The notes under the pieces: model-generated
Databases searched by the model: none
What the model was told of the DNA's origin: nothing
Seen by the model: only the letters and a program-made list of their open reading frames with translations
Shown: piece by piece, positions 1 through 64,000 of the stretch
Numbering within the stretch: the first letter of the stretch is position 1
Layout of the letters: each line of letters begins with the position of its first letter
Program-made: the position numbers and the translations under genes
Origin: Malassezia furfur
Lineage: Eukaryota
Direction: 5' to 3' (one strand)
Length of the DNA: 64,000 nt
Assembly: GCA_052055015.1 (NCBI GenBank)
Contig: JBQJIT010000011.1

Positions 1-3000
1 TGCGCGCCGCGGCACACAAGCGCCGCACGCGCCGCCGCCCACGCCTGCGCGACATCGACGGCGGGCGCACCCGCCACGGGCGCCTCGGCGGCAAACAACG
101 CGCTGTGCAGGCGGTACACCTGGTCGATACGCGCGTCGTCGAGCGTGCGCTTCGACTTGCGCGGCGGTGGCGGCGGCGCGCCGTCGTCCTCCAGCACGTC
201 GTCATACACGGGGAAGAGGCGGCGCTGCTCGGCGAGGCGCGCCGCGTCGTCGTCTGCGTCGTCTTGCCCGCGGTAGGTATACAGCTGTGCGGCGGCCGCC
301 TCGGCGTCCTCGGCCTGGGCACGCTCGTGCGCCCAGACGGCGTAGAGCGACGCGTAGAGCGACATAACCTGTGCGCGGTCGGCCTCACCGTCCACATGCG
401 CAGCGTACGCACACGCCGCGAGTGACGCCACCAGCTCGTCGACGTTGCTGGCGGCGCACATAGGCACCGCTGCCGCGGCCGCCACCGTGGGGAACTGCGC
501 GGCAGCCGCCACGACCCCATGGGCACGTCGCGCCGGGCGCGCCGACAGGCACACGCCGAGACCGACGCGCGCCGCGTCGAGGGCCACTAGCACCGGCGCG
601 ACTAGATCCGCCTCGGCCGCATACTGCCGTGCGAGGCGCTGCGCAAATGACGCGAGCGACGCTTGCACGCCCTCGGCCTGGTCGACGGCGCGCTCGGCAC
701 GAGCGGCAAGCGACGCCAGCACGGCGTCAATGCGCGCGGGCGCCAGCACCTGCGTCGCAAACGCCACGAGCTCCGTGTGCAGTCGCGCCAGGCGCGCGGC
801 ATCGGGCGTGCGAGCGACGTGCGTGCGGCCCGCATGGGCGCGCTGCGCCAGGGCGCGCTGCAGCTCGGCGTGCAGTGTGTCGAGCACGGTGTTGTGCGCG
901 TTGCCGGTGAGCAACTGCTCGCGACTCGCCTCGATGGCGTGCGTACGCTCAAGATGGGCGACGCGCGATGCAGCATAGGCGCGCTGCGCATGGGCCTCGG
1001 CGACCGGGTCGAGCGGCACGCTGGGCACGTACAGCGCGAGGGTCTGCGTCGCAAGCGCAAGCCATGCCGTGCCGAGCGCGTGCAGCGATGTGCTGGCGGG
1101 CACCACCGCCGTACGCACCGCATCGAGCCAGCCACGCAGCGCGCCGGTGAGCGGCAGTGCGGCAGGCAGCGCCTCGGCGGCAGCGGCAAGCGCCTCGGCA
1201 AGCCGCTCGGCGTCGTGCGCCTTGGCCGCGGCCGCGAGGTCGTCGGCGAGCGCCTCAGCCTCGGGCGCCGCCGCCCGCACGGCGTCCGCAAGGCACAGCG
1301 TGAGCCAGGCGGCAAACGCAAGGAGCAGCGCCCGCAGCGACGCATCGCGCGGCGTCTCAACCGGCGCTGCAGCAATGCTTACGGCGGTGCGCAGCTCCGC
1401 CAGCTCGTCCACGTATGCGGGCCACGCAAAGAGCGACACGCGCTCCGTCTGCACCGCATCCGCGACCGTATGCAGCAAGGCGGCTCGCAGCAACGGCGCG
1501 ACGCCACCGTGGGGCCACAACGCATGCAGCGCGTGCGTACACGTTGTGGGCGCGTCAGAGACGGCTGCATGCGGCGCCCACCGCTGGAGCTGAGCGCCCA
1601 CGAGCGCCACCGGCGGAACGCCGTGCGCATTCGCGAGCGACAGCAGCGCCGTGAGCCGCGCGTCGCGGGGCGCATCCAAGGCGGGGTGCACCGTCAGCAT
1701 CCACAGCACCACGGGCACTGCCGCGGCCACCCATGCAAATGTGCGGGTGGGCGGCGGCGTGCCCAGCTCGGGTGCGAGCTGCATCGCGAGACGCGCCAGC
1801 TCGGACTGCTGCGCGTCGCTCCACGCGGGGTCCGCAAGGTAGAGCGTCGCGAGCAGCTCGACGGCGGTGCGTGCCCGCGCCGGGTCGCCGGCCGCGTGTG
1901 CTGCGCGCACCAGCGTTCCTAGCGCCGGCAGCACGCGCACCGGTACGGCTGGGAGCGTTCGTGCCCAGATGGCCTGCATCGCCGCGCCGCCCGTGCTTGT
2001 GCGCGGCGCCTGCATCGCCCGGAGCACGGCGTCGGCGCGTGCCGTATCCGCCGTACGCACGTCGCGCAGCGCCGCACGCACCGTGCGCAGCACCACATGC
2101 ACGAGCGAAAAGTCGGCATGCTCGGCGTGCGCCGCCTCAAAGAGGAAGTGCGCGGCGTCGAGCAATGTGCCGAGCGCCGCATGCGTCTCGGCATCGTCGA
2201 CGGGCGCACGCGTCGCACGCAGCACCAGCGCTGGCAGGGCGCCCAGCAGCGTCGGCAGGGCCGCGAGCAGCGGGTCGAGGTCAGCCGCCTGCCGCTTCGC
2301 CCGCGCCAGCACCGAGTCGCCCGCGCCGTCCAGTGCGTCGAGCGCGTGCTGCAGCAGCACCGCACGCACGCGCAGGGCAATCCGCGCCCCGATGTCGCCC
2401 GACGGAAGGTCGATGCGCCGGGCGTCGGGGGAGAGGAGCGTGTGGACGAGCGCAGGCGGATAGGCTGCCTCCACGAGCGCGGCGTCGCGCTCCGCCGTTG
2501 CATCGGATACACCGCGCAGCGCCGTTGTGACGCACGCTTGCTGCGCGGCATCGAGTGCCGGGCCCAGCGCGCGCATCGCACTCGGCGTGAGCGTCTGCGC
2601 TGCCAGCACCAGCGCGCGCGCCGCATCGCGGGGGAGCCAGTCCAATACGTGCGCTACCGGCGTCAGGGCGCCGTCCACGACGCGCGGCACGAGCGGCGCG
2701 ACATCTGCGGCGCTAGGCGCCGCCATGTCGACGCGACCGCGGCGCATCGCGTGCGCCTGCACGGCGGCGTGCATGACCGAGTCGCGCGCAAGCCACGGGG
2801 GACACCGAGCCATCGGCGCCAGTCGCTCGAGCTCCGGCGCGTCCAAAAACACCTCCAAGCCGCGGTTGCGCATTGCACGGCTCAGCTCGCCGTGCCGCGG
2901 GTCGACCGTCATAAACACACGGAAGTTGGCGTGCGCACGCAGCTCGGGAATCGCGCCGTCGACCATACCGCGCTCGCTCAGCATCAGCGTGCCGTGCGGC

Positions 3001-6000
3001 TCAAACAGCGAATTGAGGCGGTCGAGCACGCTCGCCGAGCACAGGTTCGCGTCCTCCAGCAGGAGCCAATGGCCCTGCTCTGCAGCGCGGACCAGCGGGC
3101 CATCGACCCAGGCAAACTGACCCGCCTGCGGTCGCGCTTCAACGAGGTCATGTGCGGCATGCAGCGCTGCGCGCTCAGAATCGGTCCATAGGTCGGCAGG
3201 GAGCGCCGCACACGTCGCAAGCGCCGTGCGCAGGTCGCCGTGCGCGAGGGCCGCATCGGCGGACGCCAGCGCCGCGACGATCTCTCCCGCGCCGGGCCCA
3301 CACGCCCGCCGGCGGTGCGCCGCACGCACCGCCACACGCACTGCTTCGGCATGCGCGTGCTGGGCATGCCGTGTATCGTGCTGCTCAAACGAGCCGAGCA
3401 AATCCATCGTGTCCGACGCACCACTCAGGCGCACCGTATCGAGCGGCGCGCCGCTCAGGTCCGCCAGCAGGTGCACAAACGCCGACTTGCCCGCGCCGGC
3501 CCCACCGACGACGATCGTCAGCCAACCAAGCCACACGGCATCCGCCGCAGCCTCAAGACACGCGAGCTGCGTCGGCGGCAACGCGAGCGACGCGGCACGC
3601 GCAGGCAGCGGCGTACGTCCGCGCGCAAGCCACGTGTGACCCAGCAGCGCATGCCGCGCGTCGAGCAGCGCACGCGGCGCATCCAAAAGCCGCGCAGCGT
3701 CGCCGGCACCCATATGCCGCACAAACAGCGCCGAGACACGCGCACGATCCTCGGGCGTGCGGAAGCGCCGTGCATACAGCGCCGCAAACGACGCCGCTGG
3801 GTCGTGCGCGGAGGGCGTGCCGAGGGGCGCCTGCATCAGCGTCAGCCAGCGGAGCAGGTCCCGCAAATTGAACTCCCAGGGCGCGCCGGCACTGCCCAGC
3901 TCGTGGCGCACGGTGGCCGACTGCAATGCATCGTTGAACGCGACCATCTTTGCGAGCGTCGCGTGTGGCACCGCGGGGAAGAGCTCGGTGCAGATGGCCA
4001 GGGCGTCCTCGGCATTCAGCTCCGCGACGTGCACCTTGGTGAAACGGTTGAGTAGCGATTTGGGGAGGCCCTTGCGTGCGCCGCCCTGGTGCTGGGGGTT
4101 CTGTGCGGCAAAGATGCGGAACGCGGGGTGCCGCGTGAACTCGCGCCCAATCTCGGGCACAAACACCGTCCCGCGGTGGTCCAAACACGCGTTCAGACCC
4201 TCCAGCACCGTCTGCGACGCCAGATTCATCTCGTCGAGCAGCACCCAGTGCCCCGCCTGCATCGCCTCGAGGAACGCCGCAGGGCGCCACGCAAACTCGC
4301 CAGGACGCCCACCCTCGACGGGCAGTTCGGCGCCAAACAAGTCGACGAGCTCGGTTTGCTCCGAGAGGTTGATGCGCGTGAGCACATGGCCGGTCATCGC
4401 CGCAAGGCTCGCGATCAGCGACGTCTTCCCCGCGCCGGGGCTGCCCTCGAGCAGCACGCTGCGCCGCGGCACTGCACATGCACGCAGCACACGCATCGCA
4501 TTCTCGGCCGTGGTCGGCGCACGCAGCGCGAAGGGCACATTCGCCGCCACGCCACGCGGCTCCTTGGCGAGGGCGTAGGGACCGACGTACAGATGCGTCG
4601 GCGTGTCGCGCACCTCGCACCACCCGTCGGTTGTGAGCTGTGCAGGCGCCACCAGACGCGCGGCCTTGGCCCAGCACCGCGCACGCAGCTGCGCCAGGCC
4701 CGCGGCTGACATCGCCGCAGTGCTCGGCAGTGCGCCGAGTCCGTCGATCACGACGAGCGCCGCGCCCTGCGCAAACGCATCCGGCGGCGTCAGAATGTGC
4801 GCCGAGTGCATTGCGCACACGAACGCGGCCCAGCTCAGCAAATCACGCACACCGAGGCCTGTGTGCTCCACGCCGCCGAGCTGGTGCGCAACAAACGCGA
4901 CAAACGCCAGCATCGGCTCGGTAAAAGCGCGCAGCTCAGGCGCGTCCACGGGCCACTGGGCCTCGAGGATCGCCGCGAGGTCGCCGTGTGCGTCGACCGC
5001 GGGCACGTAGATTTCGGTAAAGCGATTGCGGAGCGCAGGACTGAGCTCCTTCTTGCCGTAATCGCCGCCGGGATTCATGGTTGCGAGGATCTGGAAGCCG
5101 GGCACGGCAGCAATCGCCACATCGTCCACCTGCCCGGGCTTCTCGGCAAGGACTAGCGTGCGCTCTTTCTCCAAGACACTGTTCAGTCGCTCCAGCACCG
5201 AGTCGTCGGCGAGCGACACCTCGTCCAGCAGTATGTGGTCGCCGCGGCGCATCGCCTCAACGAGCGGGCCATCGGTCCACACAAACAGTGCCTGCGCCTG
5301 TGCGACGCGCTCGAGCGCCGTGTCGCGCGCCTCGGATGCGGGCAGAGCCAGGAGCGTCGCGTGCAACGTGTCCAACGGCACGTCGCGCACATCGTTGATG
5401 CCTGCCGCTGCCGCCGCCGAACGTGCATCGGCCGCGCGCGCCGCACGGTCGCGAATCGGGCGCTGACCACCCAGCAAATCCGCGCTGTCCGTGTTCTGGT
5501 GGCAGCTGAACGAGTGCAGCGGGCGCTCGTACGCCGCTGCGAGAATGTCGCACACGGACGTCTTGCCCGCGCCCGTCTCGCCGACGAGCAAGACGGGCTC
5601 GTTGTGAGCGAGCGCCACCGCCGCAAGGCACACGAGGCGCCGCATCGCCGCGGTCCACACAATGTGCTGCGCCTCGGCCGCGGATCGCAGCGCGCGGGCC
5701 CGCGCCTCGCCGATCTGCGCCACCACCGTCGAGTGGGCATCGAGCGTATAGAGGCGCTCGGGATCGATGCGCACGCGCATCACCTCCTCGATTACCGCCC
5801 GGACCGTGTCGCGGTCGCGCACGCTGCGTGCGCGCTCCGCGAGCAGCATGTAGCCCGTATCGGCGAGTTGCTCATAGCCGACGGCCTGCCTTGCGCCCCA
5901 GCGGAACAGGTCACGCAGCGTTGCGGCGTGCTTGTTCTCAAACACGCGCTCGGCCTGCCGGCGGCGCTGCAGCTCGGTGAACACGGCGACGATCTTGGCC

Positions 6001-9000
6001 GCATACGATGGCGCGATGCGGCACCGATGCGTCAGGATCGTCGCAAGCTCGGTCTCGGGCACGTCGTCAAAGTGGAGCTCGACGAAGCGGTTGCGCAGCG
6101 CGCGCGAGAGCATCTTGCGGCCCGCGTATGCCCCGGGCGGGTTCTGTGTGGCAAACAGCATAAAGTGGGGATGCGGACGCACAACTTCGCCCGTCTCAGG
6201 AAGGAGCAGCTCGCGGTTGTCGTCCAGCAGACGGTTGAGTGCCTCGAGAACGTCGGTCGGCGCAAGGTTCAGCTCGTCCAGCACGATCCAGTCGCCGCGT
6301 CGCAACGCGGTGACGAGCAGACCTTCTGTGTACACGAGGCGCCCCGCGGCATCCGATGCATACGCACCGAGGTACTCTTGCACATCCGTATGCTCGTGAT
6401 TGTTGATGCGCACGAACCGGTGGCCTGTGCGCCGCGCAAGGTACTCCACTGCGCTTGTCTTGCCCGCCGACGTCGGGCCTTGGATCAGCACGGGACTCTG
6501 GCGCGTGACGAGCGTGCGGGCGAGCGCTGCGAGCTTCGCCTCGACACTCGGTGTGAGGATGTACTCTTCCGCAGGGTCGAGCGGCAGCGGGCCCGTCTCG
6601 AGCCAGAACGCGCCGATCGGCACGTAGGTGTGCTCTGCCGAGGGCGCCGGCGGGCGGAACGACGGCGCAAGGCGCCGCCGGTCGCGTGCACGCGCCAACA
6701 GGTGCTGCTCGGTGGCGGCGTACAGCTTGTCGGCGCTCTTGGCGTCGAGCAGCATACCAAACGCCATCGTGACGCCCTCGGCAAGGCCACGGCGCAGACC
6801 GTATTGCGGCACGAGTGCCGCAGCAAACGTCAGGGCACGTGCGAGCGTGCGGATGGAGTAGTGCGGCCGCTCGTTGCACCCGTCCGCAAGCTCGTGCGCC
6901 TGTGCGTGCTTGCGCACCGCCGTGTACCACTCGGCCACGTCGAGGACCGCCGCACGGTCCCCAACGGACGCCTCGCCAATGTACTGCGCCACAATACTCA
7001 CGAGCGCCTCGCGGTCCGCATCGGGGCTCGGCACGTACAGCTCGGTGAAGCGCGCGCGGAACGCGGGCGGCAAGTCGCGCTTGCCCACGTCCGTCGCAGG
7101 GTTCATGCACGCAAACAGCCGAAAGTTGGGATGGCGCTCCACCGGCTCGAGGTCGCCGCGCTCGGTCAACACCACGCTGCTCTCTTTCGACTGGAGCAGC
7201 ATCGCGAGGCACTCGAGCGTCTCGGCTGCGGCGAGGTTGATCTCGTCGAGCAAAATCCAGTGGCCGTGGCGCAGTGCGTGCACCAGCGGCCCCTCGACAA
7301 ACGTAAACACAAAGTGGCGCTGCTTCCCGGCATGCACCGCCGCAAACGACGCGACGTCGGCGGCGAAGGCATCCCACTCGGCTGTCGTATCGGCGACGCG
7401 ACGCTTTTTGCGGGTCTCGCCATCGCCGCTCGTCGCCGCGGCGCGCGCCTCGGCGGCCATGCGTGCCGACTCGTGCCAGAGCTTGACGAGACGCGCCCAT
7501 TTGCTCTGCACGAGCGCCTTGCGCTCCGCCTCGAGGAACGCCGCGTTGCGCCGCTCGGAAAAGGTACGCGTGAACAGCGCCGTCCAACGGTTGTGCAATG
7601 CATGCGCGTGCGTCTTGGGATCGAGCGGTTTGTATGCGCCAAGCAGATCCGCACTCTCGGTCTGCTGGCTCATGTTGAGCGCCGTGAGCGGCGTGGCGTA
7701 CAGCGATGCAAGGTACTGCACCATCGACGTCTTGCCTGTGCCGGTCTCGCCGACCAGTAGCACAGGCTCGATGTGTCGCAATGCCTCGGCGACGCGCTCA
7801 AGCAGCGTCAGCGTCGGCTTCGTCAGAGCATACCGCGACGCAGACGGCGCGCGCGCCGCGCTGCCGGGCAGCGGCACGCGGCCCAGGCGGCACGCAGACG
7901 CCGTGCCCACCACCAGCTCGGGCACGCGCTGCTCAAGCGCCCAGCGCGCACGTTCCGGCGAGACATGCAGCGCCTCGGCGAGTGTAAGCAGCAGCGACTG
8001 TGTAAAGGGCGACAGCGATGTCGAGGCGACTGCCGCGTCGGGCAGCGCAGCAAAGAACAGGTCGCACGCGTCGAGGAACACGCTCTCTTGCACGAGCGGA
8101 TTCGCCAGCAGGCTCGCGGGGCGTTGCGCCTCAATGCGCGCACACCACTTGACCAGTTCACGGAGGGTGATGCGGCGCATGCCGCTCGGTGCATCCGGCG
8201 CACTCACCGCGTCAGCGACCGCGGCCCACCCGCGTACGACGCAAGCCAGCTCGCCAGGCGGCAGTGCACCCAGCGCAGGGAAGCGATGTGTGAGAATCGC
8301 ATCGACATCGGCGGGCGTTGGCGCCCCCAACACCACCTCGCCCCAATGCTCGCTTGTGAGGAACGGGTGGCGCCGCGAGCGTGTGGCAAATAGCGCAAAG
8401 CCCGGCGCGGCCTCTACGACACCGCGTGCGCCCAAGTCGAGCGCAGGGCGCGCGCCAATGGGTTTCGTAGGGCCAAGCGCGTCGAGAAGCGGCGCTAGCA
8501 CACTGAGCACGTCGCCGGACGCTTTGTCGATGTCCTCGAGCAGCACCCACACACCCTCGCGCACCGCGCGAGTAAGCGCGCCCTCAACCCACTCGAACGT
8601 GCCTGGCGTCGTGCTGCTTGACACAAAGGAGCCGAGAAGCTGCTTGCCATCCACGCCACTCTGGTCGCCTAGCTGGATGGTGAGCAGCGGCGGGCGATTT
8701 TGGGCGCCACGCAGACGCTGCGCCAGGTACGTGACAAAGTGTGTCTTCCCGCACGCCGCGGGACCCGTAATAAGCAGCGGGAGGCGCAGGCCGAGGTGCA
8801 GCGCTGCCTGTGCCAAGTGCGGCGCCAAACTCGGCGTCTCGACAAACGATGGGTCTGGTGCAGGGTGAGTTGCACACACGAGCACGCCGCCGAGCAGCAC
8901 GAGCGGTGGCGTGATGTTTACAGGCTCGAGGAAGAGCGGCGCCGCACCGTCGACCGGCCGTACGGGTGTGGCACATGCGTCCCACAGTGCGGCAATCCGC

Positions 9001-9656
9001 CGTGCTTCGTACACGGGCAGGAGCCGCACGTCGGGTGCGCACGCGAGCGGCGCGGCCTCATCCCCAATCCACTGCGTGACGAGCTCTTCGCGCTCCGAGA
9101 GCGCAAGGCGCTCGCGCAGCGCGTACACTTCGAGCGCCAGGAACCGTGTCGCGACGTCGGCATCCATGCTAGAGAAAGTGGCGTACAGTGTCGCACTCGT
9201 GCCCGGCACCGCAAGATCCGGCGCGGCGCGCAGCAGACGATACTGCGCGAGAAGGTCCAGCTCGACCTCGCTGGCCTCGCGCAGTGCTACATGCACCACC
9301 GGGAACAGCTCCTCAAAGGCGCCCAGGAGCTGCGACAGGGTATGTAGTGCGTGGGCGCGGTCGTGCACAAGCGCCCGCACAGCAAGCTCCAGCATCACTG
9401 TACGGAAAGCCAGGATAACATCCAGCGAGCCGCGTGCGAAATGCGCCGCAGCCTCATTGAGGAGCGCGGCGACGTCGCAGTCGCCACGCACGCATGCGTG
9501 GATGCGTGGCGCATGCTGCTCGTCTACACTTGCAGCTGCAGCATACGCACACGCGCGCAAGTCAATATGTGCCGTATATGCGTCTGCGAACGACGGCGAC
9601 GGCGCACGCGACGGCGACGGCGACGAGGCGCGTGCGTCCGGTGCCATGCTCGCCAT
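1..9656 (-). CDS. MDN1: Midasin/Rea1 AAA+ ATPase (60S biogenesis); partial, runs off the left edge
   Basis: Absent from the ORF track because no stop lies in the window. ATG at 9656 (MASMAPDARASSPS...). Repeated AAA modules with Walker A/B (GPAACGKT, GETGTGKT, GPTSAGKT, GETGAGKT, GSPGAGKT, GPARAGKS; W-x-L-L-D-E-x-N-L). The frame appears continuous to position 3 and no introns were seen. Confidence 0.95.
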   Translation of the reverse strand, partial: MASMAPDARASSPSPSRAPSPSFADAYTAHIDLRACAYAAAASVDEQHAPRIHACVRGDCDVAALLNEAAAHFARGSLDVILAFRTVMLELAVRALVHDRAHALHTLSQLLGAFEELFPVVHVALREASEVELDLLAQYRLLRAAPDLAVPGTSATLYATFSSMDADVATRFLALEVYALRERLALSEREELVTQWIGDEAAPLACAPDVRLLPVYEARRIAALWDACATPVRPVDGAAPLFLEPVNITPPLVLLGGVLVCATHPAPDPSFVETPSLAPHLAQAALHLGLRLPLLITGPAACGKTHFVTYLAQRLRGAQNRPPLLTIQLGDQSGVDGKQLLGSFVSSSTTPGTFEWVEGALTRAVREGVWVLLEDIDKASGDVLSVLAPLLDALGPTKPIGARPALDLGARGVVEAAPGFALFATRSRRHPFLTSEHWGEVVLGAPTPADVDAILTHRFPALGALPPGELACVVRGWAAVADAVSAPDAPSGMRRITLRELVKWCARIEAQRPASLLANPLVQESVFLDACDLFFAALPDAAVASTSLSPFTQSLLLTLAEALHVSPERARWALEQRVPELVVGTASACRLGRVPLPGSAARAPSASRYALTKPTLTLLERVAEALRHIEPVLLVGETGTGKTSMVQYLASLYATPLTALNMSQQTESADLLGAYKPLDPKTHAHALHNRWTALFTRTFSERRNAAFLEAERKALVQSKWARLVKLWHESARMAAEARAAATSGDGETRKKRRVADTTAEWDAFAADVASFAAVHAGKQRHFVFTFVEGPLVHALRHGHWILLDEINLAAAETLECLAMLLQSKESSVVLTERGDLEPVERHPNFRLFACMNPATDVGKRDLPPAFRARFTELYVPSPDADREALVSIVAQYIGEASVGDRAAVLDVAEWYTAVRKHAQAHELADGCNERPHYSIRTLARALTFAAALVPQYGLRRGLAEGVTMAFGMLLDAKSADKLYAATEQHLLARARDRRRLAPSFRPPAPSAEHTYVPIGAFWLETGPLPLDPAEEYILTPSVEAKLAALARTLVTRQSPVLIQGPTSAGKTSAVEYLARRTGHRFVRINNHEHTDVQEYLGAYASDAAGRLVYTEGLLVTALRRGDWIVLDELNLAPTDVLEALNRLLDDNRELLLPETGEVVRPHPHFMLFATQNPPGAYAGRKMLSRALRNRFVELHFDDVPETELATILTHRCRIAPSYAAKIVAVFTELQRRRQAERVFENKHAATLRDLFRWGARQAVGYEQLADTGYMLLAERARSVRDRDTVRAVIEEVMRVRIDPERLYTLDAHSTVVAQIGEARARALRSAAEAQHIVWTAAMRRLVCLAAVALAHNEPVLLVGETGAGKTSVCDILAAAYERPLHSFSCHQNTDSADLLGGQRPIRDRAARAADARSAAAAAGINDVRDVPLDTLHATLLALPASEARDTALERVAQAQALFVWTDGPLVEAMRRGDHILLDEVSLADDSVLERLNSVLEKERTLVLAEKPGQVDDVAIAAVPGFQILATMNPGGDYGKKELSPALRNRFTEIYVPAVDAHGDLAAILEAQWPVDAPELRAFTEPMLAFVAFVAHQLGGVEHTGLGVRDLLSWAAFVCAMHSAHILTPPDAFAQGAALVVIDGLGALPSTAAMSAAGLAQLRARCWAKAARLVAPAQLTTDGWCEVRDTPTHLYVGPYALAKEPRGVAANVPFALRAPTTAENAMRVLRACAVPRRSVLLEGSPGAGKTSLIASLAAMTGHVLTRINLSEQTELVDLFGAELPVEGGRPGEFAWRPAAFLEAMQAGHWVLLDEMNLASQTVLEGLNACLDHRGTVFVPEIGREFTRHPAFRIFAAQNPQHQGGARKGLPKSLLNRFTKVHVAELNAEDALAICTELFPAVPHATLAKMVAFNDALQSATVRHELGSAGAPWEFNLRDLLRWLTLMQAPLGTPSAHDPAASFAALYARRFRTPEDRARVSALFVRHMGAGDAARLLDAPRALLDARHALLGHTWLARGRTPLPARAASLALPPTQLACLEAAADAVWLGWLTIVVGGAGAGKSAFVHLLADLSGAPLDTVRLSGASDTMDLLGSFEQHDTRHAQHAHAEAVRVAVRAAHRRRACGPGAGEIVAALASADAALAHGDLRTALATCAALPADLWTDSERAALHAAHDLVEARPQAGQFAWVDGPLVRAAEQGHWLLLEDANLCSASVLDRLNSLFEPHGTLMLSERGMVDGAIPELRAHANFRVFMTVDPRHGELSRAMRNRGLEVFLDAPELERLAPMARCPPWLARDSVMHAAVQAHAMRRGRVDMAAPSAADVAPLVPRVVDGALTPVAHVLDWLPRDAARALVLAAQTLTPSAMRALGPALDAAQQACVTTALRGVSDATAERDAALVEAAYPPALVHTLLSPDARRIDLPSGDIGARIALRVRAVLLQHALDALDGAGDSVLARAKRQAADLDPLLAALPTLLGALPALVLRATRAPVDDAETHAALGTLLDAAHFLFEAAHAEHADFSLVHVVLRTVRAALRDVRTADTARADAVLRAMQAPRTSTGGAAMQAIWARTLPAVPVRVLPALGTLVRAAHAAGDPARARTAVELLATLYLADPAWSDAQQSELARLAMQLAPELGTPPPTRTFAWVAAAVPVVLWMLTVHPALDAPRDARLTALLSLANAHGVPPVALVGAQLQRWAPHAAVSDAPTTCTHALHALWPHGGVAPLLRAALLHTVADAVQTERVSLFAWPAYVDELAELRTAVSIAAAPVETPRDASLRALLLAFAAWLTLCLADAVRAAAPEAEALADDLAAAAKAHDAERLAEALAAAAEALPAALPLTGALRGWLDAVRTAVVPASTSLHALGTAWLALATQTLALYVPSVPLDPVAEAHAQRAYAASRVAHLERTHAIEASREQLLTGNAHNTVLDTLHAELQRALAQRAHAGRTHVARTPDAARLARLHTELVAFATQVLAPARIDAVLASLAARAERAVDQAEGVQASLASFAQRLARQYAAEADLVAPVLVALDAARVGLGVCLSARPARRAHGVVAAAAQFPTVAAAAAVPMCAASNVDELVASLAACAYAAHVDGEADRAQVMSLYASLYAVWAHERAQAEDAEAAAAQLYTYRGQDDADDDAARLAEQRRLFPVYDDVLEDDGAPPPPPRKSKRTLDDARIDQVYRLHSALFAAEAPVAGAPAVDVAQAWAAARAALVCRGA

Positions 9657-9781
9657 GGAAGACGCGGCCGACTTTTTTTTTGGCGGGCCTCCACGCGTGG
9701 CATGTGGAGGTGGCCGCTTGCACTCCGCGGTCACGGCGCGTGGACACGCACCGATCGGCTCGTGCGCCTGCGCCGTTCGCG

Positions 9782-12700
9782 ATGAACGCGTACCCCGCGG
9801 AGCTCGTTGTTCATCTGCACCCCCTTGTGCTGGTGACGGGCATCACGCGCGACAAAGAGGGCGCGCCCCGCACCGCCAAAGCGTATGCACTCCCCACGCC
9901 CCTCGACACCTTCCCGGAGGTGTGCGCCGCACTCGCCGAGGCCCTCGCACAGCGCGGCAAGACACGCGTGTGGTCGCCGCCGTCCGGTGTGCCACACATC
10001 CACTTTGTATTGAGCGGATATGCATACGGGTACCCCCCGGCAAAGTCGCGCGCGTCCGCTCGCATCGCCTCCGACGTCGGCCGCCGTGCCGTCGCATCGC
10101 TGCCGCCACGCTCGCCGTTGTCACCGCTACAGGTTGGCGGGCCGCTGTTCCCTGACGGAATCCTTGCGCCCGCTTGGATCCGCAAGCACTCCGAGTACGT
10201 GCCGAGCACACACGTCGTGTTCTACACTTTGCCAGCCGCGACGCTCGCCGACGACGCGGCGCTGATCGAGGCCATTGGTGAGACGCGAGCGATGGATGCG
10301 CCGCGTGGGATTCGCACGGTCGCCGTGCTTATGGGCGACCGCGCGGCGCTCGCACGCGCCGACACAGATGCCCGCATCGCGCACCTGCGCCGCGCCACGC
10401 GCCTCGAGCAGCGCGGCTCTTTGCTGGTGCTGCCGACCGATGCCGCCGACGTCGATGCATTTGTACGGCACCTTGAGCGCGCATTGTACGATGGTGCCGT
10501 CGAGTATTACCGCGAGCGTGCGCGCCATGTGCGCCGCAACCGCGCGCGGTATCCGCCGCCGCCATCGATCGCCCAGCCTATCTTGGCCGCGGCGAGCGCT
10601 GCGGGCGTCCTTCGACCGGGCCCCGTCGCGATGCTCGCACCCGAGGGATGGACGGTGCGTACGGCCGCCAAGCTTGGCACGTTTGCTGAGCTGCAAGGCG
10701 ATCTTGCCGAGGCGCTCGCCCAGTACGCCGAAGCGTACCACCACCTCGTGCACGCATGTCTCGGCAACACCAAACTTCTCGCACCGCGCACGAAGAGGTG
10801 GGCCGAGGCCAAGGTGCTCGCGGATACCCTTGCGCTGAAGCTCGTCAAGCTTCACCTGTACCGCCGCGCAGCGCCGGCGGCGATGCTCCAGTATGTACAG
10901 CACACGCGGCGCATTGCGGAGCTCAGTACCGGGTGGGGCATCGGCACATCGACGTACGAGTTTTGGAGCTGGCTCGCAAAACAGTTTCAGCTACTTGGCG
11001 ATCTGCTGCAGTACGCACTGCACCCCTCGGACCCGGCGCGGGCCTTGGTGCTGCCGCCCGGCGCGCCAGAGGACACCCCGTCGTACACCGCCGCCGCAGC
11101 CTTCCTCGCGCTGCCGGGCACACACTATTACCACGCCGCGCTCTGCACAAACGAACGGGCGGTACGCTTCCGTGGCGTGCAAAACGCCGCCGAGCTGCCC
11201 AACTACCCGGCCGAGGCCAAGGTCGATCATGTTGCCCTTGCTGTTGAGCTATTTACCTCCGCCTACGACGCGTACCGGAATGTGCACCACACGCGCCACG
11301 CACATCTGGCCGCGGCGCGCATCGCCCTAACCTATGTTGCCGCACAGCAGTACAAAGAGGCATTGCCGTACCTTGAACGTGCCCTGCGCTGGTACCGCCG
11401 CGATGCGTGGCAGGTACCGCGCTTCCTCCTGGTGGCAAACGCTGCGCAGTGTGCGCATGCGATTGGCGATGACCGTGCGGCGGTCGTGTACGTCGTCGAA
11501 CTGCTCCAGCCGGTGCCCAAGGAAGTGCAGCAGGTGCAGCAGCAGTGCCTGGACGCGTTGGGGTGGTTGCTGGAACCCGACGGGGGTGCGCATGCGCAGA
11601 GTACGGCGCAAAACGTGGCAAGGGAGGCCGAGCGTGGCGCTGACGCTTCTGTGCCAGAAGCCGAGCGCGCACACCTTCCGCCGGACGAGGACGCCGCACC
11701 AGAGCGTACGGCTCCCATTGACGCGCCCCACGACGGCGCTAGCACTCCTGACGCATCCACTGCTCTTGCGATCGAGCTGGGCTGTGCGGCGTTTGCGCGT
11801 GTCTCGGCAGCGTTCGTGCGGCGCCGTGTCAACGACACCGACGAGGCGTCGTTCCAGCTCGTGTTGGCTCCAGCCCCGCTGCATGTCCGCCTCCACTTCG
11901 CGGCCCTGCGAATCTTCCTGGAAGGCCGCGTCGCGCCGCTGGTGTCGGTGCGTTTCGCCGACGATGCGCCGTCCACCGTCGACATCGGGATCGTCGCACC
12001 GGATGCGACGGCCGAGGTCACGGCCTCGCGCTCGGCACACATGCTGGTCATTAGCGGCGCATTGCGCGCGCCGTCCGGCGAGTACAAGTTCGCCAATGCC
12101 CTGTGCACGATTGATACGTGCGTGGCACAGATCGATGCGGCGCTCCCCATTACCGCGGCGTCCCACTGGCTCGTTTCCGCACGCGGGACGTTCCAGCGCT
12201 TTGCCCTGCCGCCGAGTGCCGAGCGCCGCCAAGTCGTCGTCGAGGCCCCAGCACCCGTCGTATCGCTCGGCGCGCCCGACACCCTCCTCGCCGGCGAGAC
12301 GGTGGCCGTGGAAGTCGAGATCGGCGCTCCGCTCGTGCGCGGCGTGCTGGTGCTCCCGCCGGACATGGTCGAGGCGGGCGCCAGCGTCCAGTCCAGGGCC
12401 CCGGGGAGCGACGACGTTGGCGCCGCCGTGGACCGCGCGACGGTTCCTCAGGGGACGTCGACCGTCTATCTCCGTGCGCCGCAGGCGCAGGGCACGCTGT
12501 ATACGCGCCTGTATGGTGTTGCAAGCGACGTGCCCGACGCCCCGCCCGTGACGCACACCGACGCACCCATTGCTGTGTCGGCCGCTTTTAGTGCGCGCGT
12601 CTCGACGCAGTGGACGCCGAGTGCTGTGCCGCGCACAGGCCGCCTGATGGCCGAGGTCACGTACCTCGGCACAGCACCAATCCTGGTAGACCGCGCATAC

Positions 12701-13255
12701 GTCGACGTGGACGATGCCGAGTGTGTGCGCGTGAGCGAGGCACTCGGCGCCGCACAGGGGGAGACGTGGCAGACGAACGACCGTGCGGTGTGGGCGTACG
12801 CACTCACCGAGACGTCAGGCACGCCGGGTAGCCTTGCTCGCCTCGTGCTCACCTGGCGCCGGCCCGAAACGCCCGAAATCGTCAGCAAAACGCAGCTGGG
12901 TCTGCCGTCGCTGGCCCCGCCGCCACCGCCGCCGGTGCAGGTGCAGCTGCGTGCGCCGGGGCGTGCGGCCGTGAACGAGCCGATGACCATGCACGTCGTC
13001 GTCGCCAACACGAGCACCGCACCGCTCGACCTCCTCATCGAAGTCGACCAGACCGACGCCTTTTTCCTCGCCGGTTGGCGGCGGCACCAGGTGGCGATGC
13101 TGCTCCCCGGCGAGCAGCGCACGCTGTCGATCCTGCTGGTTGCGCGCGCCATGGGTCTGCATATGCTACCGAAAATACGGGCGTTCGAGGTGGCACCCGA
13201 GCGCGAGCCCGTGTCGCTCGGCGTGCCACCGTCGGGCGTCGTCCAGGTGGTGTAG
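9782..13255 (+). CDS. TRAPPC11: TRAPP complex subunit 11 (Foie gras/Gryzun family)
   Basis: Start MNAYPAELVVHLHPLV at 9782. Family motifs SPLSPL..GGPLFPDGIL.PAWIRKH, EYYRE..RHVRR, FWSWLAKQF, YRRDAW. C-terminal Ig-like Gryzun segment (AFFLAG...MLLPGEQR...GLHMLPKI). Confidence 0.88.
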   Translation: MNAYPAELVVHLHPLVLVTGITRDKEGAPRTAKAYALPTPLDTFPEVCAALAEALAQRGKTRVWSPPSGVPHIHFVLSGYAYGYPPAKSRASARIASDVGRRAVASLPPRSPLSPLQVGGPLFPDGILAPAWIRKHSEYVPSTHVVFYTLPAATLADDAALIEAIGETRAMDAPRGIRTVAVLMGDRAALARADTDARIAHLRRATRLEQRGSLLVLPTDAADVDAFVRHLERALYDGAVEYYRERARHVRRNRARYPPPPSIAQPILAAASAAGVLRPGPVAMLAPEGWTVRTAAKLGTFAELQGDLAEALAQYAEAYHHLVHACLGNTKLLAPRTKRWAEAKVLADTLALKLVKLHLYRRAAPAAMLQYVQHTRRIAELSTGWGIGTSTYEFWSWLAKQFQLLGDLLQYALHPSDPARALVLPPGAPEDTPSYTAAAAFLALPGTHYYHAALCTNERAVRFRGVQNAAELPNYPAEAKVDHVALAVELFTSAYDAYRNVHHTRHAHLAAARIALTYVAAQQYKEALPYLERALRWYRRDAWQVPRFLLVANAAQCAHAIGDDRAAVVYVVELLQPVPKEVQQVQQQCLDALGWLLEPDGGAHAQSTAQNVAREAERGADASVPEAERAHLPPDEDAAPERTAPIDAPHDGASTPDASTALAIELGCAAFARVSAAFVRRRVNDTDEASFQLVLAPAPLHVRLHFAALRIFLEGRVAPLVSVRFADDAPSTVDIGIVAPDATAEVTASRSAHMLVISGALRAPSGEYKFANALCTIDTCVAQIDAALPITAASHWLVSARGTFQRFALPPSAERRQVVVEAPAPVVSLGAPDTLLAGETVAVEVEIGAPLVRGVLVLPPDMVEAGASVQSRAPGSDDVGAAVDRATVPQGTSTVYLRAPQAQGTLYTRLYGVASDVPDAPPVTHTDAPIAVSAAFSARVSTQWTPSAVPRTGRLMAEVTYLGTAPILVDRAYVDVDDAECVRVSEALGAAQGETWQTNDRAVWAYALTETSGTPGSLARLVLTWRRPETPEIVSKTQLGLPSLAPPPPPPVQVQLRAPGRAAVNEPMTMHVVVANTSTAPLDLLIEVDQTDAFFLAGWRRHQVAMLLPGEQRTLSILLVARAMGLHMLPKIRAFEVAPEREPVSLGVPPSGVVQVV

Positions 13256-13261
13256 ATAGAC

Positions 13262-16200
13262 CTAGTCGAGTCCGTCTTGCGTCACGAGTGCAATCATCGC
13301 GCGTACCACCTGCTGGTTCGCGGGCGTGTACAGCGCGTGAGCGTCCTCGACACCCTGCTCGAGCGTCAGGCTGAGCAGCTGGCGCAGCTGGCGGCACAGA
13401 ATGCCGATCCGTGCACTCGCTTTCATCTTGATCCACGCTTCGGGGCCGGCGTTGCCGGACGTGGCGATCGTCAGGCCGCCGTGCTCGTGATCGACGTAGA
13501 GCGCGCCGCCAAACAACAGCAAGCCATACAGGGGCGCTTCGGTTGCATCGCGCAGATAGGTGCGATGCGTCGTGTCGTTGGCGCTCTTCCGACACACCGC
13601 GACGTAGTTCGACTTGAACTGAGTCGCGTGGAACAACATCGAGCTGGGGTGCAGGAAAACGCGACCGTCGTGCTCGTCGATGTAGTGCACTTCGCGCGCA
13701 ACGGCCTCTTTGCGTACCGCGCCCGACGACGACGCATTGTACTTGGCCGCAGGCTGGTCGACGCGCACCACCGACGGCCACAGCGATGCAACAAGCAGCG
13801 CGCGTAGCAGGTTCGTGTTGGTACTCTGCGTGTCGAGCATGTGCGTGCAATTTGCCTTGGGCCACTGCGCCCCCTCGGCGCGCCACGCCTGTACATAGGC
13901 ACGATCCACAATGCCCAGCTCCTCGAGACTGCGCAGAATGGTCGTGCGCGTCATGTCGACGTCTTGCAGTGCCGCAAAAGACAAACCGTGCTGGGTGAGT
14001 GACGCAACGTACCGTCTCGCACCACGCCTTGACTTCACGCAGCGGCTGTCGGTCGCGGCGCATGCCCAGGTACGTAGCATACAGGTGCGCATCCGTCAGC
14101 AGATCACTGTTGCCCAGTACATAAGCGGCGCGTGCCTTCGCCGCCTCCTCGTCGCGCTGTGCGGCGGCCGCGACAATCGAGCGGCTGGCCAGCAGCGCGA
14201 CAATGTGCAGCAGCGGCTCCATGCATCCAAACAGGCTGCCGAGTACCAGCATCTTGCCTTCGCGAACATCGAGCGGAAGATTGGCCTGCGGTGAGTCACG
14301 GAACGTACCAAGTGCTGTCCCAGCGGCGTGAGCGGCGCCGCGTACCCTTCGCCGTCCTGAATCGCGCCAGCCAGGACGAGCTTGCGGTGCGTCGCCGCCA
14401 GGGCATCCATCGAGGGCGGATCGATGGCGCGCTCCAAGAATGCCTGCACGTCGCCGTGTGGCTGAATCGACTTTACCTGCAGCACCACGCCCTCGAGGGG
14501 CGTGCGCTGCATCTCGGGTACCGATTGCGCCGCCTGCACATGCTTTTCCACGCCGCGGGAGTACAGTTTGAAACACTCGCCGGCCATGGTACGACCCGCG
14601 CGACCCGCACGCTGCTTGCACGCCGCACGCGACGCCCATGTCTCCTGCAGACGCGTGACACCGGCCATAGCGTCGTACTGCGCCTCGCGCACGCGGCCCG
14701 TGTCGACCACATAGCAAATTTCGGGGATGGTAATCGACGTCTCGGCCACGTTGGTCGACACAACAATCTTGCGCTGGTTGCGCGCGACCGGTTGGAAGAC
14801 GCGCCGCTGCTCGCTTGGCGCCAGGTTGGCATGCAGCGGAAGAATTACGGCGCCGTCCAGCTGCAGCGACGCAATCGCATCCATCGCGCGACGGATTTCA
14901 CCCACACCGGGGCAGAACACCAGAATCGCGGCGCGGCCATGGAGTGTACCCGTAAAGTCGACCTTTTCGGCGCGTTGCGCGGCCAGTGCCACGGTGCGGG
15001 CGAGGAATTCGTAGTCGATGCGCGATGACGACACCAGCTGCCGCACACTTGGCACGAGCGCCTCTGGGATGCTGGTCGCGTCAAACAACCGGTCGACCTT
15101 GTCGTTGGGCGTCGTGTGAGGCCGTGCGCTTTGGAAGTTGGACAGGCACACAACGTCCTCGAGATAGTGCTCTTGCACAGGGAAGGTGCGCCCGGGAATG
15201 AACATGTACGGTGCGCCGCCAAAGTATTCGATAAACGTCTCGGGGTTGATCGTCGCACTCATCAGCACGACACGCAGCTTGGGGTTCTTTTTGAGCACAT
15301 CACGCAGTAGCAACAGCAAAAAGTCTGAGTCGGTACTCCGCTCGTGTACCTCGTCAACAATCACATGTGATACGCTCTCCAGCGCGGGATCGCTGCCTGT
15401 TGCAAGACGACGAAGCAGCACACCGGTTGTCGAAAAGAGGATCCTGCAGGCAGACGACGCACGCCGCTCACCGCGGATCGCGTAACCGACATTCGCACCC
15501 GCTTCGACATCACGGTCCAGTGACTCGCCACGCTCGGCGGCGACCCGCGCTGCAACCCCCATGGCTGACACACGCCGCGGCTGGGTCACGACAATGCTGC
15601 ATTCACTGCCCCGACCTTGCTCAATGGCGTCGTCCAGCAGGAATTGGGGTACCTGCGTCGTCTTACCGCAACCCGTCTCACCGGCAATGAGCACCACACG
15701 GCTCGAATGCACCGCATCGAGCAGCTTACGCCGTGCGGCATACGCAGGAAGTGACTCGCGGACCGGGCCGATGCTTTCTTGGTATTTGAGCGAGGCGTGC
15801 AGCGACGACAGACGCTCTTGCAGCGCCGCGTCCACTTCGGCATCGCGCTGCAAAGCACGCATGCGCCGCACAGTACTGGGCTTGCTCTTGCGCGTCGAAG
15901 GAGCTTGCGACGGCGCAGGGGTTGGCTCCGCAGTGGGACCCGGCGGTGATTCCACCAAGTACTCCATCACCTCGTCCAGGGCGGGTGGCTCGTGCAGCAT
16001 GTCGGGGAGTACAGTGCGCAGTTCTTCCCAGAGCGCAAACAGCACACCTTCGCCACTCTGGTGGATGGCATAGATTTCACTGGACTTCTCGGCATCAAAC
16101 AGGCATTGCATGGCATGCCGCGTCAGGGCCAGACGTAAAAAGGCGGGCAAGGTCGTGCCCGTGACATAGATTGAAGGCGGGGCCGAGCTGCCTGCAAGGT

Positions 16201-17644
16201 ACGACGATACGTCATGGTCAACAAATCGCAACACCACGGGCGCCCCATCGTGCTTGCCTAGTTCGAGCTCGTAGTCACTGGAGGTGATCCGCTCACGGTC
16301 GGGCAGAGGGCGCATTTCGTCCACGAGCGCCTCCAGCACCGTGCGCTCGTCCGCACGGCGCTGCACCGCATCGCTGCTAGCGTCGAGGATTTCCGCTTCC
16401 CAGGCAGGCGCATCGACCAACCGGCGTAGCAACACGTCCAAAGCTGCGCCCTCGCGCCGCGCCAAACTCCACTCGGGGCGCTTTGCTCGTACGTACGCCA
16501 GGGCCTCGGCGGCGGCGCGCTGCGGAAAGCCAGCTTGGCGAACCAGTTTCTCAAGCGTCCAGCGATCCACGAGGCTGTCCTGATCGCCTCCCTTTGCTGC
16601 GCTGGTGACAAACGATTCAGCGGATGCAGAGGGCCGCAGAGCGGGGGGCAGATCCTGCTCGGGGGTATACAGAACAAGGTATTCAATAGCTGCCTCGCGG
16701 TCGGGCTGTGCGAGGATCGATGCCAACAGAGGATGCGCGCGGCGCAGGTTGGCCATCGCGGTCGTGTCCTGGGCCTTGGCGCGCGCCTCTTTCAACCAGG
16801 CGAGCACGCGACGAATGTAGCCCGGGCGCACGCCGAGTTTCGCCAGCTCACGCTCTAGCGCCACCGTGTCGAGCGGCGGTGTTTCCACAGAGACTTGGGA
16901 TACAGCCCCTGCAAGATCGTCGTCGCGGACCTCGTCCATGCGTGCGCGGATGGTCGCTTCCACAAGCTCGCGGAGTGCAGGCGACATGCGTACCTCCAAG
17001 GCACGCTGCCATGCCTTGCTCATGGGTCGCAGCGACGGGTCATTTCGCTGTGCCTCGCGGACCTCGCGCTCCTTTTTGCGTGCCTCGCGCTCGGCATCGC
17101 GTTTCTGGAGAGCGTCAAAGGGATCCGGCTCCCATTTCCAGCTGTCACTTGCAGGCGCTTCTGCTTTTACCTTTTCCAGATCAAGCCAGTACTCGCGAGG
17201 CCCAGGGGGAAGCATGCGATGCATACTCAAATGATTGTACAGGCGAAACAGGACGTAGGTAGCCGCCCAGTGCTTGGCCTCCAGCGCCGAGGCACACGAC
17301 AGTCGCGCCCCCTCCTCGGAAGGCTCCATCCGTAGGGTATGTGGGTTTGATTTGTCCTGCTTGTTCTCCTTTCGCAGGGTGATCACGCATGAATACCCGT
17401 TCTTGTGATGTCGAGGGCTCACTTCCGGCTTCTCGAAACCAGGCATTTTTTGGATCTTCTCGTACATCAGGTTCAGCGGCGTTTTCGAACCAGGGGGAAA
17501 GAGCTGCGCGGTTCCGTCTTCGCGCACGGCCGTCTTTGGGGGTGGCTTGGGTCCACCTCCCTTCACCCAGTCGGGTAGCGGTGCGGCCTTGGACGACGTC
17601 GCGCCGCTCGACTTGATTGCCGCGCTGCTCTTCTTACGCGCCAT
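13262..17644 (-). CDS. DEAH-box RNA helicase, YLR419W/DHX57-like (dsRBD-like N-terminus, RWD, helicase, HA2/OB)
   Basis: GETGCGKTTQ, DEVHER, MSAT, TNVAETSITI, QRAGRAGR. Introns 14286-14308 (23 nt) and 13991-14012 (22 nt) restore GQHL|ANLPLDVREGKML and AWCET|HGLSFAAL. Confidence 0.9.
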
Positions 17645-17674
17645 GGTGAATCGGGAGGATCGGGCTACTCCACA

Positions 17675-20164
17675 CTATGATTCCAGGTCGATACCAGTAC
17701 GAGTCTTCCACATGGCCTCTTTGAGCCGCATAATCTCGACCCAGAGGTTTTCTTCCCAGGTCAATGTAGCCTTGTCGGCAATAGGACGGAAGGAGCGACG
17801 AACTGTGCGGACACGTGCGGGAAGCGATGGTGGCGCGGTGGTGGGCCGGATGGGAAGGGGTGGCGGAGGCATTGCCGCGGCAGGTGATTTGGGCGAACCG
17901 GGCGACACCGACCGCACGGCATCCGCAGAGGACTTCCGTGTTCCAGCCGCAGTCTCGGAATCAGGCTCGTGCTCATGTTCGTCCGTAGGCACTTTGGGCA
18001 TAGTGGGGTCGTCGCCCTGGTCCGTCTTGGAAGGTGCCGTCGTCTCGAGGACGGCACCCTCGCCTGGCTCCTCCATTGTGGTCTCTTTGGCCTCATCAAA
18101 CTCATCTTCATCCTCGTCTTCCGTCGTGTCTCCCCCGCGATTCTTTTTCTTGTCTTCCTCCTCGGCGGGCTCCGCGCCACCCTCCGCTTTGGTCTCCCTG
18201 TCCTTGGAAGCCTGTGCTGCTTCCTCTGTCTGCTCCTTGCGGACCTCTTCCACCTCCTCTTGGATCTCGTGGGCCTCTTTGGCTCCTTGTACGCCTTCGT
18301 TCAGCGGGCCCACGGTTGGCGAGTCCGGCGCGATACGCGTGCCCCCAACGAGGTCGGGAGACGATTTGCCCTCCAGGACAATTGCCCGCTCCAGCGTTCG
18401 CACAAACATCCAGAAGCCATACACGGCACGAAGACGCTGGAGACAGTACTGCGTGCACACCAGGTACTTGTTCGAGCTGTCCGAAACACGGAAATAGTGA
18501 GTAGGAATCGGAAGCCGCGACGTATTCACCGCATTGGCCTCAAACGAGCTGCCACTGTCGTGCGCCTCATTGCCAGGCCGGTCGATGTGACTGACACTCC
18601 GGCGCAGTGACTGGAACAGCGACGGGAGCGAGCGGCGATGTTGCCCATCCTTGGTCGCACCCGTGTCGGCAGGTGCTGGATTCACGTGGGAGGTTAAGTT
18701 CACCAACGACAGGCCACACATCGCACAGGGTGTCGGCGGCAGGTGGCCGTATTCAGCCCGGATCTTGGCCTCGTCCTGGATGATGCCACCGGCAAAAATG
18801 GGCTCAATCACCAGCGAGCCGTCCAACATGGCACTCGATGCCTGACGACGCGAAAGCCAGTTGAGCCCTGGCGCATGATTGAAGCGCAGACACGGCTCCG
18901 TGTCTTCCTCTTGTGCCCGCCGAATAAACGGAAGCGAGGTTTGGTTGGAGAGTTGGACTAGCTGCTCCGCGGATGCAGGAAGGTGAGGGTAGTCCTTGTG
19001 TCGCACTGGCGTCGACTGGCCGGACAAGGCCGGGCTCACTACACCGCCGATGCCTCCGCCCATGCCCATTGACTGAGTAATTGAGGGATCGAGTGTCCAG
19101 TCCAGGCCTCGCTGGTGCAAGCGAACGTACGGGTCGAGCTGGTGTTGCAGCGAGCGGAGGTACCGGATAAAGGCAACAAACTCTTGGTACGGCTGGATTT
19201 GGACGGACAGTGTCCGGTCCAGTGGTGCATGTGGGGGCTCCACCCTGGCTGCAGACTCTTCTGGAGGCGCCTCCTCCGGTGTCCGCTTCTCGAGCTGAAG
19301 CTGGAGACTCTTCAACATCTCCTGCTGCTCTGCCAGCACGCGCTCCGTATCTAAGAGGCTTGTCTGCAGCTGAGCACTCTTCTCCTCTGCACGCGCGCGC
19401 TCTAGGCGCTCAACGGCGACCATCTTATTGGCTTCGTTGAATAACGAGGCACTCAGCTCTTCCAGCTCGGCCTCGATCCGAGTTTTGTCGCTTTCAGCCT
19501 TGCCGCGCTGTGCTGTCTCGTCCAGCACGCGGTCCATCATGCGCTGCATTTCAGCTGTGACGTGTGCCTTTTCGATCAGCAGCCCGGTATTTAGGGCAAA
19601 TAGATGCTGCTCGCGCTCCTTGTGCAGTTCGGCAATGTGGGTCGTGTGAGCAAGGATACGGTTGTGCGCGATCGACAATTCGTCCTCAAGGTCCGAGATG
19701 CGGTTGAACGACGTCACCAATTTTCCATTCAGACTTGTCACCTGGTTGCGCAAATCTCGCTCGCGCTCTTCCGGTGACAGCTGCTGCAGAAAATCGACGG
19801 GTTCCTCGCGCGAGCGCGAAACATCGTCGGTTGACGCAGTCATAGACTTGGGCTCAGTCGATGATTCTGGAGCAGTCTTCTGCGCATTGGCTGACAAGGC
19901 CTCAGCATCGGCCTTTTCAGCGCTCACCGAAGCCGCCTCATCCGTTTCGGCAGGAACGGACGGCACATCTTGCTCCTTCTCCGGATTTGTGGGGTCTTCG
20001 GAAGCTTGTTTAGAATCGACTTCGGCCTCCTTCGGCATAGGCTCTGATGCATCAGCAGGATCTAGCTCGTTTGTTTCCTCCTTGTTCACAGTTTCATCTT
20101 TCGTGTCTTGCTCTTGGGCTTTAGCATTGGACGCAGCTTTGCGCCCCTTACTGCCTCGCGCCAT
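17675..20164 (-). CDS. SEC2: Rab GEF Sec2
   Basis: Sec2 coiled-coil signature ELEELSASLFNEANKMVAVER; downstream EEDTEPCLRF..APGLNWLSRR and C-x2-C...C..YCLQRLR. Confidence 0.88.
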   Translation of the reverse strand: MARGSKGRKAASNAKAQEQDTKDETVNKEETNELDPADASEPMPKEAEVDSKQASEDPTNPEKEQDVPSVPAETDEAASVSAEKADAEALSANAQKTAPESSTEPKSMTASTDDVSRSREEPVDFLQQLSPEERERDLRNQVTSLNGKLVTSFNRISDLEDELSIAHNRILAHTTHIAELHKEREQHLFALNTGLLIEKAHVTAEMQRMMDRVLDETAQRGKAESDKTRIEAELEELSASLFNEANKMVAVERLERARAEEKSAQLQTSLLDTERVLAEQQEMLKSLQLQLEKRTPEEAPPEESAARVEPPHAPLDRTLSVQIQPYQEFVAFIRYLRSLQHQLDPYVRLHQRGLDWTLDPSITQSMGMGGGIGGVVSPALSGQSTPVRHKDYPHLPASAEQLVQLSNQTSLPFIRRAQEEDTEPCLRFNHAPGLNWLSRRQASSAMLDGSLVIEPIFAGGIIQDEAKIRAEYGHLPPTPCAMCGLSLVNLTSHVNPAPADTGATKDGQHRRSLPSLFQSLRRSVSHIDRPGNEAHDSGSSFEANAVNTSRLPIPTHYFRVSDSSNKYLVCTQYCLQRLRAVYGFWMFVRTLERAIVLEGKSSPDLVGGTRIAPDSPTVGPLNEGVQGAKEAHEIQEEVEEVRKEQTEEAAQASKDRETKAEGGAEPAEEEDKKKNRGGDTTEDEDEDEFDEAKETTMEEPGEGAVLETTAPSKTDQGDDPTMPKVPTDEHEHEPDSETAAGTRKSSADAVRSVSPGSPKSPAAAMPPPPLPIRPTTAPPSLPARVRTVRRSFRPIADKATLTWEENLWVEIMRLKEAMWKTRTGIDLES

Positions 20165-20193
20165 AACACACGGAGGTTGGGAGGATGGATTAG

Positions 20194-22554
20194 TCAGCTA
20201 TGATCGACCTCGCCAGAGAAGATCCGTGCGAGTGTTGGATTCGCCGCCTGATGGCTGGTCTCAGTGACCTCGAATAGGGCTTGGTCCGAATGCTTTTGTG
20301 TACCGGTCCCTGATTGTGCACCTTCCGTGGACTGCCAGCCAAAAGTTCGGGCATATGCCTCGCCACTGCGATCCAGCAACCGCTCCAGATCAGACGGGCC
20401 AATTAGAGGCTCGTCGTCGTCCCCCGCCTGGACATCTACCTTCGTAGTCGCCAGCGCCAGATCACCACTCTCTTCCGTCATTTTATTGTCAGCAATCTCG
20501 GAGTGTGTGATGGGGTTCCGGAACTGGCCCTTTTTGATCACCACGGATTCTAGGACACGCTTGGCTTTGGCCTTCTTGAGAATCTCTTGCTCAACTGTGT
20601 CTGAGGCGACCAAGCGGAACACTAGGACAGGCTGTGTGAGGTACTCTTGTACAAACTTTGTCTTGTCCAATACGATGGACACGGTCCTGTGCCTGTAAGT
20701 CCATTTGGGGATTCCAGTCACTGTCGAAGAAAATGACTGTATCCGCACCAACCAAGTTGATCCCAAGGCCACTTGCTCGGGTGCTGAGCAAAAATACGGC
20801 ATGTTCCTTGGAAAATGGAGTGTTGTTGAATTGGGAAATCTGATCGGCGCGGTCGGTTTGTGAAGTAGATCCATCGATGCGATACGGACTCCATTTTTTC
20901 ACGTCTGCATCAGAGGAGCTAAACTCACCCTTGGCCCACAGCTCGAGAATGTCGAGCATGGTGGTGAACTGGGTGAGAAGGTTTGTACATACTTGCGAGA
21001 AAATCAGGACACGGTGGCCTTGTTCCAAAAGCGCGTCCAACATCTGGTCCAGCATGCGCAACTTTCCGCTTGCACGGACCATGGCGGAATCCACGCGCAA
21101 TTGATCTGTATCTCCAACGACCGGCCAGTCAAGCAAATAGGGATGGCAACAGATTTTTCGAAGCTGCATCATGGCATTGTCAAGTCTCATGTTGCGCACG
21201 GCCCGTTCTGTTGTTAGCAATAGGACGTACCAGCTTCACGAAGCTGTTCCTGCTTCTTTTGTACCTGGCTCGAAGTTCGTTTCCGTGTCCGTGATGGGTG
21301 TTCGTCTCTCGGTTGGTCGCGCATGGCGACCAACTGTTCCATGTCGATCCCGGCCTTGTGCGCTATAAGCCAGTCCCGAAATGTGCCATTGATGACCTGG
21401 TTGTACATCTCCGCTTGCTCATGCGAAAGCGGCGCATACAAAAGGTATTCCTTTTTTGGAGGCAAGTCTTGCTCAACTTCCGACTTGACGCGTCGAAGCA
21501 AAAAAGGCTTCAAGATGCCGTGGAGCTGCTGCACTACACGCCGAGCTGTCTCCGTGCTCCACGTCGAGAAGGAGCTGGTTGCCGACTGTACTTCTCCTGC
21601 GTCGTCCTCGGCTGCACCAAAATTGAACCTGGGTCAGGAATATCACACACCATTGCTCAAAAGTTGCAAGGTCGTCGAAAATGTCGGGCAGGACAAAATT
21701 CAGCAAGGACCAAAGTTCAGCAAGGTTGTTCTGGGTGAGTATTCTGCGTACATGAAGCGGAGTCCCGGTGAGGATAAGTCGGTTGCCTGTTTTGAATTGC
21801 TTGAGTTCACGTAGGAGTCTGCGTAAGAGATACTGTAACGTACCTGCAGTTCAGGTTTTTCAGGCGATGCCCTTCATCCACCACAATAAACTTCCAGGGG
21901 AGGCGGGAGAGGAACTGCCGGTCGCGAATTACGATCTCGTACGATGTAATGACCACAGATACTTTTTCTGGATCAACTGTTTTTTGAAGTGAAACACGCT
22001 CGCTTTTGGTGCCGTGGTACAGCAGCGTCGGGACGCCAGGCGTGAATCTAAATGAGCGCACCACGTACTTTGCGAACTCGCTGTGCCAGTTAGACATCGT
22101 TGAGAGGGGAGCAACAATCAAGAACACGCCTTTGATGCCTTTCTCATAGAGATGCGCGAGAAATGCAATGGTTTGTAGCGTCTTGCTGGGTCAGACGTCA
22201 AAAGCACGCACCCAAGACCCATTTCGTCCGCGAGGATCCCATTTAGCCCATTCTCGTACAGGCTACTAAGCCAAATCAGACCATCCATCTGGTATGGCTT
22301 AAGTTCCGTGCCAGTTATAAGTCTTGGCTGTTCCCGCCGCGCGATGGCTGCGAGCGTGCCGAGCTCGGCCTCGGTCCGTGCGCGCTTCGCTTTGGGCTTT
22401 GCATCGGTATCGGTCTCCTGCGTGGACTGTGGGCGCTGCAGTTTCTCGCCCATGATGCGCGAGTAGATTCCAGAGCGCTGCAAAAGAAATTCGAGCTTGC
22501 GCATGCGCTGCATAAGCCAAAAGGCCGTACCTCTTCCTCTTCGGTCTCGCTCAT
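20194..22554 (-). CDS. IRC5: SNF2-family chromatin remodeller, IRC5/HELLS(LSH)/DDM1 type; about 708 aa, 11 exons
   Basis: [82 protein letters not shown]. Ten introns: 22508-22530, 22186-22211, 22048-22068, 21819-21843, 21731-21751, 21629-21650, 21208-21230, 20969-20992, 20905-20928, 20632-20656. Exon phases sum to 2127 nt. Confidence 0.92.
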
Positions 22555-22597
22555 GGTGCGCGTCGCGTCGCGTAATGAATTCGATGACATAAGCTAC

Positions 22598-23608
22598 TTA
22601 CACGAGGTCCCATTGCGCCGCCCACCGTGTCCAGACTTCGGAAGGCGTCGCATGCACGGCACTCGGATTGGCCGTGGACATCATCATAGGCATAGGTAGG
22701 GGACATATCCATTGCTCCTCCAGCGTCGTTAATTTGGCCGTCGCATAGCGAGCTGGCAGGTATCCTGTCGAGGAGGTGGATTCCAAGGGAGGCTCACGCG
22801 ATGCGATTTGATCGGCGTCGCGCATCCATTGGGGTATACTCTTTTTCTGGCCAGGCGGACGACCCCGCTTTCGCCGGGGCTCGATCTCAAACTTAAGCCC
22901 TTGGCGATGGGCAGGCATGCCAAGTGAGACAAGGCGCTGGTACGCCTGAACTTCTTCCGACTCAGTCTTCACTGCGGGCGGCGCCGGAGAGTCCGAGGAG
23001 GCACGCGGCATTGCAGTGCGCTTCCTGGCTTCTGTGTTGGCTTCTGTGGCCGGTTCAGGCGTCGGCACGGGTGCCTCGACTTTGCGGGGCACCGATGCGG
23101 TCGGTGCTGGTGGGTTCGGAACATGAACCGCCTCGGTTGTCTTGGGACGGAATAATGCACCGCTTTGTACCGCTTTGGCGCGTTCGAGTAGTGTAGACTT
23201 GTCTAGCCGCGGTTCCTTACGCTTAGATTGGGTCTGAGGCTCTGACACGAGACGGGGTTCTTTGCCTGGTACCGGAGCCCCCGTTGATTCACGTCGTGTG
23301 CGGAGACGTGGCATATCCTGCACGACACTGCGGATCATCCGCTCAGCCTGTGTAAACTTCTCTGGCGAAAGCCCAGACGAGCGCATCAGTTCGGCGCGCT
23401 GCAGCACGTCTTTCCCGAGTCTAAAGGGTCAGAGATTGACGTACACTTCGTTGGCGAGCCAGGCACAGACAGCAGGGACACCCGCATTGACTTCATGCAC
23501 GCTTCGAGCATTCCCCTGCGTCTCCCATATCTTTACGCGGTCAAGAAAGAGGCGGGCCCGGTCGCGCACCGCGCGGTCGCCTTTGCATAGCTGGGCAAGC
23601 GCCGCCAT
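22598..23608 (-). CDS. ORC6: Probable origin recognition complex subunit 6-like protein with AT-hook-like RKRGRPP
   Basis: ATG at 23608. Intron 23421-23444 (24 nt) contains an in-frame TGA. The N-terminal segment [18 protein letters not shown]...[22 protein letters not shown] resembles the basidiomycete Orc6 N-terminus (recognised from memory). Confidence 0.55.
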
Positions 23609-23712
23609 GGCGGGGGAGCGAACAACCTCCACAAGCAGCGTCGCCGCACCGTTCGTGCCTCCATTTGTGCCCTGTGCGGCAAATCGAGCGCGGCACCGAC
23701 CGCCCTTGCACG

Positions 23713-26194
23713 ATGAAGTTCTACATCGATGATCTGCCGGTGCTCTTCCCATACCCCAGGATTTATCCTGAGCAATACTCGTACATGGTCGACCTGAAAC
23801 GGACCTTGGATGTAAAAGGGCATTGTGTCTTGGAGATGCCTTCGGGCACCGGCAAAACGGTGTCCCTACTCAGCCTCATCGTGAGCTACCAAAAAGTACG
23901 TGGTTTGCCTTATACAGTTTTATCCGGAGCAACGCAAACTGATCTACTGTTCGCGAACCGTGCCCGAGATCGAAAAGGCGCTAGCGGAGCTGAAGCGGCT
24001 CATGGCATACCGTGCGAAATACAACAAGGCGGCCAACATGGTCAATGCGGATGGCAACAGCATGGAGGTGGACGGTGAGGATGAGGGAAAGATGGAAGAG
24101 ATCCTGGCGCTGGGGTTGAGTAGCCGCAAGAACATGTGTATTCATCCAGTGGTGAGCCAACAGCGCAAGGGCAAAGTGGTGGACGCCATGTGCCGCGACA
24201 TGACCAGTGCATGGGCGTGCAAAAAAGGACGCGAGGACCCAGGCAGTGTGACGCTGTGTGACTACCACGAGGAGCTCGGCAAACTGGAACCAGGTCACCT
24301 CGTCCCGCCAGGGGTGTGGACGATCGAGGAGGTGAAGGAATACGGTCGTGAACGGGGCGTTTGCCCCTACTTTGCGATACGACGCATGATGCCTTTCTGC
24401 GACATTATCATTTACAGTTTCCATTACCTGCTCGACCCCAAGGTTGCCGACCAAGTGTCCAAGGAGATGAGCAAAGACGCCATTGTGGTGTTTGATGAGG
24501 CGCATAACATCGACAATGTGTGCATCGAGTCGCTCAGTATCGACCTGACGCGCCCGACACTCGACAATGCGTATCGTTGCATCAACCAGCTTGCCGAGAA
24601 AGTCGACGAGGTCAAGAAAGCCGACTCGTCCAAGCTACAGGACGAGTATACGCGCCTCGTCGAGGGGCTGCAGCAGCAGAGCGATGACCGCGAGGCAGAA
24701 ACGTTCCTGGCGAACCCAGTACTGCCCACCGATCTGCTTCAGGAGGCAGTGCCGGGCAACATTCGCCGCGCCGAGCACTTCCTCGCGTTTCTGCGGCGGT
24801 TCGTCGAGTATCTCAAGACGCGAATGCGTGTGCTGCATGTGGTCGCTGAAACCCCTGCGAGTTTCCTGCAGCACCTAAAGGAGATCACATTTATCGAGCG
24901 CAAACCGCTGCGGTTCTGTGCCGAGCGCCTGCGTATGCTGGTGCAGACGCTCGAGTTAACACGTATTGACGAGTACAGCTCGCTGCAGACGGTGGCGTTC
25001 TTTGCGACGCTAGTGTCCACGTACGACAAGGGCTTCTTGTTGATTCTCGAGCCATTCGAGACGGAGAATGCCACCGTGCCGAACCCCATCTTCCATTTTA
25101 CGTGCCTGGACGCGAGCTTGGCGATTGCACCTGTCTTTGAGCGGTTTAGCAGCGTGATCATCACGAGCGGAACCATTTCGCCGCTGGACATGTACCCCAA
25201 GATGCTCAAGTTCGACACAGTGTGCCAGGAAAGTTATACCATGACGCTAACGCGGCAATGTTTCCTGCCGCTTGTCGTGACGCGTGGCAGCGACCAGGTG
25301 GCGATCAGTTCACGATTCGAAGTGCGCAACGACCCCTCAGTGGTGCGCAACTACGGCAACATCTTGATCGAGTACGCAAAGTGTGTTCCGGATGGTGTCG
25401 TGGCCTTTTTCCCCTCGTATCTGTACATGGAGAGCATTGTTGCCGCTTGGCACGATATGGGCATTCTCGACGAAGTGTGGAAGCACAAGCTGGTATTTGT
25501 CGAGACGCCCGACGCGCCCGAGACGAGCATCGCGCTCGAAAACTTCCGGCGTGCCTGTGACAATGGGCGTGGCGCGATCCTCCTGTCAGTCGCACGAGGC
25601 AAGGTGTCGGAAGGAATCGATTTTGACCACAACTACGGGCGCGCGGTGATTATGTTTGGTGTGCCCTACCAGTACACTGAGTCGCGTATTCTCAAGGCGC
25701 GTCTGGAATTTTTGCGCGACAACTTCCGCATCAAAGAGAACGACTTTTTGACCTTCGATGCGATGCGGCATGCGGCGCAGTGCGTTGGACGTGTGCTACG
25801 TGGCAAGTCGGACTACGGACTGATGGTGTTTGCCGACAAACGGTTCGCACGCGCGGATAAGCGCGCCAAGCTGCCAAAGTGGATTGCACAGTATATCCAG
25901 CCCGTGTGCAACAACCTGTCCATGGATATGGCGATCGTCGAGAGCAAGCGGTTCATGCGTTCGATGGGCCAGCCGTACCCTGCGGGCAAGAACGGGATTA
26001 GTCTATGGGATGTGGCGGACATTGAGCACCGCCAGGAAAAGGAGCGCATTGCACTCGAGCGTCTCATGCAAGAGGACATGGATGAGTGGGTATCTAAGCA
26101 CCAGGACGCGGCTCCTGGCGACGAGGCCGGCCTCGCCGATGAGTTCGACCAGGCGTTTGGCTCCGGTGCCGAGCTCGCGGAGCTTGCGGCGTAG
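23713..26194 (+). CDS. RAD3: TFIIH/NER 5'-3' DNA helicase XPD
   Basis: [31 protein letters not shown], Fe-S cysteines, [18 protein letters not shown]. Intron 23896-23917 (22 nt). Confidence 0.97.
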
Positions 26195-26209
26195 CCCGAT
26201 CCCGATAGC

Positions 26210-26330
26210 CACGTGCATCTGGCCGGTGCGGTGGACGCGCGTCACCGCATTGGCCAGTGCAATTAGTCAGCTGGGCAAGAACGTGCGAAAAAAAAGTGGA
26301 AAAAAAAATTGAGGGCGCCGGCGGTATAAA
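26210..26330 (+). promoter_or_regulatory. eEF3 promoter: CACGTG E-box, poly(dA) tracts/RRPE-like element, TATAAA
   Basis: CACGTG 26210-26215; GAAAAAAAAGTGGAAAAAAAAATTG about 26287-26311; TATAAA 26325-26330, about 80 nt before the ATG. Confidence 0.55.
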
Positions 26331-26406
26331 GGGGACACGCGGCGGTTTTACAGGCTTCCCTGTCGTCAGCCCGACATCGACGTAAATTAGTGTTTGGGCT
26401 CTTACT

Positions 26407-29400
26407 ATGGCGCCACAGACAAATTCTAGCGACGGTACGGCCCATGTGCCTCCCCAAGACTTCAAAAACTCGGATGCTGCCAAGGCTGCTGCCGCTGGCC
26501 CCGAGCAAGAAAAGAAGGCTGCGCTCTTCGATGAGGCGCAGCTGCTGAGCACCGGCGACAAGAAGGCCGCCAAGGAGCTCACTGACCTCGTCAAGATTGA
26601 GGGCTCGTTTGCGCTCTGCAACCTCGGTATCCAGGATGTGATCAAGAAGGGTCTCACCGACAAGAAGAACGTCCAGGGCCGTGAGGGTGCGTGCGAGCTC
26701 GTGACGATGCTCTTTGACGAGGGTGTTGGCCACGAGGCCGAGCCCTTCATTGTCGAGAAGATCCTTGACACGCTCACCGAGGCGATGGGCGACAAGGAGA
26801 AGACGGTGCGCCAGAAGGCCGAGGACGCGCTCCTGGTCCTGGTCCGCAACATGTCGACCTGGTCGATTCCCCAGGTGCTGCGTGTCTTCCTGCACCAGAT
26901 GCGCACTGCCGGCAAGTGGCAGGTGAAGACGGGCTGCATCCGTCTCCTGGAGGAGATGGTCAAGGTGTCGCCCGAGATGATTGCTCGCCTCATGCCCGAG
27001 ATCATCCCCGTGATGGCCGAGGTCATTTGGGACACCAAGAGCGATGTGCAGAAGGCGTCGCGCGCGGCGCTGGAGAAGCTCTGTGCGCTGATCTCGAACA
27101 AGGATATCGAGCGTTTCATTCCTGCGCTGATCAAGTCGCTCATCCACCCCGTCGAGGAGGTGCCCAAGACCATCCAACTCCTGTCCGCCACCACCTTCGT
27201 GCAGGAGGTCGACTCGCCGACGCTCGCGCTCATGACCCCCCTGCTCTCGCGTGGTCTGTCGGAGCGCCCGACCGCCACCAAGCGTAAGGTTGCGGTGATT
27301 ATCGACAACATGTCGAAGCTCGTCGACAACGAGCGCACCGTGCGTCCCTTCCTGCCGAAGCTGCTGCCCGGCCTGATCAAGATCGAGACGACCATGTCCG
27401 ACCCCGAGGCCCGCAGCGTCGTGCAGCGTGCCATCAACACGCTGCGCTCGGTCGGCAACGTCCAGGGCGACGGCTCGGACGTCAAGCCGCTCGAGGACGT
27501 GGACCTCAGCAAGACGCGCTCGCTCGTTGAGGAGCAGATGAAGAAGGAGGGCCTCAACGGCCCCGAGACGCTGGTGCTGTACATTGCGCAGCTCGTGACC
27601 AACCTCGCCAACTTCCGTGAGTTTGAGCCGAGCGAGTGGGACAGCACGCTGACGCGCTACCTGCGTCTGCTGCGCCCCTCGGACCAGGAGAAGTCGAAGA
27701 AGATCACCGACAACCTGCTCCAGGCGCTCGCCAAGAGCACCGGCGAGGAGGTCGAGGTGTTCGACGACGAGGAGGAGGGTGTCGACCTGTGCAACTGCCA
27801 GTTCTCGCTCGCCTACGGTGCCAAGATTCTGCTCAACACGGCGACGCTGCGCCTCAAGCGTGGCCACCGCTACGGTCTGTGTGGCCGCAACGGTTCGGGT
27901 AAGTCGACGCTGATGCGCGCCATCCAGAACGGTCAGGTTGAGGGCTTCCCCTCGCCCGACGAGGTGCGCACCTGGTACGTCGAGCACGACCTCGACGGCT
28001 CGGAGGGTGACATTTCCATTATCGACTTCATCGTCGCCGACAAGCGCCTGAACGTCGACCACGAGACGGCGGCCAAGACGCTCAAGGAGATGGGCTTCGA
28101 TGAGCAGCGCCAGGCTGGTCCCATTACGGCGCTCTCGGGTGGCTGGAAGATGAAGCTCGCCCTGGCGCGTGCGGTGCTGTTCAAGGCCGACATTCTTCTG
28201 CTTGACGAGCCGACGAACCACTTGGATGTGATCAACGTCAAGTGGATCACGGACTACCTCAACAGTCTCACCGAGACCACGTCGATCATTGTCTCGCACG
28301 ACTCCAAGTTCCTCAACGACGTGTGTACCGACATTCTCCACTTGAACCGCTTCAAGATCAAGCGTTACCCGGGCAACCTGGATGCGTTCGTGAAGCGTGT
28401 GCCGGAGGCGCGCTCCTACGTCGAGCTCACCTCGGGCGAGGACTACTCGTTCAAGCTGCCCGACCCGCCGCTGCTGGACGGTGTTAAGACGAAGGAGAAG
28501 TCGCTCGTCAAGATGCGCAACGTGGTGTTCCAGTACCCTGGCACGCCTGCGCCCCAGCTCAAGGGTATCTCGATGCAGCTCTCGCTCTCGTCGCGTGTGG
28601 CTGTGCTCGGCCCCAACGGTTCGGGCAAGTCGACGCTGGTTAAGCTGGTGGTCGGTGACACGGAGCCGAACGAGGGTGAGCTGTGGAAGCACCCCAACCT
28701 GGTTATTGGCTACGTCGCCCAGCACGCCTTCCACCACATTGACCAGCACCTGGACAAGACGCCGCTCGAGTACATGCTCTGGCGCTACCAGACCGGTGAG
28801 GACCTCGAGGAGCACATGAAGGCAACGCGCCAGCTCACCGAGGAGGAGGAGAAGGCGATGAAGAACGGCTCGATCTACGAGCACGAGGGCGTCAAGCGCG
28901 TCATTGAGGACATTGTCGGCCGCAAGAAGCTCAAGAACTCGTTCCAGTACGAGGTCTCGTTCAAGAACATGTCTTCCACCGAGAACGTGTGGATGTCGCG
29001 TGACGAGCTGATCCGCCGCGGCTTCGAGAAGAAGGTCATGGCCGTCGACTCGAAGGAGGCGCAGAAGGCTGGTATGCTCCGCCCGCTCGTCCGCCGCGAG
29101 ATCGAGAAGCACTTCGAGGACTTTGGTCTCGAGCGCGAGTTCACCTCGCACAACACCATGCGCGGTCTCTCGGGTGGCCAGAAGGTCAAGGTCGTGCTCG
29201 GTGCCGCTACGTGGCGCATGCCGCACATCATTGTGCTCGACGAGCCGACCAACTTCTTGGACCGTGAGTCGCTTGCGGCCCTGATCAACGCCATCCAGAC
29301 GTTCCAGGGCGGTGTGGCGATCATCACCCACTCGCAGGAGTTCTCGGAGGGCACCTGCAAGGAGATCTGGCGTATGCAGGACGGTACCCTGCACGCCTCG

Positions 29401-29613
29401 GGCCACAACTGGGTCGAGGGCCAGGGCTCGGGCGAGCGCATTGACAAGAAGAAGAACGACGAGGAGGAGGTCAAGTACGACGCTCTGGGCAACAAGATTG
29501 TCGAGGAGAAGAAGAAGAAGAAGCTCACCTCGGCCGAGGCCCGCAAGGCCAAGAAGGAGCGTATGGCGCGCCGCAAGCGCGGTGAGGAGGTCTTCACCGA
29601 CGAGGAGCTCTAA
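26407..29613 (+). CDS. YEF3: Translation elongation factor 3 (eEF3)
   Basis: HEAT repeats, two ABC cassettes (GRNGSGKST, LSGGWKMKLAL, LLDEPTNHLD; GPNGSGKST, LSGGQKVK), chromodomain insert, basic tail. Strong codon bias. Confidence 0.97.
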   Translation: MAPQTNSSDGTAHVPPQDFKNSDAAKAAAAGPEQEKKAALFDEAQLLSTGDKKAAKELTDLVKIEGSFALCNLGIQDVIKKGLTDKKNVQGREGACELVTMLFDEGVGHEAEPFIVEKILDTLTEAMGDKEKTVRQKAEDALLVLVRNMSTWSIPQVLRVFLHQMRTAGKWQVKTGCIRLLEEMVKVSPEMIARLMPEIIPVMAEVIWDTKSDVQKASRAALEKLCALISNKDIERFIPALIKSLIHPVEEVPKTIQLLSATTFVQEVDSPTLALMTPLLSRGLSERPTATKRKVAVIIDNMSKLVDNERTVRPFLPKLLPGLIKIETTMSDPEARSVVQRAINTLRSVGNVQGDGSDVKPLEDVDLSKTRSLVEEQMKKEGLNGPETLVLYIAQLVTNLANFREFEPSEWDSTLTRYLRLLRPSDQEKSKKITDNLLQALAKSTGEEVEVFDDEEEGVDLCNCQFSLAYGAKILLNTATLRLKRGHRYGLCGRNGSGKSTLMRAIQNGQVEGFPSPDEVRTWYVEHDLDGSEGDISIIDFIVADKRLNVDHETAAKTLKEMGFDEQRQAGPITALSGGWKMKLALARAVLFKADILLLDEPTNHLDVINVKWITDYLNSLTETTSIIVSHDSKFLNDVCTDILHLNRFKIKRYPGNLDAFVKRVPEARSYVELTSGEDYSFKLPDPPLLDGVKTKEKSLVKMRNVVFQYPGTPAPQLKGISMQLSLSSRVAVLGPNGSGKSTLVKLVVGDTEPNEGELWKHPNLVIGYVAQHAFHHIDQHLDKTPLEYMLWRYQTGEDLEEHMKATRQLTEEEEKAMKNGSIYEHEGVKRVIEDIVGRKKLKNSFQYEVSFKNMSSTENVWMSRDELIRRGFEKKVMAVDSKEAQKAGMLRPLVRREIEKHFEDFGLEREFTSHNTMRGLSGGQKVKVVLGAATWRMPHIIVLDEPTNFLDRESLAALINAIQTFQGGVAIITHSQEFSEGTCKEIWRMQDGTLHASGHNWVEGQGSGERIDKKKNDEEEVKYDALGNKIVEEKKKKKLTSAEARKAKKERMARRKRGEEVFTDEEL

Positions 29614-29692
29614 ACAGCGCGCTTGTTTGCCATGTTCCCATGTATTGAGTCCCGGGTCGTAGAAGACAAACTAAAAAGCACCTGCATTGCGT

Positions 29693-30831
29693 CTACAGGA
29701 AAAAGACCGACGCCCACCAGCTCAGCACGCCCGCGACCAGCGCACCCGTCGTGCCGGCCGCGAGCGACACTTGCTCGCTTTGTGTAAAGGGCAGATAGGT
29801 GCGCACGAGATGCACCGTCTCGTATTGTAGCACCCGCAGCCAGTGCATCACCCGGTCCATCCACGCGAACTTCGGCAGCGGCGGGAACAAGCGGCGCGGC
29901 GCAGCCGGCGGGGACACGGGCTCGGTGGGCGCCGATGCGCCGCCCCCGCCGCCCTTCGCCGCCGCGCCCGAGGCCGCCGACACGCCGCTCTTCGAGCCAG
30001 TCAGCCGGCCCTCGAGACGCGCCAGGTGCTCGTCGACGGACGAGACCGTCGCCTGCATCCTCTCATACGCCTCCTCTTCGCTCGCCTTAACGCGCTCCTC
30101 TAGCGTACGGGCCAGCTTGCGCCGCTTGAACGGCTCAACCAGTAGCAACGCCAGCATAAAGATCAACACTGCATCAGTAGCGACACGCACCGTTCAATGC
30201 ACCCATGCCCAAGCTCACGTACGTGCTTACGCTGCGCACGCGATCGCTCCATAGGTGCTCCTCATGATACCGCCGCATGACGCTGCGAATCAGGTCGTCA
30301 AACCCGCGCTCCATGCGGTCTTCGGCTTGCTCGTATTCTTGCTCACTGCGCTCCTCCGCCTTGGCGTACGAATGCTCCGAATGCAACAATTTGGTATATT
30401 CGATCAGATCGGAATCGTTCCACGACGGCTTGCGTGTGAGCAGATCGCTGATCTTGCGCTGCGCCGTGGACCGTTCGGCCACGGCGTTGACGTAGGCCGC
30501 CTTGGCCTCATTTTTTTGCTCCTGCAGCTCCTTGAGACGTGCGGCTGGGTAAGACGGGACACCTACATTCTTGTTCCACCTGTTCCTTGTGATGGAGGAT
30601 GGCCTCATAGCCAGACACCACATTCCATCGCTTTGAAAGATCGTTAAATCGCTCCATGGCAATCGGCCGCTTCTGCTCGATCCAGTTGGTGCAGTGCGTC
30701 TTGATCGATTTGAGCAAATCAGACCGCGGAGTCGCCGTCGAATAGACGCGCAGGTGGGAAGCATGCAAAAAAGGAACCGCCTGGCATCGCACACGCAGCG
30801 AGGTCGCTGCCCGCGACGCACTGAGCGTCAT
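29693..30831 (-). CDS. SHE9: Mitochondrial inner membrane protein She9/Mdm33
   Basis: Presequence-like start MTLSASRAATSLRVR; SGYEAI, QRKISDLLTRKPSW, RYHEEHLWSDRVRSVST, VEPFKRRKL. Introns 30545-30566 and 30169-30190 (22 nt each). Confidence 0.9.
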
Positions 30832-30934
30832 CGTCGGGGAACAAGGCGCGCGAGTACTGGCGTGGGGCACGTGGAGGCACGTGGAGGTGTTGGACGCGCG
30901 GCGCGTCGCGCCGTGGCGCGCGCCCGAAGAAACC

Positions 30935-31343
30935 ATGTCGCAGGCGATCCCCCTCACGAACTCGTCGCAGATTGCGAGCCGCGCAAACCAGGAAGTACGC
31001 ATCATCGGTAAAGTGCAGAAGGTAAGTGTACAACACCCACACAGGTTTCTGGCGGTGTGCTCCTCTTGGAAGCCTCGGACAATGGCACCGTGGAAGTAAA
31101 GTTGCAACTGGTATGCACAACGCGCTTGATCTACTTACACAAAGGACGAAACACCCACGTCGGAATACGTCGAGGTCATCGGTCGTGTGTCACGGACGGG
31201 CGACTCGATCACGCAGCACGCGCTGCTCCCGCTGGGTGACAACCTGGGTACGTCTTTTGCCACGGCTCATGACAGATCTTTCCCTCGTTGAGCAGCTCGT
31301 GAAGCTCACACCGAAATTCCCTAGTTTGTTCTCGGAGCAGTAG
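30935..31343 (+). CDS. RFA3: Replication protein A small subunit (RPA14/Ssb3)
   Basis: Spliced product MSQAIPLTNSSQIASRANQEVRIIGKVQK|VSGGVLLLEASDNGTVEVKLQL|DETPTSEYVEVIGRV...LGDNL|DLSLVEQLVKL..KFPSLF. Introns 31022-31044, 31111-31144, 31248-31275. Confidence 0.85.
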
Positions 31344-31438
31344 ATACGATAACGCTACGACATAAGTTGTATGAATCGATCGCGCCCTGCCGTGTCGGTC
31401 GACCAAGAGGTTCGAGCACGTGCGGCCATCCTGCGGTT

Positions 31439-32026
31439 ATGCCACCACCCCCCGACGAGCGTGGATCGGGTCTGTCCAAGCGCGAGGCCAAGGGACTTTC
31501 GTACAAAGCGGAAGTCCCTGCCTTCCTGCAGCAGTTGCACGCCCAGGTGCACGGCCGCGCAAGGCCGGCCGTCGAGCCACGTGTACATGACGAGGACGGG
31601 GAGGACCCGGTCCTGGCCTTCTTGGGCGCGACACCCGCGGGCGAGGACCGTGGGAAGTCGGGCCCTGTACGCGATGCCACACCACGGGGAGATGGTTATG
31701 ACAGTGACAACGACCTAGAACATGCTCAAATTGTTGTGCTCAAAGAGGGCAAGCACTTGACCAAGGAAGACTATCTGCAGGAGACGACAAAACGACCCGC
31801 TGCGCAGTCCGCAGCCGAGCAAGTGGCCGAGCCCGGAGCTATGCAACCCAAAAAATATGATAAAGCCGCACAACCCCGCAAACAAGCTATGGGCTCCGCC
31901 AAGGAATTGATCCATGCGCACCGCGTGCGAAAGCGGTCACAGGACCAAGTTAAATCTGCGGAGGGGAAACGGCGAAAATCTTTGAAACCTGGGGTGGGGT
32001 TAAGCTTTGATGTAGACGAGGCCTGA
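31439..32026 (+). CDS. DUF4604 (KIAA1143-like) protein
   Basis: LSYKAEVPAFLQQL, AQIVVLKEGKHLTKEDY, terminal LSFD motif. Confidence 0.7.
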   Translation: MPPPPDERGSGLSKREAKGLSYKAEVPAFLQQLHAQVHGRARPAVEPRVHDEDGEDPVLAFLGATPAGEDRGKSGPVRDATPRGDGYDSDNDLEHAQIVVLKEGKHLTKEDYLQETTKRPAAQSAAEQVAEPGAMQPKKYDKAAQPRKQAMGSAKELIHAHRVRKRSQDQVKSAEGKRRKSLKPGVGLSFDVDEA

Positions 32027-32072
32027 CGTGTCAAATTATAGAGCGTTGGAATGACTCCATGAAATCATTGTG

Positions 32073-32224
32073 GCGGGGTACCCCAACATCTCCCGTGCGG
32101 GGCTACGCCCAACATCTTGGCAGTGCGCCCGTTTCTCGCTTGACGCCCGCGCACGGCCAATCTGGAATTCCCGATTTAAGATGACAAATAACTGGGGACT
32201 CTCTCCCAGCCGACCAAACCCCGC
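32073..32224 (+). promoter_or_regulatory. Cluster of four SYGGRG (CreA/Mig1-type) sites upstream of ACS
   Basis: GCGGGG 32073-32078 and 32097-32102, inside an imperfect direct repeat ending CCCAACATCT; CTGGGG 32192-32197; CCCCGC 32219-32224. Confidence 0.45.
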
Positions 32225-32247
32225 TCCTTGGATTTCCAACATCAATC

Positions 32248-34259
32248 ATGGCGACGGAAACGGTGATTGAGATTCCTACCCGTCTGAATGGGAGCGATGC
32301 GACTAGGCCAAAGCCTCATTTCGGCGTTGGTGACTACGAACCTCACTATGAGCGCTCAATGACCGACAGCGAGAACTTCTGGCGCGAGGAAGCCAAGAAT
32401 CACCTGACTTGGACGGTGCCCTTCAATACGGTTCAATACGGTGGTTTCAACTATGGCGACATGGCTTGGTTCCCGGACGGCCAGCTGAATGCTTCCTACA
32501 ATGCTGTGGACCGCTGGGCGATGGAACGGCCAAAGGACACGGCCATTATTTGGGAAGCCGACGAGCCCGGCCACGACGTGTCGATCTCTTGGGAAGAGCT
32601 GCTGTGCCGCGTGTGTCTCGCCGCCGGTGCCCTGCGCACGCTTGGTGTGCGCAAGGGCGACATTGTGATTATCTACCTGCCGATGATCCCCGAGGCCGCC
32701 ATTGCGATGCTCGCCTGTGCGCGCATTGGTGCGCTCCACTCGGTCGTGTTTGCAGGTTTCTCCTCGGACTCGCTGCGTGACCGTGTGCAAGACAGCAATG
32801 CACGTGTTGTGATCACTGCGGATGAGGGGCGCCGCGGCGGACGAACGATTGCGACGAAGCGGATCGTCGACGCGGCACTCAAGGAGTGCCCGAAAGTGGA
32901 GCATGTGCTGGTGGTGAAGCGCACGCGTACGGAGGACGTGCCGTGGGTGGAAGGCCGTGACCAGTGGTACGAGGATGCGGTGCTGCGTGAGCGGACCTAC
33001 ATCCCGCCTGTGCCGATGAACAGCGAGGACCCGCTCTTTGTCCTTTACACTTCGGGCTCGACGGGCAAGCCCAAGGGCATTGTGCATACGACCGCGGGCT
33101 ACATCCTCGGCGCAGCCATGACGGTGAAGCATGTGTTTGATGTGCACCCTAACGATCGTTTTGGCTGCATGGCCGACATCGGCTGGATTACGGGCCATAC
33201 GTACATTGTCTACGGTCCGCTTGTGAACGGCACCACGACGCTGATCTTTGAGTCGACGCCAACTTACCCAACTCCCTCGCGCTACTGGGACGTGGTCGAC
33301 CGTCATCGTCTGACGCAATTCTACACTGCGCCGACGTCGATCCGCTTGCTGCGTCGGATGGGGAAGGAGCACGTGGAGAAGTACGATTTGAGCTCGCTCC
33401 GTACGCTGGGCTCAGTCGGTGAGCCGATCAATCCAGAGGCGTGGCAGTGGTACAACGAAAATGTGGGTCGTGGCCACTGTGCAATCGTGGATACCTATTG
33501 GATGACCGAGAGTGGCTCACACATGGTGTCATCACTGCCTGGTGCAATCCGTGCCAAGCCCGGCAGTGCCTCCTTGCCCTTCTGGGGCGTGGAGCCCGCG
33601 ATTCTCGATCCGCACACCGGCCATGAAGTTGAAGGCGAAGCCGAGGGTGCGCTGTGTATCAAGCGTCCTTTCCCGTCGATGGCTCGCACCATTTTGGGTG
33701 ACCATGATCGTTTCATGAAGACCTACCTGAAAGCATACCCTGGCTACTTCTTCACCGGCGACAGCGCCGTGCGCGACAAAGACGGCTATATTTGGATCAA
33801 GGGACGCGTGGACGACGTGATCAATGTCTCGGGTCACCGTATGAGCACGGCCGAGATCGAGTCGGCGCTCGTCGGCCACCCGGGCGTGGCAGAGACCGCG
33901 GTGGTCGGTGCGCCGGATGAGATGACCGGCCAGTCGATCACGGCGTTTGTGGCGCTCAAGCCCGACTACGTACACCCTGAGTCTGAAGAGGCGCTGCTCA
34001 AAGAACTGACCATTCAAGTGCGTCGCGCCATTGGACCATTTGCAACGCCCAAGCGTATCATCTGTGTCAAGGACCTGCCTAAGACGCGCAGCGGCAAGAT
34101 TGTTCGCCGGGTGCTGCGCAAGATCGTCTGTGGTGAGGCCGACCAGCTCGGCGACCTGTCCACCGTGTCTGACCCCGAGGTGGTAACCGACATCATTGTA
34201 CGTATCGCACAAACACACAACACTGACCGCAGAACAAGTTCGAAGAGTTGAACAAGTAG
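32248..34259 (+). CDS. ACS1: Acetyl-CoA synthetase
   Basis: [56 protein letters not shown]. Terminal intron 34198-34232 (35 nt) gives ...[12 protein letters not shown]. Confidence 0.96.
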
Positions 34260-34313
34260 TGCATCTGCGCAATAGCCGTTGAAATACATTTCATCCTGCA
34301 TGAGAGTGACAGA

Positions 34314-34676
34314 TTATTCCTTTTCCCAACGCTCGAACGCCTTTTCGAGGTCAAAGTTGGGGTCATCCGGGTTCGTCACTGCTGCCGGGTTAGCTGATAC
34401 TCCATCCAAAATACGTACCGTCGACCACGGGTGCAATCTTCTGCTGTGCCGCAGCCTTGAGCTTGGCGTACTCTTCCTTCGCCTTCTTAATCAGCTCGTC
34501 CTTTTGCTTCTGCTCGTGCTGCAGGGCCTTGGTGTCCCAGTCCTTCTGAAGCGACCGGCGGTGAAGAATACCGTAACCGATACCACCGATCAAAGCAGAG
34601 TAACGGACGACCTGTGGTTAGTATGAGGCACCTCCGTGCCACGTACATTGACGAGGGGAGTGGGCGACATCGACAT
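34314..34676 (-). CDS. TIM11: Mitochondrial ATP synthase subunit e
   Basis: MSMSPTPLVN|VVRYSALIGGIGYGILH...DPNFDLEK. Introns 34612-34646 (35 nt) and 34382-34418 (37 nt). Confidence 0.9.
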
Positions 34677-34911
34677 CCTTGGACGGTCGGCGCTGGGCGG
34701 CTGGTGGAAAGAGCTGGGCTTGGTTCACGGGTTGTGTTGCTGACTGGCACTTTCAATTGCACAAATCCCCCCACGTCTTGCTCGACAGGTCGGTTGCACC
34801 CGGCACAGGACCACGTGATGCAGTTCTCCGCAGCGCGTTTTTGCAGAGGCCTAACAGGCAGCCGATCAGCTGGGCTGCGGCACCGACGCCCCTAGAAGTC
34901 GAAGATCCACC

Positions 34912-35448
34912 ATGCCCGTTGATCAGGAGAAGCTCGCCAAGCTGCAGGCTGCTAGCCGCACGGGCGGTAAGGGTGCGCCCCGCCGCAAGATTGTGAAGAA
35001 GCCCAAGGGCGCCGTCGCCGGTGGCGATGACAAGAAGCTCCAGGCTGCTCTGAAGAAGCTCAATGTCGAGCCCGTCACGGGCATCGAGGAGGTGAACATG
35101 TTCAAGGAGGACGGTAACGTGCTGCACATTGCCAACCCTAAGGGTAAGTTGTTTTTTTGTGTTGCTGACGCAGTGCACGGTGCCATCACCTCTAACACGC
35201 TCGCCGTTTACGGCCACGCGCAGGACAAGGAGCTCACGCAGCTCGTCCCCGGTATTCTGAACCAGCTCGGCCCGGAGTCGCTCGCGAGCCTGCGCAAGCT
35301 CGCTGAGAGCTACCAGGCGATCAATGCGCAGCACGCCGCGCAGCAGGCCCAGGACGCCGAGGGTGTCCCGGAGGTCTCGGGCAACTTCGACGAGGTTGAG
35401 GAGACTGAGAAGCCCGCTGCCACCACCGAGGTCGACCAGCTCGACTAA
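34912..35448 (+). CDS. EGD1: Nascent polypeptide-associated complex beta subunit
   Basis: [47 protein letters not shown]. In-frame intron 35144-35173 (30 nt). Confidence 0.96.
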
Positions 35449-35519
35449 GCGGACCTACGATCTGCTTGACTGCGTAGGCTGTCGATAGACATGCCATATC
35501 CAAAATTCAATCCTACAGA

Positions 35520-36287
35520 CTACGCATCGTCGGTGCGCTGCACCTTCGTAGCTTCCTCCTCCGCATCGTCGTCCAGCCCACGCTTGGCATTGACCGTGGG
35601 CTCGTCAGCGGGGCCGGCACGCTGGGCACGTTCCGTCTCGTGGTATTGCGCGTCGGCGCCCGTCGGTGCAGTGTGCGCATCTGCGTCCTTTTCATGTGCA
35701 CGGTATACGTCCTCGCGACGCTCGCGGCGCTCGCGTTCCTTGGCCATCGCCTCGCGACGCTTCCGCTCTTCCTCCTCGCGCAGGCGGTTGTGGCCCCAAC
35801 CGCCTCGGCCAGCATCGTACTCTTGCCGGTATTCGTCGCGTACTTGACCCCCCGAGCGCCCGCGACCGTATTGTCGCCCATCGCGGTAGCCAGGGTCCAA
35901 GTCGCAGCGAATGACACGCTCGTCGAGCTTGGTGCCCGACACGAAGCGCATACAGTCGACTGCTTCCTCGTGTGTATAAAACCTGAGTGAGCCATACGAC
36001 ATACTCAACAAATGCAAAACCACACGGCGTCTTGGTATTCCGGTCCAAGCCCATGATGATGCGCTTGATGCCACCGCCCCCTGCAACGTTGGTCACGCGA
36101 GCGAACAGCTCGTACATCTGCTCTTCGGTGGTGTAGAAAGATAGGTTTCCGACATAGAGCGTCGCACTGTTTGCCAGCGCAAGGTGCTGTTCCTCAATCG
36201 AGCTGCGCGCCCGCGAGTCGCGGTCTGTGTAAGTGGCTCTGACGTACACGAAGACGGCGCGTTCAACGGCTCCACCACATGCGACAT
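35520..36287 (-). CDS. CBC2: Nuclear cap-binding complex small subunit CBP20
   Basis: [65 protein letters not shown]. Introns 36225-36247 and 35983-36004. Confidence 0.96.
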
Positions 36288-36326
36288 GGCGGGGGAGGCG
36301 AAATTCGGCCCTTTTCCTCCACAATC

Positions 36327-37397
36327 ATGCCGGTGGCACAAAACGGTCCAAGCGCGGGCGTGGCGCCGGTCGTGCACGACCCAACGGAAGCACTCGCTCT
36401 GACACAGTATGGTAGCTGGTACCCCAAGCTTCGCAAGCACGCGCCAAAATCGACCGTGATCAATCTGGACGAGCTACAGCCCGAGTTTCTTACGTGGTTG
36501 GAAGAGGATGGGTTGGTGCTTGCGGATGCGAATGACGCGCGTGATGGCGCCACCCAGCGAGTGCCACGCAACGTCGAGCAGGAAGCACGCGAGGTCCTCT
36601 CCGATGACGAAGAGGACGAAGAGGATGCGCCACCGCAGTTCCCCGCGCTCAATGCGCGCGTTTTCGAGCTGATCGACCAGTACGGTCCAGTCTTCCCCAA
36701 GCTTAACTGGAGTGCGCCACTGGATGCCGCATGGATTCTGCCTGGCAACACGGTCCGTTGCCAGTCGCCCAACGATATCTATTTGCTGCTGAAGTCGTCT
36801 GATTTCGTCACCAAGGATCTCGAGCAGGTCAAGGAGCTGCAGGCGGCCTGTGCTGAGCGTGGCTTGAAAAAGCCGCACGTCGAGCTCGTGCTCAAAAAGT
36901 GGTTTGAGATGCCTCGGTCACACGAGTTCCGCGTATTCGTACGTGCGGGACGTATGATTGCCGTATCGCAGCGCGATGTGACCTTCTATGAACACCTCCA
37001 GAACGAGGCGACCCAGGACCAAATTTTGCGCCAGCTGCACGCCACCGTGGATCTGGTCAAAGATGCGATACCTCTCGCGGATTTGGTGATCGACGTGTAC
37101 CTCACACGAAATCTGGACAGCAGTTTTGTGATTGACTTGAACCCATTCCTTCCGCGCACGGACCCCCTGTTGTGGGCGTTTGAGGAGCTCGAAGAATGCG
37201 CCGAGGCGATGCGTGAGGACCCCACGCGTACTGTCCCACTTCGGATTTTGACGTCGCCTGCCCAGGCGTCTCAGTCGCAGCCGACCTATTCCTCCAACAT
37301 GATCCCGGCAGACGTGGTGGAGATTGGCTCTGGCCAAAACATCGCCGAGTTTGCCAAGGATTGGCAGCAGCAGCTTGCGTCGGCCGTACACGACTAG
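36327..37397 (+). CDS. CDC123: Cdc123 (eIF2 assembly ATP-grasp protein)
   Basis: VFPKLNWSAPLDAAW, DIYLLLKSSDFV, LVLKKW...EFRVFV, VIDLNPF..RTDPLLW. Confidence 0.93.
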   Translation: MPVAQNGPSAGVAPVVHDPTEALALTQYGSWYPKLRKHAPKSTVINLDELQPEFLTWLEEDGLVLADANDARDGATQRVPRNVEQEAREVLSDDEEDEEDAPPQFPALNARVFELIDQYGPVFPKLNWSAPLDAAWILPGNTVRCQSPNDIYLLLKSSDFVTKDLEQVKELQAACAERGLKKPHVELVLKKWFEMPRSHEFRVFVRAGRMIAVSQRDVTFYEHLQNEATQDQILRQLHATVDLVKDAIPLADLVIDVYLTRNLDSSFVIDLNPFLPRTDPLLWAFEELEECAEAMREDPTRTVPLRILTSPAQASQSQPTYSSNMIPADVVEIGSGQNIAEFAKDWQQQLASAVHD

Positions 37398-39013
37398 TAC
37401 CGCAGCCTGCCCTTCACACGCGGGAAGCCCACAATGTCGCGCACATTATCCATATGGGTCACCCAGCTCAAAAGCCGCTCCATGCCGAGGCCATAACCGC
37501 CATGGGGGGCACCACCGTACCGACGTAGATCTTCCTTGTACCATTGTAATGGACCCGACTCGGTATTCATGCCATTCGACTGCATGCGCGCATGCAGCAC
37601 CGCCTCGCGCTCTTCGCGCAAACTGCCCCCTGCCAGCTCGCCCATCTGGGGGACCAGTAGGTCAAAGCAGGCGACGGTCACTTGCTCTTCGCCTGCACGC
37701 CCGGGTGCCACCTCCTCCATGAGGCGCACCGGTTCTTCGTTCTCACGCATGTAAAACGGCTTTTGTGTGGATGGATAGTCGGTGACAAAAAGGGGCGTCC
37801 CCGCTTCGGCAGCAAGCCACCGCTCGTGCTCGGAACGCAGCGAGTCGCCCCACGTCGGCACCTCGCTGAATGCTTCTGGGTTGGCTTGAGCGTAAGCACG
37901 CACTTGCGCGACCGCTTCTGTATAGGTCATCCGCGGCCATGTGCGGTCCAAGCCGGCCTGCGCCCGGAGCGTGTCTGCGGGATGATCGGTACCCAGCAGC
38001 AGATGCATGTCCTGCACTGCACGCACACTGTGCCGATCTTGCGCATCGAGTCCGACGGCTGCCTTGACCATCTCTTTGACCATGGCCTCGACGCACGCCA
38101 TAACCATTTCGAGCCCGGAGGGTCCGCGCGGCACCCAGCAAAACTCGGCCTCGCACATCCAAAATTCAGCCAGATGCCGGTTGGTAGCTGAGCCTTCGGC
38201 GCGGAATGTGGGGCACAGCGCATACACGCGCGACAGACCCAAGGCAAAAGCTTCGAGATGCAATTGGGTCGAGACACTCAAGTAAGCGCCCTGGCCATTC
38301 CAAAACGCAGTGAGGTCTTCGGGCCGCGTCGGTTTGGTAGCGTCGATATCAGAATCGGCCACGACGCGGAAAATCTCGCCGCCTCCTTCACAATCCGAGG
38401 AGGTGATAATGGGCGGATACATTTTGGTAAAGTCTTCGCGTGCGAACCACGCGTCCATGGCGCGCTCCATGCGCGCGCGCGTGCGAGAGAGTGCGCCGTA
38501 GTGTACCGTGCGTGCCTTGAAATGTGATTCACGGCGTACGATGTCGGCCGCTTGCTCGTGCACGGTCTCGCCGCGGTCAGAGACGTGCATCAAGTGAGCG
38601 AGCGGATAGGTGGCCAGCTCGCTGTCGGCCAGCACTTGGTACTCGTCGACGTGCAGCTCGACTTGCTGGCTCTGCTTCTTCCCCCTGCCTGGGCGCATGT
38701 GTCCCGTCAAGCGCAAGGCGACACCCGGCGCAATGCCGCTAGCTTCACCGGTCAACATAGCCTGCAGCGTTGCTCCGCCACCCATGGTGCCATCCGTAAG
38801 CTCGAGGAACGTGCGTGTCTTTTGCCGGCGCATGGAGGCGACCCACGCACTCGCTTCGACGGGCCGATCAAGCGAAGCATCCGCTGCCGCCTCCGCCTCA
38901 TGAACAATTTTGGACAGTGTCGGGGCCATTGCGCGATGCACCGAGCGCAAACTCGTCAGGCCCGCGCGGCGGCGCGCCGCGAGAGCCACCGCGGCCTTCC
39001 AGCCAGCGAACAT
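37394..39013 (-). CDS. SLM5: Mitochondrial asparaginyl-tRNA synthetase
   Basis: Presequence-like N-terminus; SSDCEGGGE, YLSVSTQLHLE, FRAE...RHLAEFWMCEAE, KPFYM, FDLL...GELAGGSLREER, PHGGYGLGMERL. Confidence 0.93.
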   Translation of the reverse strand: MFAGWKAAVALAARRRAGLTSLRSVHRAMAPTLSKIVHEAEAAADASLDRPVEASAWVASMRRQKTRTFLELTDGTMGGGATLQAMLTGEASGIAPGVALRLTGHMRPGRGKKQSQQVELHVDEYQVLADSELATYPLAHLMHVSDRGETVHEQAADIVRRESHFKARTVHYGALSRTRARMERAMDAWFAREDFTKMYPPIITSSDCEGGGEIFRVVADSDIDATKPTRPEDLTAFWNGQGAYLSVSTQLHLEAFALGLSRVYALCPTFRAEGSATNRHLAEFWMCEAEFCWVPRGPSGLEMVMACVEAMVKEMVKAAVGLDAQDRHSVRAVQDMHLLLGTDHPADTLRAQAGLDRTWPRMTYTEAVAQVRAYAQANPEAFSEVPTWGDSLRSEHERWLAAEAGTPLFVTDYPSTQKPFYMRENEEPVRLMEEVAPGRAGEEQVTVACFDLLVPQMGELAGGSLREEREAVLHARMQSNGMNTESGPLQWYKEDLRRYGGAPHGGYGLGMERLLSWVTHMDNVRDIVGFPRVKGRLRY

Positions 39014-39047
39014 GAATGTGGAGGATATAGGTGGAGGGAGGGGCTAC

Positions 39048-40781
39048 CTACTTTTGGGCTGCGGTGCGGCGGCGAAGCCAGTCGATCATCTTGAGATGGA
39101 GCGCTGGCTTGTGCTTCTTGTGGCGGGCCATCACATCAACAAGCTCGTGCGGCTCCATGACATAAGATCCAGCTGCTGGATGGCTGCCCTCCACCAGTGC
39201 CTCGCACTCGGCCTCGCTCGGGAGCGCCCAGACGTTGTACGACGGGTTCCAGCGCAACGGGCCGACACCGCGCAGCTCCGCGTCCCGCTTCTTGCGGTAC
39301 TCGCGCGTGTTGGGAACCGGGGGAATGTCAAGCTTCGGCACATGCAGCTGCAGGCCCGCCTTGCGTGCGTCCTCGACCGTGCCGAAGCACAGCTTCTCCA
39401 GTTGCGCATGGTCGACCTCTTCGAGTGTCGCCGGACTCCACGGCGCACGGCCCGTGCGGCGCTTGCCCGTCTCGGGGTCCTTGGTGAGTGTGTGCTTGAC
39501 ACCCGTGTAGAAGTCACGGCCCAGGGATAGGTCGCAAAAGACGGTACAAATGTGGATGTTTTCGTGGATGATCTCCAAGAGCGGCATCTTGCTCGCACGC
39601 TGCATCTCGCGGAACGTGACGATCAGGCCACGCGGCGAGCGCATGTTGAGCTCGTCGAGGGTGGTCTTAGCAAACGTCTGCACCTCAGGCGAAATGATAT
39701 CGAGCCCGCGCTTGGCAAGCTCCTTGAGCGTGTACGAGTCCTGGCGCTTCTCAGCGACGTCCTTGAGCGATGCCATGATCTGCTCCACGCTGTCACGGCC
39801 GAAGCAGAAGTCCATTACGACACGGCGATCACCGAGGAACACCGAGTTGCGCACGAGCTCGGCGCCGTTCTCGGTGTCTCCCGCAAACGGATCCGAGGCA
39901 AACTCGTCAATCACGTCATTGACGACACTGCCGCTGTTCACAGACTCGACCGGCAGCGTGCCGAGACGCTGGGCGAGGTCGTCCAGCAAATTCGAGCGGA
40001 CGTAGTGCGTCGCAAGGCCCAGCAGGTACGTATCAGCGCCGTTGAGACGGTTGCCCGTCAGCGCAAGGTACATGCCCGTGTTTCCGTCCAGGCGCGAGTA
40101 GACGTAGGTCACACCGGCGTCGGGGTAGTAACCAATCGACACCTCGGGCATGGCATACATGGTGCGCTCGGTAACCACGCGGAACGGCGCATTGGCCGAA
40201 ATGCCAATACCACCGCCCATGGTGATCCCATCCATGAAGCTGATGTAGTACTTCATGCGGCCCTGGGAAGCCGTCAGATTCTCAAAGTTGGCGACGTTCC
40301 AGTTCTCCTTGAGCTCGGCGGTAAAGAAGGAAGTAGAGCGCTCGCGCATCTGCATGCTCTGCTCGTTCGCTGCATCGACGACCACCATGATATCGCCACC
40401 GGCACACAGTGCACGGCCCTCGCCGCGGAGGATGACCGTCGCACAGTTCGGCGACTCGGCCGTGGCTTTCAGGCACTTGCCGAATTCCACGACCATCTCC
40501 TCGTTCATCGCGTTCAGCGCCTTGGGACGGTTGAGGCGGATGGTGCGCGCGCTACCGTCCTTGAGTAGCTGCACAAGACCGTTCATGTGCCCATCGACGG
40601 GCACCTCGGTCGCGGTTTCGCGCGGCGCGGAAGACGACATGTGACGTGCAATGGAGTTCATTCGCTCTGCGGTGCGCTGCGATGCAGCCCGGTAGGTCAT
40701 AGAGCTCCGGGGCACTTGCGAGGTCAGTGGGCGAGACAAGGCCGACACGGATCTCGCGGCCAACGGCACACGGAGGGGCAT
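39048..40781 (-). CDS. EHD3: 3-hydroxyisobutyryl-CoA hydrolase family protein (Ehd3/mS47), mitochondrial
   Basis: LNRPKALNA, RALCAGGD, MDGITMGGGIG, AMPEVSIGYYPDAG, DFYTGV. ATG at 40781 chosen for its presequence-like start. Confidence 0.9.
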   Translation of the reverse strand: MPLRVPLAARSVSALSRPLTSQVPRSSMTYRAASQRTAERMNSIARHMSSSAPRETATEVPVDGHMNGLVQLLKDGSARTIRLNRPKALNAMNEEMVVEFGKCLKATAESPNCATVILRGEGRALCAGGDIMVVVDAANEQSMQMRERSTSFFTAELKENWNVANFENLTASQGRMKYYISFMDGITMGGGIGISANAPFRVVTERTMYAMPEVSIGYYPDAGVTYVYSRLDGNTGMYLALTGNRLNGADTYLLGLATHYVRSNLLDDLAQRLGTLPVESVNSGSVVNDVIDEFASDPFAGDTENGAELVRNSVFLGDRRVVMDFCFGRDSVEQIMASLKDVAEKRQDSYTLKELAKRGLDIISPEVQTFAKTTLDELNMRSPRGLIVTFREMQRASKMPLLEIIHENIHICTVFCDLSLGRDFYTGVKHTLTKDPETGKRRTGRAPWSPATLEEVDHAQLEKLCFGTVEDARKAGLQLHVPKLDIPPVPNTREYRKKRDAELRGVGPLRWNPSYNVWALPSEAECEALVEGSHPAAGSYVMEPHELVDVMARHKKHKPALHLKMIDWLRRRTAAQK

Positions 40782-40902
40782 GGTCGAAAGAGCACGATTG
40801 TGCGCCACGGCCAAGGGTTTTTTTGCTTAATCAGCGAGGCCAGCGCTCACTTCCGCTGAGTCAGCGAGCCTAGCACGGACGTGGCAGCTGTGAACATCGA
40901 TC

Positions 40903-41428
<526 letters not shown>

Positions 41429-41441
41429 GATGTCTACAGTG

Positions 41442-42956
41442 CTACTGCGGCGAAAGCAGGTTTTTGATATTGTCAAGCATCTGCACATCCTTGTGCGTGG
41501 ACGGCGCGTCGCGTTTCCGCTTCTGGAAGCGCTGACGCTTGCCACCGCGGTTGGTGTTCGCCGCACGGCCGTTGCGCGCCAGTGCGCCGAACAGAGAACC
41601 CGTGTCGGCGTTTCCGGCGCGCAGCGGGTGCGCTGCAGCGCCGTGCCGCCCGTTTTGTGCCTTGTCCTCGCTCGCAGGGTCGTTCACCCAGCGCGGCGTG
41701 CCGGGCAACGCCGGCGTGGAGTCCGGCGACCGGCGCAACGCCATCAGCTGCGACCGGACGTAGCCCAGCTCCGGCTCGGTGGCTGCCACGTTGGGCGGCG
41801 TGCGGCGCGTCGCGTGCGGGGCGGCCTGAAGGTCAAGGTACGCGTGCAGCACACGGAAGTAACCCGCGCCGCGGTTCGGCTTGGCACGCGTGTAGTCCAC
41901 CACGTCCAGACCCTGACGGTGCTGCAGAGGCAGGTGCGCAATGTGGCCGCCTGCCGCGACGGCCAGGCCGGCGTCGGCGCCGACAAAGTAGCGGCTGCGC
42001 CGCGCGTCCTCGACGCGACTTACGGCGTGGCCCTGGATCGGCTCGGCGAGCAGGTGCGTGTACACACTGTCCGGCTGCGAGTACTGCAGACCGTGCAGCG
42101 GGTGCAGCGCAGCGGCATGCGCCGGCGTCGCAATCGCCTTGCTCTGCGGCGCGTCCGTCCGCGCCTGCGCGCGCGCCTTGAAAAAGGACGCAGCACTCTG
42201 CGGCGCGTGCGGGAGACGCGCCTCGTCCCAGAGATCCACCGCGGGCGTGTCGATGTTGGCGCATGCGGCGGCGTACTCCTCCTCGCTCACCACCGCCGAC
42301 GCCTGCTCCTTGGCGCGCTTGCGCGCAAGCTGCTCGAGCGCCGCGTGCTCTGCCGCGGCCTGGCGCTGCGCACGCAGTGCCGCACGGAACTTGGGGCGCT
42401 GGCGCCGCACCGTGTCGAGGAAGCGGTGGAATTCGCGCTCCGACATGGCGTTGTAGTTCGGCAGAATGTCGGGCATCGTCGCAAACTTGGCATGGTTTGT
42501 GCCCCAGACGACATGCGCGGGCGGCGCATCATCCGACATCGTCGCACGGTCGTAGGGCGTGCGTGGCCGCAACCCTTGCGCAGCGTTGGTGTCTTCCTCG
42601 CCGACGACGCTCGAAAGGCCGTCGCGCTTCGAGCGGTCGCTCAGCCGCGCGCCCGCCTCGTGCCAGCGCAGGCGAAAGAGCGGATCACGCTCGCTCTCGC
42701 GCCAGTCCGTCAGACCCTGCTTGGTGTCCAGGCCGTGCACCGTCGCGTAGCGCAGCGCGCCAGGGTACGGCGCGGGCGCCGGCATGTCGGGCGTCGAGTG
42801 CCACGACGACGGCATCGGGCGCTTCAGACCCCAGTCGCCACGCGCCGCATGTGCCGTCGGTGCAGTGTACACACGCGGCGTCTTCGGGTCGTACGTGCTC
42901 ACCCGCGTGCGCTGCAGCAGCCGCGAGAGCCGCGTCGGCGCTCCGGAGCTCGCCAT
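41442..42956 (-). CDS. MRP51: Mitochondrial small ribosomal subunit protein Mrp51 (bS1m)
   Basis: N-terminal LSRLLQRTRVSTYDP...RGDWGLKRP; later MSEREFHRFLDTVR and GLQYS motifs typical of fungal Mrp51. Confidence 0.8.
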   Translation of the reverse strand: MASSGAPTRLSRLLQRTRVSTYDPKTPRVYTAPTAHAARGDWGLKRPMPSSWHSTPDMPAPAPYPGALRYATVHGLDTKQGLTDWRESERDPLFRLRWHEAGARLSDRSKRDGLSSVVGEEDTNAAQGLRPRTPYDRATMSDDAPPAHVVWGTNHAKFATMPDILPNYNAMSEREFHRFLDTVRRQRPKFRAALRAQRQAAAEHAALEQLARKRAKEQASAVVSEEEYAAACANIDTPAVDLWDEARLPHAPQSAASFFKARAQARTDAPQSKAIATPAHAAALHPLHGLQYSQPDSVYTHLLAEPIQGHAVSRVEDARRSRYFVGADAGLAVAAGGHIAHLPLQHRQGLDVVDYTRAKPNRGAGYFRVLHAYLDLQAAPHATRRTPPNVAATEPELGYVRSQLMALRRSPDSTPALPGTPRWVNDPASEDKAQNGRHGAAAHPLRAGNADTGSLFGALARNGRAANTNRGGKRQRFQKRKRDAPSTHKDVQMLDNIKNLLSPQ

Positions 42957-43019
42957 GGTCGGTTGCGAAGGTCGGTCACGTGCTTTTTGGTTTTTCGCGC
43001 GGGTGCGCCGACCTACGTA

Positions 43020-43470
43020 GCTTGCCGGCGCGCCGGCACGTAGCGGCAACGCTGCGTGACAGCTGCGGCCTCTGGGCCGCAGTTCCTGTGCGCTGGCGAG
43101 AAGGAAGTTGGGCTCTAAAACCATCGTCTGGAGGGCAGGCACACGCCGCTCCATGATCCGGGGATGACCTGATGTCCACACATTTGTACGTTGGCACGCC
43201 AGCGCACGTTGCTGGAGGATCAAACTCGATCTACGCGAGGCACCTCACAGGAGCCGCTGAGCCAAGGGGCAGGCATACCCGCTTCGTGCGGGTCGGCCTG
43301 TTACATAAAGGCGTGTCTGACAGCAACGGTGTGCTGTGCACACTGACGAGGATAGCGATGCATAGTGAGAGGAAACGCCGCGGGCGGTATGAAAACACCC
43401 TAGGATGGAATCCAGTAGCTGCCACGCACGGCGGCGTGTGCTGTCTTGCATCCTTTCTCGAGGCAACAGG
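43020..43470. other. Unannotated hairpin-rich intergenic region (candidate ncRNA)
   Basis: Palindrome 43023-43038; hairpins 43039-43056 (GCAA tetraloop), 43063-43082 and 43270-43300. No credible ORF. Confidence 0.3.
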
Positions 43471-43479
43471 GGCTCTTTC

Positions 43480-46400
43480 CTACGCAAGGCTACGCAGACC
43501 GGTCGCGAGCTTGCCGACCTCGCTGATCTGGCTGACGTGGCACAGCGAGCCCACAAACTCGGGGAGGTACTTGGCACCCGTCAGCGGGTCGTCCACCGCA
43601 CCGGCGCCGCCGTTGGGGATGAGCACGTGGCTCCCCGCACACACGACGTACACGGTTTCGTGCGTGGAGTACGACGGGATGGGCACCGCATCGCGCGGCT
43701 GCCGGTCGCTGAGGGAGAGGATCTGCTGCGCGACCTGCACAATCTTGGCGGGCGGGTTGAGTTCGAGCAGGCGGCGCGCAAAGTGGCCAGCCATGGCGAG
43801 GTTGCCGACGCGGCGCGCCTCCATCATCGCAATGCGCAGCGCGAGCATCTGGTGCTGCGGCTGCATCTGCACATGCGTAAACAGCGCCGCGAGTTCGACG
43901 TTGCGCGCGACGTTGTCTGGCTCGGTCGCGGCGAGCGCCCGGCGCTCCAGCTCGATCGAGATGCCGATGAGGTACTCGCGGCACTGTACAATCATCTCGG
44001 CGATCTCGACGGCCTCGCTGTCGTTCGCCGCGGGTGTCAGCACAAGCTTGTGCAGGAGCGTGCGGAAGAGGCCCTCGGCCTCCGGCAGCTTGTTGCCGCT
44101 CACGGCGCGGTACGCATCCTGCAGGTCGTGCGCCGCGAGGTGGCCCACCGCGAATGGCGTGGCGGGCAGCACACGGCTCAGCTCGCCCTCGCTCGCCTCG
44201 TTGTTGCGGCGCAGGTGGAGCAGGAGCGGCGGCGCACCCGGCGCGCCCGGCACCACGGCGCGCGCCGCGGCGTACACGCGCCACAGCAGCGGACGCAGCG
44301 GTGCAAAAGCCACAATGCCCGCCTGGCGCTGGAGCACCTGGAGCGCGGTGCTGAACGCGCCCGCCGCGACCAAATCCGCGGCCACGGGCGAATTGCGCAG
44401 CCAGTGTTCGCTCTCGGCACTGCCCGGTACGAGGCCCTCGAGTGCGTCGGGGTCGACGAGCGGGGCAATCTGCTCGCCGAGCTCCTCCTCGGCCGGGGCG
44501 ACGCTCGCCTCCTGCAGACCCCATGCGTCGTCACCGAGGTCGAGCGCACTTGCGTCCGGCGCGACGTCCTCCTCGGCGTCATGCAGCGCGTCGCCGTCGA
44601 GCCACGAGTCGAGGTCGTGGCTCGGGCCATCCACGGCATTGTCCTCAAAGATCATGCCCGACTCGGCATTCTCCGCAAGGATCTGGTCGAAGTAGTTCTC
44701 CTGCGTCTCGACGAGCGGCCAGGTGTGCTGCGACGTCTCGGACACGACGAGCGGCAGACCGGGCGCGTCGGGCGCCGCGGGTGCCGCAGGCGGTGCACTA
44801 CCAATGTTGCGGTGGCGCGCGCCCACACTGGGACGCAGTGCCCGGCGCCGCGGGCTTGCGAGGCGCATGAACCGCGCCGCCTCGCCGGCCGGCCGCGTAC
44901 CGATCGACGGGCGCGAACCGATCGACGGGCGCACGCAACGTGCCGGCGAGGGGTGCGCAGCCTTGCGTGCCTCGGGCGCCTTGTCCGGCACATGTGCGCC
45001 CATCGCCTGTTGCAAGGCCGCCGCGCCCCGCTCGCCAGCGGTGCGCAGCTCGGTAGCAAGTGCGGCACGGTCCTCGTCGCCGAGGTCGTCGTCCAGACGT
45101 TCCGCGGCGGCGCGCAGCGTCTGCGTCGTGTGCGCCGTCCCAAGCGCCAGATCGATCAGGCGGCGCCCGATCGTGTCCTGCAGGAGCTGCCGCGCAGCCT
45201 GGAGCGCGGCGGTGCGCGCCTCGGCCGCGAGGTTCGCCTCGAGGTGCGCATGACGCGCCGCATAGAGCGCGGTGCTGGTCGCGTCGGCGGTGACCGCCGG
45301 CGGCAACGGAATGGGCGCGAGGCGGTAGGTATCTTCGGGTGGCGCAACCACATCAGGCGTCTGTGCGAGGAGCGACTCGAGAATCGCGCGGTCAGGCGCT
45401 GCACTCGCGGCCACCGCGGCGCTCAGAGCGCTGCGCACAGCCTCGGCGGCATGCAGCGGCGCCGCGTCGGTCGCGGCCTGCCGCAGCGCGTCACGCTGCA
45501 CCGCCGCCGCGTCCTGCAATTGTTGTGTGGCGTCCGCAAGCAGCGATTCACGCTTGCGCCGCTCGGCGGGGTTGTCTCCGCTGCTGGAACTCGCGAGCTT
45601 CTCCTTGAGTTCCTGCACCTCTTGGCGCAGCGACGCAATCGCCTGGACGTACTGCGCGACGTGCCGGTCAATGTGCAGCAGGTTGCGGGTGACCTTGGTC
45701 TGGATGTTCTTGGCCTGGTTGGCGTACTTGAGCGTGTTGTGGGTCTCTTCGTAGTGCGCGCTCGACGGCGACACACAAACGATCATCACCGTCTTGCAGT
45801 TTCCGCCCAGCGAGAACTTGAGCAGGCGCGTCAGCTTGCTGTTGCGGTACGGGATGTGCCGCCCCTTGGCGTTGCGTGCGCCACCCGTTTGGCACAGTGC
45901 GTTGATGCACGAGCCGAGCGCGAGGAGCGAGCGGTTGATGTTGGCGCCCTCCTTCATGCGCATGCCGTGGTTGTTCGTCGCCGACGCACGCTCCGAGCCG
46001 GCCAGGTCGATGATGTTGAGCGACGCACTGGTCATCTCTTCCACGGTGCCAGCCGTGCGCGGCTTGCGGGTGACGTTGAGCTGCAGCACGGCGTGCGAGC
46101 GGCTGCTCACGGCGTTGGCCTCCGTTGGGCTCTGCGTGCGCCGTTTGTTTCCCTCGGTGATCATCTCGAGTACCTGCTCGGGCGACTCGGGGATGTGTTC
46201 GGTGATGCCTACCACCGAAATCTTGCTCGCAGCGTCTTCGCGCAGCGCCAGCCCGGGGCCGGGCGGCGTCGGCGTCGGCGAGAGCAGGTCGCGGATCGTC
46301 TCGTTGTAGATCTCGAGGTACGATAGCCGCACATGCGTCTCAAACTGGTCGCGCTCCTCCTCGATTCGCTCGTACAGCCCACGCATCGTCAAAAAGATCA

Positions 46401-46910
46401 GGCCAGGGTCCTCGCTGCTCCCGCTGATCGTGTGCGTCTTGCCACATCCCGTCGCCTGCGTCAGTGGCACATACGTACACCATACGCAAACACACTTGCG
46501 TTGAACCCACTCAGCAGCCCGGTGAGCATCGGCTCGACCGTGCCGCGGTACACCTCCTGCTGCGTCGTCGTCGGGGGAAACACGCGGTCAAACGCGTACC
46601 GCACGTCGCGCGCTCGCCGACCGTTGCCGTGGATGTGCATATGCGTCGTTGCTTGTTGCTTCTGGCCCCGGATCTGTGCGGTGGGTTCCGCGGGATCAAA
46701 CACCAGCACACGGTCGTCCACGGGCGACAGAATGTTGCGGATGTAGTTAGTGCGCATCGCCGCAATCGCATTCTGCGCCTTGCTGGGCGATCCCGCCAGC
46801 CCTCCATCCCCCTGGAATGGCTGCGAGGTGTCTACTGGCGCAAGCAGCGACACCTCCCGCGCATTCAGGGGCCGAATTCGCACCGCGACCTGGATTGACG
46901 ACTCGGTCAT
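43480..46910 (-). CDS. Kinesin-8 (Kip3) motor and stalk fused in frame to the COPI alpha-subunit C-terminal domain; about 1135 aa
   Basis: MTESSIQVAVRIRP, YAFDRVF, FAYG|ATGCGKTHT (intron 46456-46478), SSRSHAVL, IIDLAGSERA, HIPYRNSKLTRLLKFSLGGNCKT, ETHNTLKYANQAKNI. From about 44757: WPL...ENYFD, HWLRNSPVAADLVAAGAF, CREYLIG, ELAALFTH, FARRLLE, VCAGS, KYLPEF.GSLC, EVGKLATGL. Confidence 0.85.
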
Positions 46911-46953
46911 GCCGCTACGAAAGCACCCTACGCGCACCCAACACCAACACGTG

Positions 46954-47752
46954 TCACGTGACAAAGCGCACCAGGGGCACGCCTGCCGGCACGCGCGCGG
47001 CGTAGCGCGCGTATTCTTTGCCAAAGAAGCGGTGGAGGAGGTACTCTTCGTCTGCGTGAGCACGGCACGTACGTCGAATGCGCTGCGCAAAGAAGCGCGA
47101 GAGTGTACAAATAAACAGCAGTGTAGACACGGGGTTGCCCAGCAAAATCTGCGTCCCGACCGCCCAGTAGAAGAAGCCCGCGTACGAGGGGTGTCGCGCC
47201 AGCCGGTATACGCCGTGCGTCACCAGCACATGGTCGTCGCGCTTCGCGCTTGCGACCGTGTGGCTAAAGTTGGTGGATGCGTGCACCATCGCCAAAGACC
47301 GTATCATCTGCCCAAGCACGAGTAGCAGCACGCCGAGCACCTGCAGCGCACGGACCTGCTTCCAGTACGGCACGAATGCGCCTTCCACGAGGAACTCGAG
47401 CAGTCCAAATGCATGCGCGGCCGCATACTCGATGCCGTTTTGGAGTAGGAAGGCTGGGTGAGCACGCGCTATACGTACAGTCAGCTTGCAGGTGCGTCGC
47501 ATTCCAGTACGCAGTCACGAGAAACTCCAGCAAATGGAACAAGGTCCACGCAGCGAGGTAGAAATGCAGAGGAGGAGCCATGAGCAATGATTTCCATCCC
47601 TGCGTATTCCGTGCCCAGTCGACCAACAGCGCGACGGCCTGCGGCGCGCACAGACCAAATCCCACACCGAGCACGGCGGCGGTGAGCGCAACGTTGCCGA
47701 CAGGAGCAGCGACTTCGGCAGGTATCCGGATGGGGTGTGCGACGCGCAGCAT
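46954..47752 (-). CDS. STE14: Isoprenylcysteine carboxyl methyltransferase
   Basis: FHLLEF..TA, GQMIRSLAM...NFSH, HVLVTHGVY..ARHPSYAGFFYW, RI.|HEE..L..FFG.EY..Y. Introns 47454-47478 (25 nt) and 47052-47072 (21 nt). Confidence 0.95.
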
Positions 47753-47989
47753 GGTATCTAGACGAACCACAAGGACGTGGATACTACCGGACACGCTCCG
47801 CATCGTGCCGTCGTCGTCCTCCTTTCTCCCCCTCGCACACGTGGGAACAAAGAGAGCCACGTGGGAGCATGACGCGCGTCGTGCGCCAGGCCCTTCGGCA
47901 GGACAAAGGGCGTCGACGCGGCCCGTGCGAACCCGCGACGGCCGTAGAATGCATGTTGCTGTATCACTGTCAAACTACCAGCGACGTCA

Positions 47990-49096
47990 TTATGCCTCAA
48001 TCTCCCATGCAAGTTCCTGCCCGGCGTAGAACGGCACGACTTGCAGCTTCTGGCCATCGGCATCCGGCCGCTCCGTGTGCTTGTCGTGCACATACACCTC
48101 AGGCACCTTGTTCTTCACCCGGCGCAGCACGACCTTGCGCCCTTCACTGGCAGGCTCCTGATAGAATTTCCGCCCGTTCTCCGAGACAAACTTGGGCAGC
48201 TGCTCCAGCGCGCCGAACGATTCCAGCAGCGTAGCACACAGCGGCAGCAAAATGGGCGACGTGTAGATACCAGCCGCACATCCGCAGTTGTGAACGAGCG
48301 CCTCGGTCGAACCACGCGATGCGGGCGAGGGGTACTTGCTCGCAAGCGGGTGCGGCGCCGAGTCGGAACCCAGGAAGAAGCGGGGGTGGCCCTCGCGGAT
48401 CACGTCACGCAGCGCTGCACGGTCGTCCGGCAGCTTGGCGACCGGCTTGCAGAAGTTGATCGGACGGCCCGCCCAGTCATCCACAATGAGCTCCAAGTGG
48501 TGCGGCGTGATGGTGCATGCCACCGTGTCGCCAAGGCGCCGCACACAGTCCACAGCTGCGCGCGTCGTGGCGTGTTCCAGCACGATGCGCAGGCGGGGGA
48601 ACTGCTTGTGGATCTTTTCCAAGTGCGACAGGAACTGCGGCTCGGCATTCAGAACACAGATGCCTTTGTCAGCATCCGACGGAACCTCGCCGTGGAGATT
48701 GAGCACCATGTTCACCTCCTCCATGGCCTGGAAGACGGGGTAGTACACCTCGTAATCTTCGATCCCACTGTCACTGTTCGTTGTGACACCACGGGGGTAG
48801 CTCTTCACGCCGCGCACACCCGCCTTGGCTGCGCGCTTGATCTCCTCGGGGGTGAGGTCAGGGTGGAGATACAGCGTGCCTAGGAATTTGGTCTGCGGCG
48901 CAAGTTTTTGCAGCTGCTCAATGTACGCAACCGTCTGGTCCGACGACGTCAGCGGCGGCACCAGGTTAGGCATGACATACGCGAGGTCAATCCCCCCCTT
49001 GGCAACGTGAGGGGTGACCAGTTCGCTCATTTCTCCCTGGCGGAGATGCACATGGAAGTCGGCTGGCGACGGGATCGTCACACGGTCTCCACTCAT
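47990..49096 (-). CDS. URA4: Dihydroorotase
   Basis: DFHVHLRQG, VMPNLVPP, VKSYPRGVTTNS, LHGE, VLEH, FCKPVAK, FLGSDSAPH. In-frame upstream ATGs at 49159 and 49222. Confidence 0.96.
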   Translation of the reverse strand: MSGDRVTIPSPADFHVHLRQGEMSELVTPHVAKGGIDLAYVMPNLVPPLTSSDQTVAYIEQLQKLAPQTKFLGTLYLHPDLTPEEIKRAAKAGVRGVKSYPRGVTTNSDSGIEDYEVYYPVFQAMEEVNMVLNLHGEVPSDADKGICVLNAEPQFLSHLEKIHKQFPRLRIVLEHATTRAAVDCVRRLGDTVACTITPHHLELIVDDWAGRPINFCKPVAKLPDDRAALRDVIREGHPRFFLGSDSAPHPLASKYPSPASRGSTEALVHNCGCAAGIYTSPILLPLCATLLESFGALEQLPKFVSENGRKFYQEPASEGRKVVLRRVKNKVPEVYVHDKHTERPDADGQKLQVVPFYAGQELAWEIEA

Positions 49097-49511
49097 GGTG
49101 ATATGGAAGAAACGCGTGCTCCGGCGCTGCTCGCGCGAACAGGATACCTCCACATTCATGAGTCGCGTGCGGAGTCCGTACAAGGATGGCCTGGCACTCG
49201 CGCCTAGGAACCTCCAAAGCATCAGTAGCCTAGTGACCTGCGATGATCGAGGAAATTATCTACATTGCAATCCACAGCGCGGAAGTCGATTTGGTGCGCC
49301 TAGATCCACGTGGCCTGGCCCACTTCAACCCGTCTAGGGACAGGGCGTAAGTATGCGAGGAGAAATAGGTCCAGACAAAGTGTTGCTTTCCATTGCGTGT
49401 CCTCTGTTCACTTTGTAGACAGGCGCATTCATGGATTGCGCATAGCTTCTCATCCGTCCTGTACGTAGGACCTTGACACGCACGGGCCTCCCCCTCCACC
49501 CAATTCCACGG

Positions 49512-50588
49512 ATGCCCAACGACCAGGAAGCCCCACCTGCGTATGACGAAGTAGTGCACGAAGGCCTCGCCCAACACACGCAGGATCAGACCCCACAACA
49601 GTCGTTGTCCGTCCCCCCAATTCCTCCGCGGCCACTCAGCTCAGCAACCACTTCTTCTCAAGGGTCAGCGGCGCCATCGATCCCGTCTGCATCTATATCC
49701 GCTCAGGCGTCGCCACGCCCCCATTCCGCCTCGGCTTCATCTGGGCCTACCCCTGCTGGTCCTCTACCAACCACTCGCCCACAACATGGACATCCACTGC
49801 TTCACGACGGGAAAATCCTCGTATACCCGCGGAGCATGCCCCGCTGTGAAAAATGCGGAAACACGGGATACAAAGGAGGTGACCCTTCGCGTAAATGCTC
49901 GCGATGCTGGCGTAAATATGGGCGCATATACAGTGGTGCTTTGAAACAAGCCTATGAAGGCACTACGTCGCTTTCTTCGGTTTTAGCGGACAGCTCCCTG
50001 CAGCGGCCGCTTCCGATGCCAGTCACCAACATGTATCAGCCCTATGCGCGGCCTCCCCCCACGTTGTATGTGATGCCAACTGGCCAGCCTGCGGGTCCAC
50101 ATGGTGCACCGATGCAAAATACCTACTCGCCATATGCGCCTCGGCCCCCAGTTGCGCCTGGGGTCATGCCGGCTTCCCAGCCCCAAGCCGGACCCTCGAA
50201 TGCCCCCGAACGTTTCCCCGAAGACCAGCACAATTCTGCGCCGCCACTGTACGCACACGCAAGCAATACAGAAAAGCCGCTGCCTGAGCAGCAGTATCCA
50301 CAACAACAGGTACTGCAGCAAGCACCACAGCCCTACGGGAACCCGACGTTGCCGAGTAATTATGTGCAGCACCCACCACCAATCGGACCCACCATTAGCT
50401 GGTATGGGACTACGCCTCCAGCCGGTGCCATTCCCGTACTCCCTGGTGATCCGCGCATTGGCGGTGTGTTGTGTCCCGACTGCTACGGCTCTGGGACGTT
50501 GAACACGCTGTTGGACGCCTTTTTCGGTGGCATCGAGTGCCCTGGTTGCGGTGGAACAGGCCGGATCCTGCACGGTCGATTTGTCTAG
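49512..50588 (+). CDS. HUA1: Hua1-like proline-rich zinc-finger protein
   Basis: PPAY motif; CEKCGNTGYK...CSRCW; PGDPRIGGVLCPDCYGSG...CPGCGGTGR. Confidence 0.75.
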   Translation: MPNDQEAPPAYDEVVHEGLAQHTQDQTPQQSLSVPPIPPRPLSSATTSSQGSAAPSIPSASISAQASPRPHSASASSGPTPAGPLPTTRPQHGHPLLHDGKILVYPRSMPRCEKCGNTGYKGGDPSRKCSRCWRKYGRIYSGALKQAYEGTTSLSSVLADSSLQRPLPMPVTNMYQPYARPPPTLYVMPTGQPAGPHGAPMQNTYSPYAPRPPVAPGVMPASQPQAGPSNAPERFPEDQHNSAPPLYAHASNTEKPLPEQQYPQQQVLQQAPQPYGNPTLPSNYVQHPPPIGPTISWYGTTPPAGAIPVLPGDPRIGGVLCPDCYGSGTLNTLLDAFFGGIECPGCGGTGRILHGRFV

Positions 50589-52358
50589 CTACTTTCGGTA
50601 CTTCAATCGCTTGAAGTTGACTGGGTTAGTACACGTTGACGTACAATGTAGCTGCAGTACGCCGCGCTCAAAGGTGCAGCGGAATCCACGGCGGTGCGAG
50701 AATTCCCAAGCGCGATCCACAATGCGGAACGCAATGTCCTCATACGGCGGACCGGCGCTGAAGCGGAGGAGCACGGTATCGTCGGAATCCTCGCGCAGGA
50801 TTTTGTAGGTGGGAGGACGCGAAGAGTCGATCAGGTCGGGGTAGAAGATGTTGAACTTGTAGCCTTGCACCACCTTAGGCGGAGGATTTTCCGAGTCATA
50901 GTGGGTCTGGTTGTACCGATTCCATTCGTAGCCGGTATGCACGCGGTTGAAGTAGCGTGGCTTGCGTGGACGATACTTGTCGGCCCACTGGTATATCGGA
51001 TGCGACGGGAGCTGCACGTCCTGGTTGAACGTCTCCTCGGTAGCATCCACTTCGCGCTCGGCTTCCATACGGAATAGCTTGTCCTCGACGCTCTCGTTCT
51101 TATCCTCTTGCTTGGTCTGCGCCTGTGCCAACCGTGGTATAAATGCTGTGCGGAGCACACTGCGGCGCGCAGCCAGTAGAGCGGCCCACTGCGAAGCAAG
51201 CGTGACAATAGGCAGCTTCCGTTGGTCGTACGACAGGTTTTGCTCCTTTTCCGTGGGTGGTTCCATGTCTTCCGACCATGTGTCTTGCTCTTCCTTGGCG
51301 GGCCTGACCTCCTCGTTCACTTCGTGCGAAATCTCTTGCTGGTGCTGCTGCGCTTCGGCCCGTTGGCGCTGCTGGAGCTGTGCGCTCCGCTGCTTCTGTA
51401 CGAGTTCATGTACGTCGCGGAGCTTGGCAATACTGCGCCAAACAACAATCCGCCGCAGCAGTCCTTCCCAGTATTCCACATCCAAAGGCTCGCCAGAGCG
51501 CAACTTGGCGCGGATCTGGCGCTGGAGCTCAAGCAGTTCGTCAGCCGATTTGGAGGAAAGCATCGCATCCGTTTCGGCAAGGATGGACGCATCCACATGG
51601 GTACCTTCGGCATCGCCACGCACGGCACGTTGCTTGTCGTCGCAGACAATCAAGGCGTTGCGCCAGTATTCAACAGTGTCTGCGTCGCGCTCCAGCTTCA
51701 CAAACGACTGGATGTCACCATGGAGTTCTTCGAGCTCGGACGGCAACAGTTTCTCAATCACGTCGGGCGGCGCACGCAGGTCTGCATCAAGACCCGCCTC
51801 GTCGTCGTCGTCAGCAATCCGCTGCCGGTCCGGATTCGCCCACATCCAATTGAGCACCAACATATCGATCGGTTTGGCGCGGTTCTCACGCGTGCGGATT
51901 TTGGCGCGTAGCTTCATCTGCTCAAGTTGGAACTGGTCCTCCTTTGCCACCCATTCGGTCATCACGGCTGCGTCGCTGTTGCGCGCAGCATATGCGCGAT
52001 TTTCTTCGCGGGCTTTTCGCTCACGTTCTCTTTGTATGCGCCGTGCATTGAGCTGTTCAACTTCGCGCAGAGCTTCAGCACGTCGCTCTGCATTATAACG
52101 CTCTTTTTCTTCGGGCGAAATGCCGGCGTCGTGCTCTTGTGCCTCCTTTTTGTGCCAGTGAAATTTGTCATCGAGACCCGAGGGAGGCAGGTTGTCGGCG
52201 TGTGCCGCCCCAGACGACCCGCTGGAGTGGAAGCGCGACAGTCCTGTGGCCCTAGCTTCTCCTGTCTCGTTGCGTGCGCGTTTTGCATACCGATCGTCCC
52301 CACTTTCCACCGCATCGTGCCGCACGTCCCAACGAGACGCCCTGCCGAGGTCGCCCAT
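50589..52358 (-). CDS. Cactin (spliceosome-associated splicing factor)
   Basis: WVAKEDQFQLEQ...RAKIRTRENRAKPID, DVEYWE, WADKYRPRKPRYFNRVHTGYEWNRYNQTHYD.ENPPPKVVQGYKFNIFYPDL, AGPPYEDIAF. In-frame intron 50621-50644 restores LQLH|FNFKR. Confidence 0.95.
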   Translation of the reverse strand: MGDLGRASRWDVRHDAVESGDDRYAKRARNETGEARATGLSRFHSSGSSGAAHADNLPPSGLDDKFHWHKKEAQEHDAGISPEEKERYNAERRAEALREVEQLNARRIQRERERKAREENRAYAARNSDAAVMTEWVAKEDQFQLEQMKLRAKIRTRENRAKPIDMLVLNWMWANPDRQRIADDDDEAGLDADLRAPPDVIEKLLPSELEELHGDIQSFVKLERDADTVEYWRNALIVCDDKQRAVRGDAEGTHVDASILAETDAMLSSKSADELLELQRQIRAKLRSGEPLDVEYWEGLLRRIVVWRSIAKLRDVHELVQKQRSAQLQQRQRAEAQQHQQEISHEVNEEVRPAKEEQDTWSEDMEPPTEKEQNLSYDQRKLPIVTLASQWAALLAARRSVLRTAFIPRLAQAQTKQEDKNESVEDKLFRMEAEREVDATEETFNQDVQLPSHPIYQWADKYRPRKPRYFNRVHTGYEWNRYNQTHYDSENPPPKVVQGYKFNIFYPDLIDSSRPPTYKILREDSDDTVLLRFSAGPPYEDIAFRIVDRAWEFSHRRGFRCTFERGVLQLHCTSTCTNPVNFKRLKYRK

Positions 52359-52428
52359 GGTGGGGTCGTGTGGAGGAGAGCCTACTTGGACGTGCCGGGC
52401 ACCTCCGCGTTGGATCTTGGCCACGAAC

Positions 52429-53269
52429 ATGTCGCGAGGACCGGCACCCGACGCGTCTGCTGCATCCCCTCGGGATCTGCTGCAGTCGAGTGTGGGGAAA
52501 CCGCTGCGCCTAATTGTCTCGTACGACAGCTTCTCGGCGCCGAACTATGACGCTCATGAGAGTACGGCTGTGGGTCGGCTGTGGGCGTACGATCAGGGGT
52601 TGGACGTCGTGGTACTTGAGAACGGCAAGACGGGTGCGCTGCCCGCCGCACTGCGTCGTGCCGCTGCCTCTGCTTCGTACGACGTGCAGGGTCGCAGTGC
52701 ACCGCATGCCACGACTGGATTCAAGTTGGTGCAAGGCGCGCGCATTGTGCATGTGGACATTCTCACCGACGAAGAATATGCTAGCAGTCACAGTAACCGC
52801 ACGCTTTCTACTGTCGCCAACGTTCCCGTCGCTGCGATGGAGGCGCGTGATGCGGCCGCGACGAAGCGGTCCATGGAGCGCGCCCAGCAGATCGGTCCCG
52901 AAGAAGCGGGCGAGTTGGGCCAGGCGATCTTTGATGCGCTCAGCAAAACGTACGTGCTTTGCTGACCTCAGACTTCCCTGCAGATGGCACGAGTCGCATA
53001 TCATCGTCTTGGACGAAGTTGTGATTGTATGTCTACCAAGCTCACGCAGTCTGGCCCTGCGTACGATACCAATTCTACCTACGTCCCGAACTTGTCGCGC
53101 GAACAAATTGACAAATTGCTTGAGGGCGTGGAGCTGTCGCCAGAGGAGACGCCGAAAGTGGAACGCGCCCAGGCCAAGGCCCATACGTGGCAGCGCGTTA
53201 CGAAAGTGGTATGTATAAGCCGCGCTCACGCAGCTCGATGGTGTGCGCCGTAAGCTTGTAGCGCCGTAG
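52429..53269 (+). CDS. LSM12: Lsm12-like protein (Sm fold plus anticodon-binding domain)
   Basis: GRLWAYD...VVL, GQAIFDALSKT|LPCRW...IIVLDEVVI|..PAY, RVTKV|LDG.R. Introns 52950-52971, 53027-53049, 53209-53233. Confidence 0.82.
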
Positions 53270-53331
53270 TGAAATAGCGCGTGGAGCCACGTGGTTCTTG
53301 CCCAGGAATTGTCGCCTCCGACCTTGTCGCC

Positions 53332-53672
53332 ATGAGCTCGGTTCTGTCGAAAGCGTTCCCGTCTGCGGTGAAGGAGATCCGTCTGCACCTTTCGCCTGTT
53401 GGCGCAGGGAGTGCGGGTGCTCGGTATGTTCCGCGAACTAACCACAGGAAATTCCTCCAGAACAACTATCAGCTGATCAAGAAGAACAACCCGAACCTGC
53501 CGTTCCTTGTGCGTGAGGCAAAGGACACGCCGGCGCGCCTGTTCATGCGCCTTGGTACGTGAAACGATTTGAGGATTTGCTAACAACAGAGCGTGGCGCG
53601 GAGCGTTCTGCCGAGATCGACAGCCTTGAGCCGAATGCAATCGAGAAGAAGATTAAGGAGTTCTTGTCGTAA
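53332..53672 (+). CDS. Complex I accessory subunit NDUFA2/CI-B8 (L51/S25/CI-B8 fold)
   Basis: KEIRLHL...GSAGAR|KFL..NY..IKKNNPNLPFLVREA...PARL. Introns 53424-53447 (24 nt) and 53555-53589 (35 nt). Confidence 0.88.
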
Positions 53673-54009
53673 AGCGATACGTTCGCCCGGGTCCGGGCGT
53701 GCATACAGTCGAGATATGATGTCTTGGGTGTGTATATACGCAATATAGCGTAGACAGTCCCATGAACGAAGGTGCATCCCTACGACGGAGATTGCATTTT
53801 GAGCGCATGTCGAGAGATTTGAGCGAGTAACATGCTAACTACTGGTTTGTATACGCTGCATAGGTAGTGCAAGAACCGCGAGGGAATGTTTATCCGGCTG
53901 TACGCTGCAGATTCGTAGCTGTACAGAGGGCGTGCTGTGACCACACCTGTGCTTCAACGCCTCAGGTAAATTGGGCCAATTCCGCGGCTGAGATTACATA
54001 ACGGCAACC

Positions 54010-55398
54010 ATGAAGATCCTGGCGCGTCATATTGAACGCGATGGCAGCGGGAGTGTGTCGGTCACACCCGAATGCGAGTACGTGTACAGCTGACACAGCG
54101 AGGATCTCTACCACTTGTACAACCTAATCCAGCCAGAGGACTTGGTGCGCGCATCGACGGTACGCCGTGTGACGTCTGAATCGTCCACGGGCTCGACGGA
54201 GTCGCACCGGGTACGGATGCAGCTGACCATCTCTGTGTCGAAGCTCGACTTTGAGATGGACGGTGGCATCGGCATGTCGCTTGGAGAGAATCCCGCGGCA
54301 CCGCTTGGGTCTGTCACTGCTCCAGGTAGCGCCAGCGAAGCTAGTTCTGCCGCGTCGACGCCGATGGGTTCCATGGTCTTGGGCGAGGCGGGCACCACCG
54401 CGCCGCCACCGACGCTAAGCGGTGCGACGCAGGGGCATCCTACGCTGCACATTTCCGGCCGTGTAGCGGAGGAGAATCCCAACGTGCGCACGGGCTCCTT
54501 CCATACATTGGACATTGAGATCCAGCGCAAACTCACCATTACCAAGGAGCATTGGGACCAGCACCATCTCGAGGTGCTCGAGGAGAGCGGCGAGGCTGGG
54601 AACACGGCCGAGGTCGGTGCCGTCATCCTCGGCGAAGGCAAGGCGATTGTGTGCCTGATGACCAACAACATGACGCTCGTGCAACAGCGCATCCAAGTGT
54701 CGATGCCGCGCAAGCGCGCGGGTGCCGGCTACGGTGCCGCGGCGAGTGGCGCGGCGAAGACGTCTGAACGCTTCAACGACCAGGTCTACAATGCCGTGGT
54801 CAAGCTCCTGTCGATGCCGTCGATGCGTGTGGTGCTCTTGGCCTCGCCCGGCTTCTGGCGCGAGACGATGTACGACTTTTTGCTGGCGGAAGCGACGCGC
54901 CGGAACGACAAGATCCTGATGGGCTCTGAGGGAAAACGGAAGCTGCTCAAGGTCCACACTGCTACCACGCACGTCCACTCCCTGATGGACGTGCTCAAGT
55001 CACCCGAAGTTATGGCACAGCTTCAAGATACCAAGTTCACCCGGGAGAACCAGGTGCTCGACAAATTCCTTCGCACTCTGTCCAGCGATGACCTGCGCGC
55101 ATGGTATGGCGAGCGCGCAATTGTGCTCGCGGCGTCGCGTGGCGCAATTGGAACGCTACTGCTCTCCGATGCAATGCTGCGCAGCACACACCCGATGCGC
55201 CGGAAGCAGTGGGTAGATCTGTGCGACCAGGTCAAAAGCTTTGGCGGTTCGGTGGTTATTTTCAGCTCGTTGCACGAGAGCGGGCGCCAGCTGAACGGAC
55301 TGGGTGGCGTTGCTGCGCTGCTCACCTACCCACTGGACCTGGACCTGGTCGAGGAGGAGGAAGCCGAAATGGCGCAAGATAGTGCAGCGCAGTCGTAA
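54010..55398 (+). CDS. DOM34: Pelota/Dom34 ribosome rescue factor
   Basis: MKILARHIERDGSGSV..TPEC|DEDLYHLYNLI, GSFHTLDIE, LASPGF, RAWYG, FSSLHESGRQL..LGGVAALL.YP. The 21-nt intron 54078-54098 contains an in-frame TGA. Confidence 0.96.
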
Positions 55399-55407
55399 TC
55401 TATCGAT

Positions 55408-56266
55408 CTAGAACCCATCCTCGGTTGCCGGTGTCATGCCGCGAAACAAGGGCGTAGGCTGTCGACTGGCGTTGCGCATCGACTCACCGCGTCCGTACTG
55501 CCGCTGGGAGCGCTGAGACGGTGCCGGTGCCTCGAAGGCGACCTTGGCGTGCTCGCTGAGTTGGCGCTGTTCGCGCCGCGTCGCGTCGTCCTCGACTTTG
55601 AATAGGTCCGGATTCGCCGCAATTGCGTCTGCGGTCGGCTCCAAGACGCAAACGAGCTCTTTGCCAAACACGGAGAAGCCTGCGTAGGATACGCGCACTT
55701 TGGGCTTCACCTTGACGTCTTCGTCCGAGGCGGGCGACGGTGCGCGCACGGACCCCTCGTCGTCGCTCGCGGGTATAAAGAGAGGTCCCTCGTCGTCGAT
55801 TGGCTCCTCCTTGACAGCTGGCTCGGATGGCTGCGTGCGTGCGGGAATATGTGCATTGGCAGCCGTGTCGTCGTCCAGCGGCACGGTCCCTGAAGGAAAC
55901 TGGAGCGATTTGGACTGGGTTAGGCTGGCGACCTACTTTGAGGAGCACGCTGTGGGACTGGTCTGATGGGCGGAAGTAGAAGAGCAGTTTGAATCCATCT
56001 GTCCCAGAGGGGGATGCTCCCGCCTCACACACCTCGGGCTCGGCGGCATGCGAGGGATCCTGCAGCGCCTGGGCCAAGAGCGTGCGCATGCTGTGTCAGC
56101 ACAACACGTACCGTGGCCGGAGCAACTCGTACACCGCACGGTGCCACATCTCTGGCTTCTCGTTCAGCCATCGAACATGGCGCTGGTCGAGGTATAGCAC
56201 CGTGATGAGGATGGTATGTGCCGAGATGCGCAAGTAGCTCACGTTGCGCACCGAAAACGGCTCCAT
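55408..56266 (-). CDS. Uncharacterised fungal protein (possible SLX4IP/UPF0492-like)
   Basis: Three exons joined by introns 56091-56111 (21 nt, in-frame stop) and 55915-55936 (22 nt). An alternative upstream ATG lies at 56299. Confidence 0.7.
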
Positions 56267-56297
56267 TGTGGAGGTTGTCTGTGCGGAGTGAACAAGC

Positions 56298-57128
56298 ATG
56301 GCAACGTGGGTGCGGCGTGCTGTGCTGACGACGCCTCGGCTGTGCCGTGGCTATGCGTCGGCGCCGCAGCTACCCCGCTTCTACCGATACTGGATAGATG
56401 TGCATGGTCAGCTGTTTCTCTATGACACGGTTCCCAAGAACCTCACTTCGTGCTTCAAGTCCGTGCCTTTTCTCAATTTCTTCTTTGCGCGTGTGCGGCC
56501 GACAGGCACACAGGTACGTGGCAAGCCCGTGGCGGTAGACGCGCCTCACTGGGTCGACGATGCATCAGAGTTGCGCTCCGTGCTGCGGCTCGGGGACGGG
56601 GCCGAGGCGGAGAAGCAGGGCTGGCAGGACCTGTGGGACCGGCTGGGTGCCGAGGAGGTTGCGTGGGTGAGCAAGTGTCAGGGCGAGTGGAATGTGATCC
56701 ATGCCGTTGACACGCCGATCGTGTACCGTGCCTTGTCGAACGAAGGTGCGTATGCGCGGCTGACGCAGGGGTCCTATCGTGGGCGGGCGACTACGAGACG
56801 CCGTTCGACCCCAGCGCGCTGCTGGTGCATCCGTACGTGCGCGCGACTCACACACAGGGAAACGGGCTACTTGTACCATCCGTCGCCTGCCTGTCCGCTG
56901 CGGCGCGCGCCGCCGGACCCGTATGGCAAGTATAGTCTGGTGTCGTCCTATGTGGTGCTGCAGCGCCTCGCGAGTGGGCTGGACATCGACTTGGAGCGTA
57001 CGGATGTGCTGCCGAATGGGCGCCCGTGCGCCGGTACGCTGACGTGGCACGGGCGCACGTACGAGATGGGCGTGCTTGATCCAGCTACAGACCTGACGTA
57101 TCCCCCCCGCCCCGACGTAGCGCACTGA
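56298..57128 (+). CDS. DUF4505/UPF0598 (C8orf82-like) protein, probably mitochondrial
   Basis: YRYWIDVHGQLFLYD..PKNLTSCFKS..FLNFFF.R, SKCQGEWN....DTPIVY, PFDPSALL..PETGYLYHP after removing introns 56746-56768 and 56833-56857. Confidence 0.85.
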   Translation: MATWVRRAVLTTPRLCRGYASAPQLPRFYRYWIDVHGQLFLYDTVPKNLTSCFKSVPFLNFFFARVRPTGTQVRGKPVAVDAPHWVDDASELRSVLRLGDGAEAEKQGWQDLWDRLGAEEVAWVSKCQGEWNVIHAVDTPIVYRALSNEGAYARLTQGSYRGRATTRRRSTPARCWCIRTCARLTHRETGYLYHPSPACPLRRAPPDPYGKYSLVSSYVVLQRLASGLDIDLERTDVLPNGRPCAGTLTWHGRTYEMGVLDPATDLTYPPRPDVAH

Positions 57129-57443
57129 TGCTTGCCTGCTTGTAGGCCGTAACGCCGTACTTCCAGTGGGCCTCGTCGCCCCGCGTGCACGGTCCCTGCG
57201 CGCGCCGCCGCACTTTGCGCGCGTGGGCGGCGCCGAGGCCGCGCGCCGTCCAGCGGTGGAGTGCGGTGCTGCATGGTAGAGTTTATGTACCCCTGCGCAG
57301 ATTTCTGGCACCCGACCCATTTGGGCCAATCGCCGCGTGGCCTGCGCGCGGGGCGTGTGCACGGCGAGCCAACCGCGGAGCGGCGCCAGACTGTCATTGT
57401 CGGGCGCCACCTTGCCTGTTTCCCACCTGCTGGGGTCTTCGCG

Positions 57444-60400
57444 ATGGGCGATTCCGAGGAGCGCGGTCGCCTGGAGCAGATCCGCGCGGCGAAGCGCGCC
57501 TTGCGCAAGTTCCAGCAGCGCCGTGAGCAGGAGCGCGGGAAGCGTGCGTCGCGCACGCTGCGCGCGTCGGTGGTCCTGCAAGGCGGTGCGACGCCGACGC
57601 TGCTCACGCAGTCGTTCAAGGCGTCCAATACAGCGACGTCGTCCGCGCGCGAGTCAGCGCAGCGCGCGACAGACGCGAGCCGCCGGCGGCATTCGCGCAC
57701 CCAGTCGATGCTATCGGACGCAAGCGCAGCCGATGGACGACGCAGCTCGGTGCGCCTGTCGCAGGCGATGCCGCCCCCCAGCGCAGGCGCGGGGGGCAAG
57801 CGCCGCAGCGTGCACGTTCGCAACCCGTCCGTGTCGCTCGGCGCCCAGCTGCCGCCGCCTGCGGGCCGGCGGCCCATGAGCATGATCTTCTCGCACCAAC
57901 CGTCGTCGTCGCTGCAGGGCAGCTCGGCGTCGGCGCAGCGCGACTCGGTGCCGCGCATGTCGATGGCCGATGTGCCCAAGCGGCGGAGCCGGCACTCGCG
58001 CCAGCTGAGCATCTCGACGCGGCGCGAGAGTTTCGAGGTGATGAGCGGGCGCAACCTGGGCGCCGGCACCCGCACGAGTCAACGTGCGTCGCACGCGGGT
58101 CGTGCGTCGGTGCGCTTCTCGGCCCTCGAGGCGGCCTCGGTGCTGTTCCATGCAGGCATGGCACAGAAACCGCTGCCACCCGTGCCGCAGGAGTGGCGCG
58201 CGGGCCTCTGGGACGGCGACACCGACGAGGGCCAGGACCGCGAGAGCGCCCTCGAGAAGCTCGAAGGGCGCGGCGCGGCGCGCGATACGACGCCGCCCGC
58301 GGCGCGGCGTGCGCGCCCGCCATCGTGGCTGCAGCCCAAGCCCGAGGCGACGCACAGCTCGCCGCCCGCCCTCGGCTCGCCGTGGGACGCCGCGCCGCCG
58401 AGCGCGCCGGCCGCGCCCGTCGAAGAGAGCCTCGACACGCTTGTCGAGGAGGACGAGGACGAAAGCGGCTCACGCACGCATGCCCAGGCGGCCGCGCGCA
58501 CCGAGCCGTGCGGCACGCCCGCCGATGCCGTCGAGGCGCTCGTTGCCGAGGCCAAACGCCGGCAGCATGGCGCGGCCGACACTGTGGCCGAGGCAGACAC
58601 GTCGACGGAGTCGAGTCGTGCGTTGCGCCCGCTGCGTCTGAGCAGCCTGAATGCGAGCGGCACACCGCTGCTCGGCACGACGCAGCGCGCGAGTGCTGCG
58701 ATGCCGAAAGCCGTGCGCCGTGCGTCCAACATTTACTACAAGCCGGCGCAAGCGGCGCAGGCGCAGGCGGCGCAAGCGACGCAGGCGGACGCCGCCGCGC
58801 CGCGCGGCCACCATGCGCCGAGCACACGCAGTGCCCAGTCCTCCAACACCTCGTGGCCCCTCACGGACGCGGCGGGCAGTGCGCTGTTTAGCCCCCGCTC
58901 GGCGGCGTCCGACTCGCCCGGTGCGACGAGCATCGAGTCGAGCGACCACACACCGAAGCGCGCGGCGCGGCCGGCGCCGCCCGCGCCCGAGCCCGTGCTG
59001 GCGCGCGTGCAGTCAGAGCTGCACGCGGAGCGCGAGCGCCACCTGCACGAGATCACCGAGCTGCAGCGCGAGGTCGAAGAGGTGCGGCATGTCATGGGCG
59101 CGCAGCTGGCTGGCGTCGCCGGTGCGCGCGACGCGGCCGAGGCGCGCGTCGCGGCGCTCGAGGCGGACACGGCGCAGCTGCGTGAGCGGCTCGAAGAGGC
59201 CGAGGGCGTGCGCGACATGTATGCGGACGATGTCGAAGGCTGGCGGCGGCGGTGCAGCGACCTGGAGCAGACGATCCGCACGCAGCAGCTGCGCTTCAAG
59301 CAGGAGCAGTCGTGGCGCAATGCTGCGATGAAGCGGATGCAGGCGCTGTCGAACCGGCTCAAGACGCACGAGGGCTCGTTTGACTCGACGTCCAGCTCGC
59401 AGCTCGGCCCGCTGAGCAGCGTGTCGAGTGTGTCGTCCACGAGCCTCGCGGACGGCACCTTTGACGGCGTGCCCGAGCTTCCGACGCTGCCCGAGATGCC
59501 CTCGGAAGAGGAGCTTGGCGACTGGTCGACACACGTCGCGCGGCAGCTCTCCAAGCAGGCGCCCGAGGCCGCCGCGCCGCCACAGGACCTCGCGCCCGAG
59601 ACGGTGCACCTGCTCGCGGACATGCGGCAGCAGATCATGGGCCTCTATGCGGAGCTCAAGCTCGAGCAGTCGAACCACGAGCTGACGCGCTCGCAGCTGC
59701 GCGACGCGCAGCAGGCGCATGCCGTGCAGCCCGACGCGTTGGCAGGGGTGGCTTCGCCCGTCACCACCTTTACGCCCGCAGACGTGTCGCAGACGCCCAG
59801 CGCTGCATCGAGCGCCGCGCCGAGCGTCTCGACGCCGCGCTCGCGTGCCTCGTCCGCGTCGCGGCGCCGGCGCCAGGCGTTCCTGCGCGACGACGGCACG
59901 AGTGGCTCACAGAGCACCACACGCTCGTACACCTCGTCGATCGATCCCGCGGAGACCACCGCCGACGTGCTCTTTGCGTCGCACGGCAAGAACCCGTCGC
60001 TCGTGGGCCTCGGCCTCGGGCCGCCCCCGCGCCGCACCGCGGCCGCCGAGCGCTGGGACTCGGTCGATGCGACGCCGCGTCCAGACGCCGTGCGCGCGAC
60101 GCGCGACGAGCCGGCATGGCCCGAGACGAGCCAGGACACTTCGTGGCTCGATGACGACTCGCCGTGGGCCAGTCAGGAGGAGGCTGCGCAGCCGCACGAG
60201 ACGCCGCGCCCGTCGACGGTGCAGGCCGACGCCGCAGCGGCCGCCGCAGCGTCCATTCCGGAGCCGACGCCCGCCGCACCCGCCGCGCCCGCCGAGACGG
60301 CACCTACGCGGCTCGTCTCGGCGCCCCTGCCGCCGCGCACTGCGCCCGAGCCGGGCAAGCGCGCGTCGTCCGCCGCAGGGCCACGGGTCCCGAGTGTGTC

Positions 60401-61796
60401 GGCGGCGCATGCAGTGCGCACGTCGATCGATGCGCTGTTTGGTCCGGCGTCGGTCGATACGCCGCTGCTGTTTGGAGCCAACGAGGAGCCAGCCGAGGCG
60501 GAGCCTGCTGCGCCCGCCCAGTTCGCTGAGCCATGGTCGGCGCCCACCGAGGCCGCCGAGCCAGCCGAGCCCTGCTCGACCGGCGCCGAGCCAGCCGAGC
60601 CCTGGTCGACCGGCGCCGAGCCGTGGTCAGCCCCCGAGGATGACTGGCTGAAGCCCGCCGAGTCTGCCGCGCCTGTGGCGCCCGATGCCCCCCCGCCTGC
60701 CGCGGCCGGCTGGCCAGCCGATGCAACACACGACCCATCTACGACTTCATCTACCGCCGATGCCCCTGCCTCCAACTCGTACGACGGCACCGCCATCGAA
60801 ATTCCCGCGGACCTTACGCAGACGGCCATGCAAAAGAGCCCTGACCTCGAGACCGGCGGCGAGACCGGCGACGAGAGCGCATGGGTCGACGAGGAGGACA
60901 CGCCGACGACGCCCACCTTCCCCCGCCCCGAGTTCATCCCCGAGTGGAGCTTTGAGCAGGCCATGTTTGAAGCGGCACAGGACGTGCGTGTCTACGAACT
61001 GTCCGGCCGCAAGCCGTGCAGCAAGCAGTCGCGGCGCGGCGCGGCGCGTGTGCGTCCGCCGCCCGTGGAAGACTTCTTTGGGATCCTGAACGCGACCGAG
61101 CTCAGGCCCGCGTTGCCACTGCCGAGCTATGCGCTGGACATGCCGCCGGTCGACCTTGCCAAGCTTCAGGCCGCGCCGCCGGTGCGAACCTCGGTGCTGC
61201 GTGCGCAGCCAGCGCGCGGCGTCGCACGCACAGCGCAGGCAATGCTGGGCCGCAGTGCGTATGTCGACGAGGCGGCGCCGGCGCCGTTCAAGGCGGCAAC
61301 CGCTCCGGCGACCTCTGTGGCGATCCCCTTCTCCGACTCGGTGTACGACCCATACGAACCGCCCGTGGTCGAGGAGGAGCGCGTCACGGAGCAGAGCCCG
61401 TTTATGACGCAAATGTTCGCCTCGGTCAAGTCGCCGTGGCTCGCGAGCGAGAAGCCGATCGCCGCGGACGACTGCGAGGCGCAGCTCACGTCGTCACCCG
61501 AGATCCCGATCACGAGTCCGTATACCTCGCCTCCGAGCGACGCGCTCGCATCCGCCTCGCCGTGGCCCACGACGCCACGCACCTCGACCATGGACCGTCT
61601 CGCGCCGTCGATCCCCCCGCCCAGCACCCCTGTGCCGCGCAGCCCCGACGTGCGCCTCGCGTCGCCCAACAGCGCAGGGCAGCGATTCATCCGCCGCGAC
61701 ACCCAGACGCGGATCCCTGTCCCCACGCCCGTGTGGCGCTTAAACTTTTCCCAGACCACTGCGACGCACGAGGCGCGCCCCTGCTTTACGATTTGA
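57444..61796 (+). CDS. Large S/P/A-rich protein with central coiled coils; function unknown (about 1450 aa)
   Basis: Single long ORF from the ATG at 57444. Heptad-rich segments at about 59000-59370 and 59600-59720; otherwise low complexity. Confidence 0.8.
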   Translation: MGDSEERGRLEQIRAAKRALRKFQQRREQERGKRASRTLRASVVLQGGATPTLLTQSFKASNTATSSARESAQRATDASRRRHSRTQSMLSDASAADGRRSSVRLSQAMPPPSAGAGGKRRSVHVRNPSVSLGAQLPPPAGRRPMSMIFSHQPSSSLQGSSASAQRDSVPRMSMADVPKRRSRHSRQLSISTRRESFEVMSGRNLGAGTRTSQRASHAGRASVRFSALEAASVLFHAGMAQKPLPPVPQEWRAGLWDGDTDEGQDRESALEKLEGRGAARDTTPPAARRARPPSWLQPKPEATHSSPPALGSPWDAAPPSAPAAPVEESLDTLVEEDEDESGSRTHAQAAARTEPCGTPADAVEALVAEAKRRQHGAADTVAEADTSTESSRALRPLRLSSLNASGTPLLGTTQRASAAMPKAVRRASNIYYKPAQAAQAQAAQATQADAAAPRGHHAPSTRSAQSSNTSWPLTDAAGSALFSPRSAASDSPGATSIESSDHTPKRAARPAPPAPEPVLARVQSELHAERERHLHEITELQREVEEVRHVMGAQLAGVAGARDAAEARVAALEADTAQLRERLEEAEGVRDMYADDVEGWRRRCSDLEQTIRTQQLRFKQEQSWRNAAMKRMQALSNRLKTHEGSFDSTSSSQLGPLSSVSSVSSTSLADGTFDGVPELPTLPEMPSEEELGDWSTHVARQLSKQAPEAAAPPQDLAPETVHLLADMRQQIMGLYAELKLEQSNHELTRSQLRDAQQAHAVQPDALAGVASPVTTFTPADVSQTPSAASSAAPSVSTPRSRASSASRRRRQAFLRDDGTSGSQSTTRSYTSSIDPAETTADVLFASHGKNPSLVGLGLGPPPRRTAAAERWDSVDATPRPDAVRATRDEPAWPETSQDTSWLDDDSPWASQEEAAQPHETPRPSTVQADAAAAAAASIPEPTPAAPAAPAETAPTRLVSAPLPPRTAPEPGKRASSAAGPRVPSVSAAHAVRTSIDALFGPASVDTPLLFGANEEPAEAEPAAPAQFAEPWSAPTEAAEPAEPCSTGAEPAEPWSTGAEPWSAPEDDWLKPAESAAPVAPDAPPPAAAGWPADATHDPSTTSSTADAPASNSYDGTAIEIPADLTQTAMQKSPDLETGGETGDESAWVDEEDTPTTPTFPRPEFIPEWSFEQAMFEAAQDVRVYELSGRKPCSKQSRRGAARVRPPPVEDFFGILNATELRPALPLPSYALDMPPVDLAKLQAAPPVRTSVLRAQPARGVARTAQAMLGRSAYVDEAAPAPFKAATAPATSVAIPFSDSVYDPYEPPVVEEERVTEQSPFMTQMFASVKSPWLASEKPIAADDCEAQLTSSPEIPITSPYTSPPSDALASASPWPTTPRTSTMDRLAPSIPPPSTPVPRSPDVRLASPNSAGQRFIRRDTQTRIPVPTPVWRLNFSQTTATHEARPCFTI
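60555..60622 (+). repeat. Coding 30-bp tandem repeat (AEPAEP[C/W]STG) x2.3
   Basis: gccgagccagccgagccctg[c/g]tcgaccggc at 60555-60584 and 60585-60614, followed by a partial copy. Confidence 0.85.
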
Positions 61797-61811
61797 CGTA
61801 GCCTAACGAAT

Positions 61812-61851
61812 GCACAGACCACGTGGAGGCGCCCGCCCCGCGACCAGATAA
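61812..61851 (+). promoter_or_regulatory. Duplicated promoter element (E-box plus GATAA), copy 1
   Basis: GCACAGACCACGTGGAGG at 61812-61829 is identical to 63830-63847; GATAA at 61847-61851. Confidence 0.65.
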
Positions 61852-61871
61852 GGCGTTTGCTGCGCGTGACC

Positions 61872-63815
61872 ATGGCCGCAAAGCTCGAGCTGCCCGACCG
61901 CGCACCGACGAGCGCGCCGCCGCCGCGCCGCCGCGCCGCCGCACGCTACCTGATCGCCGGAGTGGCTCTGGCGTTGTATGTATATGCAACGTGTGTGCGC
62001 ACGCACGCGTCTGCAACGTGGCTCGCGCAGGTGCTGGACGACGTCGAGGGCCCACACGGCGTGTGTCCGCAGGTGGCCGAGTACGACCCGACCGATGCGC
62101 TCCAGGGGCGCGACCTTGTGCGCCCGTCGGTACGTGCGTCCGTGGAGCGCCTCAGCCACGCCGTCCAGATCGATACGTCTGTCAGCGACGGCTGGAAGGA
62201 CCCAGACGAGGACCCCGCGCCGTGGAAGATCTTTACGCCCTACGCAGAGTGGTTTGAGCGCAGCTTCCCCACCGTGCACGCACGCGACAGCCCCGTGCGC
62301 CGCGAGAAGATCCACCAGCACGGCCTGCTCTACACGTGGCCCGGCTCGGACCCATCGCTGAAGCCGCTGCTGATCACCGCACACCAGGACGTGGTGCCGG
62401 TGGACGGCTCGACGCTCGACGACTGGGTCTACCCACCGTTCTCGGGTCACGTTGACCTCGAGAACCAGACCGTATGGGGCCGTGGCGCGATCGACTGCAA
62501 GAACTGGCTCCATGGCTCTATGGCGGCAGTCGAGTCGCTGCTGCTCAGCGGCTGGACGCCGCGCCGCACGGTGCTCTTTGCGTACGGGTTTGACGAGGAG
62601 TCGAGCGGGCAGCAGGGCGCACAGCACATTGGCCGCTACCTGCAGGAGCGGTACGGCGACGACAGCATCGCAATGCTGGTCGACGAGGGCACACCCGTGT
62701 ACTCGGTGTCGGATCCCGAGTCGTTTGGCGCACCCATTGCGGCACCGGCCGTCACCGAAAAGGGCATGCTTAACGTCGAGATGGAAGTGCGCAGCAAGGG
62801 CGGGCACTCGTCCATGCCCCCGCCGCACACCTCGATCGGTCTCCTGTCGCGCATCCTGACAATGCTCGAAGACCATCCGTTCCCGGACAAGATCGAGGAG
62901 AAGTCCAAGGCGCACATCCAGTTTCTCCAGTGCATGCGCGACCACCCTGAGATGCCTGACACGCTGCGGCACGCGCTGTACAAGCTCGAGTACGCCGAGC
63001 GCGCGCTCGACAACCGCTTCGCGGCGGGTGCCACGGGCGTTCTGCCGCTGACCGAACGTGTGTTTTTGCATCTCGCGCCGCGTGCACTGAAGCACAGCCG
63101 TGTGGACAAGGCGCGTCAGGGCGTGCTCGACGTGCTCGACTACAACATGCTGTCCCTGCTCAAGACGACCCAGGCGGAAGATGTGATCCACGGCGGCGTC
63201 AAGGTGAACGCGCTGCCGGAGTCGGCTACGGCGCTCATTAACCACCGCATCGCGACCTACTCGCGCATTGCTGACGTCGAGCACCGCTACAAGCGTCTGC
63301 TCACGCCGCTGGCCGAAGAGCTAGGCCTGTCGCTGACCGCGTTCGGCGAGGAACTCGTGCCGCACACCAACGCGTCCATCGGCTCACTCGTCATCGGTCG
63401 TGGCTCGTGGATTGTTGATACGCGCGACCCGTCGCCGTTCGAGGGGCCGGATGCGGGGCCCTGGCGCCTGCTCTCGAGCGTCATCCGCCAGACGTGGCAC
63501 CTCGACGAGCCGCGTCACGAGCTTGGCAAGAGCATGTCCGAGAAGCCGCGCGTCTCGAAACAACACCAGCATCCCGTGCGTGTGACGCCCAACGTAATGT
63601 TCGCCATCACCGACACGCACTGGTACAAGGCGCTGACCAACCAGGTGTTCCGCTTCGCCTCCTTGTCTGTGCACCCCGACCTGACGGGGATGTCGATGTT
63701 CCACACGATGCACACGGTCAACGAGCACGTCTCGATCGATGCCATTGTCAAGGCCGTCGACTTTTACACGAACCTCCTCATCGCCGCCGACCACGAGACG
63801 ATCGAGCATTGGTAG
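61872..63815 (+). CDS. CPS1: Gly-X carboxypeptidase, peptidase M20 (Cps1-like), type II membrane anchor
   Basis: N-terminal TM segment; LKPLLITAHQDVVPV, WGRGAIDCK, GFDEE, VDEG, EKG, GGHSSMPP, IHGGVKVNALPE, NHRI, HTVNE. Confidence 0.92.
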   Translation: MAAKLELPDRAPTSAPPPRRRAAARYLIAGVALALYVYATCVRTHASATWLAQVLDDVEGPHGVCPQVAEYDPTDALQGRDLVRPSVRASVERLSHAVQIDTSVSDGWKDPDEDPAPWKIFTPYAEWFERSFPTVHARDSPVRREKIHQHGLLYTWPGSDPSLKPLLITAHQDVVPVDGSTLDDWVYPPFSGHVDLENQTVWGRGAIDCKNWLHGSMAAVESLLLSGWTPRRTVLFAYGFDEESSGQQGAQHIGRYLQERYGDDSIAMLVDEGTPVYSVSDPESFGAPIAAPAVTEKGMLNVEMEVRSKGGHSSMPPPHTSIGLLSRILTMLEDHPFPDKIEEKSKAHIQFLQCMRDHPEMPDTLRHALYKLEYAERALDNRFAAGATGVLPLTERVFLHLAPRALKHSRVDKARQGVLDVLDYNMLSLLKTTQAEDVIHGGVKVNALPESATALINHRIATYSRIADVEHRYKRLLTPLAEELGLSLTAFGEELVPHTNASIGSLVIGRGSWIVDTRDPSPFEGPDAGPWRLLSSVIRQTWHLDEPRHELGKSMSEKPRVSKQHQHPVRVTPNVMFAITDTHWYKALTNQVFRFASLSVHPDLTGMSMFHTMHTVNEHVSIDAIVKAVDFYTNLLIAADHETIEHW

Positions 63816-63829
63816 AGTCCATAGCCGTC

Positions 63830-63861
63830 GCACAGACCACGTGGAGGAAGACGCGCGATAA
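63830..63861 (+). promoter_or_regulatory. Duplicated promoter element (E-box plus GATAA), copy 2
   Basis: GCACAGACCACGTGGAGG at 63830-63847; GATAA at 63857-63861. Confidence 0.65.
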
Positions 63862-63896
63862 CGCCGGGCGCTAATCTTAATCCTGTTCTCGCCGTC

Positions 63897-64000
63897 ATGT
63901 CCGACAAAGAGCAACTCCCGCTCGCTGTAAGCTCTCGGCCTCGCGCGCGCCCCGCCCGTAGGTGGCTTCGCTTGTTAGGGCTCGTGTTCCTCGCTACGCA
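63897..64000 (+). CDS. Start of a probable tandem Cps1 paralog (truncated by the window edge)
   Basis: MSDKEQLPLAVSSRPRARPARRWLRLLGLVFLAT has the same short basic tail plus TM layout as the 61872 gene and shares its upstream element. Confidence 0.55.
   Translation, partial: MSDKEQLPLAVSSRPRARPARRWLRLLGLVFLAT

Follow-up and report, generated by a model that had tools for sequence, protein, structure and literature searches.

Introns of 21–37 nt with predicted branch points from position 16 onwards in a window of the Malassezia furfur genome

The window analysed here is a 64,000-nt stretch of Malassezia furfur DNA, in which 40 GT-AG introns were mapped across 19 genes, from a DHX29-like helicase to a DUF4505 gene (Table 1). 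The set derives from a motif scan combined with reading-frame restoration, two RPA14 introns being added by reading; weak in-frame introns may escape such a scan. Although mapped independently, it coincides with the set of a first-pass annotation, including the number of introns of 21–26 nt (33 of 40), the maximum of 37 nt, the placement of the five 21-nt introns (four on the minus strand, one on the plus strand) and the stop codon claimed within the DOM34 intron. Both ends of the window lack introns because a few very long single-exon frames lie there, and not through a regional effect.

Table 1. Introns mapped in the window, with the support for each junction (P and L numbers denote homologues and orthologous loci, respectively).
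Gene	Coordinates	Strand	Length (nt) and remarks	Junction support
DHX29-like helicase	13991..14012	-	22	restores 1445-aa frame; no junction-level homologue
DHX29-like helicase	14286..14308	-	23	restores frame; HA2_C exon next; no junction-level homologue
IRC5/LSH SNF2 helicase	20632..20656	-	25; atypical donor GTTTGT	homologues gap-free
IRC5	20905..20928	-	24	gap-free
IRC5	20969..20992	-	24	gap-free
IRC5	21208..21230	-	23	gap-free in P0121, P0256, P0132, P0152; unspliced calls stop inside
IRC5	21629..21650	-	22	gap-free
IRC5	21731..21751	-	21; in frame, stop-free	gap-free in 9/10 homologues shown; KAI3626939.1 has 7 more residues
IRC5	21819..21843	-	25	gap-free
IRC5	22048..22068	-	21; in frame, stop-free	gap-free in 9/10 homologues shown
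IRC5	22186..22211	-	26	gap-free in 10/10
IRC5	22508..22530	-	23	gap-free in P0256, P0267, P0152, P0137
Uncharacterised gene	23421..23444	-	24; in-frame stop	M. caprae protein aligns across without gap
RAD3/XPD	23896..23917	+	22	exon 1 = RAD3 residues 1-60/61; exon 2 from 62-63
SHE9	30169..30190	-	22	Pfam She9 position 160 closes one exon, opens next
SHE9	30545..30566	-	22	restores frame
RPA14 (RFA3)	31022..31044	+	23; non-consensus branch	Pfam Rep_fac-A_3 1-29 stops at exon end
RPA14	31111..31144	+	34; AAG acceptor	Pfam positions agree
RPA14	31248..31275	+	28	restores frame
Acetyl-CoA synthetase	34198..34232	+	35	frame only
ATP synthase subunit e	34382..34418	-	37; tandem acceptor gives 40	frame only
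ATP synthase subunit e	34612..34646	-	35	10-codon exon, then Pfam ATP-synt_E again from position 12
NAC beta (EGD1)	35144..35173	+	30; in frame, stop-free	NAC domain has 10-residue surplus
CBP20	35983..36004	-	22	exons = human CBP20 21-86 and 88-150
CBP20	36225..36247	-	23	frame; following exon begins at CBP20 residue 21
Lumazine synthase RIB4	41118..41142	+	25	Pfam DMRL_synthase divided between two frames
Kinesin-8 motor	46456..46478	-	23	M. restricta orthologue: zero gap at these ends
STE14 (ICMT)	47052..47072	-	21; in frame, stop-free	M. restricta: zero gap
STE14	47454..47478	-	25	M. restricta: zero gap
Cactin	50621..50644	-	24; in frame, stop-free	L001 23 nt, L007 52 nt, L006 absent
LSM12-like	52950..52971	+	22	orthologues 25, 23, 40 nt
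LSM12-like	53027..53049	+	23	orthologues 26, 23, 54 nt
LSM12-like	53209..53233	+	25	orthologues 35, 25, 33 nt
L51/S25/CI-B8 domain protein	53424..53447	+	24	orthologues 42, 25, 44 nt
L51/S25/CI-B8 domain protein	53555..53589	+	35	orthologues 27, 73, 50 nt
DOM34/pelota	54078..54098	+	21; in-frame TGA	L001, L011 absent; L006 25 nt; L007 34 nt
Conserved uncharacterised gene	55915..55936	-	22	orthologues 23, 23, 56 nt
Same gene as 55915	56091..56111	-	21; in-frame stop	L001, L007 absent; L006 23 nt
DUF4505 gene	56746..56768	+	23	L001 absent; L006 23 nt; L007 77 nt
DUF4505 gene	56833..56857	+	25	L001, L007 absent; L006 23 nt

Intron lengths in the window have a median of 23 nt and a mean of 24.9 nt, 34 of the 40 lying below 30 nt (21 nt, five introns; 22, eight; 23, eight; 24, five; 25, six; 26, 28, 30 and 34, one each; 35, three; 37, one). 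The donor hexamer is GTACGT in 22 introns and GTATGT in five, with G at +5 in all 40, T at +6 in 37 and C or T at +4 in most. A predicted CTNAY branch motif is found in 39, the single exception being CCCAC, and the acceptors are CAG (36), TAG (3) and AAG (1). The branch A, predicted from the motif, lies 6–9 nt from the intron end (6 nt in most), and the first AG downstream of it is the acceptor in every intron. Its position in the intron ranges from 16 to 29 and is 16–18 in 24 cases; none falls below 16. Because the 59 bases from branch to YAG comprise 20 C, 17 A, 15 G and 7 T, there is no polypyrimidine tract. The consensus read in the first pass (GTACGT or GTATGT, CTNAY, then YAG, which ends 39 of 40 introns, and no such tract) is thereby reproduced, with the proviso that finding introns by their motifs makes these signals look stronger than they are. 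Of the 70 GTAYGT sites in the window, 22 are followed by branch and YAG at 21–26 nt; across 60 local third-order Markov shuffles this unit occurred 0.18 times on average and twice at most. Minor, U12-type introns have the consensus RTATCCTT at the donor and CCTTAAC at the branch; neither GTATCC nor ATATCC occurs among the 40 donor hexamers. Competing donors within 80 nt were flagged for six introns, two of these donors belonging to neighbouring introns.

Removal of the mapped introns restores conserved reading frames. Their junctions are fixed exactly in 28 of 40 cases by homologues or orthologous DNA (ten in IRC5 by protein alignment, 14 by orthologous DNA, and those in RAD3, CBP20 at 35983, SHE9 at 30169 and the gene at 23421), approximately by Pfam or PDB positions in six, and by frame only in the remaining six. 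All five 21-nt introns are among the 28. In-frame stops interrupt the introns at 54078, 56091 and 23421, and the spliced DOM34 protein is identical to WFD46657.1 at 455 of 455 residues; the introns at 21731, 22048 and 47052 preserve the frame and contain no stop, and so these three rest on homology. Eleven of the 40 introns have a length divisible by three, eight of them stop-free, which in so small a sample gives no clear depletion of that class.

A splicing event appears to be recorded in the Logan protein P0121, which matches M. furfur IRC5 at 694 of 699 residues and is gap-free at all nine junctions covered, two of the five 21-nt introns among them. It represents the other M. furfur lineage, being 93.7% identical to the IRC5 of the window. 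Its contig measures 2152 nt, short of the roughly 2311 nt that the gene would occupy unspliced, and other Logan and ENA gene calls run into IRC5 introns and stop there; for these reasons P0121 most likely derives from a spliced transcript (cDNA). No transcript evidence comes from the cactin cluster, since the spliced forms among its 15 members are three NCBI models only. Gene finders had been expected to misread such introns, and they do: one M. furfur IRC5 model is off at five of ten junctions, both 21-nt introns included, and a cactin form that keeps the 24-nt intron is present in NCBI and UniRef. In practical terms, some of these junctions are misplaced in the Malassezia proteins of public databases.

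Several candidates were dropped, namely 49907–49931 (antisense to a plus-strand gene), 32983–33000 (18 nt; on the opposite strand inside the frame of acetyl-CoA synthetase), and 7818–7833 (16 nt) and 8855–8879, both within a frame of 3199 or more codons that has no stop and continues past the left edge of the window. Comparison with orthologues led us to reject nested 19-nt forms, with the donor 4 nt inside, at 46456 and 56746 (donor 56750), and a 20-nt candidate in L005/L012 gives way to a 24-nt reading, preferred because of the exon boundary in its tandem paralogue. Donors nested in this way, giving 19–20 nt, go unused at 46456 and 56746 and in one L012 intron.

Within the genus, the same positions are occupied in three other species by GT-AG introns of different sequence and length, or by none, and among congeners the length spans about 23 nt to about 50 nt. 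Orthologous introns are mostly 23–25 nt in the M. sympodialis cluster and 33–77 nt in M. globosa, so that shrinkage is graded within Malassezia. The lowest predicted branch position is 17 in six M. restricta introns, 17 in 14 from the M. sympodialis cluster and 24 in eight from M. globosa, the floor thus being based on 40 + 28 introns. From branch to intron end, the 6–9 nt of M. furfur compare with 9–17 nt in M. globosa orthologues.

Might the introns be an artefact, built from chance motifs or assembly errors, or be removed by a tRNA-type or IRE1-type endonuclease? The window does seem to be mosaic, with two M. furfur lineages represented and an odd join between genes, and the assembly may therefore be imperfect. 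However, introns lie on either side of that join, three other species have differing GT-AG introns or none at the same positions, and 99% of M. sympodialis introns are RNA-seq-supported in the available text of PMC5389616, which makes this explanation extremely improbable. Poor, microsporidia-like splicing with frequent retention, the stop-free in-frame introns giving longer proteins, is improbable too. Eight of 40 introns are indeed stop-free and in frame, and the excerpted text of PMC13644364 cites a median of about 25% for the splicing efficiency of short introns in microsporidia. Yet retention would shift the frame or end translation in the other 32, IRC5 alone has ten short introns, of which the nine covered by its single transcript-like contig are all spliced out there, and the intron-dense Bigelowiella natans nucleomorph splices above 90% (PMC6009652). 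We hold, with a probability of about 0.97, that the 40 are real U2-type introns, in keeping with the spliceosomal origin first proposed for them.

How might introns of this size be accommodated? We envision ordinary major-spliceosome introns that would have contracted, in the lineage of M. furfur, almost to a physical lower limit. Their layout starts with a donor of six bases, followed by a spacer of six or more and by a branch motif of five, whose A falls at position 16 or beyond; the first AG thereafter closes the intron. The 21-nt minimum equals 16 + 6 - 1, with the branch at position 16 and 6 nt to the end. Each intron may be recognised as a single compact unit (intron definition), and the branch point may set the acceptor, in which case the pyrimidine tract would go unused. 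In humans, at least about 50 nt separate 5' splice site and branch, and about 52 nt are needed to span the B complex, according to excerpts of PMC6692369. The first-pass annotation had judged the donor-to-branch distance too short for canonical simultaneous binding of U1 and U2, and the 16–29 nt found here fit that view against the human minimum; the squeeze would not concern this binding alone, as the later U6 and U2 helices would be affected as well. On 16 nt there would presumably be no room for both of the long helices present in the human B complex, U6 with the donor and U2 with the branch, so that short helices might hold donor and branch, or engagement might be sequential.

Such a spliceosome would be complete in its five snRNAs and core proteins, with changes at most in peripheral or branching factors, and from this analysis we lean towards largely canonical parts in an altered geometry. 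Alternatively, and rather doubtfully, the modified spliceosome implied in the first pass may be one whose major parts are missing or shortened (U1 snRNP proteins, SF3a/SF3b arms, the U2AF large subunit, Smu1/RED, other B-specific proteins), allowing a 16-nt loop. The gap between 16 nt and the human minimum, and the missing pyrimidine tract of the 40 introns, would suit such a loss, as would C or T at +4, given that the +4 U of yeasts accompanies loss of METTL16 and SNRNP27K (PMC10581693, in part). The B-complex span could equally mean real part loss (PMC6692369, in excerpt), as has been argued for the B. natans nucleomorph (PMC6009652). Against this, the window's two splicing-related genes look whole, cactin having both Pfam domains complete and CBP20 aligning to human CBP20; the range of lengths among congeners at the same positions fits drift to a tolerated floor; and Stentor, with introns of 15–16 nt, has all snRNAs and most spliceosome proteins (PMC9505925). 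Myxozoans offer a further precedent for canonical parts (PMC13644364). Rfam was used to look for snRNA genes in the window and in 8 of the 12 loci, and none was found.

A more far-reaching proposal is that M. furfur, with its strong motifs kept, removes introns in their thousands close to a hard 16-nt floor from donor to branch, and bypasses canonical A/B-complex geometry by way of spliceosome parts lost or trimmed in particular lineages, in step with intron length within the genus (M. furfur about 23 nt, M. globosa about 50 nt). We regard it as possible though unlikely; if true, it would offer a culturable, transformable fungus for dissecting the minimal-intron problem by comparing close relatives. 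The removal of introns of about 20 nt by a machinery that needs about 50 nt in humans is a puzzle studied so far mostly in ciliates and parasites. To these Malassezia brings a fungus that can be cultured, and between its close relatives introns at shared positions vary about twofold in length. Transformation and CRISPR are described for M. furfur (bioRxiv 10.1101/638429, in the part available).

Short introns as a kind are not new, as the first pass had recognised: M. sympodialis has been tabulated, and ciliates, nucleomorphs, microsporidia and myxozoans have introns as short or shorter, in sources partly available as excerpts. The M. sympodialis genome likewise has very short introns, 5350 curated with a mean of 30 bp (Zhu et al. 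2017, PMC5389616); the available part of that paper gives their size as a table entry, with no minimum, branch geometry or mechanism, and M. furfur seems slightly shorter (minimum 21 nt; branch at 16 versus 17). 'Minimum intron' occurs once in the available text of PMC6473144 (M. restricta). The word 'Malassezia' was not found in PMC6157073, PMC10158995, PMC10581693, PMC2483917 or the supplement of PMC10639083, nor 'intron' in PMC10410736 or PMC9040865; a 2026 paper lists ciliates, microsporidia and dicyemids as sub-30-nt exceptions and does not name Malassezia. Typical basidiomycete U2 introns share the signal grammar, with a CTRAY-like branch, but those of M. furfur are about a quarter to a third as long: the median is 95 nt in Ustilago maydis (a table in excerpts of PMC2483917), and means are 63 nt in Cryptococcus (PMC8476143) and 76–79 nt as annotated in M. 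globosa (PMC4634964).

Beyond the fungi closest to it, M. furfur resembles Encephalitozoon cuniculi and Trichomonas vaginalis, whose introns of about 25–36 nt also have a conserved donor and branch point (Irimia and Roy 2008, excerpts of PMC2483917). T. vaginalis likewise has no pyrimidine tract, and its branch-to-AG distance is fixed; yet both genomes hold very few introns, Malassezia thousands (PMC2483917 and PMC5389616, in part). Intron-rich lineages with short introns have degenerate signals, as far as the excerpted PMC2483917 goes, unlike the M. furfur set. Introns of equal or smaller size, numerous and GT-AG, pose the same steric puzzle in ciliates (15–16 nt in Stentor, whose branch A is also 6 nt from the end, PMC9505925; 20–34 nt in Paramecium, as cited in part of PMC6009652), in the Bigelowiella nucleomorph (18–21 nt, PMC6009652) and in myxozoans and dicyemids (medians of 22–27 nt, PMC13644364, the myxozoans retaining U2 snRNA and U2AF). 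In these lineages, however, donors are cut to GT(A) and the branch motif is weak or missing, whereas M. furfur keeps a six-base donor and CTNAY at about 52% G+C. What sets M. furfur apart seems to be that its introns, numerous and tiny as they are, retain a strong donor and a strong branch motif.

The tiny introns of this window are real and well supported. Seventy GTAYGT sites occur on its two strands (G+C 63.6%), and 30 of them are followed within 200 nt by a branch motif and a YAG, at spacings of 19 nt (one), 21-26 nt (22), 27-37 nt (five), 54 nt (one) and 170 nt (one). By chance the 21-26 nt class would be nearly empty: 60 local third-order Markov shuffles averaged 0.18 and never exceeded 2, against the 22 observed. 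The full set was built by a relaxed scan, the splicing of 39 candidates and a three-frame reading of 19 further stretches; with one candidate removed and two introns added, it comprises 40 introns in 19 genes. Thirty-three measure 21-26 nt (median of the set 23, maximum 37), which reproduces the counts proposed in the first-pass annotation (40 introns, 33 of 21-26 nt, none above 37 nt). No frame break in the gene models read within the window calls for a longer intron; weak in-frame introns may have escaped detection. G+C is about 0.74 at the left end of the window, drops around IRC5, the gene in which introns are densest, and climbs again beyond.

Homologous proteins, domain matches and orthologous DNA fix 28 junctions exactly and six approximately, and six are supported by frame only. 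All five 21-nt introns listed by the first-pass annotation fall into the exact group. The IRC5/LSH helicase (720 residues) has ten introns and was aligned with ten homologues. In this alignment M. furfur WFD46754.1, an annotated protein, passes all ten junctions without a gap, and both 21-nt junctions are gap-free in nine of the ten homologues, as far as Ustilago, Rhizoctonia and Cryptococcus. Matches to PDB, Pfam or a homologous protein settle the junctions in RAD3, CBP20 (35983), SHE9 (30169) and at 23421. Malassezia proteins are the top matches of the DOM34 frame. The spliced DOM34 protein is identical to M. furfur WFD46657.1 at 455/455 residues, and its 90% cluster includes M. furfur and M. 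brasiliensis records. A Logan protein record, P0121 (699 residues, 694 identical to WFD46754.1), lacks a gap at the nine IRC5 junctions it covers. Because its contig has only 2152 nt, below the 2311 nt required by a gene with window-sized introns, and because other Logan and ENA gene calls run straight on into introns, P0121 most likely derives from spliced RNA of the other M. furfur lineage. At the site of intron 21731 that lineage, too, seems to carry an intron of 21 nt, since an older model has seven extra residues there.

Coordinates of features in the window (introns by start)
Coordinates	Strand	Feature
1-9600	-	frame of 3199 or more codons with no stop, running past the left end; presumably midasin-like, by its motifs
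1-44700		left part of the apparent mosaic
20000-22000		G+C 0.50-0.55 around IRC5
21731		21-nt intron, IRC5
22048		21-nt intron, IRC5
22598-23608	-	gene conserved in Malassezia, no convincing Pfam match
43480-46909	-	single frame: kinesin-8 motor, part of its tail and COPI alpha C-terminal domain; join near 44770
44800-64000		right part of the apparent mosaic
47052		21-nt intron, STE14
54078		21-nt intron, DOM34
54094-55398		DOM34 frame
55408-56270	-	gene conserved in Malassezia, no convincing Pfam match
56091		21-nt intron

It had been anticipated that gene finders would mis-annotate such genes, and errors are indeed seen. KAI3626939.1 deviates from the gap-free alignment at five of the ten IRC5 junctions, and the 589-residue form of cactin in NCBI and UniRef results from read-through of a 24-nt intron (spliced models have 581 residues). 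Among 15 named DOM34 proteins of Malassezia compared at their starts, three are off around the intron position, the smallest deviation possibly being a strain difference. P0268 and P0004, from a related species, show seven additional residues where DOM34 has its intron, as would be expected if the gene caller had translated a stop-free 21-nt intron. Two public models, P0126 (M. caprae, 926 aa) and P0315 (1927 aa), each merge two adjacent genes.

Donors read GTACGT in 22 and GTATGT in five of the 40 introns, a CTNAY branch motif is present in 39, and there is no pyrimidine tract, in agreement with the signals described at first pass. The predicted branch adenosine lies at intron position 16 (seven introns), 17 (nine), 18 (eight), 19 (four), 20 (four) or 21-29 (eight), never below 16; it is 6 nt from the intron end in 27 introns and at most 9 nt, and the acceptor is always the first AG past it. 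At least 6 bases separate donor hexamer and branch pentamer. Three times a nested donor that would make a 19-20-nt intron is skipped, and the intron at 30169 uses a weaker donor (22 nt) in preference to a perfect GTACGT (54 nt); this fits recognition of a compact unit close to a length floor. The donor signal at +3 to +6 amounts to about 5.5 bits, uncorrected, an upper estimate because the introns were found by motifs.

How do these introns compare within the genus? Twelve metagenome loci are syntenic with 45.6-63.8 kb and were assigned to species via DOM34 clusters: M. restricta (L001-L004, L008), the M. sympodialis/M. equina cluster (L005, L006, L010, L012), M. globosa (L007), another DOM34 cluster (L009) and a Tilletia-like locus (L011). 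Of the 14 positions compared in M. restricta, seven hold an intron (23-42 nt) and seven lack one; across 46456-56857 the comparison points to frequent differential intron loss within the genus. The M. sympodialis cluster has introns at ten of 11 covered positions, 23-25 nt except one of 73, and M. globosa at nine of 11 (33-77 nt, median 50, where their nine counterparts in the window have a median of 23). The 73-nt intron, the L006 orthologue of 53555, has its sole CTAAC far from the acceptor and breaks the short branch-to-AG rule. In M. restricta the counterpart of the 55408-56270 gene has two additional 23-nt introns, at positions also interrupted in M. globosa. An M20 peptidase gene is tandemly duplicated in L005 (9800-12942) and L012 (5900-10269); those copies have 23-26-nt introns, and the window copy is single-exon.

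The window itself looks mosaic. Left of about 44.77 kb its proteins are nearer M. furfur CBS9595 (MRP51 99.6% vs 96.2%), and right of it nearer CBS14141 (cactin 99.8% vs 94.0%, DOM34 100% vs 98.7%), strains that stand for the two lineages from which known hybrids arose (PMC9040865). This points to either a hybrid chromosome formed by recombination or an assembly that is chimeric. The kinesin/COPI alpha join coincides with the lineage switch, and the M. restricta kinesin is unfused. Reference annotations, read by accession order, place the genes on either side of the join some 100 genes from each other and in reversed order, an arrangement suggestive of an inversion breakpoint or a mis-join. 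Since tiny introns occur on both sides, the intron finding is independent of the join.

How might introns this short be spliced? In human extracts splicing is abolished at a donor-to-branch distance of 46 nt, and the human B complex requires about 52 nt to keep its U6 helix (17 nt) and its U2 helix (14 nt) at a distance of 15 nm (PMC6692369). Sixteen bases are too short for that layout, and assembly would therefore have to differ in geometry or order. By analogy, the parts list need not differ, because Stentor retains all snRNAs and most proteins, with changed branching factors (PMC9505925), and myxozoans retain U2 snRNA and both U2AF subunits (PMC13644364). We envision largely canonical parts that would act through short helices or sequential engagement, a reading to which we give a probability of about 0.6. 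Alternatively, and with less probability, parts of the spliceosome may have been lost substantially. For the B. natans nucleomorph a divergent splicing mechanism has been argued, in that case specifically (PMC6009652). Both splicing-related genes of the window, cactin and CBP20, appear intact.

These introns add one more case to a class already known, that of ultra-short spliceosomal introns. That Malassezia introns are short had been noted at first pass as already reported, and M. sympodialis bears this out (n=5350, mean 30 bp, 99% with RNA-seq support; PMC5389616); annotated M. globosa introns average 76-79 nt (PMC4634964), and the U. maydis median is 95 nt (PMC2483917). Our search, largely of open-access literature, found no paper on ultra-short introns or the spliceosome of Malassezia; such introns have in part been documented for the genus, and their mechanism has apparently not been studied. 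PMC2483917 describes degenerate signals in intron-rich lineages with very short introns and strong signals where short introns accompany intron paucity. Malassezia fits neatly into neither group: its introns number in the thousands and carry strong motifs.

Follow-up and report, generated by a model that had tools for sequence, protein, structure and literature searches.

A fused KIP3-COP1 reading frame in a Malassezia furfur assembly as a probable breakpoint chimera of two separate genes

Malassezia furfur comprises two lineages about 10% diverged from each other, together with diploid hybrid lineages, as outlined in PMC9040865, and DNA-repair-mediated chromosome restructuring in a hybrid strain is attributed to a study cited in the Discussion of PMC13405305. 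Inversions of the MAT chromosome between species are described in PMC10410736, whose account of them places none at the KIP3/COP1 locus. We analyzed a stretch of M. furfur DNA of 64 kb (the window), free of N, in which a single reading frame combines parts of two genes: KIP3, encoding a kinesin-8 of the Kip3/Klp5/KIF18-19 group, and COP1 (RET1), encoding alpha-COP of the COPI coat. This locus resembles the chimeric genes found at structural-variant breakpoints in hybrid yeasts, in that each half corresponds to a separate intact gene, the two flanks are collinear with different loci, and a short in-phase microhomology (detected at the peptide level) and a haplotype switch lie exactly at the join. 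It differs in being known from assembled sequence alone, with the reciprocal junction not seen. Comparison of the sequences indicates that the fused ORF arose from a single joining of two M. furfur genes that normally stand apart, and that it is not an evolved fusion gene.

Structure and parentage of the fused reading frame

The fused ORF occupies 43480..46470 on the minus strand and encodes 996 amino acids with no internal stop. KIP3 exon 1 (46479..46910, minus strand) supplies a further 144 residues from an ATG at 46910, including the start of the motor; this exon is defined by a Pfam Kinesin match to 46494-46910 and by tblastn with the NCBI M. furfur Kip3 model, P0176. A 23-nt intron with GT..AG ends and a CTGAC branch-like site (46456..46478, minus strand) separates it from exon 2 (43480-46455, minus strand). 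Splicing joins FAYG to ATGCGKT, as in P0176, and the P-loop of the motor, GATGCGKT, reads across this junction. The KIP3-derived part of exon 2 (44761..46455, minus strand) contains the rest of the motor, the neck and coiled coil, and the start of the tail, ending in ...PAAPAAPDAP. The COP1-derived part (43480..44760, minus strand) follows directly, with the acidic linker and the whole C-terminal domain of alpha-COP and then the natural COP1 stop. The spliced product has 1135 residues, Kip3 1-709 followed by alpha-COP 807-1232.

Pfam identifies the kinesin motor domain (PF00225, 5.3e-88) at ORF residues 6-256, the motor start being supplied by exon 1, and in the same frame COPI_C (PF06957, 8.5e-79) at ORF residues 617-994, covering profile positions 32-399 of 405. 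The COP1-derived part also spans the solved alpha-COP C-terminal domain chains 3mkr_B and 3mv2_A. The initial annotation had described a stop-free frame with a 23-nt intron, a Kip3-type motor, and an alpha-COP C-terminal domain running to its natural end, and had proposed a Pfam check in which both domains should appear; all of this holds. It had placed the KIP3/COP1 junction at about 44757, near the position found here, between 44760 and 44761.

ORF residues 1-570 agree with the normal 856-aa M. furfur Kip3 ORF at 569 of 570 positions, the lone difference being V/M at the start codon. Over these residues the KIP3-derived part of exon 2 is 100% identical to the Kip3 ORF products P0046 and P0178, and it is 99.8% identical to CBS 14141 Kip3 (P0176). 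Among the matches listed, the named closest relatives of the motor half are "tubulin-dependent ATPase kip3," "kinesin-like protein Klp5," and "kinesin family protein 18/19." The first 709 residues of the product are Kip3 itself, 99.8% identical to WFD46663.1, which is annotated as "tubulin-dependent ATPase kip3," with the same intron, P-loop, and STE14 neighbor, but the native tail after the coiled coil is replaced: the last 286 residues of Kip3 (a Pro/Ser/Ala-rich tail, P0046 571-856) are missing from the product and from the rest of the window.

Similarly, ORF residues 571-996 correspond to alpha-COP 807-1232 (CBS9595_000631) and are identical at 426 of 426 positions to P0167 and P0175, the latter an intact 1232-aa alpha-COP on a 7.6-kb ENA contig. 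Public full-length copies with these alleles are intact without exception. COPI_C is complete in the fused ORF and the neighbors on the MRP51 side are normal, whereas alpha-COP residues 1-806, comprising the WD40 propellers, the second propeller (PF04053), and the TPR/solenoid, are missing from both ORF and window. Pfam detects neither PF00400 nor PF04053 in the ORF, and by tblastn the 1232-aa alpha-COP matches the window at 807-1232 only. With full-length alpha-COP and normal Kip3 as tblastn queries, no WD40 propellers and no Kip3 tail are found in the 64-kb window, where the two fused pieces are the sole matches.

Gene order, lineage switch, and microhomology at the junction

KIP3 and COP1 lie on the same chromosome-sized contig in each of four reference Malassezia genomes (4/4), convergent and about 105 genes apart. 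Their protein accession numbers are separated by 105 in M. furfur CBS 14141, 109 in M. psittaci, 105 in M. yamatoensis, and 102 in M. cuniculi; the tandem arrangement in relatives that the initial annotation had considered is not seen in these four genomes. To the right of the fused ORF (46954..55398), locus tags, identities, and Pfam identify the normal KIP3 neighbors: STE14 (ORF part, 46954-47502), dihydroorotase (47990-49222), cactin (50589-52430), and pelota/DOM34 (54115-55398). Their tags CBS9595_000743, 744, and 748 climb with the window coordinate (742 > 743 > 744 > 748). To the left (14096..43223), the same kinds of evidence identify the genes that adjoin COP1 on its KIP3-ward side in the references: MRP51 (41442-43223; PF11709), enoyl-CoA hydratase (39048-40814), SLM5 (37394-39013), D123 (36279-37397), ACS1 (32248-34251), a homologue of CBS9595_000645 (23900-26194), and a helicase (14096-17644). 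MRP51 and STE14 had been named correctly from the start.

The left-flank tags CBS9595_000635, 640, 645, and 649 climb as the window coordinate drops, forming the KIP3-ward series 631 > 635 > 640 > 645 > 649. The left flank thus consists of the genes normally found between COP1 and KIP3 (CBS9595_000632-649) in reversed order, not of those beyond COP1. With the left flank reversed and the right flank forward, the junction is of the inversion type rather than a deletion. The collinear flanks, both free of N, are 44.7 kb and 19.2 kb long, and no centromere-like AT-rich stretch occurs in the window (minimum GC, 0.50).

The two flanks also differ in lineage: all tested left-flank alleles are of the CBS 9595 type and all tested right-flank alleles of the CBS 14141 type. 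On the left, identities to CBS 9595 versus CBS 14141 are 100% versus 97.4% for the COP1-derived part (P0167, residues 807-1232, versus P0166), 99.8% versus 94.2% for SLM5, 98.8% versus 95.4% for ACS1, and 93.7% versus 88.6% for the helicase, whose gene models differ. The homologue of 000645 is 99.1% identical to its CBS 9595 counterpart, and its 90% cluster has no CBS 14141 member. On the right, identities to CBS 14141 versus CBS 9595 are 100% versus 98.1% for dihydroorotase, 99.4% versus 93.4% for STE14, and 100% versus 96.5% for pelota; Kip3, at 99.8% to CBS 14141, has no CBS 9595 allele for comparison.

The junction sits exactly at the end of a microhomology (44761..44778, minus strand; 18 nt) at which both genes are joined. 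Its peptide, AAPDAP, is the only hexapeptide common to normal Kip3 (P0046 565-570) and alpha-COP (P0167 801-806), and no 7-mer is shared. It falls in Ala/Pro-rich linkers of both genes, and the two copies form an inverted repeat whose nucleotide length, deduced from the codons, is 18 nt, with 20 nt as the upper limit. A second Kip3 allele, P0180, has AAPEAP at the corresponding site, so that the allele used in the fusion is the one that matches perfectly. The 18-mer encoding AAPDAP occurs once in the window, a local repeat search finds no longer repeat or palindrome at the junction beyond chance-level short matches. A degenerate pattern for the normal COP1 side, designed to retrieve the parental DNA, gave 0 matches. 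The position of the junction on the sole shared hexapeptide fits homology-directed joining rather than random ligation. Further, the microhomology is read in one codon phase in KIP3 and COP1 alike, which is why the frame stays open across the join; the open reading frame is an accident rather than a mark of selection, and we read the fused ORF as a breakpoint chimera peculiar to this assembly.

Explanations for the join

No kinesin+COPI_C architecture is found in 45 alpha-COP-side matches (0/45), among the 120 kinesin-side matches listed, or in the best 150 of 1.84 billion representatives, in agreement with the initial annotation, which knew of no such fusion; the recurrence in other genomes or strains that marks a conserved (Rosetta-stone type) fusion gene is thus absent from these searches. 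Three multi-stretch matches among the best 150 representatives proved by Pfam to be kinesins only; P0174, which at 993 aa is near the fused ORF in length and was examined as a candidate second fusion, is alpha-COP only. An exact look-up of the fused ORF in a collection of 15 billion proteins is negative, while two control ORFs with non-ATG starts are found there. A reciprocal COP1(N)-Kip3(tail) protein was not found in the protein collection, where all four Kip3-tail matches (4/4) are plain kinesins, and the junction 42-mer has 0 matches in JGI metagenome contigs.

Two explanations remain, both already raised by the initial annotation: a strain- or haplotype-specific rearrangement, which would here be of the inversion type and between two lineage haplotypes, and an assembly chimera. 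We favor a real, microhomology-mediated, inversion-type rearrangement in a hybrid-type genome, with a probability of roughly 0.5; that cells contain the join, and which repair pathway made it, is what we infer here. The long, collinear, N-free flanks and the lack of a longer repeat at the junction count for it; the repeats at which overlap or k-mer assemblers go wrong are normally far longer than the 18-20 nt deduced here. The lack of fused or reciprocal proteins in the searches, the intact public copies, and the absence of the 42-mer count against it. Joining homeologue to homeologue in this orientation would, moreover, yield a dicentric or acentric product, a difficulty that would be lifted if a centromere lay between KIP3 and COP1 or if the chromosome were already a P1/P2 mosaic.

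A technical origin is a serious competitor, to which we give somewhat less than an even chance. Here a sample with both M. furfur haplotypes would have given rise to the join in vitro, by polymerase template switching during amplification, or in silico, by a misjoin that may have come from a low-k de Bruijn step or from a chimeric long read used as backbone, and the cells would have only intact KIP3 and COP1. This origin would account for a fusion unique to the window, with no fused protein in any search and a negative exact look-up despite working controls, and for the inverted joining of two haplotypes, a topology awkward for a simple chromosome. The 100% identity of both halves to intact alleles gives no sign of age, and a homology-directed join at 18-20 nt is equally to be expected from a short k-mer overlap or from template switching. 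However, a match of this length is below the overlaps or k-mers of most current assemblers, misjoins that switch haplotype usually occur at allelic rather than ectopic inverted positions, and random ligation would not hit the single shared hexapeptide. The clean and collinear flanks on both sides likewise speak against a technical origin.

Very improbable, and largely refuted, is a functional kinesin-8/alpha-COP fusion shaped by evolution, in which alpha-COP might be divided between a WD40 part and a C-terminal domain borne by the motor; the initial annotation had offered it as a genuine chimera coupling a motor to COPI. The frame does remain open to the natural COP1 stop, KIP3 keeps its 5' end and its intron, and the break falls in flexible linkers of both proteins, leaving both folded modules whole. 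Against this, the in-frame state follows automatically from the in-phase microhomology, neither half has diverged from its intact parental allele, each of which is a separate gene, and the searches above return no other kinesin+COPI_C protein. A normal alpha-COP of 1232-1241 aa is present in eight named Malassezia strains or species (M. furfur CBS 9595, M. furfur CBS 14141, M. brasiliensis, M. psittaci, M. yamatoensis, M. cuniculi, M. vespertilionis, and Malassezia sp. CBS 17886). A simple in-frame deletion between KIP3 and COP1 as adjacent genes in tandem can practically be dismissed: both parts are contiguous and on the same window strand, but the genes are 102-109 accession numbers apart in all four references, the left flank holds the reversed inter-COP1/KIP3 genes, and deletion between convergent genes could not place both on one strand; of the strain- or haplotype-specific rearrangement under which the initial annotation had listed such a deletion, the inversion-type form survives.

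Proposed mechanism and meaning of the join

In the favored rearrangement, an inversion-type junction would connect the 5' 709 codons of KIP3, of the CBS 14141/P2 type, to the last 426 codons of COP1, of the CBS 9595/P1 type, in a genome with both haplotypes, that is, a hybrid or recombinant strain. DNA repair would make the join at AAPDAP, either by microhomology-mediated end joining or by microhomology-primed break-induced replication, and the shared codon phase would automatically put the product in frame. Transcription from the intact KIP3 promoter, if it occurs, would yield a kinesin-8 dimer that lacks its tail and bears the linker of alpha-COP together with its epsilon-COP-binding C-terminal domain. 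Such a predicted chimera would most probably be a by-product, either neutral or slightly harmful, with intact homeologous copies acting as a buffer.

We regard it as improbable that the join is both real and transcribed in hybrid M. furfur, giving a dimeric, tail-less kinesin-8 with a complete epsilon-COP-binding alpha-COP domain. If it were, the chimera could pull epsilon-COP, or contacts of the Dsl1 tether, to the plus ends of microtubules, or could instead titrate epsilon-COP away from coatomer; nature would then have tethered a motor to a coat, an experiment whose effect on the spindle or on Golgi-ER traffic could be measured. In any case, the apparent kinesin-COPI "fusion protein" is struck from the list of new architectures. 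If the join is technical, the analysis flags a misjoin that would carry a false fusion gene into annotation. If the junction is real, it would place with precision an inversion-type breakpoint between haplotypes, mediated by microhomology, in the hybrid-type genome of a human skin yeast, and would be a concrete case of post-hybridization restructuring in which one allele of an essential coat gene and one of a mitotic motor gene are broken.

Gene model and parentage of the two halves

The chimeric open reading frame (ORF), in which the front of a Kip3-type kinesin-8 is followed by the C-terminal part of alpha-COP, runs for 996 codons without a stop (43480..46470, minus strand). Exon 1 (46479-46910, minus strand) begins with the ATG at 46910 and encodes 144 aa; it is followed on the same strand by a 23-nt GT..AG intron (46456-46478) and by exon 2, which extends from 46455 down to the stop codon at 43480-43482. 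Removal of the intron restores the kinesin P-loop (FAYG joined to ATGCGKT), the same join as in the annotated M. furfur CBS 14141 Kip3 model P0176, and gives a predicted product of 1135 aa. Both expected Pfam domains are recovered in the single frame, Kinesin at 5.3e-88 and COPI_C at 8.5e-79 (profile positions 32-399 of 405). ORF reading and Pfam thus confirm, at these coordinates, the kinesin and alpha-COP frame that the initial annotation described after a 23-nt intron.

In the annotated P0176 (944 aa) the start is an internal Met corresponding to position 46757. An in-frame ATG lies further upstream in the window, at 46910 (46757-46910), and the product from there starts MTESSIQVAVRIRPLN, resembling the usual first strand of the kinesin motor; 51 N-terminal residues may therefore be missing from the public model.

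Searching proteins with the C-terminal part gave 45 matches, of which 44 are ordinary alpha-COPs, Malassezia closest, almost all with WD40 propellers, PF04053 and COPI_C. The remaining one, P0046, is a kinesin of 856 aa that matches only at the beginning of the query region. ORF residues 1-570 match residues 1-570 of P0046 at 569 of 570 positions, the sole mismatch being at the GTG start codon (V or M depending on how it is translated), and residues 571-996 give a gapless alignment with alpha-COP 807-1232. Among members of the two 90% clusters (Kip3 and alpha-COP), the COP1 part is identical at 426/426 positions to each of two full-length alpha-COPs, P0167 (M. furfur CBS 9595, CBS9595_000631) and P0175, with 97.4% identity to the CBS 14141 protein. 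For the Kip3 part, the Kip3 proteins P0178 and P0046 are identical and CBS 14141 Kip3 is 99.8% identical. Intact alleles identical to those of the window exist: normal Kip3 ORFs of this cluster lie on dozens of contigs, and P0175, with the same last 426 residues, is encoded on a 7.6-kb ENA contig.

As a whole protein, the chimera lacks a defining feature of each family. The motor half is Kip3 but without the Kip3 tail (286 further C-terminal residues), and the C-terminal half is alpha-COP without the WD40 propellers, 806 residues ahead of the join being absent; neither missing piece is found anywhere in the 64-kb window. The retained COP1 piece spans the entire region seen in 3mkr_B and 3mv2_A, solved chains of the alpha-COP C-terminal domain that were reportedly determined together with epsilon-COP.

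Lineage, gene order and the site of the join

The flanks differ in lineage. On the left, identity to the CBS 9595 type (P1) versus the CBS 14141 type (P2) is 100% versus 97.4% for COP1-C, 99.8% versus 94.2% for SLM5, 98.8% versus 95.4% for ACS1 and 93.7% versus 88.6% for a helicase whose gene models differ and which is also 100% identical to an ENA allele; the ORF matching CBS9595_000645 is 99.1% CBS 9595 type, its 90% cluster having no CBS 14141 member. On the right, the same comparison gives 98.1% versus 100% for dihydroorotase, 93.4% versus 99.4% for the second exon of STE14 and 96.5% versus 100% for pelota, and Kip3 is 99.8% CBS 14141 type with no CBS 9595 allele for comparison. A passage of PMC9040865 gives the genome similarity of the two lineages as ~89%. 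These per-gene identities indicate that a P1-type segment (1-44760) is joined to a P2-type segment (44761-64000), and hence that the source genome carries both haplotypes or a mosaic of them. The first diagnostic position is COP1 residue 917, and the switch falls between it and the KIP3/STE14 region, i.e., at or near the junction.

NCBI protein accession numbers and locus tags of cluster members served as a proxy for chromosomal order. COP1 and KIP3 share one chromosome-sized contig in each of four species, with accession differences of 105 in M. furfur CBS 14141 (WFD46768, WFD46663), 109 in M. psittaci (WFD41655, WFD41764), 105 in M. yamatoensis (WFC97574, WFC97679) and 102 in M. cuniculi (WFD33779, WFD33677), so the two genes are not neighbours. 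Exact look-up of window ORFs places COP1 (CBS9595_000631) at the junction, then, to its left, SLM5 (37394-39013, CBS9595_000635), ACS1 (32248-34251, CBS9595_000640), an unnamed ORF (23900-26194, CBS9595_000645) and the helicase (14096-17644, CBS9595_000649), and to the right STE14 (46954-47502, CBS9595_000743), dihydroorotase (47990-49222, CBS9595_000744) and pelota (54115-55398, CBS9595_000748). The left flank is thus the reversed COP1-to-KIP3 intervening DNA, and the right flank is DNA past KIP3. As the COP1 3' end points toward MRP51/632 and the KIP3 5' end toward STE14/743, the genes must be convergent in the references.

At the join, normal Kip3 reads PAAPAAPDAP followed by KDAKPS, normal alpha-COP reads AVSAAAPDAP followed by GLPLVV, and the window reads PAAPAAPDAP followed by GLPLVV. 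AAPDAP is the sole hexapeptide common to normal Kip3 and alpha-COP, which share no heptapeptide; it is encoded at 44761-44778 by an 18-mer found once in the window. Codon reasoning, which does not draw on parental DNA, suggests that nucleotide identity could reach at most 2 bases further 5' and none further 3'. Because the two genes have AAPDAP in identical codon phase, any exchange inside it stays in frame, and the open frame is therefore not evidence of selection. In the public Kip3 allele P0180 this site is AAPEAP, and 7 other tail positions also differ; the window allele is the one with the unbroken match. P0180 may be the P1-type Kip3 allele; the 90% cluster contains no CBS 9595 Kip3 protein. 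The geometry is that of one junction of an inversion between two AAPDAP-coding stretches, an inverted repeat in the reference.

Elsewhere in the window, GC is lowest at 20400-22300 (~0.50 versus 0.63-0.64 overall), within the interval 20164 to 22598, which separates long ORFs. A very long ORF of 3244 codons (3-9734, minus strand) runs past the left end. Two ORFs, at 49473-50588 (plus strand, 371 codons) and 52510-53640 (minus strand, 376 codons), match nothing in Pfam at E<=0.001 and are absent from the protein collection by exact look-up; they may be genes that lack annotation, or spurious frames of the GC-rich sequence.

Origin of the join and its consequences

The chimeric ORF is a breakpoint chimera confined to this assembly and not an evolved fusion gene. 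Of the four features that mark a rearrangement-breakpoint chimera it has three, the remaining one being read support. We put the probability that the join is a real rearrangement, in a genome with both haplotypes, at about 0.5. The join lies on the single common hexapeptide, and its flanks are long and clean (0 N) at a site without a longer repeat. In that case the 18-20-nt inverted microhomology would have served for DNA repair, via end joining or microhomology-primed replication. A statement in the Discussion of PMC13405305 describes a hybrid strain with DNA-repair-mediated chromosome restructuring, consistent with such an event.

A technical chimera, arising by template switching or by a short-k or chimeric-read misjoin, is a substantial possibility at somewhat under even odds. 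The fusion is seen in this window only, the join is inverted and across two haplotypes, and both halves lack divergence from the parental alleles. Further, a direct homeologue join would be dicentric or acentric unless KIP3 and COP1 flank the centromere or the chromosome was already mosaic; the 64-kb window contains no centromere-like AT-rich DNA.

An evolved, functional motor-COPI fusion, as the initial annotation had also considered, is very improbable: the halves match intact alleles, and the architecture was not found elsewhere. Kinesin and COPI_C occur together in 0 of the 45 COP1-side matches, and COPI_C in none of the 120 kinesin-side matches listed. In a phmmer search of the 996-aa ORF against 1.84 billion cluster representatives, alpha-COP (residues 558-996 only) and plain kinesins lead the ranking, ahead of both of which a true fusion would be expected; in the three matches that align over more than one stretch, Pfam finds kinesin only. 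By exact look-up the ORF is absent from a 15-billion-protein collection in which one GTG-start and one TTG-start window ORF, used as positive controls, were both found. The Kip3 tail, used to seek the reciprocal product, retrieved four proteins, all kinesins, and the junction 42-mer is absent from JGI metagenome contigs. The ORF does not behave as a conserved fusion.

An in-frame deletion between tandem KIP3 and COP1, also proposed earlier, can be practically discounted, being incompatible with the flank geometry: the genes are non-adjacent in 4/4 references and the flank order is reversed.

If the rearrangement is real, the chimeric gene keeps intact the promoter and start codon of KIP3, its intron, and the motor and coiled-coil regions; translation would terminate at the stop codon of COP1, downstream of which lies that gene's own 3' region. 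The encoded protein would form a kinesin-8 dimer without its tail, which in Kip3 gives a second microtubule-binding site and plus-end residence; the tail would be replaced by the acidic linker and C-terminal domain of alpha-COP, the epsilon-COP-binding part. In a diploid hybrid, essential functions would be covered by the intact KIP3 and COP1 of the other haplotype, and the chimera would most likely be neutral, or mildly dominant-negative for epsilon-COP or Kip3 dimers. The chimera is thus either a misassembly, in which case it should not be annotated as a gene, or a structural-variant junction in hybrid-type M. furfur DNA that is well resolved and possibly real.
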